Source of the DNA: an uncultured Acidobacteriota bacterium
Lineage (GTDB): Bacteria > Acidobacteriota > UBA6911
NCBI GenBank assembly: GCA_963809485.1
Contig: CAWEJX010000008.1
Span: 512,001 to 576,000, forward strand
DNA: 64,000 nt
Direction: 5' to 3'
Part shown: one piece after another, positions 1 through 64,000 of the stretch
Layout of the letters: the number at the start of each line of letters is the position of its first letter
How positions within the stretch are numbered: position 1 is the stretch's first letter
Translations under genes and position numbers: made by a program
The notes under the pieces: generated by a model
Told to the model about the DNA's origin: nothing
Seen by the model: the letters and a program-made list of their open reading frames with translations, nothing else
The model's database searches: none

Positions 1-474
1 ATAGCCCTTGTCCGGATCGAGTAGCCTGATGAAAGCCAGCGCCGCCCACATTTCGTACCCCAGCCGATACAGGTCCGCTGCAGCCGTCCGTATATCGTTC
101 GCGCCGGCCGTTTCAAACTCCTCAAACGTCGTCTTGCCCTGCAGCAGGTCAAAAAGCCTGTTGTACATCACCCGGATCAGCCCCTCCCCGGGGCCGTGCA
201 GAAAGCTGTAGAGATCGACGGGGACGGCGATGCGCTCGATGTTGAGAGTCTCAATGATTTCCCTCTCGACCCGGATGTAGTTGTCGGAGAGCGTCTGCAC
301 ATCCACAGGAAGCGAGGCATACTGCTCCTTGACAAAAGCCCTGCGCACATCGTCAAAGCGCCGGTAAAATTCCCCCCGTAGCTCTTGTGGTATAGAGATT
401 TCGCTTTTATTTATGATTATTTCCGGATGATTCTTAATAAAATTATTTAACGAATCAATCTCTAGTCGCATCAT
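1..474 (-). CDS. Hypothetical protein, 3' end runs off the window (not in ORF track)
   Basis: Manual translation from ATG at 474 is open to base 1: MMRLEIDSLNNFIKNHPEIIINKSEISIPQELRGEFYRRFDDVRRAFV...; downstream of and co-oriented with the amidohydrolase. Confidence 0.75.
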   Translation of the reverse strand, partial: MMRLEIDSLNNFIKNHPEIIINKSEISIPQELRGEFYRRFDDVRRAFVKEQYASLPVDVQTLSDNYIRVEREIIETLNIERIAVPVDLYSFLHGPGEGLIRVMYNRLFDLLQGKTTFEEFETAGANDIRTAAADLYRLGYEMWAALAFIRLLDPDKGY

Positions 475-498
475 CCCAACTTTTACCTTTCATGTGAT

Positions 499-597
499 AC
501 GTGGAACGTGGAAAGTGGAACGTGAAACGCGCTACCTTCTACCTTCTACCTTCCACATGAAACGTGCCAACGTTCAACGTTCAAACGTTCAACGTCG
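499..597. repeat. Heptamer-periodic imperfect palindrome
   Basis: (GTGGAAC/GTGGAAA)x4, then (CTACCTT)x3 CCAC (complementary with G-T pairs), then (AACGTTC)x3. Confidence 0.8.
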
Positions 598-1536
598 TTA
601 CAGCGCCATCTTGAACATCTCGATCGCGTTGCCGCTGAAAATCAGCTCCTTTTCCGCATCCGTGATCGGCATCCGCTCGATCGATTGTATGGTTCCCTCG
701 ATCATTCCCCAGCGCGGACCCAGCGGCGCATCTGTGCCGAAAAGCATGTGCCCGGCTCCATAGTATTCGTAGGCGCATTGCAGCGCGGGAGTATGTCCAT
801 AGAGCGCCGTGTCGACGTAAAAATTGCGCATCTGCTCGTAAATCTTCGGATCGTTCTGGCTGAAGAGCTTAGTGGCTCGAGCGAACCATTTGAGGCGTTC
901 GGCGAAAAACGGCACCATGGCGCCTGCGTGGTGCACGATGAACTTCAGATCGGGGTACTCGTAAAAGATTCCGCACTGCACCAGGCGCAGCATGGCGGCC
1001 GTGGTTTCATAGGGCCAGCTGAAAATTCCCCGGTCCATGTCCAGCGCCGTGTTGGTTTCCGGATGAAGCCAGATGGGAAGGTGGTATCCGGCCATTTTCG
1101 CATACAGCGGTTTGAATTTGGCTGAATCCAGCGGCTCGCCCGCGATGCGGCTGTATATCTGGACTCCCTGCAGGCCAAGTTTCCCGATCGCGCGGTCGGC
1201 TTCCTCGAGAGCGGCATCGACATCGTTCATGGGCAGGCAGGCGGCGGCGCCGAAAAACTTATTCGGGTATTTGACCAGAAGTTCCGCGAGTTCGTCGTTG
1301 GCGATCCGGGCCAGTTCGACGGCATCTTTCGGTCCCACGAATTTCTCCAGCGGCACCTTTGCCACCGTCAGCACCTGGAGGACGTCCGGGTATCGGTCCA
1401 TGAGCCCCAGGCGCATTTGGAGATCGACGACCGGCCGCGTATAGACCTCGATCTCGTTGTCGATTGCCGGGACCTTTTTGCGGTATTCCGACAAATACCT
1501 TTCCGTCATGATATGAGAAAAAATGTCGATCTTCAT
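598..1536 (-). CDS. Amidohydrolase_2 family protein (ACMSD/decarboxylase-like)
   Basis: MKIDIFSH start, LPIWLHP, IVHHAG, FYVDTA, LFGTDAP motifs; GAGGAGG RBS before ATG 1536. Confidence 0.9.
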   Translation of the reverse strand: MKIDIFSHIMTERYLSEYRKKVPAIDNEIEVYTRPVVDLQMRLGLMDRYPDVLQVLTVAKVPLEKFVGPKDAVELARIANDELAELLVKYPNKFFGAAACLPMNDVDAALEEADRAIGKLGLQGVQIYSRIAGEPLDSAKFKPLYAKMAGYHLPIWLHPETNTALDMDRGIFSWPYETTAAMLRLVQCGIFYEYPDLKFIVHHAGAMVPFFAERLKWFARATKLFSQNDPKIYEQMRNFYVDTALYGHTPALQCAYEYYGAGHMLFGTDAPLGPRWGMIEGTIQSIERMPITDAEKELIFSGNAIEMFKMAL

Positions 1537-1581
1537 TGGCGCCTCCTCGCGTCCCATGGATTCCGAACCGATGCTATCAAA

Positions 1582-1635
1582 AAAAGGGGACAGTCACCAG
1601 TGTCCCAACGGGGACACTGGTGACTGTCCCCTTTT
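1582..1635. repeat. Perfect 25-bp-arm inverted repeat (REP-like)
   Basis: AAAAGGGGACAGTCACCAGTGTCCC-aacg-GGGACACTGGTGACTGTCCCCTTTT between divergent genes. Confidence 0.9.
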
Positions 1636-1671
1636 GATGATATATTTCTGGGACGTTTCTGTGGAGGAATC

Positions 1672-2175
1672 ATGGTTAAGAGACTGCTAATTGCATGCTT
1701 GATTGCGTTGCCCGTAATTCAGGTTTCAGGACAGGAGAAGGCACGGCCTAATAAGCAGGAAATCATCAATCTAATGGTCCAGGGCCGGCAGATGGCCGCT
1801 GCCGATCGAGACAGCGCTCTGGCGAACTGGCAGGACCCGTCCGCAAGCAAGGCAATCCGCGCCGATTTCATGAAATGCACGGGCCTTGCCTACCTCGGCA
1901 ACTACAAAGCCCAGGCTTATGTGGCAGCCAGCTATGAAAAAGCAATAGGGATTGTCGAGGATCAGTTGGAGTCTTATGTGTGGTACGCCGTCGCGCTTGA
2001 AAACGCCGACGCCGACAAGGCCGCTAAAGAAAAGATCCAGGCCTCCCGCGCGCGCGTCTATGAAAAGCTGCATTCGGTCTACCCTGCCCCGAGCGACGAG
2101 GACCTGGAAGATCTGGTAAAGGTCCAGAAAAACCGGATCGCGCAATACCATGAAGAGGCCAACAAAACAAAGTAA
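1672..2175 (+). CDS. Secreted hypothetical protein with SEL1-like helical repeat
   Basis: GGAGG RBS, signal peptide, AQAYVAASYEKAIGIVEDQLESYVWYAVA resembles a Sel1 repeat. Confidence 0.7.
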   Translation: MVKRLLIACLIALPVIQVSGQEKARPNKQEIINLMVQGRQMAAADRDSALANWQDPSASKAIRADFMKCTGLAYLGNYKAQAYVAASYEKAIGIVEDQLESYVWYAVALENADADKAAKEKIQASRARVYEKLHSVYPAPSDEDLEDLVKVQKNRIAQYHEEANKTK

Positions 2176-2193
2176 GAGGAGAAAGGATTCACG

Positions 2194-3375
2194 ATGCGCT
2201 ACCGCAAAATGGGTAAAACGAATGTCGACGTTTCGATTCTGGGATTTGGCGCCATGCGGCTGCCGATGGTGGGCAACCCGACAGGGATGGCCGGATTCGA
2301 CCCGAACGTGCCGATCGACGAAGTCCATGCCACAAAAATGGTCGAACACGCGCTGGAAAGCGGCGTCAATTATTTCGACACCGCCTACGGGTATCACGGC
2401 GGCCAGAGCGAAAAATTCATGGGGAAAGTCCTGAAGAGCTATCGCTCCAAGGTGATGATCGCCACCAAACTGCCCCCCTTCATGGTTGAAAAGCCCGAGG
2501 ACATGGAGAGGATCTTCAACGAGCAGCTCGGCAAGCTGCAAACCGATTATCTGGACTTCTATCTTCTTCACGGCATCGACAGCGTTTCCTGGAACAAGAT
2601 GAAGGAAATGGGGGCCCTGGAATTCCTGGATCAGCTGCGCTCGAGCGGCCGCATACGCTTTGCGGCTTTCTCGTTCCACGACGAAATCAAAGCCTTCAAA
2701 CAGATCGTCGACGCCTACAGCTGGGACATGTGCCAGGTCCAGTTCAATTTCTACGACCAGATATACCAGGCCGGAAAGGAAGGCATTGCCTACGCCGCTT
2801 CGCGCGGCCTCGGAGTCGTGGTCATGGAGCCGTTGCGCGGCGGAAGGCTCACCGACAGGATTCCGGCCGAGGTTCAGGCGCTGTGGGACAGTGCAAAAGT
2901 GAAAAGAACGCCGGTGGACTGGGCTATGAACTGGGTCTGGAATCACCCGGAAGTTTCTCTCGCGCTCACGGGCTCAAGCACCCTCGAACAGCTCAAGGAA
3001 AACGTGCGCGTCGCCAAGAATGGCGCGGCGGGTCCCTTCACGCCCGAGGAATTCGCTCTGGTGGACCGGGCGCGCGCGGAATACCGCAAAGGGCTCAAGG
3101 TGGACTGCACCGGCTGCGGATATTGCATGCCCTGCCCGAACGGCGTGAACATCCCGCAAAACTTCTCGCTTTACAACGATGCATTTCTGTTCCACAGCAT
3201 GGAACAGAGCAAGTTCTTCTACAACCGATTCCTGAAGCCCGACCAGAGGGCTTCGGGCTGCTTCGAGTGCAAGATTTGTGAAGACAAGTGCACGCAGAAG
3301 ATACCCATCATCAAGGAGCTCAAAGAGGTCCACAAGGCTCTTGGAGAAGAACAGCCCGCCGGAGGCAAAAAATGA
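2194..3375 (+). CDS. Aldo/keto reductase with C-terminal 4Fe-4S dicluster
   Basis: LGFGAMRLP, YFDTAYGY, IATKLP, MEPLRGG; CTGCGYCMPCP and CFECKICEDKC. Confidence 0.95.
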   Translation: MRYRKMGKTNVDVSILGFGAMRLPMVGNPTGMAGFDPNVPIDEVHATKMVEHALESGVNYFDTAYGYHGGQSEKFMGKVLKSYRSKVMIATKLPPFMVEKPEDMERIFNEQLGKLQTDYLDFYLLHGIDSVSWNKMKEMGALEFLDQLRSSGRIRFAAFSFHDEIKAFKQIVDAYSWDMCQVQFNFYDQIYQAGKEGIAYAASRGLGVVVMEPLRGGRLTDRIPAEVQALWDSAKVKRTPVDWAMNWVWNHPEVSLALTGSSTLEQLKENVRVAKNGAAGPFTPEEFALVDRARAEYRKGLKVDCTGCGYCMPCPNGVNIPQNFSLYNDAFLFHSMEQSKFFYNRFLKPDQRASGCFECKICEDKCTQKIPIIKELKEVHKALGEEQPAGGKK

Positions 3376-4088
3376 CCGATCAAAAAACCATCGACACCGT
3401 GGTGAAAGCTCTCAGGGCCAACAATTTCAAGCCCGTCGAATATGTGGAAAAAGCCAAGGACGCCGTTCCCCTGATCCTGGATATGATTCCGGCCGACGCC
3501 AGCATCGAGATGGCGGGCTCCGTGTCCATCTCGCAGCTCGGCCTCCTGGACATGCTCAGGCAGCGCGGAAACAAGGGCCTGGATTTTCCCAAGCCCGGAG
3601 AGTCCATGCTTGATTTAAGCAAGCCGCGCAAGGATGTCCTGCTCGTCAGCACGAACGCGGTCACCATGGACGGGAAGCTGGTCAACACCGACGGCATGGG
3701 AAACCGCGTAACCGGGATGGTCTGGGGAGTGAAAAAAGTCATCCTGCTGGTTGGGGCCAATAAGATCGTGAGAGACGTGAATGAAGCTATGGACCGCGTT
3801 CAAAACACGATTTCGCCCTACCACGCCAAGCACATCGGGCTCAACACTCCCTGCGCCTTGACGGAGGCCTGCAGCGACTGCGACTCGCCCTTCCGCATCT
3901 GCAACATCACGACCATCATCACCAAGAAGCCGCCCGCAGTCGATTTCGCCATCGTCCTCGCAGGGGAGGACCTCGGATTGGGATGGGATCCTGACTGGCC
4001 GGAAGAGCGCATCGAAAAGATCAAGGCGGCGTATCAGACAGAAATGGAAAAGTTCCGGGCGTCCATGCCCCCGCCTCCGAGAAGATAA
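3372..4088 (+). CDS. LUD domain (LutC/YkgG-like) protein
   Basis: STNAVTMDGKLVNTDGMGNRV, GANKIV, PCALTEACSDCDSPFRIC; ATGA overlap with the AKR stop. Confidence 0.9.
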   Translation: MTDQKTIDTVVKALRANNFKPVEYVEKAKDAVPLILDMIPADASIEMAGSVSISQLGLLDMLRQRGNKGLDFPKPGESMLDLSKPRKDVLLVSTNAVTMDGKLVNTDGMGNRVTGMVWGVKKVILLVGANKIVRDVNEAMDRVQNTISPYHAKHIGLNTPCALTEACSDCDSPFRICNITTIITKKPPAVDFAIVLAGEDLGLGWDPDWPEERIEKIKAAYQTEMEKFRASMPPPPRR

Positions 4089-4160
4089 AAAAACGCCACG
4101 GATTTGGCGAAGCAATACTCGTTTTATGAATATTTTTTGGCAGTGTAATCCGTGGCGTTA
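4089..4160. repeat. AAAACGCCACGG...CCGTGGCGTT palindrome, copy 1 (may act as bidirectional terminator)
   Basis: 13-bp arms AACGCCACGGATT / AATCCGTGGCGTT between convergent genes; three more copies in window. Confidence 0.85.
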
Positions 4161-4814
4161 TTATTTTCGCGAGGAGAAAGATCCCAGGTCGATGAGGCCG
4201 TTCAGCACGAACTGGACCGCGATCGCCGTGAGGACAAGTCCCATCAGTCGCATCATGATGCGTATGCCCGTTTCTCCCAGGTACCTGCGCACCTGGTTGG
4301 CTCCCGCAAGAATGTAATAGGAAGCCAGCGCCGTAATCGCGACCGCCGAAAGCACGGGGATAACCTGCCACCAGTTCCTCGATTGTCCCATCAGCACCAT
4401 AACGGTGGACATGGCGCCGGGACCGGCCAGCATCGGCACGCCCATGGGAGTCACGCCGACTTCATCTTTCTGTGCTCCCTCCAACCGCTCCTCTGTCACC
4501 TCCTGGGTTCCCGACCGGCGGGCCTGGAGCATATCGTAAGCGACGACAAACAATACGAGGCCGCCGGCAATTTTGAAGGCGGGAAGCGTGATGCCGAACA
4601 GTTTAAATATCAAGCCACCGGCAAGCGAAAAAGCGGCAAGAACCACGAAGCAGGTCCACGCGGCCTGTCGCGCCGCCCTGCGGCGTTTTTCCTCGCTGTC
4701 CTCGGCCGTCATGACGAGGAACGACGGGATCGCGGCCAGGGGGTCCACGATAAAGAATATGGAGCTCAAGGCCACAAATGAGAATTGGAGAATTTCTTTA
4801 ACCTCTGCGTTCAT
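4161..4814 (-). CDS. marC: MarC family membrane protein
   Basis: FFIVDPL, F-IAGG, PMGVPMLAGPGAMS, RLMGLVLTAIAVQF. Confidence 0.9.
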   Translation of the reverse strand: MNAEVKEILQFSFVALSSIFFIVDPLAAIPSFLVMTAEDSEEKRRRAARQAAWTCFVVLAAFSLAGGLIFKLFGITLPAFKIAGGLVLFVVAYDMLQARRSGTQEVTEERLEGAQKDEVGVTPMGVPMLAGPGAMSTVMVLMGQSRNWWQVIPVLSAVAITALASYYILAGANQVRRYLGETGIRIMMRLMGLVLTAIAVQFVLNGLIDLGSFSSRK

Positions 4815-4930
4815 ATCGGCTGCGCAAGAATACCGCGAAACCTGCCGCCAGTACAACCGCAGATATGCGATTCAAATTTACTAAAACGCCTGAATTGAAT
4901 ATGATCACAATTTCGAAGGAGGCATGAGAC

Positions 4931-5197
4931 ATGGCAATCAAGAAAGAATCGCACGTCGTGTTGGCCGTCCATGTAACAGACCGGGTGCACAAAGTGCCGA
5001 TGGTCCAGGAAACGCTGTCGAAATTCGGCGACTCAATCCGGACTCGCCTCGGCCTTCACCAGGTAGGCAAGGATTATTCTTCCCCCGGCGGCGTGCTGAT
5101 TCTCGACGTCGTGACCGAACCCAAAGCCCGCCAGCTTCAGAAGGCCCTGAACAAAATCCGCGGACTGGAAACCAGGTTAATCGTCTTCAAACACTAG
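4931..5197 (+). CDS. Small ACT-like protein (TM1266 / iron-only hydrogenase regulator-like)
   Basis: VQETLSKFGDSIRTRLGLH motif, 88 aa, GGAGG RBS. Confidence 0.7.
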   Translation: MAIKKESHVVLAVHVTDRVHKVPMVQETLSKFGDSIRTRLGLHQVGKDYSSPGGVLILDVVTEPKARQLQKALNKIRGLETRLIVFKH

Positions 5198-5343
5198 CCC
5201 GGGTCAGCATTCGGGATTTCAGTGGGCGTCCCTCGGCGTAGGTCGGCGTTACGAAAGTAAATGCCATCCCTTCCAATTCCCGCTATGATAGGCGGCAACC
5301 GGCCTGCGCCGGCTCACAAATCCATAAATAAGGGGAAAATAGC

Positions 5344-5919
5344 ATGCGGAAAACAACCTTTGTCGCATTGAGCTTTATCGCAGCTTTGCTTCTGACATTT
5401 ATTATTGGCTGCACGCCTCCGGCCACCGAAACGGCCAAAACCCCCGAGGCCAAGCCTTCCAGCTATGCCGAGGACCGCGCCCTCATTGAAGACCTGCAGG
5501 CGCGCTATATGTTTGCTCTGGACTTCCATGATGTCGATAGCTACCTGGCCACCTTCACCGAAGACGGCATACTCGACATCGGCACAGGCGAGATCAAGGG
5601 GCACGAAGCAATCCGCAAAATCATCTCCGGGATGCCTGCCAGCCAGGCGCCCAAGGAAGATCCCAAGCTATATCCCGCCACCGGACGCCACAACATCACC
5701 AACATCGTCATCAAAGTCGACGGCGACAAAGCCTCGGGAGTCGCCTACTGGTTCCACTACGGGAACAATAATCCAAAACGGACGGCCCAGTTTGATTCCT
5801 ATGGCCACTATGTGGACGAGTTGGCCAAAGTGAACGGCAAATGGCTATTCACCAAGAGACGCATTTACAATGAGCAGGTTGCCGAATGGATTGCGCCCAA
5901 AGCCAATCCATCTTGGTAA
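5344..5919 (+). CDS. SnoaL/NTF2-like domain lipoprotein
   Basis: Lipobox-like IIGC, EDRALIEDLQARY, FTEDG, GHYVDELAKVNGKWLF. Confidence 0.85.
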   Translation: MRKTTFVALSFIAALLLTFIIGCTPPATETAKTPEAKPSSYAEDRALIEDLQARYMFALDFHDVDSYLATFTEDGILDIGTGEIKGHEAIRKIISGMPASQAPKEDPKLYPATGRHNITNIVIKVDGDKASGVAYWFHYGNNNPKRTAQFDSYGHYVDELAKVNGKWLFTKRRIYNEQVAEWIAPKANPSW

Positions 5920-5958
5920 CGCTGACTCACGCTGACAAGAGCGCGGACGAAGGCTGAC
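5916..5958 (-). repeat. 10-nt periodic TCRGCGT element (reverse orientation)
   Basis: GGTAACGCTGACTCACGCTGA... is the reverse complement of the elements at 17604 and 24905; overlaps the SnoaL stop codon. Confidence 0.75.
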
Positions 5959-6238
5959 ATTCTTTCATTCAAAGAAGGACAGCTATGAGTCGCCTGAATC
6001 CTGGAAATCAGGGATCGACAAGCCCTTAAGAATGCCCGATTGCCCTCCCTTGGGCCCTAAGCTTTCGCATTGCCCCGGTCATAATCCGTGCCGCCCGCGG
6101 ATGCTATTTTTGCACCCCTCCGGATGGCTTTGGTCATTCTGTGGGAAACGCGGAAAAATGGCGTTCGTATATTGCACTTAGGAGTTCCAAGTTGGACGAA
6201 ATTGTGTATGCTTACAGAGCTTAAAAGGAGGAGGGTTT

Positions 6239-6619
6239 ATGAAATATTGTGCACTTACACTTGTGGCGGGATTGTTGTTTGTAACGGGGATGGCTTTTGG
6301 CGCTGACATCGACGGAAAATGGGTAGGCGAAATCGACGGCATGGACGGCAACAAAATGCAGATTTCCTACACGTTCAAGGCCGAGGGGGCGACACTGACG
6401 GGCACAACCGCGGCTCCTGGCCCGGAGGGCGGCCAGAAGCCGATACCTATCAAGGACGGCAAGATCGACGGTAATAACATTTCTTTTTCCGTCACGATTG
6501 ATTTCGGCGGACAAGAGATGAAGATGGAATACAAAGGCGTCCTTTCCGGCGACACCCTCAAGTTGACGATGGATATGATGGGACAGCCGATGGACTTCAT
6601 GCTCAAGAGAGCCAAGTAG
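6239..6619 (+). CDS. Secreted beta-rich hypothetical protein
   Basis: AGGAGG RBS, signal peptide ending AFG-ADIDGKW. Confidence 0.8.
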   Translation: MKYCALTLVAGLLFVTGMAFGADIDGKWVGEIDGMDGNKMQISYTFKAEGATLTGTTAAPGPEGGQKPIPIKDGKIDGNNISFSVTIDFGGQEMKMEYKGVLSGDTLKLTMDMMGQPMDFMLKRAK

Positions 6620-6656
6620 GCAGAATTTTGATGCAGGCGGCTGATTCCGGGCGGTG

Positions 6657-6704
6657 AGGATAGGCTTTGGGCCTCAGGTCTTCGAGGCCCGGTAGCCTAA
6701 TCCT
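6657..6704. terminator. Hairpin between convergent genes
   Basis: AGGATAGGCT..GGGCCTC / GAGGCCC..AGCCTAATCCT. Confidence 0.55.
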
Positions 6705-6726
6705 GTTGCGCCTGCCCGCACTTTGC

Positions 6727-8427
6727 CTACGAGGTCCAGGGTTTTTCTGCAGCGGCATTCTCGCCTGCAATGCAGCCGAATGCGATAGCTTCGGCTATGT
6801 TGCTGCCCCCCGGATACATCAGGCCGAAAAATGAGCCGAGTTCGCCGGCGCTGTACAGTCTCGGAATTGGCTTGTCTTCTTTATCCAAAGTCTGAGCCAT
6901 GCTGTTGTGTTTAGGTCCTCCCTGAGTGTTGGTAACGGTGAGCCCCAGTTCGGCTGCGTAGTAGGGAGGAGTTTTTACCGGAAGAAGATTGCGACGGCCA
7001 AACTCGGGATCCTTCCCGGCTGCGCAATAGTTATTGTATGCGGCAGCCGTTTTTTCCAGCTCCGCCGCATCGATTCCCATCCTGGCGCCTAATTCTTTGA
7101 GGTTATCCGCTTTCAAAATCCAACCTTTTTCAATCTCCGCCTGGTTGTCTTCGCTCCATTCGACCAACTTGTGGATCCCATTCCAACCCATTGTCCTCTT
7201 CGGTGCCAGAGGGCCTTTCCGCCGGTGAGCCTCATCAAAGACGACATAGAAAGGCGCGTTCGGATATTCAGCGTTCTGATGGTCAAAACGCGTGAGCGCC
7301 AAAGTATCCTTTGTATGGGGCAGGGCTTTAGTATCATCCATGAATCTCTTTCCATATTTGTTCACAATGATGAAATTGCCTTGCGCGCCACCTAGCGCAA
7401 GGAGACCGGTATGAACTGAGACTCCGCATTGTTCGCTGGGTATCTTTACACATACAGAATCCCACTCGAGATTGGCCATGTGCCACAGAGGCGCTCCGAT
7501 TTCCGACACCATTTTTATGCCGTCTCCTGTATTGTAGGGCGTGCCCCACGGATGGATTTTCAAACCCGGGTAGTTGAAGTAGCCCTGCATTTCAAAATTG
7601 GCCGAATAGCCTCCGCAAGCCAATACCACCGCTTTCTTTCCCTTAACATAGATCTTTTTGCCCTTTTGTTCCGCGACCACTCCCAAAATGGCTTTGGTTT
7701 CCGGATCCTGTATCAGCTTGTTAACGCGAGTCTCGTACAACACCGGGATATTTCTTTTTTGTACACACTGCTTGTGCGCCAGAAACAGCTGATTTCCGGT
7801 TCCCATGTGTGGAACTTTCACTTCATCGGAAACGACTGCATATAGGGATGCGGATCTGGATCCCGCAAGACGACTCAGCCCGGTGGCCGGACCCGGCGCG
7901 GGACGGGTTGCCGGCCGTGCGGGTGGCGTCGCACCTGCAGGTGGTCTTGCACCTGCGGGGGGCGCCATGCCCATGCGGATAGGCTCCACGGTGACGCCCG
8001 CCTTTTTCAGCGTCTCTGGAACTTTGGCCATGACCTCGCCCATAGTAGTACACAGGCTATCGGGAACGGTCCCGAAACAGAGTGTGCGGTAGTATTCAAT
8101 CGCCTCCGGCACGTTCGTGGGAATCCGTAGCCCGCCCCCGGAAACGCTGGAGTTACCTCCTGCGAACTCTTCCGGCGCCTTTTCCAATATTAGCGCTTTG
8201 GAGCCGGCATCAGTGCTTGCGATGGCCGCGTTGCAGCCTGCATAGCCCATTCCCACAACCACAACATCGGTTTCATAATCCCATCTTTCGGGAAGCCACG
8301 GCTTTGTTTTAGATAACATCAGGCCCGTACCTGATCCAACCACGAGTCCTGCGACTCCCCCAACGGCTGATCCCTTGAAAAACTGTCTTCGCGTCACTTT
8401 CTTCTCGTCGCTATCGGTTGCGATCAT
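6727..8427 (-). CDS. Tat-exported FAD-binding oxidoreductase (FAD_binding_2; flavocytochrome/3-ketosteroid dehydrogenase-like)
   Basis: TRRQFFK twin-Arg leader, DVVVVGMGYAG, GGNSSVSGG, VVLACGG, NTGDG, PRLYSAGE. Confidence 0.9.
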   Translation of the reverse strand: MIATDSDEKKVTRRQFFKGSAVGGVAGLVVGSGTGLMLSKTKPWLPERWDYETDVVVVGMGYAGCNAAIASTDAGSKALILEKAPEEFAGGNSSVSGGGLRIPTNVPEAIEYYRTLCFGTVPDSLCTTMGEVMAKVPETLKKAGVTVEPIRMGMAPPAGARPPAGATPPARPATRPAPGPATGLSRLAGSRSASLYAVVSDEVKVPHMGTGNQLFLAHKQCVQKRNIPVLYETRVNKLIQDPETKAILGVVAEQKGKKIYVKGKKAVVLACGGYSANFEMQGYFNYPGLKIHPWGTPYNTGDGIKMVSEIGAPLWHMANLEWDSVCVKIPSEQCGVSVHTGLLALGGAQGNFIIVNKYGKRFMDDTKALPHTKDTLALTRFDHQNAEYPNAPFYVVFDEAHRRKGPLAPKRTMGWNGIHKLVEWSEDNQAEIEKGWILKADNLKELGARMGIDAAELEKTAAAYNNYCAAGKDPEFGRRNLLPVKTPPYYAAELGLTVTNTQGGPKHNSMAQTLDKEDKPIPRLYSAGELGSFFGLMYPGGSNIAEAIAFGCIAGENAAAEKPWTS

Positions 8428-8574
8428 GATGTCCTCCTTGTCGGGTTAATAAAATGTAGGATTGCACCCCTCCCTCTCTCAGATCCGATAAAAGCAAAGA
8501 TTTGTCGCATCTTAACACGAAACATAAATTGATTGTCTGATTTTGAAAATACTATGCCGTCCTCAGTCGATCAT

Positions 8575-9071
8575 GGGCCAGGGGCAGCGATCTCTATCAT
8601 CTTGTGGGGCACCTTACGGAACACGCCTGGGCGGCTCCGAACCTCGAGCTTCTGAATGCTGCTTTGGAACAAACGAGTTGGGATGGGCCCCGCCTAACAA
8701 AAGCCGTTTGGCGGAAACAGCTAAGGAATCGAGTCAGGCATCTCCTGCAAAGCCGGAGGCTTGAATGACTGGAACTGCTCAAAGCGGTTGGAGGAGTTAC
8801 GCCGGTCTTGAACGCTGACTTACGCCGACCCTCGCCGAACAAATCGGCGTTTGTCAGCGTATCTCAGCGTTTCAAAATACGGAGCTGTCAAACTCTATGA
8901 GTCCCCCGGCAGAGCCTTTTCGAGTCACGCCGCCGTAGACGGCGGTTTGCCTTAAGGCGAATCGATTCCCTTGACTGGGAGAAAGCCCGAGCTGATGTTA
9001 AACCGTTCCTGGAACGCGATCGGGACCTGGATTTAGTGTAGAACGACGTCCTTATCGGTCTCCTGAAATGA
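8575..9071 (+). pseudogene. C-terminal remnant of an AbiEii-type nucleotidyltransferase toxin, interrupted
   Basis: Manual translation: ..GSDLYHLV..APNLELLNAALEQTSWDGPRLTKAVWRKQLR [insert] RIDSLDWEKARADVKPFLERDRDLDLV*. Confidence 0.6.
8733..8916 (-). mobile_element. Non-autonomous IS200/IS605-like mini-element, copy 1
   Basis: Reverse complement of 11760-11983; end hairpins and TGAC-type end; left hairpin truncated. Confidence 0.7.
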
Positions 9072-9203
9072 TTTGGCTCTCATTTTCCTCTCCGCATTTG
9101 TACCGTCCCCGATGGCCACTCTCCCAATATTCTTCAAATCGGCCGTTACAATGGCGGAACGGCGGGCAAACTCCTTCCGTGCTCTCCGGCCCCCCTGCTA
9201 TCG

Positions 9204-9779
9204 CTATGCCTTGGGCTCCTTCGGCGGCTGCCCTATTCGGGAATAGGTACTTGTCAGCATGATCTCCAGGAAAATGAAAGGCTTATTGATTTTGGTGATC
9301 GTGATCGGGCCATGACTCAGAGCCTTAGCTACTGATATGACGGTAGGTACGTTAATGATATGCTTTTCCTGTTCCTCGCCGAGGCAGACTTCAATTTCCG
9401 CGTCAAATTCCCGGCAGTTCATAGGATCGGTACTAAGGAAACCCAGGACCTGTCCGAAATCGTGTGCGTGCGCCGGCCCGGGAACGACAAATCCCGGCTT
9501 GTAGAACACCTGGTGAATCATGATGCAATCAGCCATGAGCTGTTGGGAATTCACTGAGATAGATTCCATTTGAGCGCGCTTCACGTAGGGTTCTTTGATT
9601 ACGTATTTTCCGTACTTGCCGCTATCCGTATAGCCTGCGGGTGGTTGGCTTTTGGGAACCGGACTGCTTCCGGGCTGCTGAAAAGCCGCCTCCAGATTGA
9701 CCGGAGGAATAACGATTCCAGCTGCGGGGAGAATAAGTCCTGACTGCAGAAATGCCCTGCGCGATGATCTGTTTTTCAT
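9204..9779 (-). CDS. Cupin-like protein with twin-Arg leader
   Basis: AGGAGG RBS, SRRAFLQ, HAHDFGQVLGF...GEEQEKH...LSHGP. Confidence 0.75.
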   Translation of the reverse strand: MKNRSSRRAFLQSGLILPAAGIVIPPVNLEAAFQQPGSSPVPKSQPPAGYTDSGKYGKYVIKEPYVKRAQMESISVNSQQLMADCIMIHQVFYKPGFVVPGPAHAHDFGQVLGFLSTDPMNCREFDAEIEVCLGEEQEKHIINVPTVISVAKALSHGPITITKINKPFIFLEIMLTSTYSRIGQPPKEPKA

Positions 9780-10072
9780 AATACCTCCTGTTTTCGAGCT
9801 GTCACAAAGAACGCTGGCTTCTGACTTCCGCATGCGATTTGGGGCGGGAGATCCAGGGCGCAGCCCTTACCTGGGTGTTTATCCGAAACTCAACACCCAG
9901 CAACCATTGAGAGGGCAGCCACAGGACACTCGCCCTTACAGCATTGTCCCTTCCAGATTCAGCAATCGGGTGGCCTCCACGATTGAGGGCTGCTTCTTTT
10001 GTACCTCCGTCATTGCGCCGACACAAGATAAATCGTTGGCGGATGGTGGGATGTGATAGCCCTCCGCATAAT

Positions 10073-10396
10073 TCAACGAATCTGTGCAGCGCGCCGCGTC
10101 CAAGCGAGAATAGCTTCTCGAAGCGCCGCATGCAGACTCAATCCCTTTTCCTTAGCCCGTTCTTCCAACAATGCCCAAATAGCTGGAGGGAAACGAACCG
10201 ACCGTGGAACCGTTCCGCCGGTTTCAAGCACTTTCTTCGGACGCCCCCGTCCAACTTGAACCGTAATTCCTTCAGCTGAGATCCGTTTCGCGTAGGGATT
10301 TGGCCGCACATGAGCTTTTGAGAAATCAATCTCAGGCATTGCTTGAAGCGATGCCTTTGATGGCTCTCTTTGATGTTTTTTAGCTGCCTTCTTCAT
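10073..10396 (-). CDS. BrnA/CopG-like antitoxin
   Basis: MPEIDFSKA..NPYA, GRGRP, RSVRFP ribbon-helix-helix; overlaps brnT stop. Confidence 0.75.
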   Translation of the reverse strand: MKKAAKKHQREPSKASLQAMPEIDFSKAHVRPNPYAKRISAEGITVQVGRGRPKKVLETGGTVPRSVRFPPAIWALLEERAKEKGLSLHAALREAILAWTRRAAQIR

Positions 10397-10649
10397 ATTG
10401 TTTCCTTTCATGGGCTGTGGCGCGACGAGCGCTAATAATTCGGATATCATGACCGTCAATCTCTATGAAAACAACCAGGAGCACCCGTTGTTTGATGGAC
10501 TCGCCGATCAATATTGCGCGGTCGCTGTGAATATCATCTGTTACCATCAGCGCTAATGGATCCCAAAAGACTGTAACCGCTTCTTCGAAGGCGATGCAAT
10601 GTTTGCGCAAGTTAGCGATGGCCTTGTTCGGATCCCATGTAAAATGCAT
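10380..10649 (-). CDS. brnT: BrnT family toxin (DUF497)
   Basis: FTWDPNKAIANLRKH.IAFEEA..VF.DP, IRIISARRAT..ER..Y. Confidence 0.92.
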   Translation of the reverse strand: MHFTWDPNKAIANLRKHCIAFEEAVTVFWDPLALMVTDDIHSDRAILIGESIKQRVLLVVFIEIDGHDIRIISARRATAHERKQYEEGS

Positions 10650-10742
10650 GAATTAAGTGTAATACACTAATGGATTATTTTTCAAGCGTGGAAGGTAGAC
10701 TCAGTATCATCGGCTTTATTGACAATCCTAAGGGAGGTTAAA

Positions 10743-10820
10743 TGGTACGCCTGGCAGGGTTCGAACCTGCGACCTTCGGTTCCGGAGACCGACGCTCTAG
10801 TCCAGCTGAGCTACAGGCGC
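10743..10820 (-). tRNA. tRNA-Arg(CCG)
   Basis: GCGCCTG acceptor stem, TAGCTCAGCTGGA D-arm, TCGGT-ctCCGga-ACCGA anticodon arm, GGTTCGAA T-loop, encoded CCA. Confidence 0.97.
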
Positions 10821-10879
10821 ACTTTCAGACTGCTTATAATTACACGGCTACTTGCCTTCTTGCAAGCCGCCTGAAATAA

Positions 10880-10938
10880 AAAACGCCACGGACATCACGG
10901 ATTAAAAAATGTATAATCCGTTCAATCCGTGGCGTTTT
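10880..10938. repeat. AAAACGCCACGG palindrome, copy 2
   Basis: AAAACGCCACGGA / TCCGTGGCGTTTT with inner CGGATTA / TAATCCG; lies between divergent genes. Confidence 0.85.
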
Positions 10939-10958
10939 GCTTATGGGGAGGAGTATTT

Positions 10959-11552
10959 ATGGAAAACAGCAGCCGAAGGAAATTCGTTAAAGACATTACG
11001 GCAATGGCCGCTGTCGGCGCATTGTCCTGCCTGGAAACAGCCCGGCCGGCCGAAAAAGGAAACACTGAAGCGATGGTCGCGCCGTGCGGGCTTTATTGCG
11101 GAGCCTGCCCCATGTACCTTGCGACGCGGGACAACGACCAGCAGAGAATCGATGCCATGCTGAAAATGTTCAACGAGAGGGATCCGAAGCTGACCATGGC
11201 CGACGTGAAATGCGACGGCTGCATCGCCGGGGGCCGCGTCGCCTGGTATTGCCGGCAGTGCGGCATGCGTGAGTGCGCCGAAAGCAAACCGAATGTCACC
11301 CGCTGCCCCGATTGTTCCGAATTTCCCTGTTCCAAAGTCACCAATTTCAACAACGACGGCATGCTGCACCATGCAGAGGTGCTGGAAAATTGCCGCCGCC
11401 TGCGGCAGGTTGGAATCAAGGAGTGGGCGAAACTCGAGGCGGAAAGATGGAGCTGCCCTAAGTGCCACGCGAGCATCGCCTGGTACGACGCTTCCTGCCC
11501 AAAGTGCAGCGCGCCGCGCTCCGAGCGCCTTTTCGCCCTAAAAAAGGCCTAG
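10959..11552 (+). CDS. DUF3795 Cys-rich protein with twin-Arg leader
   Basis: GGAGGAG RBS, SRRKFVK, APCGLYCGACP, CDGC, CPDCSEFPC, C-terminal CPKC..CPKC. Confidence 0.88.
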   Translation: MENSSRRKFVKDITAMAAVGALSCLETARPAEKGNTEAMVAPCGLYCGACPMYLATRDNDQQRIDAMLKMFNERDPKLTMADVKCDGCIAGGRVAWYCRQCGMRECAESKPNVTRCPDCSEFPCSKVTNFNNDGMLHHAEVLENCRRLRQVGIKEWAKLEAERWSCPKCHASIAWYDASCPKCSAPRSERLFALKKA

Positions 11553-11553
11553 C

Positions 11554-11572
11554 CAGGGGGCTTCGCCCCCTG
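11554..11572 (+). terminator. Short hairpin after the DUF3795 gene
   Basis: CAGGGGG-cttcg-CCCCCTG; weak U-tract. Confidence 0.45.
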
Positions 11573-11660
11573 ATATCCCCCCGCGCGCGACACCCGATGG
11601 AATTCGAAGCCATCAAAACGCTCTCTGGGTATTGGAAGCCAATGGTCAGAGTAAATTTTT

Positions 11661-11693
11661 AACTGGGAACTCTGAACTGGAAACTGGGAACTG
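11661..11693. repeat. Heptamer tandem repeat (AACTGGR)n
   Basis: aactggg aactctg aactgga aactggg aactg. Confidence 0.7.
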
Positions 11694-11744
11694 ATTTTCC
11701 CAATAGAAAGCCGCGGATTCCGGAAAATACAAAACATCCTGCTA

Positions 11745-11984
11745 ATTACATTGGAAAAACCCCCGGCTCTGCCGGGGGACTCAGAGAGTTTGACAGCTCC
11801 GTATTTTGAAACGCTGACGTACGCTGACATGACGCCGACGTACGCTGAAAAAATATATAAATTTTTTTCGGCGTGGGTTGGCGTCCGTTCAGCGTGCGTC
11901 GGCGATCAAGACCGGCGTAACTAGTCCAACCGCTTTGAGCGGTTCAAATCTTTCAAGCCTCCGGCTTTGCCGGAGGCACCTGAT
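11745..11984 (+). mobile_element. Non-autonomous IS200/IS605-like mini-element, copy 2 (both ends present)
   Basis: Left hairpin CCCCCGGC-tct-GCCGGGGG, internal ACGCYGA / TCRGCG inverted arrays, AACCGCTTTGAGCGGTT, right hairpin GCCTCCGGC-ttt-GCCGGAGGC; no transposase ORF. Confidence 0.75.
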
Positions 11985-12215
11985 ATCGGCAAATTTCGGT
12001 TTTTGGCATCCGCGGCTCCCTTTCATTCTCTCCTAAGATCCCTCTAATCAGACTCCGATAGACAAAAATCCCTGTTTGGCTTAGGATGCTTGCACGGCAT
12101 AATAAATTTTTTGTGCCCTACCCCCCTTGAAATACAAAAGCAAAGATGCGCGAAGACTGCAATGGCACTGTCGTCGATTTGAGCCGAACACGCACAATAT
12201 GGAGGCAATTGTTCT

Positions 12216-15200
12216 ATGAACCGGATTCGTTTCATCGCCTGCGCCGCAATTTTACTATTGGGGCTCATCGCTTTTTCCCTGCGCCTTCAGGCCGTCGACG
12301 GCAGCTGGACACTGCTGGCCTGGAATAATCTCGGCATGCACTGCATGGACTCGGATTATTCCATCTTTTCCATTCTTCCTCCCTATAACGTCGTCAATGC
12401 CCAATTGATCGATGCAAACGGCAAGCTCCTTCGAAATCCCGCAGGGGTCACCGTGACCTATGAAGCGGTCCTGGATCCCGACGGTTCGATCAATTCAACA
12501 TCGGCAGGCAAGACCAACTTCTGGAACTACGTCGCCAGCTTTTTCGGTATTTCGCTGCCGGTCGACGCCGGCCTTGCCGGATTCAACATGCCCGGCTTGC
12601 AGAACGTTCCGCAAGCCATGGCCTATGATCCGGCCATTGGCGGATTCACGGCCGACGGCGTTCCCGTAACCCCCTTTGACAACGCCGGCGTAAAGAACTT
12701 TTATCCCCTGTTCCATCTGGTTGCCCGCAACACCTCCGGAAGCATACTGGCGACAACGGATGTCGTGCTTCCAGTTTCCGATGAAATGGACTGCCGCTCC
12801 TGTCACGCCTCCGACTCCTCTGCCGCTGCCCGTCCGTCTGCCGGCTGGATCCATAATCCGGATGCGGAACGGGATTACCGGCTGAACATCCTGCTCAAGC
12901 ATGACGAGCATATTGGCAATTCTGCTTTATACCGGAACGCCCTCGATACCGCCGGTTATCGCCAGGATGGATTGTATGCAACGGTCACACAGGGCGGCAC
13001 GCCAATCCTTTGCGCCCGTTGTCACCGCTCCAACGCGCTGCCCGGAACAGGACTCAGCGGCATCGCGCCTCTGACGCAGGTGGTTCATTCGCTGCACGCC
13101 ACCGTCACGGATCCGACCAACGGTCAGACGTTGAACAGCAGTTCCAACCGGACGGCATGCTATCGATGCCACCCCGGCTCCGAGACTCGCTGCCTGCGCG
13201 GTGCCATGGGGATGTCGGTGGACTCCGGCGGGTCCCTGGCCATCCAGTGCCAGAATTGTCATGGATTGATGAGCGCGGTCGGTTCTGCAAGCCGTGAAGG
13301 TTGGCTCCATGAGCCGGCATGTCAGAGCTGCCATACCGGAACTGCAACCCAGAACAGCGGCCAGATCCGCTATACATCGGCATTGGACTCCAACGGGATC
13401 CCGCGCATAGCCGCCAATAACACTTTTGCCACGAATGCGAATACTCCTGCCGCCGGGCTTTCGTTATATCGTTTCTCCAAGGGTCATGGGAGTCTGCAGT
13501 GCTCGGCTTGCCACAACTCCACCCATGCGGAGTTGCCGTCAACCGTCCGCAATGACAACATCCAGAGCCTGCAGATCCAGGGGCACACGGGCACAATTTC
13601 CGATTGCATCAACTGTCACAACACCCAGCCGCGCACCGTGACCGGTGGGCCGCACGGGATGCATCCCGTCGACCAGCAGTGGGCCAATGGTCATGAAGAT
13701 GTGGTCGAAAATAGCGGATCGTCCCAATGCCGGACCTGCCACGGCACGGACTACCGCGGCACAGTGCTGTCACGATCGCTTGGGGACCGCGATATTTCAA
13801 CCGAATTCGGGGTAAAGAAGTTCTGGCGCGGCTTCCAGACCGGCTGCTATACCTGTCACAATGGCCCGGACAGCGACGATGCCAACCGGAACCGTGCGCC
13901 GGTTGCCGCCAATACATCCGCGTCCACCACATCCGGAGTTCCCGTCAATATCTCGCTCAATGTCTCGGATGCGGACAACAACGCCCTGCAGTTGCGCATC
14001 GTGTCCCAGCCCGCGCATGGAACGGTGGCGCTCAACAACAGGACAGCCACCTTCATACCCAATGCCGGCTATGCCGGGACCGACAGCTTCACCTACGCCG
14101 CCTGGGACGGATCAACCCAGTCCAATCTTGGAACCGTCGCCCTGAACGTCGCCAGCGAATTTTTCGTCCCTCTGTATCTTGGCGATGCTAATTCCTTCAC
14201 GGGTTTTGCCGTATCGAATTTCGGGGCTGTGGGAGCCGAGGTGCAGTTCACCGCCTATGCTGCCAACGGCACAAAGCTTCCCTTCCCCGGCAACCCGTCT
14301 TCTTACATGATTGCGCCTCGGGCGCAACTTGCGCTCCTCGGCCATGAAATCTTTGGCATTCCCTTCACGACTCCCCAAAACGGATGGGTCAGGATTTCCG
14401 GCAGCGTTCCGGACGTCGGCGGCTTGTATCAAATCGGCGATTATGCGGGCCGCCTGCTCGACGGCGCGGCTGCGGATACCCAAACGGCGCGCGTTTTGAG
14501 GTTCACCAGGGTGTATGAAGGAGCGGGCGCATTTCGAGGCCAAAGCGCAAGCACATTTCTGAGCATTGCCAACCCGAATTCTGCTTCGGTCACCATAAAT
14601 CTTAACCTGCGCGGGCCTCAGTCGAATCAGGCGCTCGCCCCGCAACAGACGGTGTCCCTCCCCGGTAACGGAGTTCTCTCGGGCACTGTGGCCGAGATCT
14701 TCAATCCGACGCTGCCGGTAACGAACGGTTGGGTGGATGTCCAGGTAACTGCCGGGGACGGGGTGGCAGGTTTTGAAATGGTCCGATTCCCCGATGTGGG
14801 AACCGTGGTCGGTCTTGCCGGAAACAGCGGCGACGCGCCCAATCAGTCCTATTCGGCCCAATTGGCGGTCACCCCCGACTATTTCACCCATCTGAAACTC
14901 ATCAACACGAGTAACCTTGCCCGTACGGTCAACCTGCACGCCGTTGCCGAGAACGGCGCGGATCTCGTGGCGCCTGTGGCCGTCCATCTCGAATCGGGAC
15001 AGTCTCTCGAACAAAGCGCAGATCAGCTCTTAGGCCTGGTTTCACCCGCTGTGGGTTCTCTGAAGGTTGATGCGGATGGTCCTGGAATCATCGGCGATGT
15101 TCTGTTCGGTGACCCGACGACGCTCACCTTTGCCGCTTCCTGCGCATTGGAGAGCCGGAAATTCAGAGCGGCCGTATTCAGCCACGTAGCCAACGATTCT

Positions 15201-15482
15201 TATTATTTCACCGGACTGGCCGTGCTCAATCCGACCAGCAGGACTGCTTCAATTACCCTGGATGTCTATACCGTATCGGGGCAGAAGACCGGATCGGTTG
15301 TGATGCAGCTCGGGCCGGGACAGCGCTTTTCGAAGCTGCTTACTGAGCTCCTGCCCGTTTCTGCAGGACAGATGAAAGGCTTCATTTCGCTCACGTCGGA
15401 TCAGCCTATACTTGCGCAGGAGCTCTTCGGCGACAAGAGCCTGAGTTTCCTTTCGGCTGTTCCGCCCAAAATTGTCCGATGA
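12216..15482 (+). CDS. Secreted multiheme cytochrome c (9 CxxCH) with cadherin-like Ig domain and C-terminal beta-sandwich repeats
   Basis: Signal peptide; CRSCH, CARCH, CYRCH, CQNCH, CQSCH, CSACH, CINCH, CRTCH, CYTCH; APVA...PAHGTV...GTDSFTY Ig-like unit. Confidence 0.92.
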   Translation: MNRIRFIACAAILLLGLIAFSLRLQAVDGSWTLLAWNNLGMHCMDSDYSIFSILPPYNVVNAQLIDANGKLLRNPAGVTVTYEAVLDPDGSINSTSAGKTNFWNYVASFFGISLPVDAGLAGFNMPGLQNVPQAMAYDPAIGGFTADGVPVTPFDNAGVKNFYPLFHLVARNTSGSILATTDVVLPVSDEMDCRSCHASDSSAAARPSAGWIHNPDAERDYRLNILLKHDEHIGNSALYRNALDTAGYRQDGLYATVTQGGTPILCARCHRSNALPGTGLSGIAPLTQVVHSLHATVTDPTNGQTLNSSSNRTACYRCHPGSETRCLRGAMGMSVDSGGSLAIQCQNCHGLMSAVGSASREGWLHEPACQSCHTGTATQNSGQIRYTSALDSNGIPRIAANNTFATNANTPAAGLSLYRFSKGHGSLQCSACHNSTHAELPSTVRNDNIQSLQIQGHTGTISDCINCHNTQPRTVTGGPHGMHPVDQQWANGHEDVVENSGSSQCRTCHGTDYRGTVLSRSLGDRDISTEFGVKKFWRGFQTGCYTCHNGPDSDDANRNRAPVAANTSASTTSGVPVNISLNVSDADNNALQLRIVSQPAHGTVALNNRTATFIPNAGYAGTDSFTYAAWDGSTQSNLGTVALNVASEFFVPLYLGDANSFTGFAVSNFGAVGAEVQFTAYAANGTKLPFPGNPSSYMIAPRAQLALLGHEIFGIPFTTPQNGWVRISGSVPDVGGLYQIGDYAGRLLDGAAADTQTARVLRFTRVYEGAGAFRGQSASTFLSIANPNSASVTINLNLRGPQSNQALAPQQTVSLPGNGVLSGTVAEIFNPTLPVTNGWVDVQVTAGDGVAGFEMVRFPDVGTVVGLAGNSGDAPNQSYSAQLAVTPDYFTHLKLINTSNLARTVNLHAVAENGADLVAPVAVHLESGQSLEQSADQLLGLVSPAVGSLKVDADGPGIIGDVLFGDPTTLTFAASCALESRKFRAAVFSHVANDSYYFTGLAVLNPTSRTASITLDVYTVSGQKTGSVVMQLGPGQRFSKLLTELLPVSAGQMKGFISLTSDQPILAQELFGDKSLSFLSAVPPKIVR

Positions 15483-15544
15483 TACAGGCAGCTACGGCTG
15501 CAAACCGGCCAGGAAACGCCGGAAATTCCGCGAACGATAGTATT

Positions 15545-15675
15545 GCTACATCACATTGGTAAATCCCCGGCTCTGCCGGGAGACCCAAAGAGTTTGACAG
15601 TTCCGTATTTTGAAACGCTGAGAAACGCTGATAAAAGCGCTGACAAACGCCGATTTGTTCGGCGAGGGTCGGCGA
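15545..15675 (+). mobile_element. Mini-element copy 3 (left end and core only)
   Basis: CCCCGGCTCTGCCGGGAGAC..AGAGTTTGACAGTTCCGTATTTTGAAACGCTGA; core matches copy 1. Confidence 0.72.
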
Positions 15676-16046
15676 GCAAAAGCCGATGAGGCGCTTCCGA
15701 TGGCGTTTTCCTTTTCACCCGCAGCAGGATCGAGGCCTCGCATTTTGGACATCACATCCAGGCGCATACGTTCCGCACCCGGAGCCATACACCGAAAATG
15801 GACGGCATGACCGCGCTGGAGATAGCTCGCGTCGAATGGAGGGACTCCGATTGGCTCAGCCTTCAGGTCTGCCAGGGCCTTTTGCAGACAGGCCAGGTTT
15901 CGTGGATCGGCCAGGATCGCCAGATCGATGTCGCGGCTAAATTCGGCTACGCCGTATAATACGCATGCCTGGCCTCCCATAAGGAGGGCATATACCCGGT
16001 GCCTTCGGATCGAAGAAAGGACTTTGCGTATCGGATTCGGGATCAA
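15676..16046 (-). pseudogene. Truncated nucleotidyltransferase (TA-like pair with upstream small gene)
   Basis: LLMGGQACVLYG..FSRDIDL NTase signature; internally deleted, and the ORF tail reads into the mini-element. Confidence 0.7.
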
Positions 16047-16176
16047 GCGATCCTCCCAATGTCAGGAAGGAATGCCACAGTTTCGCGGTTTCACGCCAAC
16101 GTGGGACAGGGGTTAATCGATACCATTCCGACCACTCTTCTCCGACCAACTCCTCTGCCGATACCATGGACTGCAA
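15937..16176 (-). CDS. Small hypothetical protein upstream of the nucleotidyltransferase
   Basis: EWSEWYRLTP..RW...LW..FL.LGGSLDPESDTQSPFF; overlaps the NTase start. Confidence 0.65.
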   Translation of the reverse strand: MQSMVSAEELVGEEWSEWYRLTPVPRWRETAKLWHSFLTLGGSLDPESDTQSPFFDPKAPGICPPYGRPGMRIIRRSRI

Positions 16177-16449
16177 TGATGCCCAAACGGTGCCGGGAGC
16201 TCAAGTGAAGAATCATCCTATCCAGCCACGTATACTCTTGCTTCCAGTGAGGCCGGCTCAGGAGTGCACCTTAAATTGGTTGCAGTCGCCGGTAACGCTA
16301 TTGCTCAGCGTCATTGCCCTCACCGGTTCTGTGGTTACTTAGCCCGAATTGCCTGAATTTGGGGAGGCCGTCATGATATTGGGATCCGCCCCACACAGCT
16401 CGCCCAGGCCAATTGTGGGATTATTGCAGACGATAGGGGTCGGCCTGCC

Positions 16450-16832
16450 TTACCAGGCCCTTTTTACAAGCAAATCGGGCATAGGATAATGCTTTTTATT
16501 CAGGCAATAAATTTGACCGCCTGACTGAATTGCAGTGGCCGCCAGAATGGCATCATTGATATCGAGCCCATGGCTCGGATGCCATCGTCTGTAAAGAGAT
16601 GCCGCCTGGTCGATGACGCCTTGATCCACCACGGCAGTTTTGAATTGCGACAGGAATAGGAGTGTAGCATCCTCCTCTTCCGGGCGCATGAAGAAGACGA
16701 CCTGTGCGCTGCATTGCACTTGTCCATCATTACATTCGCCCTGTCGTCGCGAACCCGTTTCAGAAAATCCAGAGCCTGCACATCTCCCCTCAGGTGACAA
16801 ATGAGAACATCCGCATCGATGTAGGCCCTCAT
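16450..16832 (-). pseudogene. PIN-domain (VapC-like) toxin, frameshifted
   Basis: MRAYIDADVLI in one frame, DINDAILAATA...LNKKHYPM in another; indels near 16700-16735. Confidence 0.8.
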
Positions 16833-17086
16833 TTCCGGCGCCTCTCCATCGACTTGCGAAAAGTTTTCCGCGCTTCCTCCACAATTTGGCCCGCCGACTC
16901 CTTCCTGCGCCACACGCCGCAGGTCTGTTCGAAGATGTCGAACTTCTCCTCCCGGTCGATCTTGTCGGCGTAGTTTTGAATGGCGTCTTCGATGATGCGC
17001 TTTTTGGAAGTGCGCAGCCGTCTGGCTAGTGAACCTATGCGCTGGATCACAGATTCCTCCAATCGTGCTGAAAGTATCTTATCCAT
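16829..17086 (-). CDS. Ribbon-helix-helix antitoxin
   Basis: KILSARLEE...SKKRIIEDAI; ATGA overlap with the PIN gene; palindrome CTTACGTAAG upstream. Confidence 0.75.
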   Translation of the reverse strand: MDKILSARLEESVIQRIGSLARRLRTSKKRIIEDAIQNYADKIDREEKFDIFEQTCGVWRRKESAGQIVEEARKTFRKSMERRRK

Positions 17087-17249
17087 CTCCCGTCTCCTAT
17101 TCTTACGTAAGTAATATAACGTAAGATCAACTTAAAGGCAAATATTCAAATCGGGAATCCTTGTCTGGAGGAAACCGAGCAGGAGGTCACTCTTTAGGGA
17201 AATACGCGACCATTCGTCGTTGGTTTTTTTGCATTGCTACCCGATTTCA

Positions 17250-17512
17250 AGATTCAGGAATTGCATAACGGGGAAGCCCGCATCCTGCCGCGCGGCCAGG
17301 TGGAAACCTATCAGACCGCGGAATTCCTCCCCGATGGCCGCCGTATTGTGTTCGTCGGCGCCGAGCATGGGCATCCGCAGCGCATATGGATTCAGGAGCT
17401 TCCGGCCGGCGCGCTGATCGCCACCTTCTTTGTTACACGCGACATGCGCAGTTATGCATACGGCTACTTCCGCATTCTCGACGACCTCTACCTCGTGGAA
17501 GGGCTAAGATAG
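17250..17512 (+). pseudogene. C-terminal fragment of a beta-propeller (PD40-like) kinase-type protein
   Basis: FLPDGRRIVF...RIWIQ and terminal RSYAYGYFRILDDLYLVEGLR; no N-terminus, internally collapsed. Confidence 0.55.
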
Positions 17513-17580
17513 AAAGGCGGGGAACGCCGTCCCGGCGCCGCTTTCGGCCCTTGGCCGCGAGCTTTGGACAGTAGATCTGA

Positions 17581-17671
17581 TCGGATTAACGAATCCAATA
17601 AATAATTCAGCGTTCGTCGGCGTTTCCCTCAGCGTGAGTCAGCGTTACCAAAGCTGATGAATCCCTGGATG
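17581..17671 (+). repeat. ~90-bp direct repeat A (TCRGCGT periodic core)
   Basis: 17604-17647 is identical over 44 bp to 24905-24948; flanks similar. Confidence 0.9.
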
Positions 17672-18527
17672 CGTCTCTGCCAAGAGCGCATATCTGGCGG
17701 GTCCGGACCTATGTTAGCGACCGAAACCAACCCTACAAGGTCTACGACTATACTCCGACCCTGAGTCGCGACGATCCTGATGCCTACATGAAAGACTTTC
17801 ACGGCTATCTGCAGGTGGATGCCTATTCCGGCTACGACGAGCTATTCCGGGACCGGAACCGTGACATCCCTGAGGTCGCCCTTGGGGCTCCTGCGAGCCG
17901 GCATTATTTTGAAGCGCAATTCTCGGACCTGATGCATTTGACCGTGATATTGGCCCACATACGTCTGCCGTATAACGTCGCGCGAGAAGCCCGAACCATG
18001 GGACTGACCGGCGAGGCCAGAAAAGCCCTGCGCCAGGCCAAATCCATACCAATACTTGAGGACATTGGGGTCCGATATCCAGCGTGAACAGATCGCGGTC
18101 TTACCCAAAAGTCCTGAGGGCATGGCTATCTCATACACGTTATCAAACTGGTACGCACTGGTGCGCTACTGCAACAATGGCAACCTGGAGATCGATAACC
18201 TTGGTTCCGAGCTCAGCCTGCGGGGTGTCGCAGCGGGGAGAAAAAACTGGAATTTTTACGGAAGCGATAGGGGAGGAAGAACTACCGCGGTATTTGCGAG
18301 TATCACAGCCATAGGCAAACGCCTGCGCATGGATCCATTTCAATGCCTGCGCGACGTCTTCCAAAGTATCAGCACATATCCTCAAAACGATCTCGAAGAG
18401 TTACAGCCCGACAGGTGGAGAGCCGCACGGGCGGTCGCAAACACGCATTCCTAATCCAGCACAGTTTGCGGGTTGCCAATTCCACGAAACGCAGACAATG
18501 CCAGGTTTGTGTTCACCGAGCGCATAC
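17665..18527 (+). mobile_element. IS66-family remnant (3' half of tnpC, frameshifted, with right end)
   Basis: GYLQVDAYSGY, LPKSP.G.AISY.L.NW, LEIDN..E..LR.VA.GRKNW.F.GS; ends GTTCACCGAGCGCATAC. Confidence 0.9.
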
Positions 18528-18586
18528 GTACGGTGACGTTGTTGTGGATCAATTACAATTAGAGATGTATATATGCGCATCCTCCT

Positions 18587-21500
18587 CTAATGTGTGATGT
18601 ATTCTACATTTAACTTGGGCGCGCTGCTAGGATTCGTATCGAAGGGGATTGCTGATCGAAGTCCAGTCCCCGTGATGATGATCGCCAAAGAATTGCCACT
18701 TACCCAACCAGGTCGATTCACAATTTCCTGAATGATCAAAGATATATCGGGAGTTTTCTCTCTGGGACCCGTTTCTCCTTTGGCTGTCCATGCTTCAGGA
18801 GACCAAGGAATGGCTGTTGAAGTCCTTGTTCTGGAAGATATATTCCTTGCAGGAGAGGCAAAGACAAGTGCGTTATCTGTGTTTTGACCCTCAATTATGA
18901 GAGATGTAACCGCAGAGGCTTTTCCTACTGCACTGAATTGTATATAGGCATTGACGATCGTTGCTCCAGTGGGAATATTCACGCCGTTGAACCGAATGCC
19001 TATGGTTTGGTTACCCGTTGCCTTCTGAACCATTTCAAGATCTGTGCTTGTGAGATTCATTACCCCACTATAACTCTCTTCTGCGTCATCTGCGCGGGCT
19101 GCAACAGGTATGAGCAAGACTCGGACATCAGGTGCATTGATTGCAAAAGTCTGGGCATTCGAGGTCCCCCCTCCCGGGACAGGATTGAATACGGTTACGC
19201 TCGCGGTCTCTGCGCTGGCGATGTCCGAGGCAGAGACCGAGGCCGTCAGCTGCGTCCCACTTACATAGGTCGTCGCCCGGTCTGCTCCATTCCAGCGCAC
19301 TACGGAACTCGAGATGAAGCTGCTGCCGTTGACGGTGAGAGCAAAGGCCGGACCGCCGGCTGTGGCCGAAGCGGGGCTCAGGCTCGTCGTTGCGGGCACC
19401 GGATTGTCGGCAGCAGTTGATCGTGAAGGTCTGCGCGTTCGAGGTTCCGCCGCCCGGGACAGGATTGAATACGGTCACACTCGCCGCTCCCAACACCGGC
19501 TATGTCAGAGGCCAGGATCGAGGCCGTAAGCTGCGTCGCATTCACATAGGCCGTCGTCCGGTCCGCTCCATTCCAGCGCACTATCGAACCGGAGATGAAA
19601 TTCGCTGCCGTTAACCGTAATCGTAAAGGCTGGACCGCCAGCCGTGGCCGAAGCGGGGCTCAGGCTCGTCGTTGCGGGCACCGGATTGTCGAAAGCGTTG
19701 ATCGTGAAGGTCTGCGCGTTCGAGGTCCCGCCTCCCGGGGCAGGATTGAATACGGTCACACTCGCCGTTCCCGCACCGGCTATGTCAGAGGCCGGGATCG
19801 AGGCCGTAAGCTGCGTCGCATTCACATAGGCCGTCACCCGGTCCGCTCCATTCCAGCGCACTATCGAACTCGAGATGAAGTTGCTGCCGTTAATTGTGAG
19901 AGTAAAAGCCGGACCCCCAGCTGTGGCCGAAGCGGGGCTCAGGCTCGTCGTTGTCGGGCACCGGATTGTCGGCAGCGTTGAGCGTGAAGGTCTGCGCGTT
20001 CGAGGTTCCGCCGCCCGGGACAGGATTGAATACGGTCACATTCGCCGTTCCCGTGCCGGCTATATCAGAGGCCGGGATCGAGGCCGTAAGCTGCGTCGCA
20101 TTCACATAGGCCGTCACCCGGTCCGCCCCATTCCAGCGCACTATAGAACTCGAGATGAAGTTGCTGCCGTTAATGGTGAGAGTAAAATCTGGGCCGCCGG
20201 CTGTGGCCGAAGCGGGGCTCAGGCTCGTCGTTGCGGGCACTGGATTGTCAGCAGTGTTGATCGTGAAGGTCTGCGCGTTCGAAGTCCCGCCTCCCGGCGT
20301 GGGATTAAAGACTGTCACGCTCGCGGTCCCTGAATTGGCTATGTCAGAGGCAGAGATCGAGGCCGTCAGCTGCGTCGCACTTAAATAGGTCGTAGCCCGG
20401 TCCGCCCCGTTCCAGCGCACTATAGAACTCGAGCTGAAGCTGCTGCCGTTAACGGTAAGAGTAAAATCAGGGCCGCCGGCTGTGGCCGAAGCGGGGCTCA
20501 GGCTCGTCGTCGCGGGCACTGGATTGTCGGCAGCGTTGATCGTGAAGGTCTGTGCGTTCGAAGTCCCGCCTCCCGGCGTGGGATTAAAGACTGTCACGCT
20601 CGCGGTCCCTGAATTGGCTATGTCAGAGGCAGAGATCGAGGCCGTCAGCTGCGTCGCACTCACTAGGTCGTCACCCGGTCCGCTCCGTTCCAGCGCACTA
20701 CAGAACTCGAGATGAAGCTGCTGCCGTTAACGGTGAGAGTAAAAGTCAGACCGCCGGCTGTGGCCGAAGCGGGACTCAGGCTCGTCGTCGCGGGCACCGG
20801 ATTGTCGGCAGCGCTGATCGTAAAGGTCTGCGCGTTCGAGGTCCCCCCTCCCGGCGCGGGATTAAAGACGGTCACGCTCGCAGTCCCTGCACTGGCGATG
20901 TCCGAGGCAGAGATCGAGGCCGTCAGCTGCGTCGCACTCAAATAGGTCGTCGCCCGGTCCGCTCCGTTCCAGCGCACTACAGAACTCGAGGTGAAGCTGC
21001 TGCCGTCGACGGTGAGAGTAAAAGCCAGACCGCCGGCTGTGGCCGAAGCGGGACTCAGACTCGTCGTCGCAGGCACCGGATTGTCGGCAGCGTTGATCGT
21101 GAAGGTCTGTGCGTTCGAAGTCCCGCCTCCCGGGACAGGACTGAATACCGTCACACTCGCGGTCCCTGCACTGGCTATGTCCGAGGCTGGGATCGAGGCC
21201 GTCAGCTGCGTCGCACTCAAACAGGTCGTCGCCCGGTCCGCTCCGTTCCAGCGCACCATGGAAACGGACACAAAACTCGCACCATTAACCGTAAGCGTGA
21301 AGCCTGATCCGCCGGCTGTGGCCGAAGCGGGACTCAGGTTCGTCGTTTCCGGCACCGGATTGTCGGCGGCGTTGATCGTAAAGGTCTGCGCGTTCGAGGT
21401 TCCCCCTCCTGGAGCAGGACTGAATACGGTCACACTCGCGGTCCCTGCTACTTCTATATCCGAAGCCAGGATCACTGCGGTTAATTGCGTCGAAGAATCA

Positions 21501-22918
21501 ACTGTCGTAACTCTATCCGCCCGGTTCCAGCGTACTATTGAGCCAGATACAAAGCCGGTGCCATTAACCACAAGATTGAATGTCGCGTCCCTTGCTGTTG
21601 CCGCTGCGGGACTCAGGCTCGTCGTTGCAGGCACCGGATTGTCGGCAGCGTCGATCATGAATGTCTGTGCGCTTGAGGTCCCGCCTCCCGGGGCAGGATT
21701 AAATACGGTCACATTCGCTGTCCCTGAATTGGCTATGTCAGCTGCAGGAATAGAGGCTGTAAGCTGCGTTGGACTCAAATAGGTCGTTGCCCGGTCCGCT
21801 CCGTTCCATCGAACTACAGAGCTCAAGATGAAGTTGCTGCCGTTGACGGTGAGAGTAAAAGCCGGACCTCCGGCCCTGGCCGAAGCGGGGTTTAGGCTTG
21901 TAGCTGAAGGCATCGGATTGTCGAGCGGGGGAAACGAAATTTCATATAACTTGCCATCATTCTCCAAGGGATTTTGGCCGTTATCAACACCGCGAGCCAC
22001 AATGTAGAGATTCTTCTGTGTGGGATTTTTGCTCGCCGGAGCATAAACCATGCCGCCGCCTGCACCCAATGACACCACGCGGGAAGCATCGATATAGCGG
22101 AGAAGCGTCCCATCAATCGTTGTCTCGGCAATTTTTCTTTTATAGCTCATGACGTATAAGTGACCATTTTCCGAATTGAACGCGATGCCTTCCGGGTCCA
22201 ATATTCCAAGGGCACTCGTATCAAAGTGCGTAACGACATCATCTCCAGCGGGTGGTATTCCGTCGAACACACCATTGAGACCTGGCGAGATGTCATAAAC
22301 TTCGGTGCCCTCACCGTCGGCAATGAGCAAATGACCTCTCGAAGCATCGAAAGTGATATCCTCCGGATCATCACTTCCAAAAGACCTGGTGCTAAAATAC
22401 GTAACAACATCATCTGCCGTGTTGTAGGCTGCATCCTGCCCCGGATTTAGAATGAATACTCTCCCCCAATTGTCGTCCGCAAAAAATAGAAACCTGCTCA
22501 CCGGATCGAAGCTGACGCCCGTCGGCTCATGCGAAAAGGGTATCGTTGTAAGAGTGCCAACCAGCTGACCTGATAATGTCACATCAAACAGGTTGACGCC
22601 CGCAAAGTATGGCGGCATTTCATCAACTTCACTGTCGCATATCAACAGCCTATCGGAATCGGGGATGTAGGTCAGGCCAGCCGGATCAGGGCTTGGTGGG
22701 GAAAAAGCCGAAGTCTCAATGATGCGTTCCAATGTTGCTTGAACAACGGGAGTCTGTGCAGAAACAGGAAGGGCTAATAGGGAACCGTGCATTAGAAATA
22801 TCAAGAGTAAATTCTGGATTATTTTGTTTTTTCTTAAAAACCTGTGATGAGACAAGGCGTCCTCCTGTCTGGCTTGTTTTTTTCGCTCGCTTCCCACGTC
22901 TTCAAGCAGTTTTTGCAT
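18587..22918 (-). CDS. Large secreted protein: SdiA-regulated-like propeller, 10 IPT/TIG repeats, C-terminal carbohydrate-binding-like domain (about 1,440 aa, split by about 5 single-base indels)
   Basis: DPEDIT/DPEGIA repeats; DNPVP units every 279 nt; C-terminal DDAEE..GIRF.GVNIP.GATI.NAYIQF; four ORF fragments join. Confidence 0.85.
19135..21922 (-). repeat. Ten 279-bp coding tandem repeats (93 aa IPT/TIG)
   Basis: GGATTGTC anchor near 19401, 19683, 19963, 20242, 20521, 20799, 21078, 21357, 21636, 21915. Confidence 0.92.
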
Positions 22919-22968
22919 GCCTCTTACACTGCCTTTTCTTATTCATACCCCTTCGAAGAGATTCCGGA

Positions 22969-23454
22969 TTACTTCTTCGCTCCCGCCCGTCTAAGAACAT
23001 TTTCAATTTCGCGTTGGTTTTTTCGAACAGCGTGCGTCAATGCTGTCGACCCATCGTATGCATCCTTAGCATTGACGTCGGCCCCTTGGGCCAAGAGTTC
23101 TCTGACAATGCTAAGGTGACCGTTCCTTGAAGCACAAATCAATGCTGTTACGCCATATCTCTTCTTGGCGTTGATGTCGGCGCCTTGAGCCAGGAGCTCC
23201 CGGACGACATCAAGGTGACCTTCCTTGGAGGCATAGATTAATGCGGACCAGCCATATTCGTCCGTGGCATTAACACTGGCCCCTTTGGCAAGGAGTAGTT
23301 TTACGGTATGAAGGTCGCCGCATGTTGCGGCTTTAAGCAAGTCCTCATCTATTCCAGCGGTGGCAAAAGCTGTCCATAGCATTACTATGGATATGATGAT
23401 CATTTTTGCGCTTATCCTGCGGGCTTTCAGCTCCATCGTCTTACCTGATACCAT
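22969..23454 (-). CDS. Secreted ankyrin-repeat protein
   Basis: G.SALIYA..GH..VV.ELL..GADIN repeats; signal-like N-terminus. Confidence 0.9.
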   Translation of the reverse strand: MVSGKTMELKARRISAKMIIISIVMLWTAFATAGIDEDLLKAATCGDLHTVKLLLAKGASVNATDEYGWSALIYASKEGHLDVVRELLAQGADINAKKRYGVTALICASRNGHLSIVRELLAQGADVNAKDAYDGSTALTHAVRKNQREIENVLRRAGAKK

Positions 23455-24349
23455 GTTGGACCCCCTTTTCGCGTCTTCTATGGAAGTGCCCCTCTCGCTT
23501 ACGAATGCCGCTCTCCTCATTCCCTAAAAGATGGAAGAAGCGCTGTCGTCAGGTTTCGAATACGGTATTTGCTTTCAAACTCTGCATGAGAAAGAACTAA
23601 TGATTGAGCCCGTCTCTGAAGGTCATCTTCCTCCTGAAAACGCCCCCCTTCCTCGGCAATAATGCGTTAAAAATTTATGCCTGCCAGATAGGCCCCTATC
23701 GCATCGATGGCATTCGATCACTCGATTGTTCTCCGCATGATAACTACGGATTTTTCAGTATGGCTGCTTCCTCATGGCGTACGTCATGGGTGAGGCAATC
23801 AGGACTCTCAAGAGGGTACAGTGATGAAAGGAGGTATCACCAGCATCACCACCTGCTCGGTTTTCCTATTGTGTTTGACTATATCATCCAATTTCCATTT
23901 ACCCCAAACGCATTGGGATTAACGCATTTTAATTATCGCATGATAATTTGGTGCAAGGATCAGGCCCAGCCGTGTCGGCAGTAGTACTCAAATGTGGCCC
24001 CTGGCATCCATCGGCGGGTCGAATGGCCGCTAGGCAAGGCCCAGCATCCAAATCCTATGTTCCTCAACTCCGCGAATCCTGTCTAACACACAAGTGTTAC
24101 CAACATATTTCCTCAGGCTAATGATGTCTATGGCACTATGGTAGAGTCCTTAATTAGCCCTTTGGTACCATAAGGGCAGGAACCAAAACCTTTATCCGAG
24201 ACTTTTTGGCATAATTCAGAGAAGATTTGTCTAAATCCCTGTTACCGTCATATCCTGAAACAGGCTGATTCCTGAAAAGAAGGTCAGGCGTCAAACTGTT
24301 CAAAATGCAACAGCGATGATGCTCTCATCGCAGCGGCATCGTCCGCTGG

Positions 24350-24860
24350 GATCTCAAAGCCGGGGCTAAGCGCATGGGATTCGGCCTTGCGCAGAATTGC
24401 ACCTTGGCCCATGGCAGGCACAACGAGCTAATCGCCGATGGCAAGCCCTCCCATGGCCGGCCACCTCGCGAAGGCAGGATATCTGCTCGCAACACACGAT
24501 ATCGACCGCGCAAAAGCAAATGCCCAAGCGGCGCAACTGGTCTTCATGGTGGGCGGAGAAAAGGAGCCCGTCAACAGGGTGATGCCGCTGCTCGAGCTCA
24601 TGGGGAAGAAGGCATTCCACCTCGGTCCCATAGGAGCTGGGCATGCCATGAAATGCATAAATAACCTAATCACGGCGATCACGTTTATGGCGACCACAGA
24701 AGGTTTGATCGTGGGTAAGGAATTCGGCCTTGATCCGGATGTAATGACCGACGTGCTGAGCGTCTCCACCGGAATGCCCTGGATCAGCCAGACTCAATTC
24801 AAACAGCGCATCATGATCAGGAAATTCGACGATCCCTTCCGGCTCGAGCAAATGACCCAA
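24350..24860 (+). pseudogene. 3-hydroxyisobutyrate/6-phosphogluconate dehydrogenase-family fragment
   Basis: PMAGHLAKAGY, LVFMVGG, GPIGAGHAMKCINN; middle missing and 3' end cut at repeat B. Confidence 0.8.
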
Positions 24861-24881
24861 ACGGAAATAACCTCGGTCCCA

Positions 24882-24972
24882 TCGGATCAACGACCCCTAG
24901 AAAAAATTCAGCGTTCGTCGGCGTTTCCCTCAGCGTGAGTCAGCGTTATCAAAGCTGAGGAATTCCCGATGA
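24882..24972 (+). repeat. ~90-bp direct repeat B
   Basis: Matches 17581-17671. Confidence 0.9.
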
Positions 24973-25080
24973 ATTAGCTTTCAATAAATTCGTGAGAATT
25001 CATTGCCTTTGTTGTTCTATACTACCGCCAGCCATCGCATCGAAATATCTGAGGCTCTGGAATTTATAGGAGATTTGACC

Positions 25081-27543
25081 TTGCCAGAAAAATACCGGCC
25101 GTGGACCTGGAAGATACCCGAGGGCAGTTCCGAAGCAAAACGCAGCATGACGCGCCAGGATGGTTTCGAGCGCGTCAGCGGAACCGCGGTCTACACCAGG
25201 GACATCCATCTTCCAGGGATGCTCTATGCGAAGACCTACACGTCTCCCTACGCTCATGCCAAAATCCTAAGCATGGACACAAGCGCCGCCCGGGCGCTGG
25301 AGGGCGTGCGCGACATCCTCCGCTTTGACGATCCCGAAGTCGTGGAGGAGAATGTTACCGGAACCGACGCCCACTACAACATCCTCACCCTGCCCGGCAT
25401 CAGCGACTTTTATCAGCATCCCATGGGCATGGTGGTCGTGGCGGACAGCGAAGAGATATGCGACCAGGCGCTGAAGCTCATAAAAATTGAATGGGAAGAG
25501 CGGCCGTTCGTCCTGGATTTCGAGGAAGCCCTGAAGCCGGACGCTCCAAAAATCTGGAGCGAGGTGGAGCGCCTCAGGCGTACGGCCAAAGAGCCCAACA
25601 CCATTATTACGGAAAGCGTCGAAATCGGGGATGTCGAAAAAGGCTTCGCCGAGGCAGACAAGATCATCGAATACAAGATAACGAGGGCTACAAATTCGAC
25701 CGCGGGCGTCGAAGCCATGGCCTGCGTGGCGCAATGGCGAGGGGAGTTCCTGGATCTCTGGGTGCATCATCAATATAACCAGGTGCCCTATATCACCAGC
25801 GAAACCAATCCTCAGATGCAGTTCGACGGGGATGATATGGATTTTCCCGCCCAGATGCCGAGCAATTTCGGCCGCATGCCCAGCAAAAGAAAACGTCTGC
25901 CTCCGCTCGTTCACTGGTCCAAACTGACGCTGACCTATCCCTTCCAGGGATCCTGGTTTGGAGGGGTGACATGGCTGGCATATTCCGCGGGATTTATCCG
26001 GCTGGCCGTCATCCTGGCCAGGAGGGCGGGCGGCAGGCCGGTGAAGATGCTTTACGACGAAAGCCAGTTTTACATCAACGGCGACGAAGCCGGCACCTAC
26101 ACGTGTAAAATCGGCGCAAAAAAGGACGGGACGGTCACTGCCTACGACTGGCACACGGTGGGGATGAGAAATCCCGGCATCGACAAAACACCCGAATGCA
26201 CAAAAATACACAACATACGGGGCCGGGAGTCCTGGGCGTTCACTAATCAGGGCCACCATCAGTGTTACAGGCATGGGGCTGCAGCGTGCATTCCTCACAA
26301 TTTGATGTTCGCCCGCGTGGCGGCCGAATTCGGGCTCGATCCCACAGAGGTTGCGCTGAAGAACGACGGCTGCGGCGGCCATTCTTGGGATTGGGTCACC
26401 GAATACCAGAAGGAAAATGGTTTTCCGCAAAGGCACAGTCTTAAAGAGGTGATCGATCTCGGCAAAAAGGCCATCGGCTGGGATGAAAAGTGGCATCCTC
26501 CCGGGGCGCGGAAACTCCCCAACGGTAGAATGCACGGGCTGGGATTCATGTCCATCCACGAATGGCAGGTGGGCATCTTTTCCGGGCCTGCGCCGCCGCT
26601 GGCCTGCCTTATATTACGCGATGGTAAGGTCGCGATTATCGCGACACGCTGCGATATGGGAATCGATTCGGAATCCGGATACCGCATGTGCGTAGCTTCC
26701 GAATCGGGAATGAAGTACGAAGATACTGTTATACAGGTGCGCCGCTCCGATAATAACGCCTATGTCTTTCCAGGTCCCGGCGGCTCCTTCGGCACAACAG
26801 GCACGACGCCTCAACTCGTGCTGGCCGCCCGGGAACTGAAACGAAAAATCCTCCAGTATGCCGTAATGCCGAGATCGACAATGAAGGGTCCCGGGGAGCC
26901 CTTCTTCGCCGGCAGGAAGCTTGAGGATCTCGACATCCGGGATAGTTATATATTCGAGAAGGCAAATCCGGAAAACAGGAAATCTGTTACAGAGGTAGCC
27001 AATCCATTCTGGAATGCCGACCCGGCAATCGTCCATCCTGCAGCGGGTTCATTGGGGGAATTGAAGTCGGAGGGCAAGCCGGATGGCCAGCTTCACTTTA
27101 TGGCCAGGCAGGCCCACTTCGTGGAGGTGGAGGTGGACACGGAGACCGGCCTGGTGGATGTAACCAATATGGTGTGCGTCAACGACGTGGGACATGTGTT
27201 CAATCCACAGGGCGCCATGGGCCAGCAGTACGGGGGCGCAATTATGGGCCTGGGCAGGTCCGCAACCGAGGAGAAGGTCTACTGTCCGAGGACCGGCGTC
27301 GGACTGAACTGGGATCATATAGGATATGCTTTGCCGAGCATGAGCGACTATCCGCCCGTCGAGTGCATCCTCAACGAGAGCCATCTGGGATATTCCACCT
27401 ACGGAGCATGCGGAATCGGCGAGAACGTCGGCGCGAGTGTTTCGGCCATCACGTCCCCTGCCCTATACAACGCAACAGGCAAATGGATCCTAGACTTCCC
27501 CATCACGCCCGAAAAAGTCCTTAAGGCCCTTGGAAAAATATAA
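25081..27543 (+). CDS. Xanthine dehydrogenase-family molybdopterin-binding subunit
   Basis: RQDGFERVSGTAVY..D..LPGMLY..SPYAHAKI, GPGGS, FVEVEVDTETG, GIGE, PITPEKVL; likely TTG start after AGGAG. Confidence 0.92.
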   Translation: MPEKYRPWTWKIPEGSSEAKRSMTRQDGFERVSGTAVYTRDIHLPGMLYAKTYTSPYAHAKILSMDTSAARALEGVRDILRFDDPEVVEENVTGTDAHYNILTLPGISDFYQHPMGMVVVADSEEICDQALKLIKIEWEERPFVLDFEEALKPDAPKIWSEVERLRRTAKEPNTIITESVEIGDVEKGFAEADKIIEYKITRATNSTAGVEAMACVAQWRGEFLDLWVHHQYNQVPYITSETNPQMQFDGDDMDFPAQMPSNFGRMPSKRKRLPPLVHWSKLTLTYPFQGSWFGGVTWLAYSAGFIRLAVILARRAGGRPVKMLYDESQFYINGDEAGTYTCKIGAKKDGTVTAYDWHTVGMRNPGIDKTPECTKIHNIRGRESWAFTNQGHHQCYRHGAAACIPHNLMFARVAAEFGLDPTEVALKNDGCGGHSWDWVTEYQKENGFPQRHSLKEVIDLGKKAIGWDEKWHPPGARKLPNGRMHGLGFMSIHEWQVGIFSGPAPPLACLILRDGKVAIIATRCDMGIDSESGYRMCVASESGMKYEDTVIQVRRSDNNAYVFPGPGGSFGTTGTTPQLVLAARELKRKILQYAVMPRSTMKGPGEPFFAGRKLEDLDIRDSYIFEKANPENRKSVTEVANPFWNADPAIVHPAAGSLGELKSEGKPDGQLHFMARQAHFVEVEVDTETGLVDVTNMVCVNDVGHVFNPQGAMGQQYGGAIMGLGRSATEEKVYCPRTGVGLNWDHIGYALPSMSDYPPVECILNESHLGYSTYGACGIGENVGASVSAITSPALYNATGKWILDFPITPEKVLKALGKI

Positions 27544-27559
27544 GCGATCCGTTTTTGAT

Positions 27560-27582
27560 AGGGGCGGTCTGCAGACCGCCCG
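27560..27582. repeat. GTAG-type REP-like hairpin or terminator
   Basis: GGGCGGTCT-gc-AGACCGCCC. Confidence 0.55.
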
Positions 27583-27680
27583 TCAGGCAATAACCAGATT
27601 ACGCCTTTCGAGCTGCTCTGTAGAGCCATCCTCACCCAATCAACACTAACTGCGCGAAAATCGTATTTTTTAATATTTTT

Positions 27681-27720
27681 TCAGCGTGCGTCAGCGTTTA
27701 TCGGCGTGCGTCAGCGTTAA
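27681..27720 (+). repeat. Four exact 10-nt-period units
   Basis: tcagcgtgcg/tcagcgttta/tcggcgtgcg/tcagcgttaa; 38/40 identical to 30223-30262. Confidence 0.9.
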
Positions 27721-27765
27721 GATCTATAAACGGGCATCCCAAATCTGGCAAATGGAGGCGTGGGG

Positions 27766-29735
27766 ATGATGATTGAAAAGACATTGGCCAAGATTGTCGG
27801 ATCGGGCAACGTCATCCGTAATCAGGCGGCGCTGGATGATTATCTTGCCATCAGGGATTCCCTGCCCGCCTGGGTGCTTTTCTACAACCTCGCGGCCTAT
27901 GAATATCTGCCGGAGGAAAGAATCAGCGGCCAGGTTCAGGATGCAATAGATCTTGCGCAACGGATAGGAGTAGATCAGGTAAAAGCGATAGGCAAAACAT
28001 CATGCGCAGGAGACCGTGAGGCGCCGAGCAAGGTCGTGCGGATACGAGGCTGCCAAGAACTCTGACCCGCACTGGAGCCGACAGGAGGTGCGTCACAATA
28101 TTCGAGGCAATACGCGTGGGGCTGGAGCGATCGTCTGCGGATTTGCAGGCATGATAGGCTCAGCCCTTGCATCGAAATACGGGATGCCATGAGCCGCCGG
28201 AGGACTTAAGCTCTGGTGCCCGTTCATCATAGAACGTTCCACTGATTCATTTGTGTTGGACGTCGAAGTCGTCGGGAGCCTGCCGGATGAGGCAACGATG
28301 CCCAAATGGTTGTTCTGGCTGTAACTTGCCTGAGCGTATGGCAATCAAAATGCATCCATCCATCGACGCTCTTCTTCCTCATCCGGTTCATGCATAGAAT
28401 CGTTCTCGGCATTTGCATTCTTGAGAGATTCGGTAATGGGCAGTCGGATTCTTCAGCCATATCGAATACCCAAGCTAGCGGATTTATAAGTGTCTTCTGA
28501 ATTTCAGAAAAGCTTCCTGCGTGGCTATTCTGAGGAGGGCGTTATGGGACTTGCGGATTATCGGAGGGAGATGGAGCTTTGCCACGCTGTTCAGCCTGCA
28601 AATTCATGCCCCTGGAGAAAGTCGAGAAATTCGAGCACGTAAACGTCTGCCCCAGCATTTCCAGATACAATTTTCACGCCTAATCAGGCGGCGGACGCAT
28701 GGTTTTCGGCGTGGCGATGCTGGAGAACCGGATCGACTATTCGGACAAGCTGCTCGAAATTGTCTACAACTGCCAGATGTGCGGCGCCTGCGACGTCTCC
28801 TGCAAGTATTCCCTGGACATGGAGGTGCTGGAGCCGCTCAATGCAATGCGGATTCAATGTGTGGAAGACGGCCACACATTCCTCCCCTTGACGCCACTGT
28901 CAACAGCCTGCGGAAGCAAGGCTCGATGGTTCCTGGCCCGAAAGCCAAGAAAAGCCAATGGGCCGATGGACTGAAGGTTAAGGACACCACAAAACAGAAG
29001 GCCAAAGTGCTTTATCACACTGGCTGCCGGACCAATTATGATAGGGATATGTGGCCGGCGGCCCAAGCCGCTGTTTCGCTGCTCCAGAAGGCGGGCGTTG
29101 ACCCTGGAATCCGCGGGGACAGCGAACTCTGCTGCGGCGGCCGCGCCTACCAGATGGGATACCAGGCGGATTTCCTCAAAACAGCCCAAAAGAACATCGA
29201 GCTGATGGGCTTCAACGTCGCCATGATGGCAGCCAACGTCTCAACCAGCAATGAAGAGGCCGTGAACATATTCAGACGTTCACCGACTCCGTTCAGGGAC
29301 CGGGATTGATGCTCATGATCGCGGGGACATCTGCAAGGGACTTTGAATATAAAAAGAAGGTGCTGTAGAAGATCATGGAGGAAACCGGCGCGTGGTCTCT
29401 GAAACCGGTTGAGGATCCTGAACTGGGCGCGGATTTTTGTGGCGGTTTATCCGGACGGTGGGATCGATTCGGGAGACTGCGCGAGCTTCGGGAACTGTAG
29501 CCCCCGTGGTTGGAGGCACGGATATCTTCCCCTTGATGACGCGGTATATCCTCGATAACTTCCGACGTCAAGCAAGACTTGATCAAGAAAGGCCTGTCGC
29601 TGGATGAAAGCGTCTATCCGTTCATCCAGTCATTGAGCATGGACATACGGGCACGGAGAAATACTTGTCGGTATGCTCCTCAAGTCCGGATTCAATACCC
29701 GACGTGCCTGGGACGCGATGCGCGAGGCCAACAGG
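27766..29735 (+). pseudogene. Decayed FAD-oxidoreductase / Fe-S (CCG-domain) oxidoreductase operon
   Basis: LAKIVGSGNV; from 28544 MGLADY..C..CSAC..CPS..YNFHA*SGGGR..CQMCGACDVSC, YHTGC, ELCCG; stops, frameshifts and large deletions. Confidence 0.75.
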
Positions 29736-29807
29736 AGAAACAGCCATGAGTTCCATCAACAGAGCGGATAGAGACGCAACTCGAAGGCATTCATCTTCGA
29801 ATTTTCC

Positions 29808-30143
29808 ATGGGCGCCGCCAGGCTGGCTGAAGGCTCGATTATGGTGAACTGCTCCTGGGTATGGGCGGGAGAGGATCCGGGCAGGATGGATGCTCATGCG
29901 CATCCCTATGCGGAGGTCATAGGATTTGCGGGGGGCGATCCCAGGCAGGCGGATGATCTTGGTGCGGAAGCCGAGATGTGGATGGATGACGAGAAGTATA
30001 TTCTGGATAAAAGCTTCCTGGTCTTTATCCCTCAGGGGCTAAAACACTGCCCCTTGATTCTCCGGAACATCAGGAAGGACATCTTTCATTTTGACATCCA
30101 GGTCACGCAAGGCGAATTCCGCGCCGTGCCGTTTAAAAAATAA
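29808..30143 (+). CDS. Cupin-like protein, paralog of 9204-9779 (5' end possibly frameshifted from ATG 29746)
   Basis: HAHPYAEVIGF.G.DP...LGAE.E...EKY......FIPQGLKHCP. Confidence 0.65.
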   Translation: MGAARLAEGSIMVNCSWVWAGEDPGRMDAHAHPYAEVIGFAGGDPRQADDLGAEAEMWMDDEKYILDKSFLVFIPQGLKHCPLILRNIRKDIFHFDIQVTQGEFRAVPFKK

Positions 30144-30166
30144 GGTGGAACGTGGAACGTGGAACG
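30144..30166. repeat. (GTGGAAC)x3 heptamer repeat
   Basis: Same unit as 501-528; starts immediately after a stop codon. Confidence 0.7.
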
Positions 30167-30222
30167 GACGATTTTGGCTTCCTATAGCCCATTTCCCTGC
30201 CGATATGAATATTTGCAGTTTT

Positions 30223-30262
30223 TCAGCGTACGTCAGCGTTTATCGGCGTACGTCAGCGTTAA
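30223..30262 (+). repeat. Four exact 10-nt-period units
   Basis: tcagcgtacg/tcagcgttta/tcggcgtacg/tcagcgttaa. Confidence 0.9.
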
Positions 30263-30434
30263 ATTTATGGACGGGCCGCCAGCGCCGGTCTCAAAACGAC
30301 TGTTCCGAAATTCTCGCCGCCAATTTTGAGACAGACTCTGAAGAGCCATCCTCACCAAAACCGGTTGGAGGCTCAATTCCGTCACTCTATGTGTCGTTGC
30401 GATTTTAGATAATTTGTTGTTTAATAATCGCTCT

Positions 30435-31091
30435 ATGTCCATCCGAATCCTGATCGCCGACCGTCAAAAAATGTTCCGTGAGGTGCTGTGCCGCCTGCTG
30501 GAATCGGAACGGGAGTTTGCCGTAGTCGGCGAAACGGATGATGGCCGGGAATTGCCGCAGCTTGCGGCCAGTTTGAATCCCGACATTCTACTGATGAATA
30601 AGGAGTTGCGCCGCCGCCCGGGCCTCGAAGCGCTCCGTGAGGTCACTGCCCGGACCGCAACACGGTCCATCCTTCTGGTGGATGGGATCACCAATGGTGA
30701 AATCATACAGGCCTTGATTTGGGGCGCGCGCGGAATAGTGCGCAAGAACGATGCCACTTCCCTGCTACTTAAGTCCATCCGCACCGTGAATGCAGGCGAG
30801 TACTGGATAAACCATGCGGGGATCTCCGAACTGGTAAGCGCCCTCTGCTCGCTTTCCACTCGCGTCGAGCAGCAGGCCCAGCAGCAGACGCACTCTCTTT
30901 CAATCCAGCAGTTGCAGATTGTCGAGGCGATTGTCAACGGATGCTCCAACAAGGAGATCGCCCGCGACCTGCGCCTGAGCGAACGCACCGTGAAATATCA
31001 CCTGACACGCATTTTCAACAAGTTCGGGGTGTCCGGCCGCATGGAACTGGCGCGCTACTCGCTCAAGAACGAGGTCACCCGTCAAGCATAG
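30435..31091 (+). CDS. NarL/LuxR-family response regulator (atypical receiver)
   Basis: IRILIAD, C-terminal GCSNKEIARDL.LSERTVKYHL..IF.K HTH. Confidence 0.92.
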   Translation: MSIRILIADRQKMFREVLCRLLESEREFAVVGETDDGRELPQLAASLNPDILLMNKELRRRPGLEALREVTARTATRSILLVDGITNGEIIQALIWGARGIVRKNDATSLLLKSIRTVNAGEYWINHAGISELVSALCSLSTRVEQQAQQQTHSLSIQQLQIVEAIVNGCSNKEIARDLRLSERTVKYHLTRIFNKFGVSGRMELARYSLKNEVTRQA

Positions 31092-31201
31092 TTATATAGC
31101 ACCAAAGTACAGTGTTATTCCCTACCAATGTGCCATTCCAAGCTATTACTAAGAAGCATAGCGTATTAATCCACCAACCTTTCGTGCATCAAGAGAAGTC
31201 C

Positions 31202-31492
31202 ATGGAAAGTAACGTACGGCCCCATGTATCTCGTGCCCAGCGTTTCCCGATGCATATTCCATTGCATTATCGATTGAGTGGCATGCCGGCCTGGCATGAT
31301 GCGCGGACGGTGAACATCAGTAGGACAGGAATCCTGATTCAAAGTGATGAATTGCCACAGCCAGATACCAGGCTGGACATCCGCCTCGATTTCCCATTGA
31401 AGGTGACCGTTTCCTGCGAGGGATCGTTCGTACGTTCGGAAGAAAAGGCCTTTGCCGTACGCATCCATCGCTACCGCCTCCACCGCATATAA
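31202..31492 (+). CDS. PilZ-domain protein
   Basis: RAQRF...NISRTG. Confidence 0.8.
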   Translation: MESNVRPHVSRAQRFPMHIPLHYRLSGMPAWHDARTVNISRTGILIQSDELPQPDTRLDIRLDFPLKVTVSCEGSFVRSEEKAFAVRIHRYRLHRI

Positions 31493-31544
31493 AAACGCCA
31501 CGGTTTCCACTGATTTAAATCCGCGAGAATCCGTGGCGTTTTTT
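31491..31544. repeat. AAAAACGCCACGG palindrome, copy 3
   Basis: AAAAACGCCACGG / CCGTGGCGTTTTT. Confidence 0.88.
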
Positions 31545-31547
31545 CGA

Positions 31548-31590
31548 TTGCACGGCTTGTACTGTATATACATATAGTATATACTACATC
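31548..31590 (+). promoter_or_regulatory. Putative vapBC promoter/operator
   Basis: TTGCAC and TATAGT-like hexamers; palindromic TGTATATACA and GTATATAC. Confidence 0.5.
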
Positions 31591-31592
31591 CC

Positions 31593-31823
31593 ATGAAGAC
31601 AACGAGGGTATTCAAGAGCGGCAACTCCCAGGCGGTGCGTTTGCCCAAGGAGTTTCAGTTTGATGCAGACGAGGTCCTTATTTACCGGCGTGGCGATGAG
31701 GTTGTGCTGCGCAAACGAAGCGGAAGCATGGTTCGGGCCTTCGAATTATTGACAAGCCTCCCTGCAGATTTTTTGGAGCAAGGCCGGGAAGATTTGCCAC
31801 CGCAGCCGCGGGAGTGCTTCTGA
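31593..31823 (+). CDS. vapB: VapB antitoxin (AbrB/SpoVT)
   Basis: VFKSGNSQAVRLPKEFQF. Confidence 0.95.
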   Translation: MKTTRVFKSGNSQAVRLPKEFQFDADEVLIYRRGDEVVLRKRSGSMVRAFELLTSLPADFLEQGREDLPPQPRECF

Positions 31824-32308
31824 TGGCTTTGCGCTATCTGCTGGACACAAACATTTGCATTTACATTGCCAGGCATCGCCCTTCGGAGGTATTGGAGCGT
31901 TTCAGGAAGCTGCAGCCGGGCGACGTGGGCATGTCGTCGGTCACCTACGGTGAACTCTGTTATGGCGCCTGCAAAAGCCGCCATCGGGACGACGCCCGGA
32001 GCATTCTCAAAGAACTGGCGCAGGAGATACCGGTTTTGGCGCTTGGGCCTGAAGCCGGTGACCGGTATGGCGAAATTCGCGCCGAATTGGAAAGGCTTGG
32101 GCGTGTTATTGGAAATAATGACCTGTGGATTGCCGCGCATGCCCTTGCGCTCCAGGTGGTGCTGGTGACAAACAACGAAGGGGAATTCGTTCGCGTCCCA
32201 GGCTTGAGAGTGCAGAATTGGGTTAAAAAAAGCGGTCCCTCTCAAGTTCACGAAAAGGAAAAGCGCTACAGCAAAAACGCCACGGATTCCACTGATCTAA
32301 ACCCATGA
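31823..32308 (+). CDS. vapC: VapC PIN toxin; C-terminal tail reads into palindrome copy 4
   Basis: YLLDTNICI, GEL.YG, IGNNDLWIAAHA, LVTNN..EF; TGATG coupling. Confidence 0.95.
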   Translation: MALRYLLDTNICIYIARHRPSEVLERFRKLQPGDVGMSSVTYGELCYGACKSRHRDDARSILKELAQEIPVLALGPEAGDRYGEIRAELERLGRVIGNNDLWIAAHALALQVVLVTNNEGEFVRVPGLRVQNWVKKSGPSQVHEKEKRYSKNATDSTDLNP

Positions 32309-32327
32309 TAATCCGTGGCGTTTTTTT
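32273..32327. repeat. AAAAACGCCACGG palindrome, copy 4
   Basis: Shares loop sequence TTCCACTGATnTAAA with copy 3. Confidence 0.88.
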
Positions 32328-32629
32328 AATTGCTCTTCAAAGATGCCAGAGCCTTTTTTACCGCATTTGCATCTACGAGCCTGTCTGTGCTGAATTTATA
32401 GAGAACGCTTGAGATCAGCGTCTGATAGGGGAGTCCCTCATCTGCTGCTTTCCGCTTTAACGCCTGCAGCACATTTTCACTGATTCGCAGGCTGATGGTT
32501 CTGGTCTTAGCCGCAAGCTGTAAAATTTGCCTCTGTTCCTCAGAAGGAACCGGCAAATACTCTTCCAGGGATTCTTCGACAGCCTGTTCGTAAGCATCAA
32601 GCTCATTGTTCTTCTTTTTTCTCTGCCAT
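32326..32629 (-). pseudogene. CopG/BrnA-like antitoxin (one extra A near the start; error or lesion)
   Basis: TISLRIS...LKRKAADEGLPYQTLISSVL; ATG 32629 is out of frame by +1 in an A-run. Confidence 0.7.
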
Positions 32630-32708
32630 AACTCCTCAATTTCCTCGAATCCTATCTCCCCCTCTCTTGTAACAGTTTTGTGTTCTTGTCTTCATCCCAG
32701 ATGATCAC
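32630..32708 (-). pseudogene. N-terminal stub of a BrnT-like toxin
   Basis: VIIWDEDKNTKLLQERG..GFEEI then runs straight into the antitoxin RBS. Confidence 0.6.
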
Positions 32709-32757
32709 TTATAAGCATTATCTCAATGTATATACGATGTCAACGGCAACCGCAATG

Positions 32758-32824
32758 CACGCGGAGCCGCAGAGTTCGCGCGGATCTGTCATTTTATTCT
32801 CGGCGACCTCCGCGGCTCCGCGTG
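32758..32824. repeat. 9-nt periodic palindrome
   Basis: CACGCGGAGCCGCAGAG / CTCCGCGGCTCCGCGTG. Confidence 0.8.
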
Positions 32825-33059
32825 AGAAGGTTTTTTCAGATCCTCATGGAGACTAAAAATTCCTTGCGCTGAAACGGACGCCTGGGCTGGACAGCTTTTG
32901 GGAACCTTCACTGCCGGCACAAAGGTCAAATGGATCGTCAGAAAAGTGAATTACGTGATTGTTATCACGAATTTAGAGCATGCAAAAATTCTTTATTTCA
33001 TAGTGTTTTTGTGACTGCCAGCACAGCATCATTTTTGCGCATCGCCGAGAATATGGTTC

Positions 33060-36000
33060 ATGAAACCATATATATTTGTGCTGGCTGTGCTGCTTGCTTT
33101 TATACAGGTCTCAACCGCAGCTGATGTAAAGCTCGCATGGGATCCTAATACTCAACCCGAGCTCGCAGGTTATGAGCTCTCCTACGGTAACTCCTCGGGC
33201 AACTATGGTACGACACTCGATGTCGGCAATGTGACAACGCGTACCGTATCGGGCCTGGCCTCGGGGACATACTATTTTGCGGTCAGAGTCTATGGCACTG
33301 GAGGGGAAAGAAGCGCGTATTCGAATGAAGTCACCGCGACGGTCTCCCCTTCGGACACCACGCCGCCCACTATCTCTTCGGTCTCTGCTTCAGGCATTAC
33401 CACGTCCAGCGCGACGATCACGTGGACGACCAATGAAGCCTCGGACAGCCAGGTACAATACGGCACGACCACCAGCTATGGTTCTAACGCATCTAATACC
33501 ACAAAGGTAACAGCACATTCAGTCGCGCTCTCCGGGCTCATCTCGGCCGCCACCTATCATTATAAAGTGTGTTCTACGGACGCTGCCGGCAACACTGGAT
33601 GCTCCGGCGACTTCACATTCACTACCTCGGCTCCGGCCGACACCACAAAGCCCACGGTGACGGCCTTCACCATTCCATCGACGGCGACCACCCTGACCGT
33701 GTCCATCAGCAGCTTCACGGCGACCGATAACGTTGCGGTGACCGGCTACATGGTCAATGAATCGTCCACCGCCCCTTCGGCAGGAACCAGCGGATGGTCG
33801 GCAACAGCCCCGACTTCTTACACATTCGCATCAGAAGGCGCGAAAACCCTGTACGCCTGGGCTAAGGACGCTGCCGGAAACATGTCGGCGAGCAGAAGCG
33901 ATTCTGTTACAATCACGCTCCCCGACACCACAAAGCCCACAGTAACGGCCTTCAGCATCCCGTCAGCTGCATCCAGCCTGACGGTGTCCATCACCAGCCT
34001 CACGGCAACCGATAACCTGGCGGTGACCGGTTACATGGTCACCGAATCATCCACCGCTCCTTCGGCAGGAGCCAGCGGATGGTCGGCAACAGCCCCGACT
34101 TCTTATACCTTCGCATCAGAAGGCGCGAAGACACTGTACGCCTGGGCCAAGGACGCTGCCGGAAATGTGTCGGCGAGCAGGAGCGCTTCCGTTACCATTA
34201 CGCTCCCCGACACCACAAAGCCCACAGTAACCGCCTTCAGCATCCCGTCAGCTGCCTCCAGCCTGACGGTGTCCATCACCAGCCTCACGGCGACCGATAA
34301 CCTCGCGGTGACCGGCTACATGGTCACCGAATCCATCCACCGCCCCTTCGGCAGGAGCCGGCGGATGGTCGGCATCAGCCCCGGCTTCTTATACATTCGC
34401 ATCAGAAGGCGCGAAGACCCTGTACGCCTGGGCTAAGGACGCAGCCGGAAACGTGTCGGCAGGCAGGAGCGCTTCCGTTACCATTACGCTCCCCGACACC
34501 ACAAAGCCCACAGTAACGGCCTTCAGCATCCCGTCAGCTGCATCCAGCCTGACGGTGTCCATCACCAGCTTCACGGCGACCGATAACCTGGCGGTGACCG
34601 GTTACATGGTCAATGAATCATCCACCGCTCCTTCGGCAGGAGCCGGCGGATGGTCGGCAACAGCCCCGGCTTCTTATTCATTCGCATCAGAAGGCGTGAA
34701 AACCCTGTACGCCTGGGCGAAGGACGCTGCCGGCAATGTGTCGGCCAGCAGAAGTGCTTCCGTAACCATTACCCTTTCTGACACAACACCGCCGGAAATC
34801 TCTTCTGTGACCAGCACCGGCATCACGACCTCCGGGGCGACCATTACATGGAGAACCAATGAGGAAGCTGATTCGCAGGTTTCCTATAAAATAACTTCCC
34901 AGACGGTCGAATCCACCGCGAAAAGCACCACAATGGTTACGACGCATTCGCTGTCTCTGACTGGCCTGACGGCTGGAACCAGGTATTACTACAGCGTCAT
35001 ATCCAAGGATGCCTCCGGGAATGAAGCCACATCATCAGGATACTCATTTACCACAACCGCCTCAGCGGATATAGCTTCGGGGCTGGTTGCAGCCTACGGC
35101 TTTAACGAAGGAGCCGGCAATACCAGTGCGGATCTTTCCGGCAGTGGGAACACGGCAACGATCTATTCAGCCAGCTGGACAACCGGCAAATACGGCAAGG
35201 CTTTGTATTTCAATGGGAAGAAAAGCTATGTGTCGGCCGGCACTAACGGGCTTCCCGGCGTGAATGAGACTAAGACGGTTGTCGCCTGGATTTATCAGAA
35301 CACCCTGACTTCGGCAAGTCAATCGGTCGTTTCGCTTGGCAACCCGGCGGCTCGTTCGGGTCTGGAGCACGGCTTTAAAGCGTATAAGACCGGAGTACTC
35401 GATTATGATGACACATGGCTTGTTACCGCCAATTCCCCAAGAGAGAAGCAATGGCATCATTTTGCTTATGTCTTTGACGGCTCACAGAACCGCCTGTATA
35501 TAGACGGAAACCAAGCCGGCAGCTCGACAATCATGCCGGAGGTTTCTTCCACAACAGTATTTCAAATCGGGCGCTGGTTCACAGGCTCGGAGTATTTCAA
35601 AGGCAGCATCGATGAACTGAGAGTTTACAACCGTGCGCTGAGCCAGGATGAAATTAGGGCGGCGATGGCTACACCGGTTGCGCAGAGCGCGGCAGCGGCC
35701 CAGACGACTGCCAGTTCGGAAACCTCTCAGGAAGTCGCTGCTTTGGCGGCCACTGAAGAAGTGGCTGTGGAGGAAGGGCTTGCTGCGGAAACGGTTACGG
35801 CGGAAACGGCAGTAGTGCAGGATCCCGGACTGCCGACGGTGTCCGATGTTTCCGTCAACGCCCATCTGGAGCGCCAGACTTACAGGCCGGGCCAAACAGT
35901 TAAAGCTGATTCTTTCTGGATCAGCAACCCGTCGCAGCAGAAGCTGAAGGTCGAGCTTAAGACCTGGTTGGAACTCCCAGGGATTTCGCCAATATCTATT

Positions 36001-36528
36001 GGCAATGTGAGCACAGATGAAGTGATTGCCCTTGGGCCTGAATTCAGCCAGGAATACGGCGAGATCCAGCTCTTTAAAGTTGCCAAGACTTCTCCATCCG
36101 GCGCCTGCGAGTTTAATGCCCGGCTGCTTGATCCCGCAACGGGAGATATCCTATCCGAGGATGTTAACTCCTTCTCCATAAGGGGCAGCGCAAGCTCCAA
36201 AACGCCAGGCACGGTTCCAAATCCCAACGTAGTACTTGAGGTTTCAGCGGCCGAATCCGGATATCAGTACATTATTACGAACAAAGGCACGGAAACGGCC
36301 ACGGTGGAGCTGAAGGTGTGGATTGAGGCATCAGAAGGCAACCGGATTCCCGTGTATTCGCTAGGCGCCAACGGTTCGCTCGTTCTGCCCGCCGGAGCCG
36401 ACGTAACCTTGGATCCTCTGTCCTCCTTCCAGATATCCTCGGGCACCTATGTGGTGAAATCGAGGGTCCTGGACCAGGTTACGGGACAGGTTTTGTTCGA
36501 GGGGGAGAACGACCTGATATTGCCGTAA
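33060..36528 (+). CDS. Secreted FN3 + four 95-aa repeats + LamG surface protein (about 1,155 aa; one extra C near 34334)
   Basis: Signal peptide, FN3 (YSNEV; ATITWTTNE..DSQV.YG), PDTTKPTV repeats, GLVAAYGFNEG...WHH..IDELRVYNRALS. Confidence 0.88.
33634..34777 (+). repeat. Four 285-bp coding tandem repeats
   Basis: CCGACACCACAAAGCCCAC near 33637, 33922, 34207, 34493. Confidence 0.9.
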
Positions 36529-36836
36529 AGCGCCACGAGATCCGAGGTAGCAACAGCTTGATCTAAAAGAAGTTTGCTCGGAGAGGTATATAATTCTCGC
36601 GGTCAGAATCGGTTTCCTCCGTGATCTCCGCGTCTTTGTGTGCCATTTTTTTGAGCAATGGCTTGATTTAGATTCTTACTAATCCTAAGATGGCACCATG
36701 GGTTTGGAAAAACCGCTAAAGCGGTGCCGCCTCCCACAGTAGCAAAAACCCTGGCTAGATAAATGCTTTACCTTCTGTATTGGGTGTGTGCAGAAATTAT
36801 GCAAGAAAAATGTGAAGTCTCGCTATATGTGAAATT

Positions 36837-37862
36837 ATGGTGCCCTTGGACACTAAAAGCTCATTTCGTATCAGCATAATCATACCGACCTGGAATCGTC
36901 CTGCAGCGCTGGCCAGGTGTCTACGATCCATAATGAATCAGACATACGCTCCTGCTGAAGTTATAATTGTCGACGCTTCTGAAACAAGGCAAAGCTCCGA
37001 CCTTGTGGAGTCCATCATCAAAGAGAATCTCTCATTTGAGCTGAAATATACCTCAATAGCGCACGAACTTCGCGGAATTCCCAAGCAGCGCAATATTGGC
37101 ATCCGGCTTTCGAGATGTGAAATTGTTGGCTTTCTGGACGACGACGTCGAACTTTTTCCCTCCTATCTTGAAAACATCCGGGGCATATTCGAAGCTGATA
37201 CGACCCGACAGATTGGTGGCGTTGAAGGCAGGATTGTTAATCTTAAACCCCTTAAACTGCGGATCCGGCATCGAATTGAAAAACACCTTGGGCTTTTTGA
37301 TGTAGGCAAAATTTTTCGGTTGGACAGGATTATGCCAATATTGCCCGAAGGCGACTCTCCTATGGACGTCGAATGGTTGCACGGCTGCAATTGTTTTTTC
37401 CGGAGGGAAGTGTTTTATAAAAACGGCTTCGAGGAAGAGTTCAAGAGATATGCGATAGGTGAGGATTTCGTTTTTTCCTTTGTTGTGGAGAAAAGCTGGA
37501 GGCTAGCCTACCAGCCGAAAGCGAAGCTCAATCATTATCTTGATCCTTCGGGTAGACCATCATCCTACGAACTGGCTAGAATGAGAGTAAGGCATCAATA
37601 TTACATTTATCGATATTTGCTCCGCGGCAAAACACTTGGGGATTTTTTAATATTCTGGCTTTATATGGCATATGTGGTTACATTGCAGCTATTGCGAATA
37701 TTGAAGAGATCGCGTGACGGGAGTTTTGCAGCATTACATGGGCTAATGGTGGGAATATTGGACGTCTCAATGGGCAAATATCCTCGCCGGTCCAAAAGCG
37801 TTGAAGGCGTTCTCCTTCCTAGGACAATTGACCATTCCCTCTCGACTACTGAAAGGTCATGA
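36837..37862 (+). CDS. Glycosyltransferase family 2
   Basis: SIIIPTWNR, FLDDD, GED. Confidence 0.92.
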   Translation: MVPLDTKSSFRISIIIPTWNRPAALARCLRSIMNQTYAPAEVIIVDASETRQSSDLVESIIKENLSFELKYTSIAHELRGIPKQRNIGIRLSRCEIVGFLDDDVELFPSYLENIRGIFEADTTRQIGGVEGRIVNLKPLKLRIRHRIEKHLGLFDVGKIFRLDRIMPILPEGDSPMDVEWLHGCNCFFRREVFYKNGFEEEFKRYAIGEDFVFSFVVEKSWRLAYQPKAKLNHYLDPSGRPSSYELARMRVRHQYYIYRYLLRGKTLGDFLIFWLYMAYVVTLQLLRILKRSRDGSFAALHGLMVGILDVSMGKYPRRSKSVEGVLLPRTIDHSLSTTERS

Positions 37863-39073
37863 GCCGCATTCTCTTACCCGTAAAGCACGCTGGCGGGGAT
37901 AGTTTCGATGAATCAACCAGTGAAAAAATACCCGGGTTATCCGAGCGACCTCTTGTCACTGTCGTAATGCCTTCCTACAACGCAAAACGATTCATTGGGG
38001 CGGCTATTGAATCGGTTATTGCTCAATCGTATAAAAACCTCGAAATCATTTTAGTCGACGACGGTTCTACAGACGGTACCACTGCAGTTGTAGAGCAATA
38101 TTGCCGGAAGGATTCACGAATTCAGTTGCTCAGGCAGCAGAATGAAGGCGTTGCCTCAGCCCGTAATCGTGGGATCCAGAGCGGACGCGGAGAATACATT
38201 GCGCCCATTGATAGCGACGACATTTGGCACCCTTCAAAAATTGAGGCCCAGGTACTCGCCTTGTCACAAGCTGGCGAATCGGTAGGGCTGGTCTATTCAT
38301 GGATTTCTTTGATCGATGAAAAAGGCAGGGTAGTCGGTTTGAGCCGCCGCAGTTTTGAAGGGAACGTATTTGTAGATCTTTTATATTCCAATTTCGTTGG
38401 AACGGCAAGCTCGCCTATGATTCCCCGCCGCGTCTTTGATGAAGTTGGAGGCTACGATGTAACGCATCGACAGAAAGAGGCGCAAGGCAGCGAGGACTGG
38501 GACCTTTACCTTAAAATTGCACAGCGCCATGATTTCCGCCTGATACCTCAAGCCCTCGTAGGATACCGTATTCATCCAAACGCCATGTCCACGGATTATG
38601 TATCCATGGAACGGTCTTGGCATCTGGCCGTCGGCCGACGGGGCGATACGCTTCCGCAGAGCTTCAATTCCCTAATTCGGTGGTCCAGGAGCAATTATCT
38701 CTACTACCTGTTTGGCAAGGCGTCTCAACAGGGCAGAAGCGAGGAAGCTCTGGCCTATCTGTTCCGTTCAGTTGCGAAAGATCCTGTAAGGCTTCTCACT
38801 ACAGGGTTTCACAAAAGCTTTGCCAGAGAAGTTCTAAAATGCAGTCTGGGGGCACAAAGGTCTAAAGCGCTTGTGGCCTGGGGAAAGTCAATTTTGGAGA
38901 ACACAAGGGTTCAAGGGAGCACAGGAACGGAATCATTATCAGGTGCGAATCTTCAGGTGCCCCGGCCTTGTCTTTTTGACATAATCCACAGCCGCAGGAT
39001 GAAAAAAGCCAGGGATCTGTGGATTTCATACATTTCTGAATCCAAAACGGGCAATTTTGCGGTTCGTTCATGA
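37859..39073 (+). CDS. Glycosyltransferase family 2
   Basis: VVMPSYN, VDDGSTD, ARNRG, IDSDD, EDWD. Confidence 0.93.
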   Translation: MSRILLPVKHAGGDSFDESTSEKIPGLSERPLVTVVMPSYNAKRFIGAAIESVIAQSYKNLEIILVDDGSTDGTTAVVEQYCRKDSRIQLLRQQNEGVASARNRGIQSGRGEYIAPIDSDDIWHPSKIEAQVLALSQAGESVGLVYSWISLIDEKGRVVGLSRRSFEGNVFVDLLYSNFVGTASSPMIPRRVFDEVGGYDVTHRQKEAQGSEDWDLYLKIAQRHDFRLIPQALVGYRIHPNAMSTDYVSMERSWHLAVGRRGDTLPQSFNSLIRWSRSNYLYYLFGKASQQGRSEEALAYLFRSVAKDPVRLLTTGFHKSFAREVLKCSLGAQRSKALVAWGKSILENTRVQGSTGTESLSGANLQVPRPCLFDIIHSRRMKKARDLWISYISESKTGNFAVRS

Positions 39074-39372
39074 AAGTGATTCAACCGATAATTTGTGGTT
39101 AGCATGTTCAGCCTGCAACTTGCCGATGATCCAATTACAGGCTGAACAGCCTGTCATTAGCCGCCAAGCCAGCTGAAATTATTAGCTTTTTGGATATAGC
39201 AACGATAACGGATATAGCCCCGAGGAGCGAAAAGATAACATCCCCGGGCATCAGCCCTGAATGCGGGCACACTTGAGACTGCGGGCAAGCTGGCTTTAAT
39301 TCCGGATGAGACCAGGTTCAAGCAGCCTGCCGGCTATGGTTTGCTTGCCACATTCTACGCCTAAGGCGTTAC

Positions 39373-39427
39373 GTCCCAGAGCCCAGGGTTGACCGCAAAA
39401 AGCGCGGTCAACCCTGGGCTTTGGGAC
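39373..39427. repeat. 24-bp-arm REP-like inverted repeat
   Basis: GTCCCAGAGCCCAGGGTTGACCGC / GCGGTCAACCCTGGGCTTTGGGAC. Confidence 0.85.
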
Positions 39428-39630
39428 TCAGCCCCGTTGGGGCAGAATGCAATAGGGAAGGAGGAAGGAAGTTTGGGACACGGCCTCAGTGTCAGGTGTG
39501 GGTAACAGTCCGGGCATGAGCCCGGGATTAGGAATAGCGAGAAAAAGAAGCCCAAAAGGCGACACATCAATCTTTGATAAACAGTAATTGTGACATCTGA
39601 TCAAAATAGAGCTGCGAAGATTTGATTTAT

Positions 39631-41427
39631 ATGCGCCAGGAAATGCACATTGTCCGCAGGCTGATATCCATTCTCGGTTGGTATCCCTGGGCAATATCTT
39701 TAGTTATTGCGCTCGGCTTGTTCTCATCGCTCACCCAGGGTTTCGGAATTGGGCTATTTATTCCACTCATCAACAGTTTTGACAAAACTGCCGGTGATTC
39801 TGCGACCGGCCGGTGGATTGTCGATTTGCTTTCCCGGATATTCCACGATATCCCGCCAGCCAACCGGTTTCTTGTCATCACCAGCTTGATTATTCTCTCC
39901 GCCGTAATCCGCACAATTGCTTCTTATCTCAACGCGATTATCACTGCATGGCTGAATTCACAGGTTGGACATCGGCTGCGGTCCGGCATTTTCGAGCAAC
40001 TTTTGACAATAAGTTACAGCTACCTTGAACGAAGGCAGACCGGGACGTTGCTCAATACTCTTGCCTCGGAAACCTGGCGTACCTGTCAGGCACTTTCGGT
40101 CCTGATTGGAGCTATCACCGCCTGCTGCATGTTGATCACCTACATGGCGTTCCTCTTTCTAATATCATGGCAGCTTACAATTGTTGTCGGAGTTGGAATG
40201 ATATCTATCTCTCTCGTCAATCGGACTTTGTCGCGGCAGGTCAAAGACCTTGGAGATCGTGCGACGCGAGCAAACTCCAGGCTGGCTGATAGAATGCTGG
40301 AGGGCTTTGGGGGCATGAAACTGATCCGTGCTTTCGGGCGCGAACAATATGAAAAAGATCGCTTTGACCGTGCATCGGAAGAAGTAAGTCGTACCTTCTT
40401 TAAGCTTGGAGTTATCGGAGGAGCCGTCAATCCCATCTATGAAATCCTGTCCATTGCGCTTTTGGCCGGGGTATTGCTGTACGTTCAACCTCAAACCACA
40501 GGCAACCTGGCACCAATTCTTGTATTCGTCTTCCTGCTATACCGGCTTCAGCCTATAGTAAAGGCTATCGATGGATCCCGGCTTCAACTGCTTTCGCTTT
40601 CGGCCGGAGTGGAAGCCGTAACGTCCTTTATGGATCGCTCTGACAAACCATATCCCCTCTCCGGCAAGGCGAGTTTCGGTGGCCTGGACAAGGGCATCGA
40701 GCTCTCATCCGTAACATTTCGTTATGATACTGATGCGCCTCCGGCCCTGAAAGATGTTTCGCTGGTAATTCCGGCCCGCAAGACTACAGCGCTTGTGGGG
40801 CCGTCTGGCGCCGGAAAGTCTACATTGATAAACCTGCTGTTTCGTTTTTATGAGGCTGATGAGGGCAATATCCTTATCGATGAGAGGCCATTGCACCAAA
40901 TTGATATCGCCTCCTGGCGGCAACGCCTGGCGCTGGTGAGTCAGGATGCCTATATGCTCAATGCCACAGTGCGTGAGAATATTGCTTACGGTAAGTTGGA
41001 TGCAACCATGGATGAAATTATTAATGCTGCAAAAAAAGCCCAGGCCCATGATTTCATTATGAAGCTGCCGGCAGCATACGAGAGTCAGGTTGGAAATCGC
41101 GGGGTGTTTCTATCGGGCGGTCAACAGCAACGGATCACCCTGGCGCGAGCTATTATTCGCGATCCGGACATCCTTATCCTTGATGAAGCCACCAACCAGC
41201 TCGATAGCATTGCAGAACACCTGGTTCAGGAAGCATTGGAGAGCTTCAGTGGGCAAAAAACCGTTATCATCATTGCCCATAGACTTTCAACAGTGGATCG
41301 GGCGGATCATATAGCCGTCCTGGATAATGGTGAGCTTTGTGAGCAGGGCAGGCTTGAGAATCTGCTTGACCTCAATGGCCTTTTTGCCAAACTTTACAGA
41401 CTGCAATATCGCGACGTCCTCAAATGA
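39631..41427 (+). CDS. ABC exporter (TMD+NBD; MsbA/PglK/HepA-like)
   Basis: TM helices, GPSGAGKST, LSGGQQQR, ILDEAT, IAHRLS. Confidence 0.95.
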   Translation: MRQEMHIVRRLISILGWYPWAISLVIALGLFSSLTQGFGIGLFIPLINSFDKTAGDSATGRWIVDLLSRIFHDIPPANRFLVITSLIILSAVIRTIASYLNAIITAWLNSQVGHRLRSGIFEQLLTISYSYLERRQTGTLLNTLASETWRTCQALSVLIGAITACCMLITYMAFLFLISWQLTIVVGVGMISISLVNRTLSRQVKDLGDRATRANSRLADRMLEGFGGMKLIRAFGREQYEKDRFDRASEEVSRTFFKLGVIGGAVNPIYEILSIALLAGVLLYVQPQTTGNLAPILVFVFLLYRLQPIVKAIDGSRLQLLSLSAGVEAVTSFMDRSDKPYPLSGKASFGGLDKGIELSSVTFRYDTDAPPALKDVSLVIPARKTTALVGPSGAGKSTLINLLFRFYEADEGNILIDERPLHQIDIASWRQRLALVSQDAYMLNATVRENIAYGKLDATMDEIINAAKKAQAHDFIMKLPAAYESQVGNRGVFLSGGQQQRITLARAIIRDPDILILDEATNQLDSIAEHLVQEALESFSGQKTVIIIAHRLSTVDRADHIAVLDNGELCEQGRLENLLDLNGLFAKLYRLQYRDVLK

Positions 41428-41446
41428 GAAAGCCTGACAGGCCGCC

Positions 41447-42676
41447 ATGGAGTATCCGATTTTCGACATTGAAATAACGGATCCCCTTCCCGATATCCCG
41501 CTCTCCAGGCTTGAGCAAGGCTGTGCTCTTTTGATCCGGAGAAAGGGTAAACCTCTTGGATTTCTGCTGCCGGATGTCGCCAGGATCGTGAAGGACAAGA
41601 CCGATTCTTTATCACAGATAATCGCGGCACACGCGGGAAAACAAATCCTTGAAAACGCTATCCAGGATGAGCTTCAGAGTCGTGTATCCGAACCTGTGGT
41701 TGACCTTCCCAGTGTAACGGCCGTCCTCTGTACTCATGGGCGTCCTGCCTATGCGGCCCGGTGCCTGGATTCCCTCCAAAAGATTACGTTCCCTCCCGGT
41801 TTTTCACCAACTAAGCTGGAGGTACTGCTAGTCGATAACGCGCCGGCGAATAGTCAAACCAGAGAACTCGTGAAGAAATTTCCCGGGATTCATTACATTT
41901 GCGAGAAGAAGCCGGGGTTGGATTTTGCCCGCAACCGGGCGTGGTCCGAGGCAACAGGCGCCATCGTCGCTTATATTGATGATGATGTCGTTGTAGACCG
42001 GGGATGGCTCCACGGTCTCCTGGAAGCCTATCGTGCGTATCCAGCGGCAGGCGGTTTTACCGGGCTTGTCCTTCCTTTTGAGCTTGCTACCCAGGCACAG
42101 TTCCTTTTCGAAAAGCGAGGCGGCTTCCGAAAAGGATTTAGGCGCATCGTGTACGGCAATAGCCTGCCCCGTAATCCGTTGTATCCCGCCGGTATCGGGA
42201 TAATCGGTACCGGAGCAAACATGGCTTTCAGGAGGGATTTGCTGGAACAAATCGGTGGATTTGACGAGGCTCTTGACACTGGGGCTTCCCTGCCAGGTGG
42301 CGGGGATCTTGACATGTTTTACAGAATAATCCGATCGGGAATTAGCATAGTCTATGAGCCTCGCTACATGGTCTTCCATCAGCATCGGAGAGCGATATCA
42401 GCTCTGCGCGGTCAATATAGCAGCTGGGGCCTCGGCATGATGGCTTTCGTGGCAAAGACCTATCGCACCGATATGGATGAACGGAGGAAATTGCGTCGTC
42501 TCGTCGCCTGGTGGCTACCTTATCAGTTGCGCTTGCTGATTCGCGGATTGAAGGGGCGGAAAGAATATCGTGCGGATTTTGTTCTTGCGGAGCTTATGGG
42601 CGGCTTATTCGGGCTGTGCGGCGAATACGACAGGTCGCTGCGTCGAATCCAGAGGATCCGGAGGAGTCTCGGATGA
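41447..42676 (+). CDS. Glycosyltransferase family 2 with N-terminal extension
   Basis: VDNAP, GLDFARN, YIDDD, GTGANMAFRR. Confidence 0.92.
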   Translation: MEYPIFDIEITDPLPDIPLSRLEQGCALLIRRKGKPLGFLLPDVARIVKDKTDSLSQIIAAHAGKQILENAIQDELQSRVSEPVVDLPSVTAVLCTHGRPAYAARCLDSLQKITFPPGFSPTKLEVLLVDNAPANSQTRELVKKFPGIHYICEKKPGLDFARNRAWSEATGAIVAYIDDDVVVDRGWLHGLLEAYRAYPAAGGFTGLVLPFELATQAQFLFEKRGGFRKGFRRIVYGNSLPRNPLYPAGIGIIGTGANMAFRRDLLEQIGGFDEALDTGASLPGGGDLDMFYRIIRSGISIVYEPRYMVFHQHRRAISALRGQYSSWGLGMMAFVAKTYRTDMDERRKLRRLVAWWLPYQLRLLIRGLKGRKEYRADFVLAELMGGLFGLCGEYDRSLRRIQRIRRSLG

Positions 42677-43953
42677 AACCCTTTACTCCCTGGACGATTA
42701 TGCACTGGGATCTCACACAAGGCGTTCCCCTGCTCGAATGCCGGGAATGCCGGGGCCCAATTATGCTTTTCCTCTGGCACTCTCAGATCCCGCTTGGCCA
42801 CCTCGAGATCGCGCCGGACCTGCTGCCTCTTTCTTCCGACGAACTCACATTCCTGATTGGGAGGGCGATTGCACCAGCCGTTGGGACTCGCGTTTTGAAG
42901 AAAGGTTTTCGCCATCCCCTGCCCGGGCCTGCGGCCGCATCTCAAAACCTTCCGGATCTTGCGGAACTGGCATTTTTGCGCAATCCCCTGGAAATGCTGA
43001 GCATGCAGCCGTCTACGGCAAGCGGAAAGGGAATCGGAATTTCTGTTATTGTCTGCACATGCGACCGCCCGGATCAACTGCGGCGTTGTCTTGCTGGATT
43101 GAAGAACCTTGAAACCTGCTCTGAGGAGATAATTGTTGTGGACAATGGGCAATTGACAGAAGCGACGCGCCACGTTGTTTCTGCCTTCCCCGGAATCCGC
43201 TATATTCAAGAGGCAAAACGCGGTCTGAGCGCTGCAAGAAACGCAGGCATACACGCAAGCTCCCATGAAATTCTGGCGTTCACTGATGATGATGCCGTCG
43301 CACATCCGCAGTGGCTGATCAGAATCGCCGCAGCTTTTGAAAATGAGCAAACGCTGGCGGTTACTGGCCTTGTTCTACCAGCAGAGCTGAAAACCGAGGC
43401 CCAGGTAAAGTTTCAAAAGCTGATGGGAGCCGCCCATTGGGATTACCGCGCGGTTAGCTACGGCCGTGACTTTTTTGAGCGGTGGAAAAACCGTGGCACA
43501 CCCGTCTGGAATATCGGCGCGGGGGCCAATATGGCTTTCAGGAGGAAGGCGTTTGATCTGGTGGGTTACTTTGATGAGCGTCTCGGAGCCGGCACCTCAG
43601 GATGCAGTGAGGACTCTGAGATGTGGCACAGAATACTTGCGGAAGGGTGGGAATGCAGGTATGAGCCGGCTGCCGTTGTATATCACAACCATCGGCAGGA
43701 GATGGAGGAGCTAAAAAAACAGCTTTTTGCCTACATGCGCGGGCATGTTGTAGCGTTGTTGGTGCAGTTCGAGAAGTACCGGCATTGGGGAAATCTTGTC
43801 CGGCTTGTGATCATACTGCCATGGACCTATATGAAAGCCTTGCTTTCCTGGCGGCGTGATGGATTTGGCCCAAGGCAGCCAATGCTGCTTCGCCAGGTGG
43901 CTGGATGTCTCGCAGGTTGTCTTTATTACCTCCGCCACCGCAAGCGAGTCTAG
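42673..43953 (+). CDS. Glycosyltransferase family 2, paralog of the preceding gene
   Basis: ATGA overlap; CTCDRP, GLSAARN, FTDDD, GAGANMAFRR. Confidence 0.92.
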   Translation: MKPFTPWTIMHWDLTQGVPLLECRECRGPIMLFLWHSQIPLGHLEIAPDLLPLSSDELTFLIGRAIAPAVGTRVLKKGFRHPLPGPAAASQNLPDLAELAFLRNPLEMLSMQPSTASGKGIGISVIVCTCDRPDQLRRCLAGLKNLETCSEEIIVVDNGQLTEATRHVVSAFPGIRYIQEAKRGLSAARNAGIHASSHEILAFTDDDAVAHPQWLIRIAAAFENEQTLAVTGLVLPAELKTEAQVKFQKLMGAAHWDYRAVSYGRDFFERWKNRGTPVWNIGAGANMAFRRKAFDLVGYFDERLGAGTSGCSEDSEMWHRILAEGWECRYEPAAVVYHNHRQEMEELKKQLFAYMRGHVVALLVQFEKYRHWGNLVRLVIILPWTYMKALLSWRRDGFGPRQPMLLRQVAGCLAGCLYYLRHRKRV

Positions 43954-44172
43954 ATTCCAGTTTCTGAGGCATACCGTTGGATGCCTCAATGAGCCAATAC
44001 GCAGCCCTGACGAGCCGGAGCCAAAAAGGTTTCAGCGTGCCTTCGGCGCGGAATTCAAAAAGAACAAAACAAGAATTGCAAAACCCTGAAACCCAATCCA
44101 CGGAACAATTCCCACGAAACCGGTGCATAAAATCCATACAGGCACCAAGGTTGCACCTCCGAATAGGAAAGC

Positions 44173-44285
44173 ATGGACCTACTGACGGATCGGTATACCG
44201 AGAAGATTTCCGGGATTTTCAAAGGACTCGATCGCATCATCCTCCAAGGAATGCTCCCAAGCTCTACCATCTGGACCGAATGACC
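44173..44285 (+). pseudogene. Possible N-terminal stub of an unclassified transposase
   Basis: MDLLTDRYTEKISGIFKGLDRIILQGMLP resembles recalled N-termini of such proteins; unverified. Confidence 0.35.
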
Positions 44286-44450
44286 GGCTGAGGCACCTGG
44301 AGCCAATCTGCGAACCATGTGATTTGAGTCACAGCTGTTCCCAATATTCTGGATTAAAGTATTAGCTGGCGACAAGTGTATGGCTTTGCAGCTGATGAAT
44401 GGGTAATCATCTCACCGATTCTGTGGGCATTTGTAAAGGAACAGAGCGCG

Positions 44451-44680
44451 ATGAAGATGTGGCTTTCGTCATCGGCTGCGGGGACTATGGTTATTTTCTG
44501 TTCCCCTGCATGGAGGCAGCCACTGCACCTATTACATTGCACCCAACGGCAGCGACTCCAACCCTTGAACCAAAAGCAGTCCCTGCGGCACGATCCAGAA
44601 GGCCGCCAAGACGCTCCGCGCAGGGGACACAGTGCTGATCCTGCAGGGTGTTTACGCCAAGAGGGCGGTTCCGGGCTCAA
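44451..44680 (+). pseudogene. N-terminal stub of a secreted beta-helix (DUF1565-like) protein
   Basis: TYYIAPNGSDSNP*TKSSPCGTIQKAAKTLRAGDTVLILQGVY with stop and frameshift. Confidence 0.65.
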
Positions 44681-44873
44681 AATAACGCACAGCGGGTGAT
44701 TAGAATCACAGCATAGCTCGTTGAGAAGCATTATGCTATCGATGGTTGAACTGTCTCGAGAGCCTACGAACGTATTTGGCGATTTGCTAGAACATGTTCC
44801 ACCAGCTATTATATCCAAAAACGAGTCCCGGACACGTGTTTGGCTATCGTCGCAGAAATTGGGAGGTAAAACC

Positions 44874-46316
44874 ATGGACGGCGGACTTCGATCGAAATTT
44901 TCACTGTACCTGATTCTCTATTTTGTTTTTTTTCAGGCGACGCTGTTTGCAGCCAACGGATTTCCAGAAGCTGAAGGCTTCGGAGCCGTTACCCTCGGGG
45001 GAAGAGGCGGAAAGATCTATCGGATAACGAACCTGAACGACTCCGGCTCCGGAAGCTTGCGCGAGTGCGTGAATGCAAGCGGCGCCCGGATTTGTGTCTT
45101 TGCCGTCGGTGGTATCATTACGGTCAATACCTCGCTCGTCATCAGCAATCCTTACATCACCATCGCCGGCCAGACTGCGCCTGGTGGCGGCATCACTCTC
45201 CGAACCGCCTCGGGAGGGGACGTGTTCTCCACACGAACCCACGACGTCGTCATGCGTTACATCACGGCAAGACCGGGACCCGGCGGCGAGAACCATGCGA
45301 ATCAGATCGCGGTGAACGGCGTCGAGCTTTACAATATCCTGATCGACCACTGCACATTCAGCTGGGGGGTAGATTCAAATATCGAAACCTGGTACCGTGT
45401 GAAGAATGCCACGATACAGTGGTCGATTATTTCCGAAGGCCTCGACTGCAGTACTCATTCGAAGGGATGTCACAGCAAGGGCTTAATGATCGGGGGGTAT
45501 GCCGGTAGTGAAAGCCACAACAGCCTGGGTTCCGAGAACATCTCGATCCACCACAACCTCATGGCGCACAATGGTGAAAGAAATCCGCTGATGCAGCTCT
45601 GCGGCCCGGCCCAGGTTGTCAACAACATCACGTACAACCCCTATTGGACTTTTTCCCACCAGCAGGACAACTGCATTCTCCCGTCGAACAACACCATTAA
45701 CTGGATCGGCAACTATCACAAGAAAGGTCCGGACAGCACTTCCAGCAGCGATCTGAAAGTGATCGCAGGGGATTCAGGCTTTGCCGGGAACGCGAAGGTC
45801 TATGTGAAGGGGAACATCGGCCCCAGCAGGACCAGCGACACGCTTCCGGACAGCAACTGGGTTGATTCCGGCAGCAGAAGCTTCATCGTATCAACCCCGG
45901 TTGCGGCCCCGTCAATTACCACCTCAAGCGCCTTCGCCGCGTTCGATGAAGTCCTGGCAGACGCCGGAAACAACCGGGGTCTGAGCTGCGACGGCAGCTG
46001 GTTTTTGCGTCGCGACTCGATCGACACGCGGGTTGTCAATGACGTCAAGAACGGCACCGGGCACATCATCGATTCGCCTTCCGAGGTCGGTGGCTGGATT
46101 ACGCCCGCATCGGGTACAGCCTGTGCGGATTCCGATCGCGACGGAATGCCGGATGCCTGGGAAACTCTGCATGGCCTGGCGCCCGGGGATGTTGCCGACG
46201 CTCTCCGCGACGACGACGCGGACGGGTACACTAACATCGAGGAATTCCTGAACGGGACCGACCCGAAACCGGTGGCAGATAGCCTTGCGGCGCCCACCGG
46301 GCTGCGGATCCTCTGA
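44874..46316 (+). CDS. Secreted PL1-family polysaccharide (pectate) lyase
   Basis: GGAGG RBS; FPEAEGFG..T.GGRGG, TIAGQTAPG, IDHCTFSW, RNP, DSDRDGMPDAWE. Confidence 0.92.
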   Translation: MDGGLRSKFSLYLILYFVFFQATLFAANGFPEAEGFGAVTLGGRGGKIYRITNLNDSGSGSLRECVNASGARICVFAVGGIITVNTSLVISNPYITIAGQTAPGGGITLRTASGGDVFSTRTHDVVMRYITARPGPGGENHANQIAVNGVELYNILIDHCTFSWGVDSNIETWYRVKNATIQWSIISEGLDCSTHSKGCHSKGLMIGGYAGSESHNSLGSENISIHHNLMAHNGERNPLMQLCGPAQVVNNITYNPYWTFSHQQDNCILPSNNTINWIGNYHKKGPDSTSSSDLKVIAGDSGFAGNAKVYVKGNIGPSRTSDTLPDSNWVDSGSRSFIVSTPVAAPSITTSSAFAAFDEVLADAGNNRGLSCDGSWFLRRDSIDTRVVNDVKNGTGHIIDSPSEVGGWITPASGTACADSDRDGMPDAWETLHGLAPGDVADALRDDDADGYTNIEEFLNGTDPKPVADSLAAPTGLRIL

Positions 46317-47097
46317 TCGGGGCGAGACTCCTACGGCGCATTCAGATGACGGAGATACCCGAAGATTCTCGGTACCGATATCCGCGATTCAGACACTGGC
46401 GGCGGTCCCCCGCCGCTTATTGATCGCCTCCCGATTGATTTTTTCCACAGGGTTTCTTGACAGAGAACAATTCGAGCGCATGGCGGGTCTCCGCACTATG
46501 AACTGCTGATTCGAAAGAGGATCAGGATGGAGGAAGTCTACTATCGGGCGATCACCCTCCCTGGCAGGCTCATCGTCCTGAAAGCAGATCCCGAAGTCGC
46601 GGAACGAAAAAAGATGAAAAAGGCTCAACGTCGGTGATGGCCCGATCCGGTTAGATTGGGGATCCGATTGGAGGCCGCTTGAGTGATAGACGCGAACAGG
46701 GCCCGCGCTGGAGTCTTCTCCAACATCAGCACGCTTGTTTGGTCAAAACTCTGAAAGACGACACGGGAAGGCGTGTAAAATTGAAGAGGGAGCGCAGAAA
46801 GCGTGGTAAAGGGCAGCCCAGGGCGAAGGCCGTGAAGCGAGCCGAAGCCCCGAGGTAAGATGGCAGGAACTCAAGCCCTGTATAGATGGAGCACTGGTCT
46901 GTTTGGCCCATACAGGACTCACTTCTGAATTTGTCCGGGACCCAGGATTCCGGAGCATAGCGGCAGGCGCTCCTTCAAATCGGGTTGTCCTCTGCCGCAC
47001 TCCGGTGCTCGGTGAGAAATAATCAGCTCCGCATGCTCCAGAGCTGTGAAGACCGGCAGACTGCTCATGACACTGCCGATCCGAGGCGCATACGGGA

Positions 47098-48171
47098 TCA
47101 GGCGAGCGTATTCCTGATAATCGCCACGACCGGCGATGCGTAGTCGGACACGGGAGTCGCGGCAAAAATTTGCTTTTGCCGCGGCAAGTCCGCGAGAACT
47201 TCTCGGATCGAGTTCAGGAATGACTCAGGCTCTCCATTCGTGAACAGGACGCTGGGTTCGGGCCGCGGTGTGGCGTTGCTCGCAACGACCGGTACCCCGA
47301 GCCAGATTGCCTCGCGTATCGAGGAGCTGTCCCCTTCGCTGCGCGTCGGCCGCAAAAAGACATCCGTGTACTTCAGCATCGGCCAGAACACGTGCTGTTC
47401 CGATCGCAGGAAGACTGCATCAGCAGGTCCGGCGTTCTCGATACATTGCCGCAGGTTCCGGACCTTACCTGGATTGATCTCAGAGTCGTAGGTGCTCAGC
47501 ATCAGACCGACCCGAGGATACTGCTCCCGGATTCTAGGCAGCACCGAGAGCAGCAGGTCCAGACCGTACATGTTTCCACGTTCGCCCAGCCACAATTGGC
47601 CATTTGCGGCAAGTACCGGCGTGTGACTGCGGGCGAATTCAATTACCTCATCGGGCGGCTCTTCGCTCCTGTCTGCGGGGAGTATGAATCCGGGAATCAG
47701 ATGGACCTTTGCAGGATCGATCCCCTGTTGCACGATGGAGTCGGCAAGGTGGGGAGAAACAGGCATGATATATTCCGCGTTGCGTAGCGCAACCAGGGTC
47801 ATCCACCTGGCAAGCGAACGGCTCCGTTCGAAAGTGCGCAGGATATGTTCCTCGCCGATGCGGAGGATGTAGCGTTTACCCCTAAATACCTTCAGCAGGT
47901 AGGCAAGAAACCGGACGCCGGGCCGGCCGGTAAAGACGTAGAGGCTCCTTTCGGGAGCCCAGAGGGCGAACTTGATAAACCACAGTATCTGGTTTCGGCG
48001 AATGGATACAGCACGCGGCGGATCCTGCCCATCGCTGACACGGTTGTACACCCGCGCCCTTATGCCCTCCTGCTGCAGACAATCCAACAGGCGAACGATA
48101 TGAGTAGCCATTCCCCCATAGGGCGGTGGGTAGATACCCCAGATTGCCACATCCCAGGAACGCTTGCTCAT
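47098..48171 (-). CDS. Glycosyltransferase family 4
   Basis: YPPPYGG, DVFLRPTRSEGDSSSIREA..LGVPVVAS. Confidence 0.88.
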   Translation of the reverse strand: MSKRSWDVAIWGIYPPPYGGMATHIVRLLDCLQQEGIRARVYNRVSDGQDPPRAVSIRRNQILWFIKFALWAPERSLYVFTGRPGVRFLAYLLKVFRGKRYILRIGEEHILRTFERSRSLARWMTLVALRNAEYIMPVSPHLADSIVQQGIDPAKVHLIPGFILPADRSEEPPDEVIEFARSHTPVLAANGQLWLGERGNMYGLDLLLSVLPRIREQYPRVGLMLSTYDSEINPGKVRNLRQCIENAGPADAVFLRSEQHVFWPMLKYTDVFLRPTRSEGDSSSIREAIWLGVPVVASNATPRPEPSVLFTNGEPESFLNSIREVLADLPRQKQIFAATPVSDYASPVVAIIRNTLA

Positions 48172-48217
48172 GCGGTCCTCCTCAGGAAGATTGTTCTGCC
48201 GAAGCGGCTGCGCACCA

Positions 48218-49921
48218 TCACTGTTCCAGCAACTGATTCAATCGATAGAATGGCAGAGGCAACCTCGACCGTCGCGTTAAGGCGTCGATCACGGTCAGGT
48301 TCCCCTCTTTCGCAAACGTGTGGCACGCCAGTATGCGTGAGTCCAATTCGGGCCGCACCGATCGCACGGTCTGCTCCCGGTAATCGGTCTCGTTCAGGAC
48401 CTCCACCTCGTTGATGTCGAATCCGTATCCGTACGTGCTGCCTCCATTCTGCGATGGCCGGAAGATCTTTCCGCCCTCGAAAAACACCCTGCCTGCCGGC
48501 CTCGCCCGCTGAATATCCGTAACAACGGGATTGCGAGGATGAGGATTCCAGGTGCCGGCAAATAGATCATCCGCGTAGTAGAGGAAGAGCTCCACCTGCG
48601 GATGTGCCCCAGGATGCTCCGCCATCGCCGTGAAGAGCCACCATCGGTCGGCGTGACGAAAGAGAGTGGTGTCGACGGCTGTGACGTCCTTCATGAGACA
48701 CGTCTTCAAACGCCAGACAAACGGGAATGATTCGCATTCATACAGGTCGATTCTCCTGCTCTGGGCCGATTCGGGGATCATGTAATACGTGTCTTCCCAG
48801 CAGAACACAAAGGGATAGGACAGGTGAACCGGTCTCTTCAGGACGGATACCGGAGGTTTCCAGCGGCCTTCGTCGTCCATCTCGATCACCGAGATGTGTC
48901 CCTTGCCGGTCGTGTACAGGAGTTCCTCGATGAAGATGTAGTACTTGCCATCCCGTCGTATAATTATCGGATCCGCCCAGAACCTGTCTCCGGGCGGCAT
49001 CATGACACTAAATCCCTTGAAGGATAGATCACCGTGCCCGCTCGGCCCATACAGGAGATACCATGTATCCCGACAGCCTATCCGCCGAACCAGCATCCCC
49101 GCCAACCTGGTAAAAATCCTGCTGAAGTGCAGAGCAGACGTGAAATTTGAGGGCACACCATAAGACGCAGGCGCTGAAAGCGTCGCGTTGCGATTGTTCT
49201 CGGCCACCTCACGGAAAAATTCCACTTCGCCTAGCCGCCGCAGCAATTCGAGTTGTCTCGGGAGAAACGCAGCGGAAACCCAGAAGTAGTAGCTTCGATT
49301 CCGACCTGGAGAGAAAGGGTATGTGAAATGGGAGGAACGATAGAGGACCATCTCCCGCCCCAGTTCGCCTCCCGCGGCGTGCAGTGACGATCCTGTCGTC
49401 GGGTGATTCCGTACCACTTCCCAGAATCCCGGCAGATCATCCGAGAGGACGGTCGCGTCTGAATGATTGTAATACCAAGTGCCGAAGCGGCACGCGCGCA
49501 GGTCCGCGACATTGAGGCCGGAAAATCCCAGCTGTACCAGCACATCGAGATTAAATAGCCGGATACGGGAGACGGTATTGGCGTCCAATGTGAGGCAGTC
49601 TTTCCCTCGTATCGGCTTGACACACAGCGCCGGAGCTCCCGGACAAAGCGGGCCGATGTCCCTCGGTTCCATGGGATCCGGTTTCCTGGCGAACAGCACG
49701 TCATCGATCCAGTTCAGAATGCGGTACATCAACGGCAAAGCCGCCGGCAACGCCTGGACGGAACTCTGTGGACGACCGGGCGGCGTTGCATTGATAACCA
49801 GCAACTCTATCCGGGCGCACCCGGAACCTACGGCTCGCTCGAGAGCGTAATGCGCCCATGCAGGGATCTGGCGACCATCGAGGAGCAACCCGAGTTTAAT
49901 CTCCGGCCTGGAAGTGGTCAT
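48218..49921 (-). CDS. Formyltransferase-like N-domain fused to a five-bladed propeller (GINT1-N / GH43-like)
   Basis: FWADP, YIFIEE, HLSYPFVF, YMIPES, ARPAG, RPSQ..YG; N-terminal LDVLV..G..PGFWEV. Confidence 0.7.
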   Translation of the reverse strand: MTTSRPEIKLGLLLDGRQIPAWAHYALERAVGSGCARIELLVINATPPGRPQSSVQALPAALPLMYRILNWIDDVLFARKPDPMEPRDIGPLCPGAPALCVKPIRGKDCLTLDANTVSRIRLFNLDVLVQLGFSGLNVADLRACRFGTWYYNHSDATVLSDDLPGFWEVVRNHPTTGSSLHAAGGELGREMVLYRSSHFTYPFSPGRNRSYYFWVSAAFLPRQLELLRRLGEVEFFREVAENNRNATLSAPASYGVPSNFTSALHFSRIFTRLAGMLVRRIGCRDTWYLLYGPSGHGDLSFKGFSVMMPPGDRFWADPIIIRRDGKYYIFIEELLYTTGKGHISVIEMDDEGRWKPPVSVLKRPVHLSYPFVFCWEDTYYMIPESAQSRRIDLYECESFPFVWRLKTCLMKDVTAVDTTLFRHADRWWLFTAMAEHPGAHPQVELFLYYADDLFAGTWNPHPRNPVVTDIQRARPAGRVFFEGGKIFRPSQNGGSTYGYGFDINEVEVLNETDYREQTVRSVRPELDSRILACHTFAKEGNLTVIDALTRRSRLPLPFYRLNQLLEQ

Positions 49922-50003
49922 TTTTGCTGCAGGTTCCCGTCGGCACTCGTAGATACCAGAAATTCAACGCTTTTATTGGATCCCTTCAGTGAAATCGTGA
50001 TCA

Positions 50004-51170
50004 TCACCCCTCCCGGTCGCGAAGGTCTGGCAGGTTTGCGCTGATGACGACGAGCCCCAGAACAAGCCAGGTGCATTTCCTGAACTCCCAGGTCAATACC
50101 GAGGCGCCGATGAACCAGATCGCGAGAACGGCAAGCCAGAGTTGCGACAGCACCTTCGGTTGAACAGCTGCCTGGCGCAGGACAATTGTCAGGACGCAGG
50201 CAAAAATCAGAAAGCCGGGCAGACCGAGTTCTGCGCTCACGGACAGGAGTGTGTTGTGGGGAACGGGGCCGATGCCAGCAGGAGGATGGAGAACTCCGCT
50301 GCCGACGCCTAAAACCGGATGTTCGGCAAACAATTGCAGCGTCTGAATCCATATCGCGCCGCGACCCCCAAGATCCAAGGAGGCTACCGAATGATGCGTA
50401 GTAGACAGCCGCTTGATCACAGACTCGGGTATGTATGGCACCGCGAGAATGCCTGCTGTCAGCAGAAAAAAGAGATACAGCACGCGCGAGGACAACCGGT
50501 TTTTGCTGCTCGCCCATACCAGGTAAACCACGAAAGGAAAGATGGTGAACAGAAATGTACGACTCCCTGTCAGCGTCATCCCAAAGATGGCGGCAGGTAT
50601 GTAAACGTAGTTCAAAATCCTGAGAACTCGATTTCTGATGCCCGTTCCCGACGAGGTCGCCAGGTGCCATGCGAACGGAAGCCCGATAGCCAGAACGAGA
50701 ACGAGATCTACTGCATTGATGTCTGCTCCGGCGTAGCGCCCCCCCGAGTATTCGGATATTTCGATGCCCGCACTGTAGTTGTATATTGTGGCCCCGATAG
50801 CCACGTACGCGCCGAGGATATAGGCCTGCAGTGCAGCTGCCAGCGCTTTGGGACCCGTGCAGAGGTCCCAGAGAATCCACATGAACAGGGCAAGCTGGGC
50901 ATACGTCTTGACGTGCTGGATCGTCTGATCAACCGCCAGAGACCAGAACAGACTGGCTGCATTCCACAAGACGAAACAAAATATCGCAAAATGGAAGGCG
51001 CGAAGCCTGCGCAGTGACAGTCTGCTCAGCAGGGAAAATGACCAGACGGCTGCCGTCAGGATCCCAAGAATCCTCGACATGGTCCCCCATTCGCCGATTG
51101 TGACGGCATTCTCCCAGGGAACGGTGAATATCACAAGCAACGACAAGACGAATGCCAGTTTTCGCATCAC
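50004..51170 (-). CDS. O-antigen ligase / Wzy polymerase-like membrane protein
   Basis: About 10 TM helices, LTGSRT, R..IW, P.LGVG.G, HNT.L...AELG..G. Confidence 0.9.
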   Translation of the reverse strand: MMRKLAFVLSLLVIFTVPWENAVTIGEWGTMSRILGILTAAVWSFSLLSRLSLRRLRAFHFAIFCFVLWNAASLFWSLAVDQTIQHVKTYAQLALFMWILWDLCTGPKALAAALQAYILGAYVAIGATIYNYSAGIEISEYSGGRYAGADINAVDLVLVLAIGLPFAWHLATSSGTGIRNRVLRILNYVYIPAAIFGMTLTGSRTFLFTIFPFVVYLVWASSKNRLSSRVLYLFFLLTAGILAVPYIPESVIKRLSTTHHSVASLDLGGRGAIWIQTLQLFAEHPVLGVGSGVLHPPAGIGPVPHNTLLSVSAELGLPGFLIFACVLTIVLRQAAVQPKVLSQLWLAVLAIWFIGASVLTWEFRKCTWLVLGLVVISANLPDLRDREG

Positions 51171-51349
51171 ATCAAACCTACTATTATCTCCGCCACCGGG
51201 ACTTTCGGCGTCTCGCCGCCCGGGAGCAGGACCCGACTGGGAGCGCCGGCGTCCCGCCGGCCGTTACGAAGGGGCGCTGGCTGATCGCAAAGGAATTGCT
51301 TGACTCAAACCGAAGATCAAGAATATAAGCTCCTTTCGGGATCCACGCG

Positions 51350-52019
51350 AATGAACACACCTTTTCACTCTTCGAAACAGACTACTCTCCTAGGCTCTAT
51401 CGTGCTTGCCGGGATTTTCCTATTCCTCTTCCGCACCCAATTTTTGTTGTTCCTTGGCAACCACCTTATTATTGAAGACCGTCTGCATCCTGCGGATGTC
51501 ATTCATGTCATCGCCGGCGAAGATTATCGGACCGATTACGCCATCCGACTCTATAAAGCGGGTCACGCCAAAATCCTTTTTTTTACCGGCGGCTGGTGCA
51601 GACAGCACTCCTACTATCACGGCGATCACGCTAGGGCTCGATCCCTGGCGCAGGGCGTCTCCGCAAATGCGATAGTTTTAGATAATTCAAACGTCATCAG
51701 CACATATCAGGAAGCCGAAAGGCTGAAAGAATGGATGGGCCGCAGCCGGACAGTTGTCCATTCGGTGACGGTCGTCAGCGACCCATTTCACATGCGCCGG
51801 GTTCGCTGGACCTATGAGAGATTGCTCGGAAAGTCTGTTGCCGTGCAGATGGCCCCGGTTCCTTTTGAACTGACGCCTTACCAGCGTAATTGGTGGGCCG
51901 ATGGATTGAGCCGCGGCTATGTTAAAGATGAGTATAAGAAGCTTGTTTATTATGTGCTTCGATATCAAATCAGCACAGGGAAATTCCAGGAATGGCTTGC
52001 TTCCAGGGATCAGGAATGA
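51350..52019 (+). CDS. YdcF/DUF218 (ElyC-like) protein
   Basis: N-terminal TM, FTGG, STYQEA, VSDPFHMRR, KDEYKK. Confidence 0.88.
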
Positions 52020-52147
52020 TGCCTATCCACCTACCGTATCTTAGTCTGCAACATCCCGATTGTTATTGCTGAAAAATGGAGATTCGCAGGTTGGGTTGCG
52101 TTCGGGTGTACTGTTTCAGCCAATTCGTTTATTTCAAATTGGCCCCC

Positions 52148-53752
52148 TTATTTTAAACGAATTGGCAAGATTGCTTTAAACCGACGAAGGACATCTGTTT
52201 TCTGCTTCCCGGACAGGCCGATGAAAAAAGCAAGGGCAAGAGCGGTGCAGAGTGTCGGTCCGGCCGCAACTATCAAGGCAGCCCACGCGACTGGTGAATG
52301 CCATTCCCCAGTCGTGAGAATACTGTCAACGAGGGATGCTGCAGCAAAAAGAGCCGCTGTGGTCATGGCAGGACGGATGATTGACTTTATCTGCGACATC
52401 ATCTCGATATGTAGCATGCGGCCGATCAAAAATGGGTATTGCATACTGAGAATCGCTCGACCTAAAATAAGCCCAAGACAGATTCCAATAATGCCCATCT
52501 TGAAGAAATGAACAAGGATTCCGGCGGCTATCAGGGACAATGAGACGGATATCGCTCCAATACTCACCTTTCGGGCAAGGTTGAGTGTTAGATCAATGAC
52601 GTTCGCGTCATTACGAATAAACACAAACTGCGCAACCACCAGGACTATAAAAAGGTTTGGACCGGTACCGACCCAGTGATTTCCTCCGACCCACAAGGTA
52701 ACGAAGGTTCGATTCCAAAGTAGCATTCCTGTCCCCAAGGCTGTAACAATCAGCCATGTGAAGGTCATGATTTCGCCGCGTACTCTGGCCGCCCTCTCCA
52801 AATCGCCGGAACCAATGATTCCTCCAAGCCCGGGCAGGATTCCAAAAACCATGATGGCTACAAGGGCAATTGCGGTTTCCGGGCCATATTTTGCGAGAGT
52901 GTAATTGGTGACAGACTCTACAGAATTCAGCAGAGCCAGCACGACTACGTCCGATGCGATCATCAGGTTCATGATAAGGTTCCATGCAAGGAACCACCAG
53001 CTCAGACCGAAAAATTCCCGAAGTGCGGTCCTTTTGGGTTTCTCAATACCGAACCATGGCGCATAGGTCTTCACGATCTTCAGGTAAAAAAGGCCTGACA
53101 AAATGGATGAAGCCAGAGTTGCAGCGGCTACGCCGACAATGCCTGCCTTGAAATATAATGCCAGCCAAACCAATCCCCCACCCAGCAAAACGAGGAAAGC
53201 TGAAACGCCCATGCGCTTATATCCCTTGTTTTCTCCCTCCAAGACGGATTGTGGCACGCTGACAAGGCTGCTTGTAATCAGGGCCGCGACAAGAAGTGCA
53301 CATGCGACACGGATAGGCATAAAAGATTCAGCAGGCGTCTTAATCCAATAAGGTACAAACCAGACTAGCAGCCCTCCAAGCAGGGACAAAATCGGCAAAA
53401 AGAAGCTGAATACTATCAGCGTGCTACCTACAAATGAGCGCTTTAGATTATAGTCGTCGGAATTTTGCACTTGTGCGAGGGCGAACTTCAACGTCTGGGT
53501 CGGGCGCCCGCTTGCAGGAGTAATATAGCCGGTCAGGCGATTAAGTACCTGCCAGGCGCCGAAATAGAAGTCACCCAGGCCAAACACCATAAGTGGTGTT
53601 ACAAGAAATGCTACGGTGATTCTGGCTGCATAATCCAGGACAGAAGCTAATGCATTCAAGGAAGCTTTATTGGTGAGACTGCTCTCGGGAAAAAGGCGGG
53701 GAATTTTATCTGGCGCATGCACGGATTTCAGATTTATTACCTTGGCGAACAT
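52148..53752 (-). CDS. wzx: Wzx-like polysaccharide flippase
   Basis: About 14 TM helices, FLVTPL...LG...FGAW; operonic with glycan genes. Confidence 0.85.
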   Translation of the reverse strand: MFAKVINLKSVHAPDKIPRLFPESSLTNKASLNALASVLDYAARITVAFLVTPLMVFGLGDFYFGAWQVLNRLTGYITPASGRPTQTLKFALAQVQNSDDYNLKRSFVGSTLIVFSFFLPILSLLGGLLVWFVPYWIKTPAESFMPIRVACALLVAALITSSLVSVPQSVLEGENKGYKRMGVSAFLVLLGGGLVWLALYFKAGIVGVAAATLASSILSGLFYLKIVKTYAPWFGIEKPKRTALREFFGLSWWFLAWNLIMNLMIASDVVVLALLNSVESVTNYTLAKYGPETAIALVAIMVFGILPGLGGIIGSGDLERAARVRGEIMTFTWLIVTALGTGMLLWNRTFVTLWVGGNHWVGTGPNLFIVLVVAQFVFIRNDANVIDLTLNLARKVSIGAISVSLSLIAAGILVHFFKMGIIGICLGLILGRAILSMQYPFLIGRMLHIEMMSQIKSIIRPAMTTAALFAAASLVDSILTTGEWHSPVAWAALIVAAGPTLCTALALAFFIGLSGKQKTDVLRRFKAILPIRLK

Positions 53753-53774
53753 GAGAGCCTCGATGATGTGAGGA

Positions 53775-54524
53775 TCAGATTGCGAAATCTCGGTCTTTCC
53801 TTTTGGCAATCTCAGCGGTGATGTCGTTCACAAGCTCGTCGGGTAAATGTATGCCGGAATCATAGCGAAGCACCTGAACATGGCTATTGCATAACTCAAT
53901 GCGCTCGATCACCCGGTCATACGCTGACCGATACCTGTTCAAGAAATCAATCAGAACCTGATCGGATTGGTCTTTGAAGATATGATCCTCTGCTCTGGAA
54001 CGAATCCGTTTCATTAGAATCTCGTTGGCCGCATCCAGATAGATGAGGAGGTCCAAAGTATTGGCCCACATGGCGTTTATCTTTGTCCACCATTTGCGAG
54101 CACCAGGGCCCCGAAGGTGCAGCGGGCCGAACTCAAGTAGTGTCGAAATCAGGAAGACCGGCCCCTGATCCAGCAGAAGATCCTTTCTGTGCTTGATCAC
54201 AGCCTTACTCAAAAGACCGGGCCAGCCGTTCAACATCGCCATCCAGGCCAAATGACGCCGAGAAAGCCCTATATCCTCCTTTCCATCAAAGGGCCGGCGA
54301 ACAATTATGGGAATGACATAGAGGATGTGCTTAACAAAAAACAGGCTGTTCTGAATAGCGTGCACGTCAGGGAGCGACGAGGCGCGGATATCTGGGATGG
54401 ATTTCAGAATAGCCGCAAAAAGTGTCGTCTTCCCTGCGCCTGCCGGACCGACTACCTCGATGATCCACGGCCGATTTCGGCTCGGTTCTCGGCAGGGCGG
54501 TAAACCGATCAGAGGCGTGACCAT
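53775..54524 (-). CDS. P-loop nucleoside/nucleotide kinase-like protein
   Basis: IEVVGPAGAGKTT, LLLDQG, IYLDA......RIRSR lid. Confidence 0.8.
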   Translation of the reverse strand: MVTPLIGLPPCREPSRNRPWIIEVVGPAGAGKTTLFAAILKSIPDIRASSLPDVHAIQNSLFFVKHILYVIPIIVRRPFDGKEDIGLSRRHLAWMAMLNGWPGLLSKAVIKHRKDLLLDQGPVFLISTLLEFGPLHLRGPGARKWWTKINAMWANTLDLLIYLDAANEILMKRIRSRAEDHIFKDQSDQVLIDFLNRYRSAYDRVIERIELCNSHVQVLRYDSGIHLPDELVNDITAEIAKRKDRDFAI

Positions 54525-55981
54525 ATCGCCCTTTTTATTTCCGACAATACCTCTTCCTTCGAGCGACTTGCATCAATCAGATCGACCGATGATTGGCTCC
54601 AGTCGATTTCCCAAACCTCGCCGGAGCGAGCGCGCACCGATTCTTCGCTCTCGTCGAATTTGCGTCCGACAGCGATCTCGGGGTCGACGCGAAGAACAAT
54701 CATTATCTCTGGCGGCATTATTCTCCGGTAATATCGATTTTCCATTCTGCCCAGACACCTAGTGAACCAGTTATTGGGTCCATTAACGGTCATGCGATCA
54801 ATCTGTGGACCGTCCATTAATGTGATTTGTGGCAAAGGGAAACGATCCAAAAGGACCATCTTTCCTTTCATAGCGCGCCGGCGGGCCCTTTTGAAAACTG
54901 TATAGCGGTCCCGCGCCGTGCAGACTTCACGGATCATCCATGGATATCCTGGGAATGTAAGCAGATATGATTCCTTTGTGTAACGGATTTCAGCCCGGAT
55001 GAAAGGATAAATTCCAAAGGTTCGGCCGATTTTCAGCATTCCGCGAATGACGATGGTTAGGAGGGACCACTTCGGTTTGCCCAGATGGTAGCGGCACGCC
55101 TGAAATTCCTGCGAAAGCCAACCGAAGATGGCTTCCACGGCGCTCGTTTTGCCTGCCCCGTCCCCACCTGCAATGGCAACAACCTTTCCCCCGCTGTTCA
55201 GAACCTTGCGATGCATTCTTCCCAAAATACGCCACTCCAGCGGCCAAGCGACCCGACGCCAGAACTTCAGCCCGACATCGATCCATCGAGGTTGGCGGCC
55301 GAATGCCGCAATGGAATTCAATAGCTTCTGGCCGGTTCTCAGATGCGACCAGAATGAGCCGTTCCCGCGGAGCGTATCAATACACGATCGAAAGAGCGCA
55401 GGTTCCATATACGGCAAATGGAGTCCGAGGATCTGATCCACATAGGGCAGAGATGCCCGCTTCAGCAGGAAATCCAGCTCATTCGACTCTGCAGATGAGA
55501 GTTGACCTTGACCCAAAAGCACAGTATCCCAGGTAAAATGTTTGATCATCAGCCGAATCACCAAGAGTATCAGTTCAAATTCAGGATCCGGTACCTTAAA
55601 GAGGTTTTTCTTGGCCGAAGCAGCTAGATATGCTTCTTCGAGTGGGATGCGATAGTTCTTGGTTGCATCATGGCCAAGAACAAGCTGGTAATGGGCATGC
55701 ACATGAACCAACCGGCCGGTCTCACGGTCATGACCATAGTAGTCATCAATCCCGTGAATACGTCGCGATGGCGCATCAAATGCTTGCTTATAATCCAATC
55801 GGTTAAGGATTTCTGTAAAACGCTGCGCATCCGCCCGACTGATCAACAAATCCAGATCGCTTTCACCAGCTGCCGCACGGTCCAGCATGGCGTTGCTTTT
55901 CCAATGACAGTAGCGGATGTTGTTAGAGGCTAGTTCGCCGCACAATCGGCGAACAAGAGTCAAAGCCAGGGTGCTGTCCAT
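54509..55981 (-). CDS. Nucleotidyltransferase-like domain fused to a thymidylate-kinase-like domain
   Basis: YCHWKSN..GESDLDLL; C-terminal AGGDGAGKTS, LDRFP, LRVDPEIAVGRK, IDAS. Confidence 0.8.
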   Translation of the reverse strand: MDSTLALTLVRRLCGELASNNIRYCHWKSNAMLDRAAAGESDLDLLISRADAQRFTEILNRLDYKQAFDAPSRRIHGIDDYYGHDRETGRLVHVHAHYQLVLGHDATKNYRIPLEEAYLAASAKKNLFKVPDPEFELILLVIRLMIKHFTWDTVLLGQGQLSSAESNELDFLLKRASLPYVDQILGLHLPYMEPALFRSCIDTLRGNGSFWSHLRTGQKLLNSIAAFGRQPRWIDVGLKFWRRVAWPLEWRILGRMHRKVLNSGGKVVAIAGGDGAGKTSAVEAIFGWLSQEFQACRYHLGKPKWSLLTIVIRGMLKIGRTFGIYPFIRAEIRYTKESYLLTFPGYPWMIREVCTARDRYTVFKRARRRAMKGKMVLLDRFPLPQITLMDGPQIDRMTVNGPNNWFTRCLGRMENRYYRRIMPPEIMIVLRVDPEIAVGRKFDESEESVRARSGEVWEIDWSQSSVDLIDASRSKEEVLSEIKRAIWSRL

Positions 55982-56145
55982 TCAATTCCGATCTGCCATA
56001 AGCTCTGAAAATTCCGCCGAGCAAGTCGCCAGCTTGCAGGTTCGCGGTCTTCAGAAAGCTCTCCAGACACAATGCTTATCTTGTTTCAGCGAACTTCCTG
56101 TCTTCCTTGAAACCAGTTGTTTATAGGCTTGTTCGCTTGTATCCG

Positions 56146-57348
56146 CTACATCTTCTGATCCAGATTCTTACACCTTTCTCTGTGCTTCAATTCAGGAACA
56201 ACAATTCCTATGGCTTCCACCATCTTTTCCTTCTGCCAGAAAGGCGCCTCTTTGAGGCGCTCAAATTCATACAATGCCTGATCAATTTTCTCGCGTGCCG
56301 ACCATGCAAGCTGGCTGATTACGCCTACTCGTCTGTAGCGATCCAAATCTACCGGGTCATCCATTCTATAAAACTCTTCAACAGCCTTTTCGCCGGTTGT
56401 ATCGCTTGGAGAGAACCAGCAAGGCCATTCCTTGGAGTCTACAGTCAGGCGGCCAGCCAATATTTTAGCCTCCTCTTCGGAATCACAGATAGCTGGCCGG
56501 TATCCCCCGGCTTCCAGCACCATAAGCGCAATTTCGGGAAACGACAGAAGATCTTTGTTCCGATCCAGTTTAGGAAAATATACCTCGCGATTTTTACCCA
56601 GGAAACAGGACAGAAGACACAATTGTCCAGCCTCCTCATGGGAGATGAAATATCGTTTGACATCGTTTGGCGCAGATAAAGGCTGGCGCTTGGCCAGCCT
56701 TTGCATAAAACCGTACAGCAGGCTGCCGTCAGAAAAGGCTACGTTTGCAAAGCGAGCGGTGGAAAAGGGGACGCGATCGGCAAAGGATAGCAAAATCCGC
56801 TCCATAAAACTTTTTGTCGCGCCCATGATATTTTCGGGGTTTGTTGCCTTGTCAGAAGAGACCGAAAAGTGTTTCCTGATTTTTGTATCCACAAGCGCAT
56901 CGAGTAATTGCTTGACATAATATACATTTGTATTGTACATCCGCATCAAACTGTAAGGATCCTTTTCGGAACGCACATGCTTTAAAGCAGAGAAATTGGC
57001 CACATAATCATAATCCTCCTCTGCCTGAAGCAGCCGGTTGAACTCTTCCGATCCTATGGAGATTGCAAACGTCTTAAAATCGTCGGGCAGAGCGATCAAT
57101 GAAGAGCGAAGATCCCTCACCACCTCCACCAGGTTGTTTTCGCTGATATCCACCAGGTGAAGCGCCTCTGGTTCATACGGGATCAGTTGTCTTAAAAAAA
57201 TGCTGCCGATTGATCCCGCCGCCCCTATGATCATGATTCGGGCACCGCGAATGACATTCCCAATTTGCATATGGTGATCGGCAATATCATCAGCGAAAAT
57301 CGATCTGGATCTTTTAAGAATTCTGTTGACCAAGTCATTGTCTATCAT
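56146..57348 (-). CDS. UDP-GlcNAc 4,6-dehydratase (CapD family, LgaA-type)
   Basis: IGAAGSIG, VDISENNLVE, SALKHVRSEKDPYSLMRM, SSDKA.NP.N.MGATK, ARFANV. Confidence 0.9.
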   Translation of the reverse strand: MIDNDLVNRILKRSRSIFADDIADHHMQIGNVIRGARIMIIGAAGSIGSIFLRQLIPYEPEALHLVDISENNLVEVVRDLRSSLIALPDDFKTFAISIGSEEFNRLLQAEEDYDYVANFSALKHVRSEKDPYSLMRMYNTNVYYVKQLLDALVDTKIRKHFSVSSDKATNPENIMGATKSFMERILLSFADRVPFSTARFANVAFSDGSLLYGFMQRLAKRQPLSAPNDVKRYFISHEEAGQLCLLSCFLGKNREVYFPKLDRNKDLLSFPEIALMVLEAGGYRPAICDSEEEAKILAGRLTVDSKEWPCWFSPSDTTGEKAVEEFYRMDDPVDLDRYRRVGVISQLAWSAREKIDQALYEFERLKEAPFWQKEKMVEAIGIVVPELKHRERCKNLDQKM

Positions 57349-57444
57349 TGCGGTTTCCAAACGAGTTATTCAATTTACTCAAGGAAGCTCTTTGCCACTC
57401 CAATGCTCAATCCGATATCCTGTTGAGATACGCTGCAAATTGGG

Positions 57445-58668
57445 CTAAGAATGGGTTGCTTTTGTCAGAAGTCCTTCAAACTGTTCAGCAGCCGCCTGTT
57501 TCGAGTGATGGCACTCCACCCAGTGACGGCCGTTCTTGCCAAGACGGTCGCAAAGACGTGGTTCGCCTTTCAGATTCAGGATAGCTCGGGCCAACTCAGG
57601 AGGATTTTCCGGGGCTACGCATAAACCGGCCCCTGCACGCATGATTAAGTTCCAGGCTTCACTCCCTTCATCCACCGACGCTATGACAGGTCGGCCACTG
57701 GCAAGTATAGAGAAAATCTTGGAAGGTAACGAGTCTGCTGTAACACCTTTTCGCAGTAAAACTAATGAAACATCCGAAGTAGCCAGCACTTCAGGTAGTC
57801 GGTCGCGCGGTTGGAATGGCAAAAATAGTACATTCGTTAAGCCGCGTGTCGCTGATTGACGCATCAACTCCTCCTTGCCAATACCATCGCCGATCACAAC
57901 GAAACGAATATCACCGACTCCGCCCAGAAGCTCGGATGCGGCCAGGATGCTTTCAAGTCCTTGAGAAAGCCCCAGATTTCCTGCATACAGCACAACAAAT
58001 GAATCTATGAGGCCGTGTTCCTTGGCAAAAGGCGTCATGCGTGGCATGGGCCTGATGAATTCGGTATCGACCCATATGTTAGTTAAAATCATCTTTTCAT
58101 CGGGAACCCCTAAGGCCCGCAATTCTGGCCGGAATGACTCGGAGAGAATACCGATGATGCCCGAGTTCTCAAGACAAAACCTTTCAAGGCGGCCAACTGC
58201 CGAAATGACACTGGTGTTCCGGAAGACACCCAGGGTTATCCCAATATGTGGAAAGACATCAAACACCGAGAACACCGCAGGTTTCTTCTTTCGCCGAACC
58301 AACCAGGCAAACGGGAACCATACCCACAGGGCCGGATTTGCAACAAATGCAACATCGAATGAAATGCCCGTGCCAGCCCACGCTGCCCCAATCTGATAAG
58401 ATGCAAACTGAAGAATTCGCAAACTCAGCCTGGACCTGTTGACTGAAGGAAGGGGAATTCTCAATACATCCACCCCATTTTCATTGGACTGGCGAACTCG
58501 CAATCCACGAAATGCCTTTTGAACATAACCCGAAGGATAATGCGGTACCGTAGTGATCACGCTAACCTTGTGACCCCGTTTTGCCAGTTCCGTGCCAAGC
58601 AACGTGAACATCGGTGCACCCGGCCCAAGGTCCGGTTCATAGTGAGGGACAAGCATTAGAATATGCAT
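57445..58668 (-). CDS. Glycosyltransferase family 4 (WbuB-like)
   Basis: HYEPD, VPHYP, LYAGNLG..QGL, PSK....LASGRP. Confidence 0.92.
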   Translation of the reverse strand: MHILMLVPHYEPDLGPGAPMFTLLGTELAKRGHKVSVITTVPHYPSGYVQKAFRGLRVRQSNENGVDVLRIPLPSVNRSRLSLRILQFASYQIGAAWAGTGISFDVAFVANPALWVWFPFAWLVRRKKKPAVFSVFDVFPHIGITLGVFRNTSVISAVGRLERFCLENSGIIGILSESFRPELRALGVPDEKMILTNIWVDTEFIRPMPRMTPFAKEHGLIDSFVVLYAGNLGLSQGLESILAASELLGGVGDIRFVVIGDGIGKEELMRQSATRGLTNVLFLPFQPRDRLPEVLATSDVSLVLLRKGVTADSLPSKIFSILASGRPVIASVDEGSEAWNLIMRAGAGLCVAPENPPELARAILNLKGEPRLCDRLGKNGRHWVECHHSKQAAAEQFEGLLTKATHS

Positions 58669-58969
58669 AGTTTTGGCAACAATAGGCTTTTCCGTGCCTA
58701 ATGAGTTTTGAGGGGGAAGTCATCCTCGCGAGCAACTAACACGAGATGGGGTATTAGTTTGAGCACTGCTAATATTTCGTGCTGAGGCGTAGTGCCAGTT
58801 TCAGTCGGCTTCTCGTTTGGGAAACAACGCATTGATATGCCGGAGCGTCAGCCAATTCATATATCATTTGCTCCTACCGGAAGCATCCACACACTGGGGT
58901 AGATTTAATACTCTACCTGTGAGCAGCAAAGGACAGGTACATTTGGAACGAAATGCCCATTTATATGTA

Positions 58970-60066
58970 ACGTCACTAATAATTGCACATAAAAACGCCT
59001 TGTGATATTTTGGTATCATGAAACCAATAACGATGGAGGATGCCAAAGGCGCTATTTTATAACTGCAGAATGAGATCCGGCGGTCCAAGGAATCCCGATG
59101 TGATCACCGTCTGCACGGCGTTCTTTGGGTGGCTCAGCGAATGAGCTGCCGCCATGTATTGGAAATACTTGTCAATTCACTTTGAATTGTTGCTTACTGA
59201 GTGCAACGATTTGAACGCAAGGCACTAATCGGTTTGACTGAGGAAGAACGGCCTTAACGACATGGATATCTGTGCAAAGAACAGATACGCAGCATAAATG
59301 AGGCTTGGCGCAGGCAGCCTGTCGATTTTGGATTTGCGCGGAACCTGTAGGATGGCGAGATCCTTTCAATATACCCGAAACACGAATTGGATGTGCGCCT
59401 GGGCCTGCGACAATGCCAACGCATGTTCCGGTAGTTCATGTTCCGTTTTCGCAAGGCGAGGCCCCTAATCGCCAATGCCTGTCCTTAGAATCAGCGCCAG
59501 GTAACATTATATATATTTGCATATTTGCCGGTTGCCGAAAAGAGAAGACATCGATCTCTGGTCGATGGATGATTTCCACTCCCAGCAGCACGGTTCTTTA
59601 ATCCGGACGTGGGATTCCGCCGGAGACCAAAGACCCGGTGCGGCTACATCACCCGGCTCAGATGTGTGTCGGCTACTTTGGCCCTGTCCGGCTGCGAGAC
59701 GGCAAACTGGTATATAGGCCCTAGACCACTCGTTTTAATGCCGAGATTTGCTTTCATTTTCCTCGGCATCTCTGGAATATTAGTTCTCGTTCCGTCCGGA
59801 GAGTCATTGCGATTTCAAATAACGCGCGATGCCATGCAAGGACTGGAGGAGGGCAGCGGAACCTTGGTTTAGTCTCGAAAATCCTCCGCCGTATAGCCCA
59901 GAACTCAACGCGATTGATTGAGCATGGGAGTTGATTCTCCGCCTCGCAACACCCAATCAGTAATTTCCAGCGCTTGAGGGTGCATTCATGGATGTTGGCA
60001 CATATTCGAATTCTGACTCAATAGCAGTCATGCGTTTAGGGCATGATGCGCAATTATTTAGGACGT
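58970..60066 (+). mobile_element. Degenerate full-length IS630-family element
   Basis: TA-flanked terminal IRs ACGTCACTAATAATTGC / GCAATTATTTAGGACGT; decayed ORF from ATG 59018 with MDDFHSQQHG and PPYSPELN motifs. Confidence 0.85.
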
Positions 60067-61217
60067 TATGCATAGGTATGGGATGCCGATATGGTTTGAT
60101 AAAAACCTAGGATAGCCCTACCTATTTGTTCAGGCGAACAATAATTCAGTACATAATTCCTGCCAGCAGTTCCCATTTTTTCTGCAAGAAGCGGGTGCTC
60201 GAGTAATCCACAGATTGCATCAGCTAATTCATCTGGATTATCTGGCCGAACCAACATTCCGGTCTTTTTATTCTGGATAAGGTCAAGAATACCATCCACC
60301 GATGAGGCAACCACTGGCCTGCCAGCCACCATAGCTTCAATCACGGCACGAGGCATCATCTCAGCACGGGTAGGGAATGCAAAAATATCGCAATTAACCA
60401 ACCATTTTTTTACATCGCAAAACGGAATTTCCCCAACCAAACGAAATCGATCACCGATATCATACCTGCGAATAAGTTCGCGAACTTTATCCGCATAGGC
60501 TTGATGAGCGGGATCTATCCTGCCCACCCAGTCAAAATAAGCATCAGGATATTTTTTTATAATCAGCGCAGCAGCATGTACCAATAAATCAACTCCTTTG
60601 CGTTCACTAACATGTGCAATAGTTAGAATATACGCTTTCCTCTTTGCATGATCTGCCAATTTGATATTCTTGGGTCTGACCTGAGAAACATTGTCCATTT
60701 CATCATATGGATTTGGGATTACAGTCAATTTTTTAGCAGGTACACCAAGACGAATAAGTTGATCCTTATGAGTAGTGGCTAACGCGATAAAACCATCAGC
60801 GAAAAGACGGATAAATTTGGCCGAAAGCCATGATGTTAGTGGATTTTGCCATGTTTGAGGGTTTCGCGACATCGCTATGATGGCAGGCTTTTTTTTGCCT
60901 AAAGCGGCTAATTGGACAGCGATAAAGGAAAATAGCAAATCTCGTAAGGCATTAACATGAACAATATCTGGATGGCCAGCCAATATTAGTTTTATAAGAT
61001 CCCGAATTATTTGAGTACCATTCGTAATAAAATTGGCTTTCTCACGTTGAAAATCCCTCGGTATGATCTTCAGTTGATCGCCCAGCACTTCAGAGGTCAG
61101 ATGATGGGTCTGGTCTATAATGCCATACGCCGTTATATAAATATCCTGTGTAGCCACGGCCTTGACCATCTTCGAATGTAACCTAACAACAAGGATTTTT
61201 TCTATAGAAGGAGTCAT
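60066..61217 (-). CDS. Glycosyltransferase family 4
   Basis: ERKG, DIFAFPT.AE.MP..VIEAM.AGRPVVAS. Confidence 0.9.
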   Translation of the reverse strand: MTPSIEKILVVRLHSKMVKAVATQDIYITAYGIIDQTHHLTSEVLGDQLKIIPRDFQREKANFITNGTQIIRDLIKLILAGHPDIVHVNALRDLLFSFIAVQLAALGKKKPAIIAMSRNPQTWQNPLTSWLSAKFIRLFADGFIALATTHKDQLIRLGVPAKKLTVIPNPYDEMDNVSQVRPKNIKLADHAKRKAYILTIAHVSERKGVDLLVHAAALIIKKYPDAYFDWVGRIDPAHQAYADKVRELIRRYDIGDRFRLVGEIPFCDVKKWLVNCDIFAFPTRAEMMPRAVIEAMVAGRPVVASSVDGILDLIQNKKTGMLVRPDNPDELADAICGLLEHPLLAEKMGTAGRNYVLNYCSPEQIGRAILGFYQTISASHTYA

Positions 61218-61256
61218 CTATCAGCGCCGTTAAAAATGCATTTCCCCATTTAAATC

Positions 61257-62402
61257 CTATCGGATAACAGCCAGCTTATTTTCAAGAGCTTTGACATACA
61301 ATTCGCCATACTGCCTGGCCATTTCGCGCACATGAAAGCGCTTTTTTACTATTTCCCGGCTTTTTTCACCCATTTGCGAAACCTTTTCAGGAGACTGGAG
61401 TAACCAAAGCATGGCAGATACGAGCTGCGGACAGTTTCCTGGCGGAAAAAGAACTCCATTCTCACCAGGCAAAACAAGTTCGCGAATACCTCCAACAGAT
61501 GTTGCGATAATCGGCTTGCCCACTGCCATCGCTTCCAAAATGCTAATTGGCAACCCCTCCCAATCTGATGGCAATATAAAACAATCCCCCGCGTTTAAAA
61601 TGGCTACTACATCATTCCTGACACCGGTGAAAATTACGTTATTGGAAATCCCCAAATCCCGTACAAAGTGAATTGTTTCCAGTTGCAACTGTCCATCTCC
61701 AACCAAAATCAGCACACAATTGGGGTAATATTTCAAAACATCTTTAAATCCATCCACAAGCATTCGTTGATTCTTTTTAGGGCTAAAGCTTGCTACATTT
61801 ACAAACACGAATGATTTTTCATGAATGCCCAATAGCTCCCGCATCTTTCTCCGCTGGATTATGGACGGAACAAATTTTTCTGCATCAATTCCGTTATAGA
61901 TAACCGGTGTATCTATCTGCCCATAAATTTCGTATACGGTTTTCTGAATCTCCGCGGAAATAGAAACCGGAATAACCCCCATTCTGTTAAATGCAAGCAT
62001 TTGAATAAATCTGTGCAAACCCCGAGACTCCTTATCCGCAATATTATGAATTGTATGGATCCTAACAGGTGTCTTGCACATCACCAATGATGGCAACAAT
62101 ACATATAGCGCATGCAGGTGATTATGAACAACGTGCGGCCGGAATTTGGAGAAAACCCGATATATCTCGCCAAAAATCCCAAAATCAAGGCCTACATGTT
62201 TTGTTAAATAATGAACATTACGCTCCAAATTATCTACATACATCTCAAATATCTTGCCGCCAGACGGTGATAGGCTGACAAGCTCCGCATCAAACTGCTG
62301 ATGGTCCAAATGTTCCAGCAAATCTATTGCCACCCGTTGTCCCCCTCCGGTGACGAGGCTGGGAATAACTTGTAGCACCTTCACCCGATCTGATTTAATC
62401 AT
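61257..62402 (-). CDS. Glycosyltransferase family 4
   Basis: GGGQR, IYNGID, KNQ, PSDWEGLPISILEAMAVG. Confidence 0.93.
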   Translation of the reverse strand: MIKSDRVKVLQVIPSLVTGGGQRVAIDLLEHLDHQQFDAELVSLSPSGGKIFEMYVDNLERNVHYLTKHVGLDFGIFGEIYRVFSKFRPHVVHNHLHALYVLLPSLVMCKTPVRIHTIHNIADKESRGLHRFIQMLAFNRMGVIPVSISAEIQKTVYEIYGQIDTPVIYNGIDAEKFVPSIIQRRKMRELLGIHEKSFVFVNVASFSPKKNQRMLVDGFKDVLKYYPNCVLILVGDGQLQLETIHFVRDLGISNNVIFTGVRNDVVAILNAGDCFILPSDWEGLPISILEAMAVGKPIIATSVGGIRELVLPGENGVLFPPGNCPQLVSAMLWLLQSPEKVSQMGEKSREIVKKRFHVREMARQYGELYVKALENKLAVIR

Positions 62403-62403
62403 G

Positions 62404-62829
62404 ACATCTTAAGTAATTGTGCATAATCGTCTCAGAGCCTGACTGCCTTTGAATCAGGATTCGAAGGTATACCCACCACGATGATTACATCCTTGATCGC
62501 GGGAATTACCTTTTGGAGGTGGTGAGACAGCGTCTCAGTCGCCCAAGCTGTTTTTCCTCAGTTAGACCAGTTAGTCTCTCGCGTTCGAATCATCGCACCC
62601 AGCAAGCAACCGTTCGCGGTGCATCGCCAAGTAATTCCGATACCCAGCGGCAGCTCATCCCCTGAGCTACCCAAAGAACGCCGTGCAGGCGGTGATCATA
62701 TCGGGATTCCTCGGACCGCCGGATCTCATCCTGCAGCCCCAAAACTGCGCTTCCTGCATCCTCCATTGTTGGTGGCTTCATGCCAGCAGAACATCATGAA
62801 GCGCCTCTATGCGCAATTAATTATGACGT
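62404..62829 (-). mobile_element. Internally deleted IS630-family element, inverted relative to 58970-60066
   Basis: Same terminal IRs; MKPPTMEDA..LQDEIRRSEESRYDHRLHGVL is homologous to the 59018 frame. Confidence 0.85.
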
Positions 62830-62870
62830 TAGCCAAGAACAAATAGGAGCCGGCAGAATATCCTGTTCTG

Positions 62871-63803
62871 TCACAGTGGCTGCCCGATTTTGTCCAAACA
62901 ATCTGGCACCCGCTGTTTGTGGAGAGGGAGCTTGCCCTCCAGATAGAAACGAAGTATGCCTTCCGCTTTGGCAAAACGATAGTTGGAATGATATTTTCGA
63001 TGCATTTCTTCTAGAATGCGGTGGGAAAATTTGTTTGCCAATGGCCGAAGATTAGAATGGAACACAACCCGCTGCCGGACGGGTTTTGCCGTGTAGCCCA
63101 TGCGAAACTTGAAATCATCCACACTTGGAGGCGCATCGAGCGACTGGATACCCAAAAAAACAATCGAAATTTCCGGATTTTTGAATGCTTCACGGGTTAT
63201 GGAATAAAATAGCGCGTTATTTGCACGAGATTCTAGATGGGCGGAAGAACTCTGCGCATAGGGTATAATATACGAATCATCGCACCTGAAACCCAGAACT
63301 GAGGCTATCAATTCGCCATGGCGAGTAGCTCCATAACACTCAAATCCTGGCAGATCCAGAGCGCTCATACATAAACGATCCCACCATTTCTGGGTTTCGG
63401 CGCCGGACCTGCCCTGGCGTGCCAAGGTATCCTGCCGAAGAGGCCAGCCTTCCTTGGCAAGTCTGGAAACTGGAATTTGTTCAATTTTGGCATAGGCAAG
63501 ACCTCTATTGATGTTTTGGCGGGCCTGGCGCGGAAGCGATGAGAGATCAAAACCGGGATCTTCACAGACCACGTGATAGCTCGCCATCCCTTCCGGAGCA
63601 TCCAGCATCACCGAGTATCTGAGGGCAATAGCACGGCTTCTCCGCAGCAGCTGTTCCAGTTCTTCCTCAGAAGGCTGGATCAGCCAGTGAAAGGGGAAGG
63701 CCTGGAAAACCCTCAGACCGGCATCGTACCAGTAGCTGCTTGCAGTATGAACCACCGCGTAGCCCTGCCGCCGGAACCATTCCGCCATAACCTCAGCATT
63801 CAT
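62871..63803 (-). CDS. GNAT/FemAB-like protein of the polysaccharide locus
   Basis: RQNINRG, ANNALFY, DDFKFRMGY. Confidence 0.75.
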   Translation of the reverse strand: MNAEVMAEWFRRQGYAVVHTASSYWYDAGLRVFQAFPFHWLIQPSEEELEQLLRRSRAIALRYSVMLDAPEGMASYHVVCEDPGFDLSSLPRQARQNINRGLAYAKIEQIPVSRLAKEGWPLRQDTLARQGRSGAETQKWWDRLCMSALDLPGFECYGATRHGELIASVLGFRCDDSYIIPYAQSSSAHLESRANNALFYSITREAFKNPEISIVFLGIQSLDAPPSVDDFKFRMGYTAKPVRQRVVFHSNLRPLANKFSHRILEEMHRKYHSNYRFAKAEGILRFYLEGKLPLHKQRVPDCLDKIGQPL

Positions 63804-64000
63804 GAAAGCCTATTGTTCCAGAAAAGGGGTGAATACTCTCAGGATTTGGCTGGCTTCGTCGCCGCAGCTTTACCTACAAATCCAACTCGGACGCGTTTTC
63901 CAGTAATGAATCCGCACCTGTAGCGTGTGGCTTTGAAAAATGCCGCCCATAGGGGGGCCACCAAGTTTGTGCCAATTTGAGATATTGTCATGATAAATTC

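Follow-up and report, generated by a model that had tools for sequence, protein, structure and literature searches.

Helically phased heptamer arrays in an Acidobacteriota genome as putative protein-binding arms of IVS-like selfish elements

Heptamer arrays and their genomic setting

The segment from 5 to 30 kb of the window (the whole 64-kb stretch of Acidobacteriota DNA that was analyzed) is a mosaic of small unrelated genes, gene fragments, an IS66 remnant, and toxin-antitoxin pairs (BrnT and PIN, each with a ribbon-helix-helix neighbor), and many of its junctions carry arrays of the heptamer TCRGCGT. The original prediction placed such arrays at nine loci from 5204 to 30262 and none in the polysaccharide half of the window; all nine are present at those coordinates, with 12 arms in total, and zero arms are found between 32 and 64 kb. 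The exact word occurs 53 times in the window, compared with 17.6 ± 4.2 times in dinucleotide-preserving shuffles (largest, 34), and a count of 53 was matched in 0 of 100 such shuffles. Chaining words with at most one mismatch at a spacing of 9 to 12 nt, and keeping chains with at least three units or at least two exact units, gives 11 arms, all within 5223 to 30259, compared with at most 1 (mean, 0.07) in 30 first-order Markov shuffles. The twelfth arm, a pair of units (TCGGCGA GGG TCGGCGA) at 15659-15675, lies outside the chain count. The period is mostly 10 nt and sometimes 11 nt, as predicted, although 12 nt is also found (17617 to 17629), and the arrays do mostly end in GCGTT(A), with GCGTT in 9 and GCGTTA in 6 of the 12 arms by reading. 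Stop triplets (TGA and TAA) occur within the arrays in some frames, and the arrays are repeated in both orientations. The array-containing features are as follows.

5204-5252, plus strand: solo forward arm; good units at 5223-5249 (TGGGCGT, TCGGCGT, and TCGGCGT plus TAC), degenerate units upstream
5916-5958, minus strand: solo reverse arm; two exact and two degenerate units
8734-8916, minus strand: IS200/IS605-type miniature without tnpA, copy 1; right-end (RE) hairpins, palindrome (arms 8812-8838 and 8844-8870), and left end (LE) with a truncated hairpin
11748-11983, plus strand: IS200/IS605-type miniature, copy 2, complete; LE (11748-11810, TTAC just before), heptamer palindrome (11811-11905, 4 + 4 units, AT-rich center), and RE (11906-11983, two GC hairpins)
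15552-15675, plus strand: IS200/IS605-type miniature, copy 3; LE (TCAC before) and palindrome (four reverse and two forward units), RE missing
17580-17665, plus strand: type-b unit, copy 1; 86 nt, one-armed, four forward units
24881-24966, plus strand: type-b unit, copy 2; 90% identical to copy 1
27639-27727, plus strand: type-c unit, copy 1; one degenerate reverse unit, AT-rich spacer, four forward units, array ending GCGTTAA
30210-30274, plus strand: type-c unit, copy 2; array 95% identical to that of copy 1

Several aspects of this organization were missed in the original prediction: the arrays split into three sub-families of longer repeat units, those at 8810-8872, 11810-11905, and 15613-15675 each consist of two inverted arms back to back, and the same three have conserved flanks of ~50 to 80 nt. 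Six of the 12 arms lack an inverted partner. The array at 5204-5252 is degenerate, as had been claimed, and so is the inner half of the one at 5916-5958. The outer end of the first faces a SnoaL_4 gene (5344-5919), whose TAA stop codon lies within GGTAACGCTGA, inside the second; this reverse arm is ~80% complementary to the type-b units. Type-c copy 1 shares 87% identity with a unit (L049) from an Acidobacteria MAG, and copy 2 precedes, by 150 nt, the gene for a NarL/FixJ-type response regulator (30414-31091). An open reading frame (ORF) starting at the conserved AAATTTATGG beside the type-c units is ruled out, the frames being 5 to 20 codons long. The type-b and type-c units have no match in plasmids by blastn, and the sole Rfam 15 match in the window at gathering score is a tRNA (10746-10820), leaving the arrays unmatched.

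IS200/IS605-type miniatures and broken genes

IS200/IS605-type miniatures lacking tnpA harbor three of the nine loci. The LE aligns with sequence that precedes, by 60 nt, an annotated IS200/IS605 tnpA (L097) and a truncated Y1-like ORF (L098); 32 of 77 alignment columns are invariant, and the stem shows a compensatory G-C to A-T change. The RE matches the sequence after the same tnpA, and the matching ends flank a Y1 transposase gene on plasmids. Homologous, hairpin-bearing LE and RE ends place the three window loci in IS200/IS605. They have no terminal inverted repeats, and the bases before the LE are TTAC in three of six full copies and TCAC, TTCC, and TTCT in the others. They differ from other members in that the interior is a heptamer palindrome of 59 to 96 nt that is absent from the autonomous relatives (L097 and L098), and the remaining six window arms have no LE or RE ends. 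Beyond the three copies in the window, five with the LE core are found at L001 (two), L073, L076, and L055, all with unrelated flanks, and the composite unit is 80 to 92% identical at these four loci of an Acidobacteriota MAG. Being multicopy, with differing flanks and no internal transposase gene, the miniatures are non-autonomous members of the family. In copy 2, the LE and RE fold with z scores of -3.6 and -4.6, respectively.

A lead toward RAYTs in the original prediction holds insofar as IS200/IS605 is the transposase family of RAYTs, although there is no RAYT in the window. REP/REPIN sequences are imperfect palindromes of 20 to 40 nt with a conserved 5' tetranucleotide, occurring as inverted pairs in genomes with a RAYT gene. 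The arrays are direct 7-mer repeats, their one-armed copies are unfolded, and the window has no Y1 or RAYT gene, so we reject a REP/REPIN assignment.

The claim that arrays coincide with truncations is borne out by three truncated or read-through ORFs that adjoin them. A 5'-truncated IS66 transposase frame begins within ~40 nt of the right edge of type-b copy 1. A degraded 3-hydroxyisobutyrate-dehydrogenase-like ORF (24432-24935) reads into type-b copy 2, and its family similarity stops ~25 nt before that unit. Miniature copy 3 continues directly into the 3' part of a minus-strand ORF (15546-16046) that has no Pfam match and in which a GG...DIDL motif like that of minimal nucleotidyltransferases can be picked out by eye. 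These three broken ORFs fit the idea that arrays may mark deletion breakpoints. Because they contain TGA and TAA and occur in both orientations, the arrays would be expected to end or truncate neighboring frames and to offer sites for rearrangement, and they may have had a causal role in these truncations. We note that a tblastx comparison of window positions 1 to 32000 with all related loci gave matches to the repeat unit and one unrelated ORF only.

Arrays and GxxExxY genes beyond the window

A pattern scan of 185,579 species genomes gave at least 87 loci spread over many phyla. By count, 24 of the 87 listed loci have two inverted arms within 45 nt; many of the 87 are simple tandem repeats with a 10-nt period, possibly unrelated, which counts against the explanation preferred below. 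Gene-less two-armed copies lie in frame in NifJ (L003 and L075), LeuRS (L021, twice), GyrA (L064), and an RsmI-like methylase (L007), and such copies are also found inside 16S (L039 and L070) and 23S (L069) rRNA genes. In an alignment of NifJ, 5 of 13 rows have the segment; the other eight include one close relative, with 89% identity in the query region, whose flanks match. Neither a target-site duplication nor any other transposition footprint was seen at the loci examined, which again weighs against that explanation.

At four of the 87 listed loci (L032, L044, L063, and L072), a gene for a GxxExxY protein (PF13366, a PD-(D/E)XK nuclease) occupies exactly the space between a reverse arm and a forward one, and the copy in L072 sits in frame in LepA together with its nuclease gene. 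The window arms share their word and spacing with L032, L063, and L072 and with the left arm of L044, and the 12 arms fit the pattern of inverted AC[GA]CNGA/TCNG[CT]GT arrays spaced by ~10 nt. GxxExxY is the only protein family recurring inside arms among the listed loci; in blastp clustering of 1,347 ORFs around them it is likewise the sole recurrent family, the larger clusters being ordinary host genes. Among eight plasmid loci chosen by the GxxExxY protein alone, inverted heptamers of the AC[AG]CNGA type adjoin the gene in four, direct repeats of other words are seen in two, and the remaining two show nothing obvious. The statement in the original prediction that inverted arms surround small nuclease-like genes is upheld for GxxExxY, at 4 of 87 listed loci and about half of the eight plasmid loci. 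GxxExxY is also the one proposed cargo that recurs: Pfam scans of 135 + 45 + 24 small ORFs in or beside arms found no 23S_rRNA_IVP, DUF559, or Y1 transposase, so the four-helix-bundle and DUF559 genes suggested alongside it are not found there. Within 50 kb around the GxxExxY gene of a Bernardetia plasmid there is no four-helix-bundle gene and there are no exact arrays.

No window locus encloses a GxxExxY gene, six-frame searches of the window with a single member and with a 25-sequence profile found none, and none is present at any Acidobacteriota locus examined, all of which counts against the nuclease link, as do the small share of gene-carrying loci (4 of 87) and the four plasmid loci that lack the inverted heptamers. 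With no such gene in the window, its copies are at most non-autonomous derivatives, and the putative link between arrays and GxxExxY rests on a common word and architecture across phyla rather than on a cognate pair in one genome.

Alternative readings and a proposed element family

Our best reading is that the arrays are putative phased protein-binding arms of an IVS-like selfish family whose enzyme is encoded outside the window. This agrees with the earlier suggestion of dispersed, helically phased sites served by an enzyme elsewhere, the window having no GxxExxY, Y1 transposase, or other candidate. On balance, we think it probable, by a modest measure, that they are arms of gene-less miniatures from a cross-phylum family of small selfish elements whose full copies bear GxxExxY. 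A full element would have a left arm of three to six ACGCNGA units, the small GxxExxY gene, and a right arm of three to five TCNGCGT units, with units about one helical turn apart and the outermost best conserved. The two arms would be the ends of the element, and the heptamers putative binding sites for a protein that lies along a single face of the DNA at either end; the likeliest candidate is the nuclease of the element itself, supplied in trans by a gene at another place in the genome. The three loci in IS200/IS605 miniatures could spread by the known single-strand Y1-transposase route, and the other six window arms would be solo or lopsided miniatures, presumably mobile too.

A more far-reaching version, which we regard as possible but doubtful, is that these are an undescribed cross-phylum class of mobile elements in which a 125-residue PD-(D/E)XK nuclease assembles on helically phased 7-mers at both ends and moves the element without a classical transposase. 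Such elements would be tolerated in frame in essential proteins and in rRNA, and their gene-less miniatures, such as those in the window, would be carried along by other elements and give rise to gene truncations.

The arms could also belong to selfish elements recognized by a different protein, either a host factor or an unidentified transposase, with GxxExxY as one of several interchangeable passengers; we consider this unlikely, if less so than the alternatives that follow. The gene is absent from 83 of the 87 listed loci and from all nine window loci, three window copies are carried in IS200/IS605 miniatures, and conservation across phyla is far higher for the word than for the nuclease (39 to 94% identity in the alignment). 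Moreover, a 23S rRNA IVS with a four-helix-bundle ORF has tandem heptamers (GACAGAT) upstream, according to a Coxiella study (PMC4990558). However, GxxExxY is the sole family recurring between arms in our sample, and no other candidate enzyme is found next to the arrays.

A role at the RNA level is less probable still. The two arms would pair into a long, interrupted hairpin that is a substrate for RNase III or that stabilizes or terminates transcripts, as rRNA IVSs and REPs do, and the 10-nt phasing would reflect helix geometry. The two-armed cores of miniature copies 2 and 1 do fold very well as single strands (z = -9.5 and -7.4, respectively, G-T pairs allowed), the copies in rRNA genes occupy positions at which an extended hairpin would be tolerated, and several window arrays lie at the 3' ends of genes. 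The same Coxiella study describes an IVS cut out by RNase III at its terminal-inverted-repeat stem (PMC4990558). Yet 6 of the 12 arms are unpaired, and the one-armed arrays do not fold (z = +1.1 for type-b copy 1 and for type-c copy 1) while remaining conserved between copies and genomes. Center bases and spacers are weakly complementary between arms: 35 of 87 center bases are pairable, as are 80 of 154 spacer bases (~52%, compared with 37.5% by chance for spacers), and outside the Acidobacteria type the center base is pairable in only 14 of 55 unit pairs. Such conservation of the word, with spacers left to vary, argues for sequence-specific recognition and not for a stem.

It is very improbable that the arrays are operators of a host transcription factor binding direct repeats one turn apart, such as the NarL/FixJ-type regulator encoded 150 nt from the array at 30223-30262: about 6 of the 12 arms are upstream of a gene in the right orientation (from the ORF map), but the rest are at the 3' ends of genes or wrongly oriented, three window copies are within IS200/IS605 miniatures, and in unrelated phyla arrays occur in coding and rRNA genes and flank the nuclease gene. 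An integron-like system, with the arrays as recombination sites and the 5-to-30-kb mosaic as a cassette array, has the slightest chance of all, since, for all the small genes, toxin-antitoxin pairs, fragments, and IS66 remnant with arrays at their junctions, the window has no integrase, one-armed arrays are not imperfect palindromes, and IS200/IS605 ends account for the composite units. The attC core consensus is GTTRRRY; the array ends are GTTACCA, GTTATCA, GTTAAGA, and GTTAAAT, and six arms are partnerless, so the arrays do not fit attC sites by this consensus. Replication iterons, one sense of the term used in the original prediction, are excluded by the nine dispersed loci, the lack of a rep or dnaA gene in the 64 kb, and the arrays in coding and rRNA genes elsewhere.

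Returning to the reading as arms of a selfish family with GxxExxY-bearing full copies, among its closest parallels are the rRNA IVSs (S23p/23S_rRNA_IVP), which are likewise small selfish inserts with inverted repeats and one small ORF or none, tolerated in rRNA genes. In Coxiella, tandem heptamers adjoin the IVS ORF and vary in number between strains, as the same study describes (PMC4990558). The cargo differs, being a PD-(D/E)XK GxxExxY nuclease here and a four-helix-bundle protein in IVSs, as do the arms, phased 7-mers at 10 nt as opposed to a continuous 28-bp stem; array copies are also found in protein-coding genes and intergenic regions, and those in the window have no ORF. Rickettsia palindromic elements are short palindromic selfish repeats without their own transposase, found in frame in conserved protein genes and in RNA genes. 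The likeness lies in this mode of in-frame insertion and not in sequence, the sequences not being known to be related, and those elements are known only from Rickettsia whereas the arrays occur across many phyla, with a candidate for the autonomous form. The ends of Mu, Tn7, IS21, and IS607-family elements similarly have several phased binding words whose orientation is inverted between the two ends, the outermost one being distinct. Such multi-site ends are recognized by DDE or serine transposases and have sites of ~19 to 22 bp, as against the 7-bp word found here; the sole gene associated with that word codes for a 125-aa nuclease, and no target duplication is seen.

In the literature searched, the heptamer as a word matches only a primer, phrase searches return nothing on such arms, and GxxExxY, PF13366, and TIGR04256 receive only passing mentions. 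The words repeat, palindrome, and hairpin are absent from the main text of a paper on CPR rRNA insertions (PMC11270868), and another paper lists GxxExxY function as unknown (PMC3424549). If our reading is correct, GxxExxY proteins and rRNA intervening sequences, two uncharacterized families, would gain a function as components of a single type of selfish element with recognizable DNA ends. The reading would explain why conserved proteins and rRNAs in CPR bacteria and cyanobacteria contain short hydrophilic inserts, and it would provide a simple DNA signature for annotating them. It would also account for the 25-kb patch of fragmented genes in this genome and make the IS200/IS605 miniatures a case of one selfish element riding inside another.

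Searches for a solved GxxExxY relative by PDB sequence and profile gave nothing usable (best E value, 0.09), and the ESM Atlas has GxxExxY clusters only, with no model. The family is large, with at least 7,994 relatives at an E value of ≤1e-8 in one search, and the D..ExK and G..E..Y motifs are invariant across 25 aligned members. Among 45 longer proteins, PF13366 is fused with unrelated host domains in 23.

Phased heptamer arrays in the window

The heptamer TCRGCGT is present in 53 exact copies in the window, against an expectation of 17.6 ± 4.2 from dinucleotide-preserving shuffles, and none of 100 shuffles reaches 53. Chaining of words with no more than one mismatch at a spacing of 9 to 12 nt recovers 11 arms (runs of phased heptamers, which read ACGCYGA in reverse), all within 5223-30259, compared with 0.07 on average and at most 1 in 30 Markov shuffles; a two-unit arm at 15659-15675 is the twelfth. 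All nine array loci in the original prediction are present where it placed them, between 5204 and 30262, and the absence of arrays from the polysaccharide half is borne out by chaining, which gives zero arms in 32-64 kb; this second half is an ordinary polysaccharide-synthesis cluster. The units are spaced mainly 10 nt apart and sometimes 11 or 12, much as predicted (10, occasionally 11), and the expected GCGTT terminus is seen in 9 of the 12 arms by reading of the units. In all arms, conservation is highest in the outermost unit (...TCAGCGTT[A]), and the inner units decay. The arrays fall into three longer repeat units, types a, b, and c.

Repeat units in the window
8734-8916, minus strand: type a, copy 1; reverse arm, AT-rich centre, forward arm
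11748-11983, plus strand: type a, copy 2; same arrangement
15552-15675, plus strand: type a, copy 3; same arrangement
17580-17665: type b, copy 1; four forward units, no partner arm
24881-24966: type b, copy 2; as copy 1, with 90% identity over 86 nt
27677-27720: type c; four forward units
30219-30262: type c; four forward units, the two copies 95% identical

The type-a arms consist of ACGCYGA three to four times in reverse, a short AT-rich centre, and then TCRGCGT two to four times forward, and this core is bordered by a conserved flank on each side (X and Y), with Y lacking in copy 3. The repeat at 5913-5964 is an inverted, more diverged relative of the type-b unit, and in type c an AT-rich stretch and a single degenerate reverse unit come before the forward units.

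We note several other repeats in the window. A second small family (4089-4176, 10873-10953, and 31484-31559) has hairpins built on AAAAACGCCACGGA / TCCGTGGCGTTTTT, which are terminator-like and occupy three intergenic sites (families D8, D9, I8, and I13-I15). Positions 499-595, less than 100 nt, hold contiguous 7-nt tandem repeats, (ACGTGGA)x4.4, (CTACCTT)x3, and (CAACGTT)x4, and the same word recurs as (GTGGAAC)x3 at 30145-30166, 57 nt upstream of the array at 30223-30262. Two tandem repeats are coding, one of 279 nt x 9.9 with 84% matches (19149-21923), in minus-strand ORFs without a Pfam match, and one of 285 nt x 4 (33637-34772), in an fn3 / purple-acid-phosphatase-N-like protein. Directly downstream of the last array is a NarL/FixJ-type response regulator gene (30414-31091, plus strand; receiver and GerE domains), and no sensor kinase was seen among its adjoining genes in the window.

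IS200/IS605 ends and truncated genes

Matches of the type-a unit to plasmids (blastn) are confined to its two outer 45-nt parts. Flank X matches sequence that precedes, by ~60 nt, both an annotated IS200/IS605 tnpA on a Leptolyngbya plasmid (L097) and a truncated ORF, Y1-like by eye, on a Solidesulfovibrio plasmid (L098). The X alignment has 32 invariant columns out of 77, and where G-C gives way to A-T, both sides have changed and the hairpin still pairs. The right end corresponds to flank Y, both hairpins of which recur after the Leptolyngbya tnpA and in two further relatives (L096 and L099). In three of six full copies the left end comes directly after TTAC, and in the others after TCAC, TTCC, or TTCT; insertion behind a short word of this kind is usual in the IS200/IS605 family, with IS608 inserting 3' of TTAC. 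X and Y being IS200/IS605 ends, the nine loci include three IS200/IS605 miniatures that lack tnpA and have a heptamer-palindrome interior. The autonomous relatives have no heptamers at the corresponding place, and the palindrome is thus an entity separate from the IS200/IS605 ends. We also note that a 3-kb segment between two inverted miniatures of this type holds a tRNA gene (10746-10820, minus strand; Rfam 67 bits), together with a BrnT toxin gene, its ribbon-helix-helix neighbour, and a DUF3795 gene.

Truncations were predicted to coincide with arrays, and three reading frames do end at them. The IS66 transposase frame lacks the Pfam positions before 124 (of 284) and begins no more than ~40 nt from type-b copy 1. 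Family similarity in a degraded dehydrogenase-like frame extends to position 74 of 122 and ends ~25 nt short of type-b copy 2, into which the frame continues, and a minus-strand NTase-like ORF has array-coded residues at its end in type-a copy 3, the copy without a right end. The SnoaL_4 stop codon also falls within the first unit of the array at 5916-5958. These frame ends fit insertion into, or deletion beside, the genes concerned; related loci have nothing but the repeat in common with the window.

Arms, nuclease genes, and in-frame insertions in other genomes

A scan of 185,579 species genomes with the pattern AACGCTGA-N3-ACGCYGA-N3-5-ACGCYGA gives at least 87 loci, a mixed set in which many matches are plain 10-nt tandem repeats and possibly unrelated. 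The matches listed include Acidobacteriota, Chloroflexota, Cyanobacteria, Planctomycetota, Patescibacteria/CPR, Elusimicrobia, Omnitrophota, Actinomycetota, and others, and 24 of the 87 listed have two inverted arms no more than 45 nt apart by our own count. The type-a unit is found again in one Acidobacteriota MAG at 80-92% identity with unrelated flanks, and the type-c unit in two Acidobacteria MAGs, and from these matches the window itself is probably acidobacterial. Two Anaerolineae MAGs (L027, L079, and ~10 other loci) have many copies per genome of an ~85-nt unit ending in TCAGCGTGTATCAGCGTTAATCAGCGTT, sometimes arranged head to tail; here a one-armed miniature has been amplified in a lineage-specific manner.

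ORF clustering and Pfam scans over the pattern-selected loci identify GxxExxY, a small PD-(D/E)XK nuclease (PF13366 PDDEXK_3, TIGR04256), as the sole recurrent family between arms. In 4 of the 87 matches listed (L032, L044, L063, and L072) the gene is precisely enclosed by a reverse arm and a forward arm, and the proposed association of inverted arms with small nuclease-like genes holds to this extent. Among eight plasmid records selected independently by protein alone (tblastn), inverted AC[AG]CNGA-type heptamers adjoin the gene in four (L090, L091, L093, and, as a single pair, L092) and direct repeats of other words are present in two (L088 and L095); arms are not obvious beside the gene in the other two (L089 and L094). 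The immediate neighbours of the gene on these plasmid records are housekeeping genes, such as fabD / fabG. The family is very large, with at least 7,994 relatives at E <= 1e-8 among 8,000 scored candidates, and D..ExK and G..E..Y are invariant in 25 aligned members. Frequent N termini are MNADERRW or MNTDEHRW, whose back-translation, for example ATG AAC GCA GAT GAA CGC AGA TGG, contains two ACGCAGA units 10 nt apart. The left arm probably often overlaps the gene start, judging from these back-translated termini.

Gene-less two-armed copies are inserted in frame in NifJ (L003 and L075), LeuRS (L021, two copies), GyrA (L064), and an RsmI-like methylase (L007), and an entire element with its nuclease gene is in frame within the LepA GTPase domain (L072). 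Further elements lie within 16S (L039 and L070) and 23S (L069) rRNA genes. The left arm of coding copies reads ACGC[A/G]GA, which by our reading avoids the TGA that ACGCTGA would put in every third unit. Eighteen NifJ relatives were entered, of which 6 without the anchor motif were left out and 12 were aligned with L003; the segment is present in 5 of these 13 rows and absent in 8. One segment-free close relative, 89% identical over the query region, has matching flanks, and the segment is a presence/absence difference between relatives. Longer proteins with PF13366 number 45, and 23 of them also contain unrelated host domains. We note that the LeuRS frame in L021 (a CPR-like MAG; ORF 842-4027, minus strand) also includes alpha/beta-hydrolase and NUDIX domains in frame alongside its two heptamer mini-elements. 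The GyrA gene of L064 (a Saccharibacteria MAG; ORF 3-2315) carries a heptamer mini-element and, in its N-terminal part, an intein-splicing-domain remnant, two kinds of selfish insert in one essential gene.

Proposed protein binding, possible hairpins, and precedents

Predicted sequence-specific protein binding is a better fit to the arms than a stem, because the 7-mer is conserved, the spacers are free, the phasing is one helical turn, and the heptamers are retained in one-armed copies. Two-armed copies may have a hairpin role, as their single-stranded cores form strong folds (z -9.5 and -7.4), yet the one-armed units are non-folding (z +1.1) and keep their heptamers. Complementarity at the six fixed positions of two-armed copies is given by construction. 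At the centre base, pairing is possible in 21 of 32 Acidobacteria-type unit pairs, not above the expectation from Y/R make-up, and in 14 of 55 in other two-armed copies; spacer bases are paired at 80 of 154 positions versus 37.5% by chance. For the arrays, we infer both a binding protein and a mechanism of movement, and the originally proposed phased sites of a mobilisation-type system with its enzyme elsewhere are retained; replication iterons are unlikely, and equally so a local regulon or a system of the integron kind.

Literature searches with the heptamer as a word match solely a primer, and GxxExxY and PF13366 receive passing mentions only, with function listed as unknown. Phased arms, nuclease cargo, and coding or intergenic miniatures were not found described in these searches. 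A study of CPR rRNA insertions reports 23S_rRNA_IVP ORFs, and the words "repeat", "palindrome", and "hairpin" are absent from the abstract and passages covered (PMC11270868). A Coxiella study regards the 23S IVS as selfish, with inverted repeats at its termini, and describes tandem heptamers (GACAGAT), variable in number, upstream of a four-helix-bundle ORF (PMC4990558); on that account this kind of element is already known.

Follow-up and report, generated by a model that had tools for sequence, protein, structure and literature searches.

A high-copy, gene-less repeat family with IS200-type ends in an uncultured Acidobacteriota bacterium, probably a non-autonomous IS200 derivative

PATEs, known from Haloquadratum walsbyi and other haloarchaea, are gene-less derivatives of IS200/IS605 elements which, in the sections of the description used here, carry near-terminal palindromes and nested small repeats (PMC3119063). 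The mechanism of the IS200/IS605 family is known from IS608 and ISDra2, and the target of IS608 is given as TTAC in the part of the source drawn on here (PMC5027513). Three related repeats in a 64,000-nt stretch of DNA from an uncultured Acidobacteriota bacterium (the whole of this stretch is called the window) are a good example of this known kind of element and not a new kind. With a probability of about 0.9 they belong to a non-autonomous derivative of the IS200 group (IS200/IS605 family, Y1 HUH TnpA), that is, a PATE or IS200 MITE. The initial annotation had not recognised the composite as described; PATEs with nested small repeats, as reported in the same sections, do not bear out its novelty (PMC3119063).

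Like PATEs, so far as those sections describe them, the elements have no terminal inverted repeats, near-terminal palindromes, no target duplication, a non-coding length and termini related to IS200/IS605-type transposons, and copies persist where the IS200-type transposases are pseudogenes; core deletions between the palindromes of PATEs leave terminal relics of about 50 nt, and a relic of 42 nt was found here (PMC3119063). Unlike PATEs in the same description, they have a bacterial host, a tnpA-only parent of the IS200 group and not one of the IS605/IS1341 type, about 290 copies in one family, and a cargo made of a four-unit, 10-nt-periodic array which also occurs in stand-alone foldbacks (PMC3119063). 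With the tnpA-only IS200 group (about 0.6-0.7 kb), as characterised in the part of the source consulted, they share subterminal hairpins, a parental Y1 HUH TnpA, duplication-free insertion on the 3' side of a fixed tetranucleotide and a top strand on the lagging-strand template, but they have no internal transposase, their interior is unrelated palindromic DNA, and the target is TAAT, with a 3' end ..CTGAC, as against TTAC for IS608 (PMC5027513). The features of the window are as follows.

5223-5249, minus strand: free three-unit arm
8733-8916, minus strand: copy 1, with an intact right end (plus-strand GTCAGG at 8733) and the left hairpin broken at 8916
8907-8962, minus strand: second-type IS200 left end (GCCGYC hairpin), fused to copy 1 and identified by BLAST with the left end of the IS200 on contig C6
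11743-11746, plus strand: TAAT target tetranucleotide on the left of copy 2, kept in the empty allele
11747-11984, plus strand: copy 2, a complete element of 238 nt of the probable non-autonomous IS200 type (BLAST pile-up, bridging contig and end alignments)
11760-11778, plus strand: left-end subterminal hairpin CCCCCGGC-TCT-GCCGGGGG, also present upstream of tnpA in genome G007 and in metagenome IS200 elements
11811-11848, plus strand: left arm of four ACGCYGA units
11868-11905, minus strand: right arm, also of four units, in inverse orientation to the left arm
11928-11944, plus strand: inner right-end hairpin AACCGC-TTTGA-GCGGTT, kept in the IS200 right ends of genomes G002 and G007 and of 80 metagenome loci
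11957-11977, plus strand: right-end subterminal hairpin GCCTCCGGC-TTT-GCCGGAGGC, located 7 nt inside the 3' terminus of the element
15547-15710, plus strand: copy 3, a 3'-truncated 401-nt form that keeps the left end, a four-unit arm and the first part of the central palindrome and lacks the right end
17607-17645, minus strand: free four-unit arm with no IS200 end nearby, its flanks common to the arm at 24908-24946
24908-24946, minus strand: free four-unit arm
27681-27717, minus strand: free four-unit arm with a downstream context like that of repeat family B
30223-30259, minus strand: four-unit arm within repeat family B

Only copy 2 is complete among the three copies in the window. The three lie where they had been placed, and the left hairpin, the AGAGTTTGACAGYTCCGTATTTTGAAACGCTGA stretch and both right-end hairpins were present as claimed; the extents needed correction, since copy 2 spans 11747-11984, copy 1 is truncated on the left and copy 3 runs to about 15710. 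In the repeat search, the two plus-strand copies shared a direct repeat of 71 nt (11757-11827 and 15561-15631, 89%), the right ends of copies 1 and 2 formed inverted arms of 95 nt (8734-8828 and 11889-11983, 84%), and 8847-8916 matched both plus-strand copies through arms of 65-70 nt at 90-95%. The loop said to be common to copies 1 and 3 proved to be a perfect match of 37 nt (8823-8859 and 15638-15674). Copy 2 belongs to the short subfamily, whose central loop is AT-rich, and the interior of copy 1 is of the 216-226-nt deletion type. The left end fused to copy 1 (C8:520907-520962) was 87.5% identical by BLAST to that of the C6 IS200, a pseudogene, and in metagenome contigs of runs X1 and X4 the region 8560-8971 around copy 1 was replaced by 77 other letters. 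A left flank GCTA..ACATTGG had been described as shared by copies 2 and 3; it is shared, but it consists mainly of the element's own 5' terminus (TAC..ATTGG), preceded by TAAT in copy 2. No ORF of at least 80 aa lay wholly within any window copy, in line with the earlier statement that the copies contain none.

A BLAST search of the genome with the 240-nt copy returned 714 HSPs, of which 131 extended over 200 nt or more, a repeat similarity far above chance. The three copies belong to a family of about 290: in the 6.04 Mb of the host genome, matches of at least 40 nt numbered 289 for the left end and 284 for the right, and the family makes up about 1.4% of this genome; the host assembly is 95.7% complete and comprises 21 contigs. 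The 10-mer GAGTTTGACA was left unused, because its 615 genome matches at no more than one mismatch are, by our own estimate, close to the number expected from chance and the known copies together. Paired ends defined 169 complete copies of 170-402 nt, with 401 nt the commonest length (44 copies). The master form is that of 401 nt and the shorter forms are internal deletions of it, in a decay series leading to 288, 240, 226 and 216 nt and, at its smallest, to the 42-nt relic. The 66 copies of 395-402 nt had a median identity of 97.5% to their own consensus; since no pair of 401-nt copies was more than 99% identical, transposition may have ceased long ago. Conserved boundaries had been expected genome-wide, and the BLAST pile-up and end pairing gave sharp borders across about 170 complete copies, the information content of a logo of the 169 falling to zero directly outside TAAT..CCTGAC. 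There are no terminal inverted repeats: the consensus begins with TAC ATTGGTAAACC... and closes with ...GGAGGTACCTGAC, and neither sequence is the reverse complement of the other. The left hairpin begins 13 nt from the 5' end and the right hairpin stops 7-8 nt from the 3' end.

Folded as single-stranded DNA, a 401-nt copy reached -144.9 kcal/mol (z = -17). A strand-specific structure, in which G-U/G-T wobble pairs would favour the top strand, was considered and rejected: the top strand was the more stable in 73 of 169 copies, with a mean difference of -0.5 kcal/mol. In the 'guide' model of IS608, the 4 nt 5' of each hairpin pair with the cleavage sites; inspection by eye of these nucleotides in the present elements gave no convincing pattern. 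The central palindrome of about 170 nt in the 401-nt form was also tried as a third free repeat and was dropped, with 0 matches lacking an IS200 end within 450 nt.

Insertion is directly 3' of TAAT and without target duplication. Over the 169 copies, the four positions of the target were T in 153, A in 146, A in 166 and T in 167. Where the element had inserted into other repeats, two of three cases kept a TAAT/TTAT-like site of 4 nt on the left, followed by TAC...CCTGAC, and the third was not clean. The elements also differed in presence and absence between genomes G000 and G006 and in metagenome contigs, and the empty-site alleles foreseen in the initial annotation were recovered. One clean empty site was obtained from the comparison with a sister genome, where ...CGTAAT|element|TTGTCTG in G006 corresponds to ...CGTAAT|TTGTCTG in G000; two further comparisons with G006 (L029 and L035a) had untidy junctions and were left out of the boundary call. 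For copy 2, a contig of run X1 joined 11744 to 11983, skipping 238 nt with an ambiguity of 2 nt, and this joint fits TAAT|ATCGG. The clean joint at copy 2 came from one run only, in a contig 93% identical over the flank it covered, and excised and never-inserted alleles look alike in such contig joints. In three DNA runs the depth was roughly 1,900-3,700 on the element and roughly 10 on its flanks; the sequencing runs found contain at most 26% of the sampled words.

The orientation of the copies was strongly uneven on several contigs, with 68 minus and 4 plus on C20, 20 minus and 1 plus on C1, 0 minus and 18 plus on C6 and 9 minus and 0 plus on C16, while the window contig, C8, was mixed (16 plus, 24 minus). 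The sign tracked the GC skew of the contig and switched within C7 near 450 kb, and the top strand of the element coincided with the locally G-rich strand in 168 of 208 copies (p = 7e-20). With the replichores inferred from GC skew in this draft assembly, the top strand is biased to the lagging-strand template. Crude gene calls were co-oriented in 1562 of 2949 cases (53%), and no pattern was seen between the orientation of the elements and that of their flanking genes.

The first 58 nt or so and the last 57 nt or so of the element match the ends of an IS200 of about 640 nt which encodes a Y1 tnpA of 143 aa, and this match identifies the element as a probable non-autonomous derivative of such an IS200. 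The parental layout is a TAAT target, the left-end hairpin, the 143-aa tnpA, the inner hairpin, the right-end hairpin and ..TGAC. An element carrying tnpA between the same ends, which the initial annotation had proposed to look for, was found outside the host assembly: two sister genomes have decayed versions, and many metagenome contigs have intact ones. In G007 the same left end stands upstream of a Y1 tnpA (Pfam Y1_Tnp, E = 1e-25) with an in-frame TGA in the gene and a truncated right end, and in G002 the same left and right ends enclose a 5'-deleted tnpA. Among 80 metagenome loci retrieved by a right-end pattern, both ends stood in order in 35, and 27 of these 35, spanning about 631-648 nt, enclosed an ORF of 141 aa or more; the metagenome IS terminate in ..TGAC on the 3' side, and in them TAAT precedes GGTAAACC by about 9 nt. 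A search of the genus for the IS-specific left junction gave 14 matches in 7 of 30 genomes, and the 10 loci inspected besides the known ones in G007 and G002 all proved to be additional relatives without a gene. A scan of genome contigs with the TnpA alignment found 560 relatives in many phyla, 80 of which were kept at 71-83% identity; these were uninformative on the host taxon or the exact parent.

Within the host assembly, none of the four Y1 loci was flanked by the element ends, and all seven pairs of left and right ends 0.5-5 kb apart were neighbouring copies, none a single autonomous element. The nearest host relative of the metagenome TnpAs is a pseudogene of 50-56% identity with an in-frame TAG, a lost right end and another left hairpin, and its orthologue in G006 is frameshifted. 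The family appears to be orphaned now, its cognate tnpA absent from the assembly.

The interior arms are a separate repeat module riding in the element. Their units are spaced by 10, then 10-12, then 10 nt, as the claimed 10-nt period had suggested, and 468 of the 529 arms in the genome have exactly four units. That this second repeat family also occurs free, in the window and genome-wide, was confirmed, but its 'capture' by the element is no more than one possible direction. Outside the element the arms were found as stand-alone foldbacks at the 3' ends of genes, as solo arms and in another repeat family; in all, ACGCYGA arrays occupy at least four contexts, including the 3' ends of core genes. 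The four-unit arm could be a lineage-specific functional module, either an array of phased protein-binding sites or one end of a second, unknown foldback transposon, with the IS200 relic as its vehicle; this idea, to which cross-mobilisation is linked, we regard as unlikely.

The existence of a Y1-linked repeat in high copy calls for comparison with REPINs, which consist of two REPs in inverted orientation and are served by a single-copy RAYT with repeats on its flanks. The elements are likewise short, hairpin-rich, intergenic and linked to a Y1 enzyme, and the host has an intact Y1 protein of 150 aa (C15) and a Y1-like protein of 279 aa (C20), so that another Y1 enzyme could act where the intact cognate IS200 tnpA is absent. 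A pair of REP hairpins maintained and moved by a domesticated single-copy host RAYT, with no true IS200 relic, is nevertheless very improbable: unlike the halves of a REPIN, the two ends differ, each being homologous to the left or the right IS200 end; the C15 RAYT gene has its own, different hairpin repeats on both sides; and no copy lies closer than 5 kb to that gene or closer than about 6 kb to the gene on C20.

The extremely stable fold, together with related foldbacks directly at the 3' ends of genes, would also suit structured non-coding RNA genes or transcription terminators held by selection and multiplied without transposition, and short contigs on the element were found in metatranscriptome run X17, where DNA carry-over is possible and the contigs give neither strand nor ends. 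We give this explanation hardly any credence. The orientation of the elements is unrelated to adjacent genes, both strands fold equally well, and the TAAT-linked sharp borders, the empty sites and the homology to IS ends favour transposition; no Rfam family reached the gathering score in the window apart from one tRNA, and none was found for the 401-nt copy, for which the sole matches, to hairpin-like miRNAs and isrG, were far under threshold. The right-end guide (omega) RNAs of tnpB elements end close to the 3' boundary, where the present elements have two conserved hairpins. Descent from an IS605-type, tnpB-linked element with such an RNA is nonetheless the least credible of the explanations weighed here, as no TnpB domain (PF07282) was found in the host genome among 34 candidates, the parental span of 631-648 nt (the 27 loci with an ORF of at least 141 aa) leaves no room for tnpB, and no more than about 57 nt of the right end is conserved. 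The tnpB and right-end RNA angle of the initial annotation was therefore not borne out, whereas its proposal of a non-autonomous HUH/Y1 (IS200/IS605) element with subterminal hairpins and a short target is strongly supported.

Under this preferred reading as an IS200 derivative, the parental gene would have been replaced by palindromic non-coding DNA, and of the two parental ends only about 58 nt (left) and about 57 nt (right) would remain. For the cleavage chemistry, the single-stranded circle and the responsible TnpA, we infer a course in which a TnpA acting in trans would bind both subterminal hairpins while the top strand is single-stranded on the lagging-strand template, and would cleave on the 3' side of TAAT at the left end and of ..CTGAC at the right end. 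A single-stranded circle would be released and the donor resealed, and the circle would insert 3' of another TAAT without target duplication. Expansion to about 290 copies would have taken place in the lineage of the host and one sister species, with later decay through deletions across the palindromes.

For the study of single-strand ('peel and paste') transposition the family is an unusually clean natural resource, with about 290 copies, a defined target (TAAT) and defined cleavage points, and the set of copies can be used to test how an IS200 TnpA recognises its ends. The family also accounts for about 1.4% of the genome, which in an annotation would otherwise appear as unexplained structured intergenic DNA. 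As the orientation bias exceeds 90% on several contigs, the copies can also be used for mapping replichores in the draft genomes of this lineage. If the family spread where the sole related IS200 tnpA was dead, this would imply that a divergent Y1 enzyme (the RAYT or the Y1-like protein of 279 aa) had cross-mobilised it. If the four-unit arm is a functional module, the IS200 relic would have brought it to about 260 extra loci, and a single-strand transposon would have served as a vehicle for the cis-sites of another element.

Three copies of a gene-less IS200-type element are present in the window, where the initial annotation had placed them:

8733-8916, minus strand: copy 1
11747-11984, plus strand: copy 2
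about 15547-15710, plus strand: copy 3

Copies 2 and 3 have a 71-nt left block in common (89%), copies 1 and 2 a 95-nt right block (84%), and copies 1 and 3 a perfect 37-nt match in the loop. No ORF of at least 80 aa was found within any of them, in keeping with the reading made from the sequence alone. The stretch between copies 2 and 3 carries a 1088-aa ORF (12216-15482) with MtrC/MtrF-like multihaem cytochrome and bacterial Ig/cadherin-like domains. At 8907-8962 (minus strand), an IS200 left end of a second type, with a GCCGYC hairpin, is fused to copy 1 at the break in that copy's left hairpin; this second-type end has about ten more copies in the genome. A short AACTGGGAACT-type repeat at 11657-11695 has 13-18 other genome matches, and a contig from the public soil metagenome run X1 lacks 11549-11701, which takes in this repeat.

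The window is 512001-576000 of contig C8 in the host assembly (6.04 Mb, 21 contigs). When the 240-nt copy was compared with this assembly by BLASTN, 714 HSPs were obtained, 131 of them of at least 200 nt. With flanks included, the alignments began at window 11742-11745 and ended at 11983 (exactly there in 212 HSPs), so the boundaries are conserved across the genome. Separate searches for each end (at least 40 nt) gave 289 left and 284 right ends. Both ends were complete in 169 copies, with lengths clustering at 401 (44 copies), 240, 226, 216 and 288 nt. The 401-nt form is the master of the family; in the shorter forms, nested segments of its central palindromes are missing. The 66 copies of 395-402 nt had a median identity to their consensus of 97.5% and a highest pairwise identity of 99%. 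By BLAST matches of one 401-nt copy, the family occupies 86,857 bases, or 1.44% of the genome; folded as single-stranded DNA, such a copy reached -144.9 kcal/mol (z = -17).

The two ends are not inverted repeats of each other, and their consensus is as follows:

Left end: TAC-ATTGGTAAA, then the hairpin CCCCCGGC-TCT-GCCGGGGG, then ACTCAAAGAGTTTGACAGCTCCG
Right end: AACCGC-TTTGA-GCGGTT, a 12-nt spacer, the hairpin GCCTCCGGC-TTT-GCCGGAGG, then TACCTGAC

In a position profile of the 169 copies the flanks carried zero information except for TAAT at the left (T in 153, A in 146, A in 166, T in 167) and, after CCTGA, a C (162/169) followed by a T (133/169). Three copies were nested in other repeats that also occur uninterrupted. 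At two of these sites, TAAT/TAAC + TAC...CCTGAC in the filled copy stands against four or five letters (xTAAT/TTAT-like) in its uninterrupted counterparts, and nothing is duplicated; the remaining site gave no clear junction. A clean empty site was provided by the same-genus sister genome G006, which reads ...CGTAAT | TAC...CCTGAC | TTGTCTG where the host reads ...CGTAAT | TTGTCTG. One X1 contig joined window 11744 to 11983, skipping 238 nt with two ambiguous letters (93% identity over the right flank, the flank covered), which is the joint predicted by removal of 11747-11984 after TAAT. Because of the nested sites, the G006 site and this contig, the unit is TAAT | TAC...CCTGAC, inserted without target duplication; empty alleles of the kind called for by the initial annotation do exist. 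In contigs of X1 and of a further run, X4, 77 other letters stand in place of the copy 1 region (8560-8971). Metagenome depth was roughly 1,900-3,700 for the element vs about 10 for flanking DNA.

Among 41 genomes (the host and 40 relatives), the whole element was found only in the host and G006 (about 95% identity), and the hairpin regions alone matched in 14 others. A tnpA-carrying element with the same ends, proposed as the autonomous parent, was recovered in damaged form in two relatives: in the same-genus G007 the left end precedes an IS200 tnpA interrupted by an in-frame TGA, and the right end behind this gene is truncated; in G002 a 5'-deleted tnpA lies between the two ends. It was also recovered from metagenomes, where the right-end pattern gave at least 119 stretches, of which 80 were examined, and both ends occurred in order at 35 loci. 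Of the 35, 27 carried ORFs of 141 aa or more with an HxH motif and spanned 631-648 nt between the ends; one had a frameshifted 138-aa ORF, and seven had no such ORF. Four of these seven would be gene-less relatives elsewhere, since they span just 148-430 nt. The metagenome ISs have TAAT about 9 nt ahead of GGTAAACC and a 3' end in ..TGAC. Gene-less families of their own, with IS200-type left ends, were seen in other genomes of the genus (G003, G005, G041 and G015); G003 has five matches to the left-junction pattern, and the three inspected (L138, L141, L143) begin with the same 200 nt. The genus seems prone to gene-less IS200 derivatives.

A Pfam search of the host genome found four Y1_Tnp loci and no TnpB domain:

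Contig C6: IS200-type pseudogene with an in-frame TAG, the right end lost, the left end similar but with a different hairpin (GCCGYC, as beside copy 1)
Contig C20: fragment
C15:225609-225986, minus strand (L002 1405-1857): intact 150-aa gene with its own, different hairpin repeats on both sides
C20:1132539-1133378, minus strand (L004 1039-1878): 279-aa Y1-like protein, weak Y1_Tnp match (E = 9e-11)

The only element copy closer than 5 kb to any of them is a partial one, about 3.2 kb from the C6 gene; the copy nearest to the 279-aa gene is about 6 kb off, and no repeats of the families studied adjoin that gene. The C6 pseudogene was the best host match to three metagenome TnpAs (50-56% identity), and its G006 orthologue has a frameshift ahead of the C-terminal tyrosine region.

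An origin of the element as a REPIN, mobilized by a RAYT (REP-associated tyrosine transposase), is unlikely, even though the C15 gene is of a RAYT/REP-like arrangement, with a set of three hairpin repeats flanking it on both sides; these hairpins recur in G006 loci L024 and L038. This RAYT is flanked by its own repeats, whereas the two ends of the element differ and each matches IS200 ends. Within the limits of the data, a tnpB/guide-RNA element can be excluded, as the host genome has no TnpB domain and the 27 ORF-bearing parent loci have only 631-648 nt between their ends. A family of RNA genes or terminators is also unlikely: at gathering score the sole Rfam match in the window was a tRNA (10746-10820), the 401-nt copy had none, folding showed no strand asymmetry, and copy orientation was unrelated to that of genes. 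The four types of flanking-gene arrangement were about equally frequent (76, 75, 59 and 53, with another 22 copies inside crude ORFs).

Within most contigs nearly all copies point in one direction, which tracks the contig GC skew.

Orientation of element copies by contig
C20: 68 minus, 4 plus
C1: 20 minus, 1 plus
C4: 17 minus, 4 plus
C16: 9 minus, 0 plus
C6: 0 minus, 18 plus
C19: 0 minus, 5 plus
C7: flip from minus to plus near 450 kb
C8: mixed, 24 minus, 16 plus

By local skew, the top strand was the G-rich strand in 168 of 208 copies (p = 7e-20); of 2949 crude genes, just 1562 were co-oriented. In sequence, the G-rich strand corresponds to the lagging-strand template. Excision from, and insertion into, this template are described for IS200/IS605 members (PMC5027513).

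Arrays of the ACGCYGA unit (arms; at least three units spaced 9-12 nt) numbered 529 genome-wide, and none occurred in 1 Mb of shuffled sequence. Exactly four units were present in 468, and the spacing was 10, then 10-12, then 10.

Context of the 529 arms
Directly after an IS200 left end: 257
Adjoining a right end: 26
Foldbacks: 129
Solo: 83
Other repeat, family B: 34

Of the foldbacks, 35 are clean palindromes that stand alone, 88-105 nt long, with four units on one side of an AT-rich loop and four inverted units on the other. Stand-alone foldbacks cluster at C7:712-784 kb and C8:607-667 kb (L123-L125), in both places at, or overlapping, the 3' ends of ordinary core genes (e.g. topA, dprA, an EF-G-like gene). 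There they occupy most intergenic gaps at core-gene 3' ends, and ORFs often extend into the first units. Two foldbacks flanking a peptidase gene beside topA are at the same place in G006; a search of four more distant members of the genus did not find them. Two tandem duplications in L124 (1586-2264, 4.9 copies of 138 nt; 13869-14787, 6 copies of 154 nt) have units made of a gene's last codons and part of a foldback, which suggests slippage or recombination between array units. Family B (window 30223-30259 and 33 other loci) has a four-unit arm of strict 10-10-10 spacing between CCATAAATTTTA and an AT-rich stretch, apparently with direct repeats of about 75 nt on either side. The free arms at 17607-17645 and 24908-24946 form yet another small repeat family, because about 30 nt of flank is common to them on each side. 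The initial annotation had inferred that the array is a captured family that also occurs free. Its free occurrence is borne out by five free arms in the window and by the foldback, solo and family B contexts; the element may have captured a foldback, or the free forms may derive from the element. The simplest composite would seem to be the copy 2 subfamily (left end, AT-rich-loop foldback, right end). The 401-nt form has a central palindrome that was never found without IS200 ends.

Comparison of 15 G006 loci with the host showed both common insertions (e.g. L007, L036, L041, L042) and G006 insertions missing in the host (L035a, L038). One full G006 copy corresponds to a 42-nt relic in the host (C20:~734,875) made up of left terminus and right hairpin joined together, the same repeat-mediated core deletion as that described for palindrome-associated transposable elements (PATEs; PMC3119063). 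The host assembly, from which about 4% of the genome is missing, contains no identical copies of the element and no cognate tnpA; the family is therefore probably inactive there now, unless it is served by a Y1 enzyme of divergent sequence or by a gene within that missing part. The reading of the family as a non-autonomous IS200 derivative (PATE/MITE) is well supported: it is a known kind of element, carrying the ACGCYGA array as unexplained cargo.

Follow-up and report, generated by a model that had tools for sequence, protein, structure and literature searches.

Introduction

LicD, fukutin and FKRP have a nucleotidyltransferase (NTase)-type fold with a D-x-D motif, and transfer a phospho-alcohol from a CDP donor to a glycan with release of a nucleoside monophosphate (NMP). 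WbdD, which has a protein-kinase-like fold, caps chains in the ABC-transporter pathway. In the pseudomycoidin cluster, PsmN is reported to be an "uncharacterized NTP transferase" whose D-x-D pair is required, and which is needed to put one or two hexoses on the peptide phosphorylated by PsmK (PMC6993621). In the phosphonate gene-cluster family GCF 540, Ppm is reported to be flanked by a thymidylate kinase and a PF14907 protein (10.1101/2021.04.07.438883; PMC8942020). Finally, the Escherichia coli proteins YghR, YghS and YghT, which give weak matches to thymidylate kinase (TMK)-like Pfam or NCBIfam models, are encoded next to the Polysacc_synt gene yghQ, and the papers found name them solely as uncharacterised (ATP-binding) proteins. 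Here, we describe a three-gene module that can be compared with each of these systems, and of which our literature search returned no description.

Results

Gene organization

The window, the whole stretch of 64,000 nucleotides analysed here, comes from an uncultured Acidobacteriota bacterium and carries the trio on the minus strand, at the positions proposed by the first-pass annotation. The first gene (54509..55981) encodes a nucleotidyltransferase-kinase fusion of 490 aa, hereafter NTK, which is composed of a PF14907 NTase-like N-domain (residues 1–255; 55217..55981), comprising the NTase-like core and a helical extension, and a YghT/TMK-like C-domain (residues 256–490; 54512..55216), a P-loop phosphotransferase with an Arg-rich lid. 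The second (53775..54524) encodes K2, a kinase of 249 aa with the dNK/NMP-kinase (TMK) fold, and the third (52148..53752) a divergent Wzx-type MOP flippase of 534 aa. The overlap between K2 and NTK is real and spans 16 nt, with the K2 ATG (54524) lying within the last NTK codons and the NTK stop at 54509–54511. The K2 stop (53775–53777) is followed by a 22-nt spacer and then by the probable flippase ATG at 53752, which is preceded by GAGG; the mechanical ORF list opens this frame instead at an upstream TTG, at 53809.

The neighbouring genes are on the same strand. Downstream lie a Wzy_C-family polymerase or ligase (50004..51170; PF04932, E=6.3e-17), which marks the locus as a Wzx/Wzy-type pathway, and a GINT1_N/GH43-like protein (48218..49921; PF24793, E=1.2e-40), whose homologues occur in 18 of 79 related loci and recur in the Chloroflexota versions. 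Upstream of NTK, after a gap of 164 nt, is a Polysacc_synt_2 NDP-sugar dehydratase/epimerase of the CapD/PseB/FnlA type (56146..57360; 404 aa; PF02719, E=1.4e-35), which scored 67.9 bits against TIGR03589 (cut-off 407.75). It was considered as a conserved partner of the module and rejected, a homologue being found in just 6 of the 79 loci. Also part of the locus context is a WcaI-like GT4 glycosyltransferase (57445..58668) with Pfam GT4 domains, which scored 210 bits against NF007640, under the cut-off of 276.

The flippase has many hydrophobic segments. Its own score against PF01943 was 20.4, under the gathering score of 28.2, and 15 of the 22 members of its family matched the model, the best with E=3.9e-11.

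The N-domain of NTK

The HWKSN...DLDLL signature from which an NTase-like domain had been proposed corresponds to YCHWKSNAMLDRAAAGESDLDLLISR (residues 24–49). The whole protein scored 32.7 bits against PF14907 (gathering score 31.2) and the N-domain alone 35.6 bits, and 22 of 23 aligned N-domains matched this family of the Pfam NTase clan. K28, D42, D44 and H95 are invariant across phyla, D42 and D44 forming the D-x-D pair; the core follows a helix-strand-helix-strand order with WK28S29, D42-x-D44 and H95, and K-S stands where the canonical NTase motif G-[GS] would be expected. The AF2 model of NTK has a pLDDT of 88.7 and a pTM of 0.84, and no match to the N-domain was listed in the Foldseek searches, so that we assign a putative NTase fold from the Pfam match together with the order of the modelled secondary structures. 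The closest named Atlas families are ANT(2'')-type clusters, with a score of just 0.79, to be taken as a lead and nothing more. Among the Atlas clusters resembling the N-domain, some include phage members.

Membership of the LicD/fukutin family, as had been suggested, did not hold: no LicD-family match was found, even at E<=10. Because this similarity is absent, LicD can serve only as an analogy of mechanism, that is, of an NMP-releasing transfer. The other comparison made at first, with WbdD-type capping, is a poor one, since the locus is of the Wzx/Wzy type and WbdD belongs to an ABC-transporter pathway.

The two kinases

The C-domain of NTK carries a Walker A motif, GGDGAGKT (residues 272–279), together with HxGKP, ARDRY, LDRF, MDGPQ and the Arg-rich lid; G-G-D-G-x-G-K, D379-R380 and several arginines are invariant across phyla. 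In the phmmer alignment with the Aquifex TMK, the TMK-like part is the C-half of the protein. The NTK P-loop VVAIAGGDGAGKTS pairs with LIAFEGIDGSGKTT of the TMK, acidic residue included, and YTVFKRARR with LLLFEASRS. The NTK LDRF closes a predicted strand (375–378), and ILDRF is also present in the TMK sequence; HMMER pairs the TMK LDRF with the NTK MDGP and not with the NTK LDRF, and the equivalence of the two LDRF motifs is thus proposed from strand position in the model rather than from the printed alignment.

K2 has its P-loop, GPAGAGKTT, at residues 26–34, and its AF2 model (pLDDT 88.2) gave Foldseek matches to TMK, dCK, dAK, AK and AbmG. As judged from the models, both proteins have the NMP/dN-kinase fold that had been anticipated: against solved thymidylate kinases, the best NTK match was 2pbr (E=1.6e-8, TM(target) 0.67, with alignments of 225–252 columns), and K2 matched TMKs with E=5.6e-7. 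From its hhalign match to the C-domain (95% probability, E=2.7e-8), K2 is a distant paralogue of it. In this alignment, LDQGP of K2 stands opposite LDRFP, so that DR[YF] is absent there, and, compared with the TMK/dNK motifs, the K2 P-loop has no acidic residue. For both reasons, the acceptor of K2 may not be a nucleotide.

That either protein could be an ordinary housekeeping thymidylate kinase merely sitting in the locus is barely conceivable. In JGI and PGAP annotation, members of the family do carry the names "thymidylate kinase" or "dTMP kinase", and the TMK fold and P-loop are present. However, the two scored 22.6 and 25.4 against TIGR00041, far under its cut-off of 83.25, and 17.5 and 21.3 against PF02223 (27); the kinase of NTK is fused to an NTase domain, there are two to four paralogues per locus, and the Chelatococcus copy is on a megaplasmid. 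E. coli, moreover, has an essential tmk besides yghRST.

Distribution and genomic context

The NTK and K2 genes are real and conserved, since 1446 database proteins matched NTK at E<=1e-3 and 83 matched K2, the best 120 of the 1446 being near full length with 49–82% identity. At 50% identity and E<=1e-30, the NTK family comprised 1414 clusters. NTK loci were recovered from seven phyla, plus one cultured alphaproteobacterium, in which the order is Wzc, NTK, "AAA ATPase", flippase, inside an XrtA/PEP-CTERM EPS locus.

The gene-neighbourhood survey agreed with the expected polysaccharide setting. All 50 well-flanked loci (at least 5 kb on each side) had at least one polysaccharide marker, which also counts against the housekeeping reading; a MOP flippase was present in 48, Wzy_C in 44, K2 in 43, GT4 in 35 and Wzc in 21. 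K2 was immediately 3' of NTK in 50 of 75 loci. The complete trio was contiguous in 35 of 68 loci, and 41 of the 68 had NTK and the flippase in one contiguous run, whether K2 was present or not. Actinomycetota loci mostly have no K2 (adjacent in 1 of 13).

The trio is a module, as yet uncharacterised, that belongs to the slime-polysaccharide gene clusters of bacteria and occurs in at least eight phyla. The alternative of a phage-defence or toxin-antitoxin element, an NTase plus a kinase inserted in the locus, is exceedingly improbable: defence systems do often include NTase-fold and P-loop proteins, and the phage members noted above would be in its favour, but the PADLOC search gave no meaningful match and the phage-genome search no match, while the same-strand, tightly packed operon position is kept across phyla.

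Natural fusions

The coupling to the flippase, already strong from synteny, is also seen in natural gene fusions, predicted proteins from metagenome assemblies that are known as protein sequences. Of the 150 best representatives, 10 are NTK+K2 fusions, of ~700 aa (for the K2 domain of P0307, hhalign gave 99.6% and E=8.7e-25). Wzx is fused to NTK in P0277, P0342 and P0357, and to both kinases in P0376, where NTK occupies residues 510–991 (E=2e-41) and K2 residues 1004–1204 (93%). A full-length Bac_transf phosphoglycosyl transferase is fused to NTK in P0356 (E=6e-77), P0358, P0362 and P0363, and a GT2 in P0360. The flippase and GT2 release no NMP, and so their fusions fit a general docking in the assembly line rather than a specific scavenging of NMP. 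The fusions to Wzx and to the phosphoglycosyl transferase also speak against a defence element.

Discussion

Proposed function

The trio is, with good probability, an accessory module that serves a Wzx/Wzy-dependent exopolysaccharide pathway on the cytoplasmic face of the membrane. Within it, NTK and K2 would work at the membrane, beside enzymes handling undecaprenyl-(pyro)phosphate-linked sugars, and their product would be exported by a dedicated, unusually conserved Wzx-type flippase. The first-pass interpretation thus stood as regards the NTase family, the kinase folds, the non-housekeeping role and the coupling to Wzx and polysaccharide synthesis, and found no support as regards LicD and WbdD. 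Of the three roles it had offered (activating and attaching a substituent, recycling the released NMP, or capping lipid-linked units), we infer that NMP recycling fits best, because of the TMK-type motifs of the C-domain and the fusions, in some lineages, to a UMP-releasing phosphoglycosyl transferase.

By analogy, the lipid-linked repeat unit may receive a phospho-substituent, with the kinases recycling the nucleotide. In this tentative scheme, we infer each substrate and the sequence of steps from the observed anatomy, folds, motifs, synteny and fusions. The PF14907 domain would use a nucleotide-activated donor to modify the lipid-linked unit with a substituent attached through phosphate, or with a nucleotidyl group, in a reaction of the NMP-releasing kind. 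The fused TMK-like domain, whose motifs would, by comparison with TMK structures, form an NMP-acceptor site, would phosphorylate the released NMP, and K2 could carry out a further phosphorylation. By clearing and recycling the nucleotide that is formed, the kinases would draw reversible phosphotransfer steps forward before flipping, including the UMP-releasing priming step.

The order could also be the reverse, with one or both kinases first phosphorylating a hydroxyl of the lipid-linked sugar and the PF14907 domain then adding a group to give a phosphodiester side group. This would follow the logic of PsmK and PsmN, as PsmN is reported to act on the PsmK-phosphorylated peptide (PMC6993621). 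That NTK is found fused to Wzx, to the phosphoglycosyl transferase and to GT2 would fit action on a lipid-linked intermediate, and there is a weak Zeta_toxin match in P0326. P-loop kinases of this fold, such as chloramphenicol phosphotransferase and zeta toxin, can phosphorylate non-nucleotide or nucleotide-sugar hydroxyls. We nevertheless regard a kinase-first order as unlikely, since the TMK-type motifs (P-loop Asp, DRF and aromatic-x-x-A-R-R) suggest, by comparison with TMK structures, a nucleotide acceptor, PsmK is of the HPr-kinase type and not TMK-like, and phosphate-containing EPS is known from no organism carrying the module.

A kinase fused to a nucleotidyltransferase is also the classical layout of salvage-type activation, for which Fkp, LicA/LicC and AmgK/MurU are analogies. 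A kinase and the nucleotidyltransferase might accordingly convert a precursor X to X-P and then to NDP-X, for use by a glycosyl- or phospho-transferase of the locus; an unusual repeat-unit residue would entail a dedicated flippase, and a TMK-like gene and PF14907 are reported to flank PEP mutase in the phosphonate gene-cluster family. We consider this rather improbable, because it hardly explains why a soluble precursor enzyme should be covalently joined to a flippase or priming transferase, and no candidate small-molecule pathway is conserved beside the module in the loci surveyed. The known nucleotidylyltransferases for sugar-1-phosphates and phospho-alcohols, furthermore, have the NTP_transferase, GT-A-like fold and not a Pol-beta-type one.

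The direct Wzx fusions, and the placement of NTK/K2 between Wzc and Wzx, seen in Acidobacteriota and Chelatococcus among others, would suit a role other than glycan modification: nucleotide binding or hydrolysis by the two proteins might gate or drive the flippase, or their target might be Wzc or Wzx, modified for instance by nucleotidylation; protein-AMPylating enzymes of the NTase fold, such as GlnE and DrrA, do exist. Such a role is very unlikely, as the two kinase families have each retained the whole set of phosphotransferase motifs, lid arginines included, rather than a nucleotide-binding loop alone, Wzc is found in under half of the well-flanked loci, and no ATP requirement is known for any MOP flippase.

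Comparison with known systems

The C-domain of NTK resembles the thymidylate kinases (PF02223/TIGR00041) in its fold, acidic P-loop, DR[FY] after strand 3, aromatic-A-R helix motif and Arg-rich lid. It differs from them in being fused to an NTase-like domain, in the family-specific invariants HxGKP, FPGYPW, CTARDRY and MDGPQ, and in the presence of several paralogues in a locus, which is in every case a polysaccharide one.

E. coli YghT and YghS are homologous to the C-domain (hhalign 99.4%, E=2.2e-21, and 99.0%, E=8e-18, respectively), with which they share GxDGxGKS, HLGK, DRYP and DG, and YghR, YghS and YghT are likewise under the dTMP-kinase cut-offs. YghQ, a flippase-like inner-membrane protein, scored 44.3 bits against PF01943 (gathering score 28.2) and differs from the P0003 flippase type (hhalign 4%). 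The ygh cluster yielded no PF14907 domain, an adjacent 274-aa hypothetical protein being unrelated, and, unlike the NTK module, the cluster lies outside any recognisable EPS operon. K2 was considered as an orthologue of YghT and rejected, as the alignment is confined to the P-loop.

The reaction of LicD, fukutin and FKRP is of the type proposed for the N-domain, although these enzymes, unlike NTK, have no fused kinase. PsmN, a putative PF14907 member, and PsmK are similarly an NTase-like D-x-D enzyme and a kinase; they are two separate proteins, with a kinase of the HPr-kinase type rather than TMK-like, and act on a peptide instead of a glycan. Together they are reported to give the peptide a decoration attached through phosphate (PMC6993621). 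In GCF 540, the two protein families that are joined in NTK are reported to be paired as separate, neighbouring genes next to PEP mutase; a scan of the window ORFs (180 aa or longer) and of representatives of the locus clusters showed no PEP mutase.

Gene organization

The genes described in the first-pass annotation, namely a nucleotidyltransferase-kinase fusion, an overlapping second kinase, a flippase 22 nt further on and an upstream dehydratase, are all present. By ORF search and translation, the fusion (NTK, 490 aa) occupies positions 54509–55981, the second, P-loop kinase (K2, 249 aa) 53775–54524, and a polytopic membrane protein, the flippase, an ORF at 52148–53809, all on the minus strand. 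NTK carries YCHWKSN...GESDLDLL at residues 24–46; its Walker A motif is GGDGAGKT (272–279), and the P-loop of K2 is GPAGAGKTT. The ATG of K2 lies inside the 3' end of NTK, with an overlap of 16 nt, and the probable start of the flippase is the ATG at 53752 (GAGG-N6-ATG), 22 nt past the K2 stop. The trio is packed in the manner of an operon. A gene for a Polysacc_synt_2 dehydratase/epimerase ends 164 nt upstream of NTK. Promoter-like sites were no more numerous than in shuffled sequences, no convincing terminator was seen within the trio of NTK, K2 and flippase, and Rfam gave zero matches across 44000–64000.

Two kinase domains outside the dTMP-kinase family

Structural modelling predicts the NMP/deoxynucleoside-kinase fold for both the C-domain of NTK (residues 256–490) and K2: in Foldseek comparisons with solved thymidylate kinases (TMKs), NTK gave E=1.6e-8 (2pbr, TM(target) 0.67) and K2 E=5.6e-7. 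By profile comparison, the two are distant paralogues (hhalign 95%, E=2.7e-8). In the C-domain, GGDGAGKT and LDRF are invariant, and R440, R450 and R452 are conserved; the P-loop of the C-domain holds an acidic residue, LDRF ends strand 3, and lid arginines are present. An aromatic-x-x-A-R-R helix of the C-domain aligns with F-x-A-S-R of the Aquifex TMK. In the hhalign alignment, LDQGP of K2 stands opposite LDRFP of the C-domain, and the lid of K2 is dNK-like (R-x-x-x-R-x-x-x-H). Residues of catalytic type are conserved in K2 and in each of the two domains of NTK.

The view that these are not housekeeping dTMP kinases was borne out. Scores with the dTMP-kinase models were far under the curated thresholds for both NTK (TIGR00041, 22.6 against a cut-off of 83.25; PF02223, 17.5 against 27) and K2 (25.4 and 21.3 against the same cut-offs), and a housekeeping role is also unlikely because several paralogues occur per locus; the reading as a housekeeping thymidylate kinase was rejected on both counts. 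The kinase domain of NTK has the TMK fold and belongs to the YghR/S/T family, outside the dTMP-kinase equivalog. Neither NTK and K2 nor the corresponding Chelatococcus proteins have an NCBIfam model, and databases annotate the NTK family only as 'thymidylate kinase' or 'hypothetical'.

The amino-terminal domain and the flippase

By profile matching, the N-domain of NTK (residues 1–255) is assigned to PF14907 ('uncharacterised nucleotidyltransferase', NTP_transf_5, NTase clan). The score was 32.7 bits for the whole of NTK and 35.6 for the N-domain alone (gathering score 31.2), the match spanning profile positions 57–196 of 249. PF14907 was matched at E<=0.01 by 22 of the 23 aligned N-domains from the window and related loci; four of five other N-domain-type sequences, scanned singly, were below the gathering score. 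Six N-domain-type sequences searched at E<=10 gave, besides PF14907, only a weak match to DUF6222 (E=0.067).

In the AlphaFold2 model of NTK (pLDDT 88.7), the predicted order in the N-domain is helix, strand, helix, strand, as a minimal NTase should have. D42-x-D44, which is invariant, falls on the second strand (predicted 43–47), W-K28-S29 occupies the usual position of the G-S turn in the Pol-beta-type NTase signature, and H95 or D85 is the candidate third metal ligand. The matches listed by Foldseek for the whole model (PDB, BFVD) were only to the kinase family, with none to the N-domain, and nothing relevant was found with the N-domain profile among PDB sequences. Its language-model neighbours are 'nucleotidyltransferase family' clusters (0.94–0.95), and the nearest outside PF14907 are ANT(2'')-type clusters, which at 0.79 serve as a lead only.

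The membrane protein contains numerous hydrophobic 19-mers and scored 20.4 bits with PF01943, under the gathering score of 28.2. Of 22 members of its family, 15 match PF01943, the best of them at E=3.9e-11, and six match PF13440; no solved relative was found with the family profile among PDB sequences. From these matches we predict a divergent MOP flippase of the Wzx type.

Relatives and locus context

A word-indexed search found 1446 NTK homologues at E<=1e-3, the best 120 of which were near full length; clusters at 50% identity numbered 3501 (E<=1e-3), 2515 (1e-10) and 1414 (1e-30). In a scan of one genome per species, 598 stretches matched, 152 were confirmed and 79 loci were kept, from Chloroflexota (28), Acidobacteriota (21), Actinomycetota (14), Gemmatimonadota (5), Planctomycetota (3), Cyanobacteria (3) and others (5). 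Synteny was counted with profiles built from our own alignments. Among the 75 loci with enough sequence, K2 followed NTK directly in 50 and was present anywhere in the locus in 64. A flippase of the window's type (P0003 type) was contiguous with NTK, with K2 present or absent, in 41 of 68 loci, and in 35 of 68 all three genes adjoined one another, in one order or the other; a Polysacc_synt_3 flippase lay immediately upstream in 12 loci without the P0003 type. Fifty loci had 5 kb or more on each side of the gene; all of these had at least one polysaccharide marker, and the individual genes were a MOP flippase (48), Wzy_C (44), GT4 (35), a Wzc-type co-polymerase/tyrosine kinase (21) and Wza (12). 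Together with the natural fusions, this neighbourhood survey upholds the proposed coupling to a Wzx flippase and to polysaccharide loci.

Two observations speak against a fixed trio. Most Actinomycetota loci are without K2 (adjacent in 1 of 13), five having a separate C-domain-like gene, and a homologue of the upstream dehydratase occurs in just 6 of the 79 loci. In a cultured alphaproteobacterium, Chelatococcus daeguensis TAD1, a megaplasmid copy within an XrtA/PEP-CTERM-type EPS locus runs from Wzc through NTK ('hypothetical protein') and an 'AAA family ATPase' to an 'oligosaccharide flippase'. The NTK family is embedded in Wzx/Wzy pathways of at least eight phyla.

As far as metagenomic predictions go, which all the fusion proteins are, relatives of greater length confirm that these parts form a unit. 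NTK is joined to a second P-loop domain in 10 of the best 150 representatives, and in one relative (P0307) this domain is K2-like (99.6%, E=8.7e-25). Pfam classed the 30 relatives of at least 579 aa as NTK plus P-loop proteins of ~700 aa (17), Bac_transf phosphoglycosyl transferase plus NTK (five; four full length and one fragment), Polysacc_synt_3 flippase plus NTK (three) and GT2 plus NTK (one), with four of no clear class. P0376 (1303 aa), which is among the three flippase fusions, runs on into a K2-like domain and would be, as predicted from a metagenome, a single-chain version of the trio. The fusion partners all act on undecaprenyl-phosphate-linked intermediates at the inner membrane face.

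The loci also vary in gene content. Some have two NTK paralogues, or K2 on both sides of NTK (L029, L035, L054, L071; L001, L015, L016). The NTK of L071 is split over several frames, beside an intact, more distant copy, and the broken gene is a probable pseudogene. Four Pyrinomonadaceae loci (L041, L043, L046, L054) have a solo TMK-like and a solo PF14907 gene as a pair (about 219 and 344 aa) ~5–7 kb downstream of NTK, adjoining a PAP2 phosphatase, a polysaccharide deacetylase and a Metallophos-fn3 protein; overall, a solo PF14907 gene is present in eight loci and a solo TMK-like gene in seven. The Pyrinomonadaceae pair was considered as a split NTK and rejected, being only distantly related (hhalign 18%, 89% over 32 columns and 47%). 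Sulfotransferase genes (Sulfotransfer_1/3, Gal-3-O-sulfotransferase) are found in 13 of the 79 loci, chiefly of Actinomycetota (e.g., L029, L039, L052, L060, L068, L007), so some of these polysaccharides may be sulfated.

Other features of the window

Two neighbours of the trio recur in Chloroflexota NTK loci (e.g., L006, L017, L025): a PelZ-like pectate lyase (44721–46316, plus strand; 12 of 79 loci) and a GINT1_N/GH43-like protein (48218–49921, minus strand; 18 of 79), the latter often directly upstream of NTK. Between two GT4 genes, the ~1.35 kb at 58720–60065 lack both an Rfam match and, in all frames, any ORF >99 aa, and the G+C content of the adjoining 60001–62000 block is 0.42, against ~0.53 for the window; taken together, these features suggest a locus segment that was recently acquired or has decayed. 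A second glycan cluster (36837–43953, plus strand) consists of four GT2 genes around a HepA-family/MsbA-like ABC exporter (NF045513 at 523 bits, under the cut-off of 725), and suggests an ABC-dependent polysaccharide or glycolipid pathway beside the Wzx/Wzy locus.

Elsewhere in the window, three consecutive proteins (270, 257 and 751 aa; 18587–22918, minus strand) match no Pfam family and consist of 'choice-of-anchor Z' PGGG repeats (NF058597; 475 bits, at most five repeats). An ankyrin-repeat protein comes next, at 22969–23520. A 1088-aa protein at 12216–15482 (plus strand) combines an MtrC/MtrF-like multihaem cytochrome with bacterial Ig and cadherin-like domains.

Possible mechanism

The module probably acts at the cytoplasmic face, with the priming transferase, the glycosyltransferases and the flippase. 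The mechanism that we tentatively prefer is one in which the PF14907 domain, of putative NTase fold, would take a phosphate-linked substituent from a nucleotide-activated donor and attach it to the lipid-linked repeat unit, the NMP set free would be phosphorylated by the TMK-like C-domain, and K2 would add a further step. Each fold would then keep its usual substrate class, and the fusion to a UMP-releasing phosphoglycosyl transferase would be explained. So would an arrangement reported in a phosphonate survey (PMC8942020), in which a TMK-like and a PF14907 gene are paired beside a PEP mutase.

The main rival reverses the order of events. For lasso peptides, one report (PMC6993621) describes a kinase, PsmK, that makes a phosphate and an NTase-like enzyme, PsmN, that decorates it; the same logic, applied here by analogy, would have the kinase make a phosphate for the NTase-like enzyme to decorate, which we consider unlikely. 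Activation of a precursor is quite unlikely, and a regulatory role is very unlikely. A phage-defence reading was rejected, as PADLOC gave no meaningful match and the phage genomes searched gave none. Returning to transfer followed by NMP phosphorylation, a broader and somewhat doubtful extension is that NTK and K2 constitute an unrecognised station of Wzx/Wzy pathways. Such a station, a nucleotide-handling metabolon docked at the membrane and joined to the flippase or the priming phosphoglycosyl transferase (fused in some lineages), would install a phosphate-linked decoration on the lipid-linked repeat unit and, by consuming the NMP, make reversible phosphotransfer steps irreversible just before flipping; E. 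coli yghQRST would be a reduced version.

Significance

Most O-antigens, capsules and biofilm polysaccharides of bacteria are products of Wzx/Wzy pathways, whose list of cytoplasmic steps is considered complete: a priming transferase, glycosyltransferases, a few modifying enzymes and a flippase. Here a large family is repeatedly fused to the flippase or the priming enzyme. No paper on the NTK fusion or the module was found in the full-text literature searched; this accessory enzyme module of Wzx/Wzy loci is an undescribed combination of known folds, and the principle behind it stands a fair chance of being new. Were repeat-unit decoration or membrane nucleotide recycling true, the pathway would gain a new step, an unusually conserved Wzx subfamily would be explained, a widespread mis-annotation would be corrected, and E. 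coli YghQ/R/S/T would have their first functional handle. The module is present in soil and wastewater Chloroflexota and Acidobacteriota, and may therefore matter for the chemistry of biofilm matrices in the environment.

Comparison with known systems

WbdD is a protein-kinase-like kinase (with a methyltransferase) that terminates chains in an ABC-transporter-dependent pathway. The likeness to it drawn in the first-pass annotation did not hold: both NTK and K2 have the P-loop NMP-kinase fold, unlike WbdD, and Wzx and Wzy_C are present at the window locus and in related loci. The likeness to LicD/fukutin enzymes fell in the same way at the level of family, since none of the six N-domain-type sequences matched PF04991 even at E<=10; the N-domain is thus outside that family by sequence.

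The pattern of TMK-like kinases beside a MOP flippase reaches E. coli, where the gene order is yghQ, a gene for a hypothetical protein (YghR by position), yghS and yghT; yghT was also matched in a tblastn search of plasmid records. The E. coli record (L080; NZ_MG591698.1, 353 kb) is labelled a plasmid but looks like chromosomal sequence: in it, yghQRST is surrounded by lptFG, pitB, gss and the hyb operon. YghQ, a 'lipopolysaccharide biosynthesis protein', matches PF01943 at 44.3 bits. Aligned by hhalign with the NTK C-domain profile, YghT (99.4% over 203 columns) and YghS (99.0% over 213 columns) are full-length homologues of the C-domain, and K2 falls outside the YghR/S/T family. PGAP names both YghS and YghT 'dTMP kinase'; YghT is far under the dTMP-kinase cut-offs, and YghS is without an NCBIfam match at E<=1e-5. 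Literature passages that mention the two list them only as uncharacterised ATP-binding proteins. A 274-aa neighbour of yghQ, considered as an NTase-like protein, was rejected for want of any NTase likeness. The E. coli cluster, in which no NTase domain was found, differs in this respect from the trio, whose NTK has one; in both, TMK-like kinases stand beside a MOP flippase.
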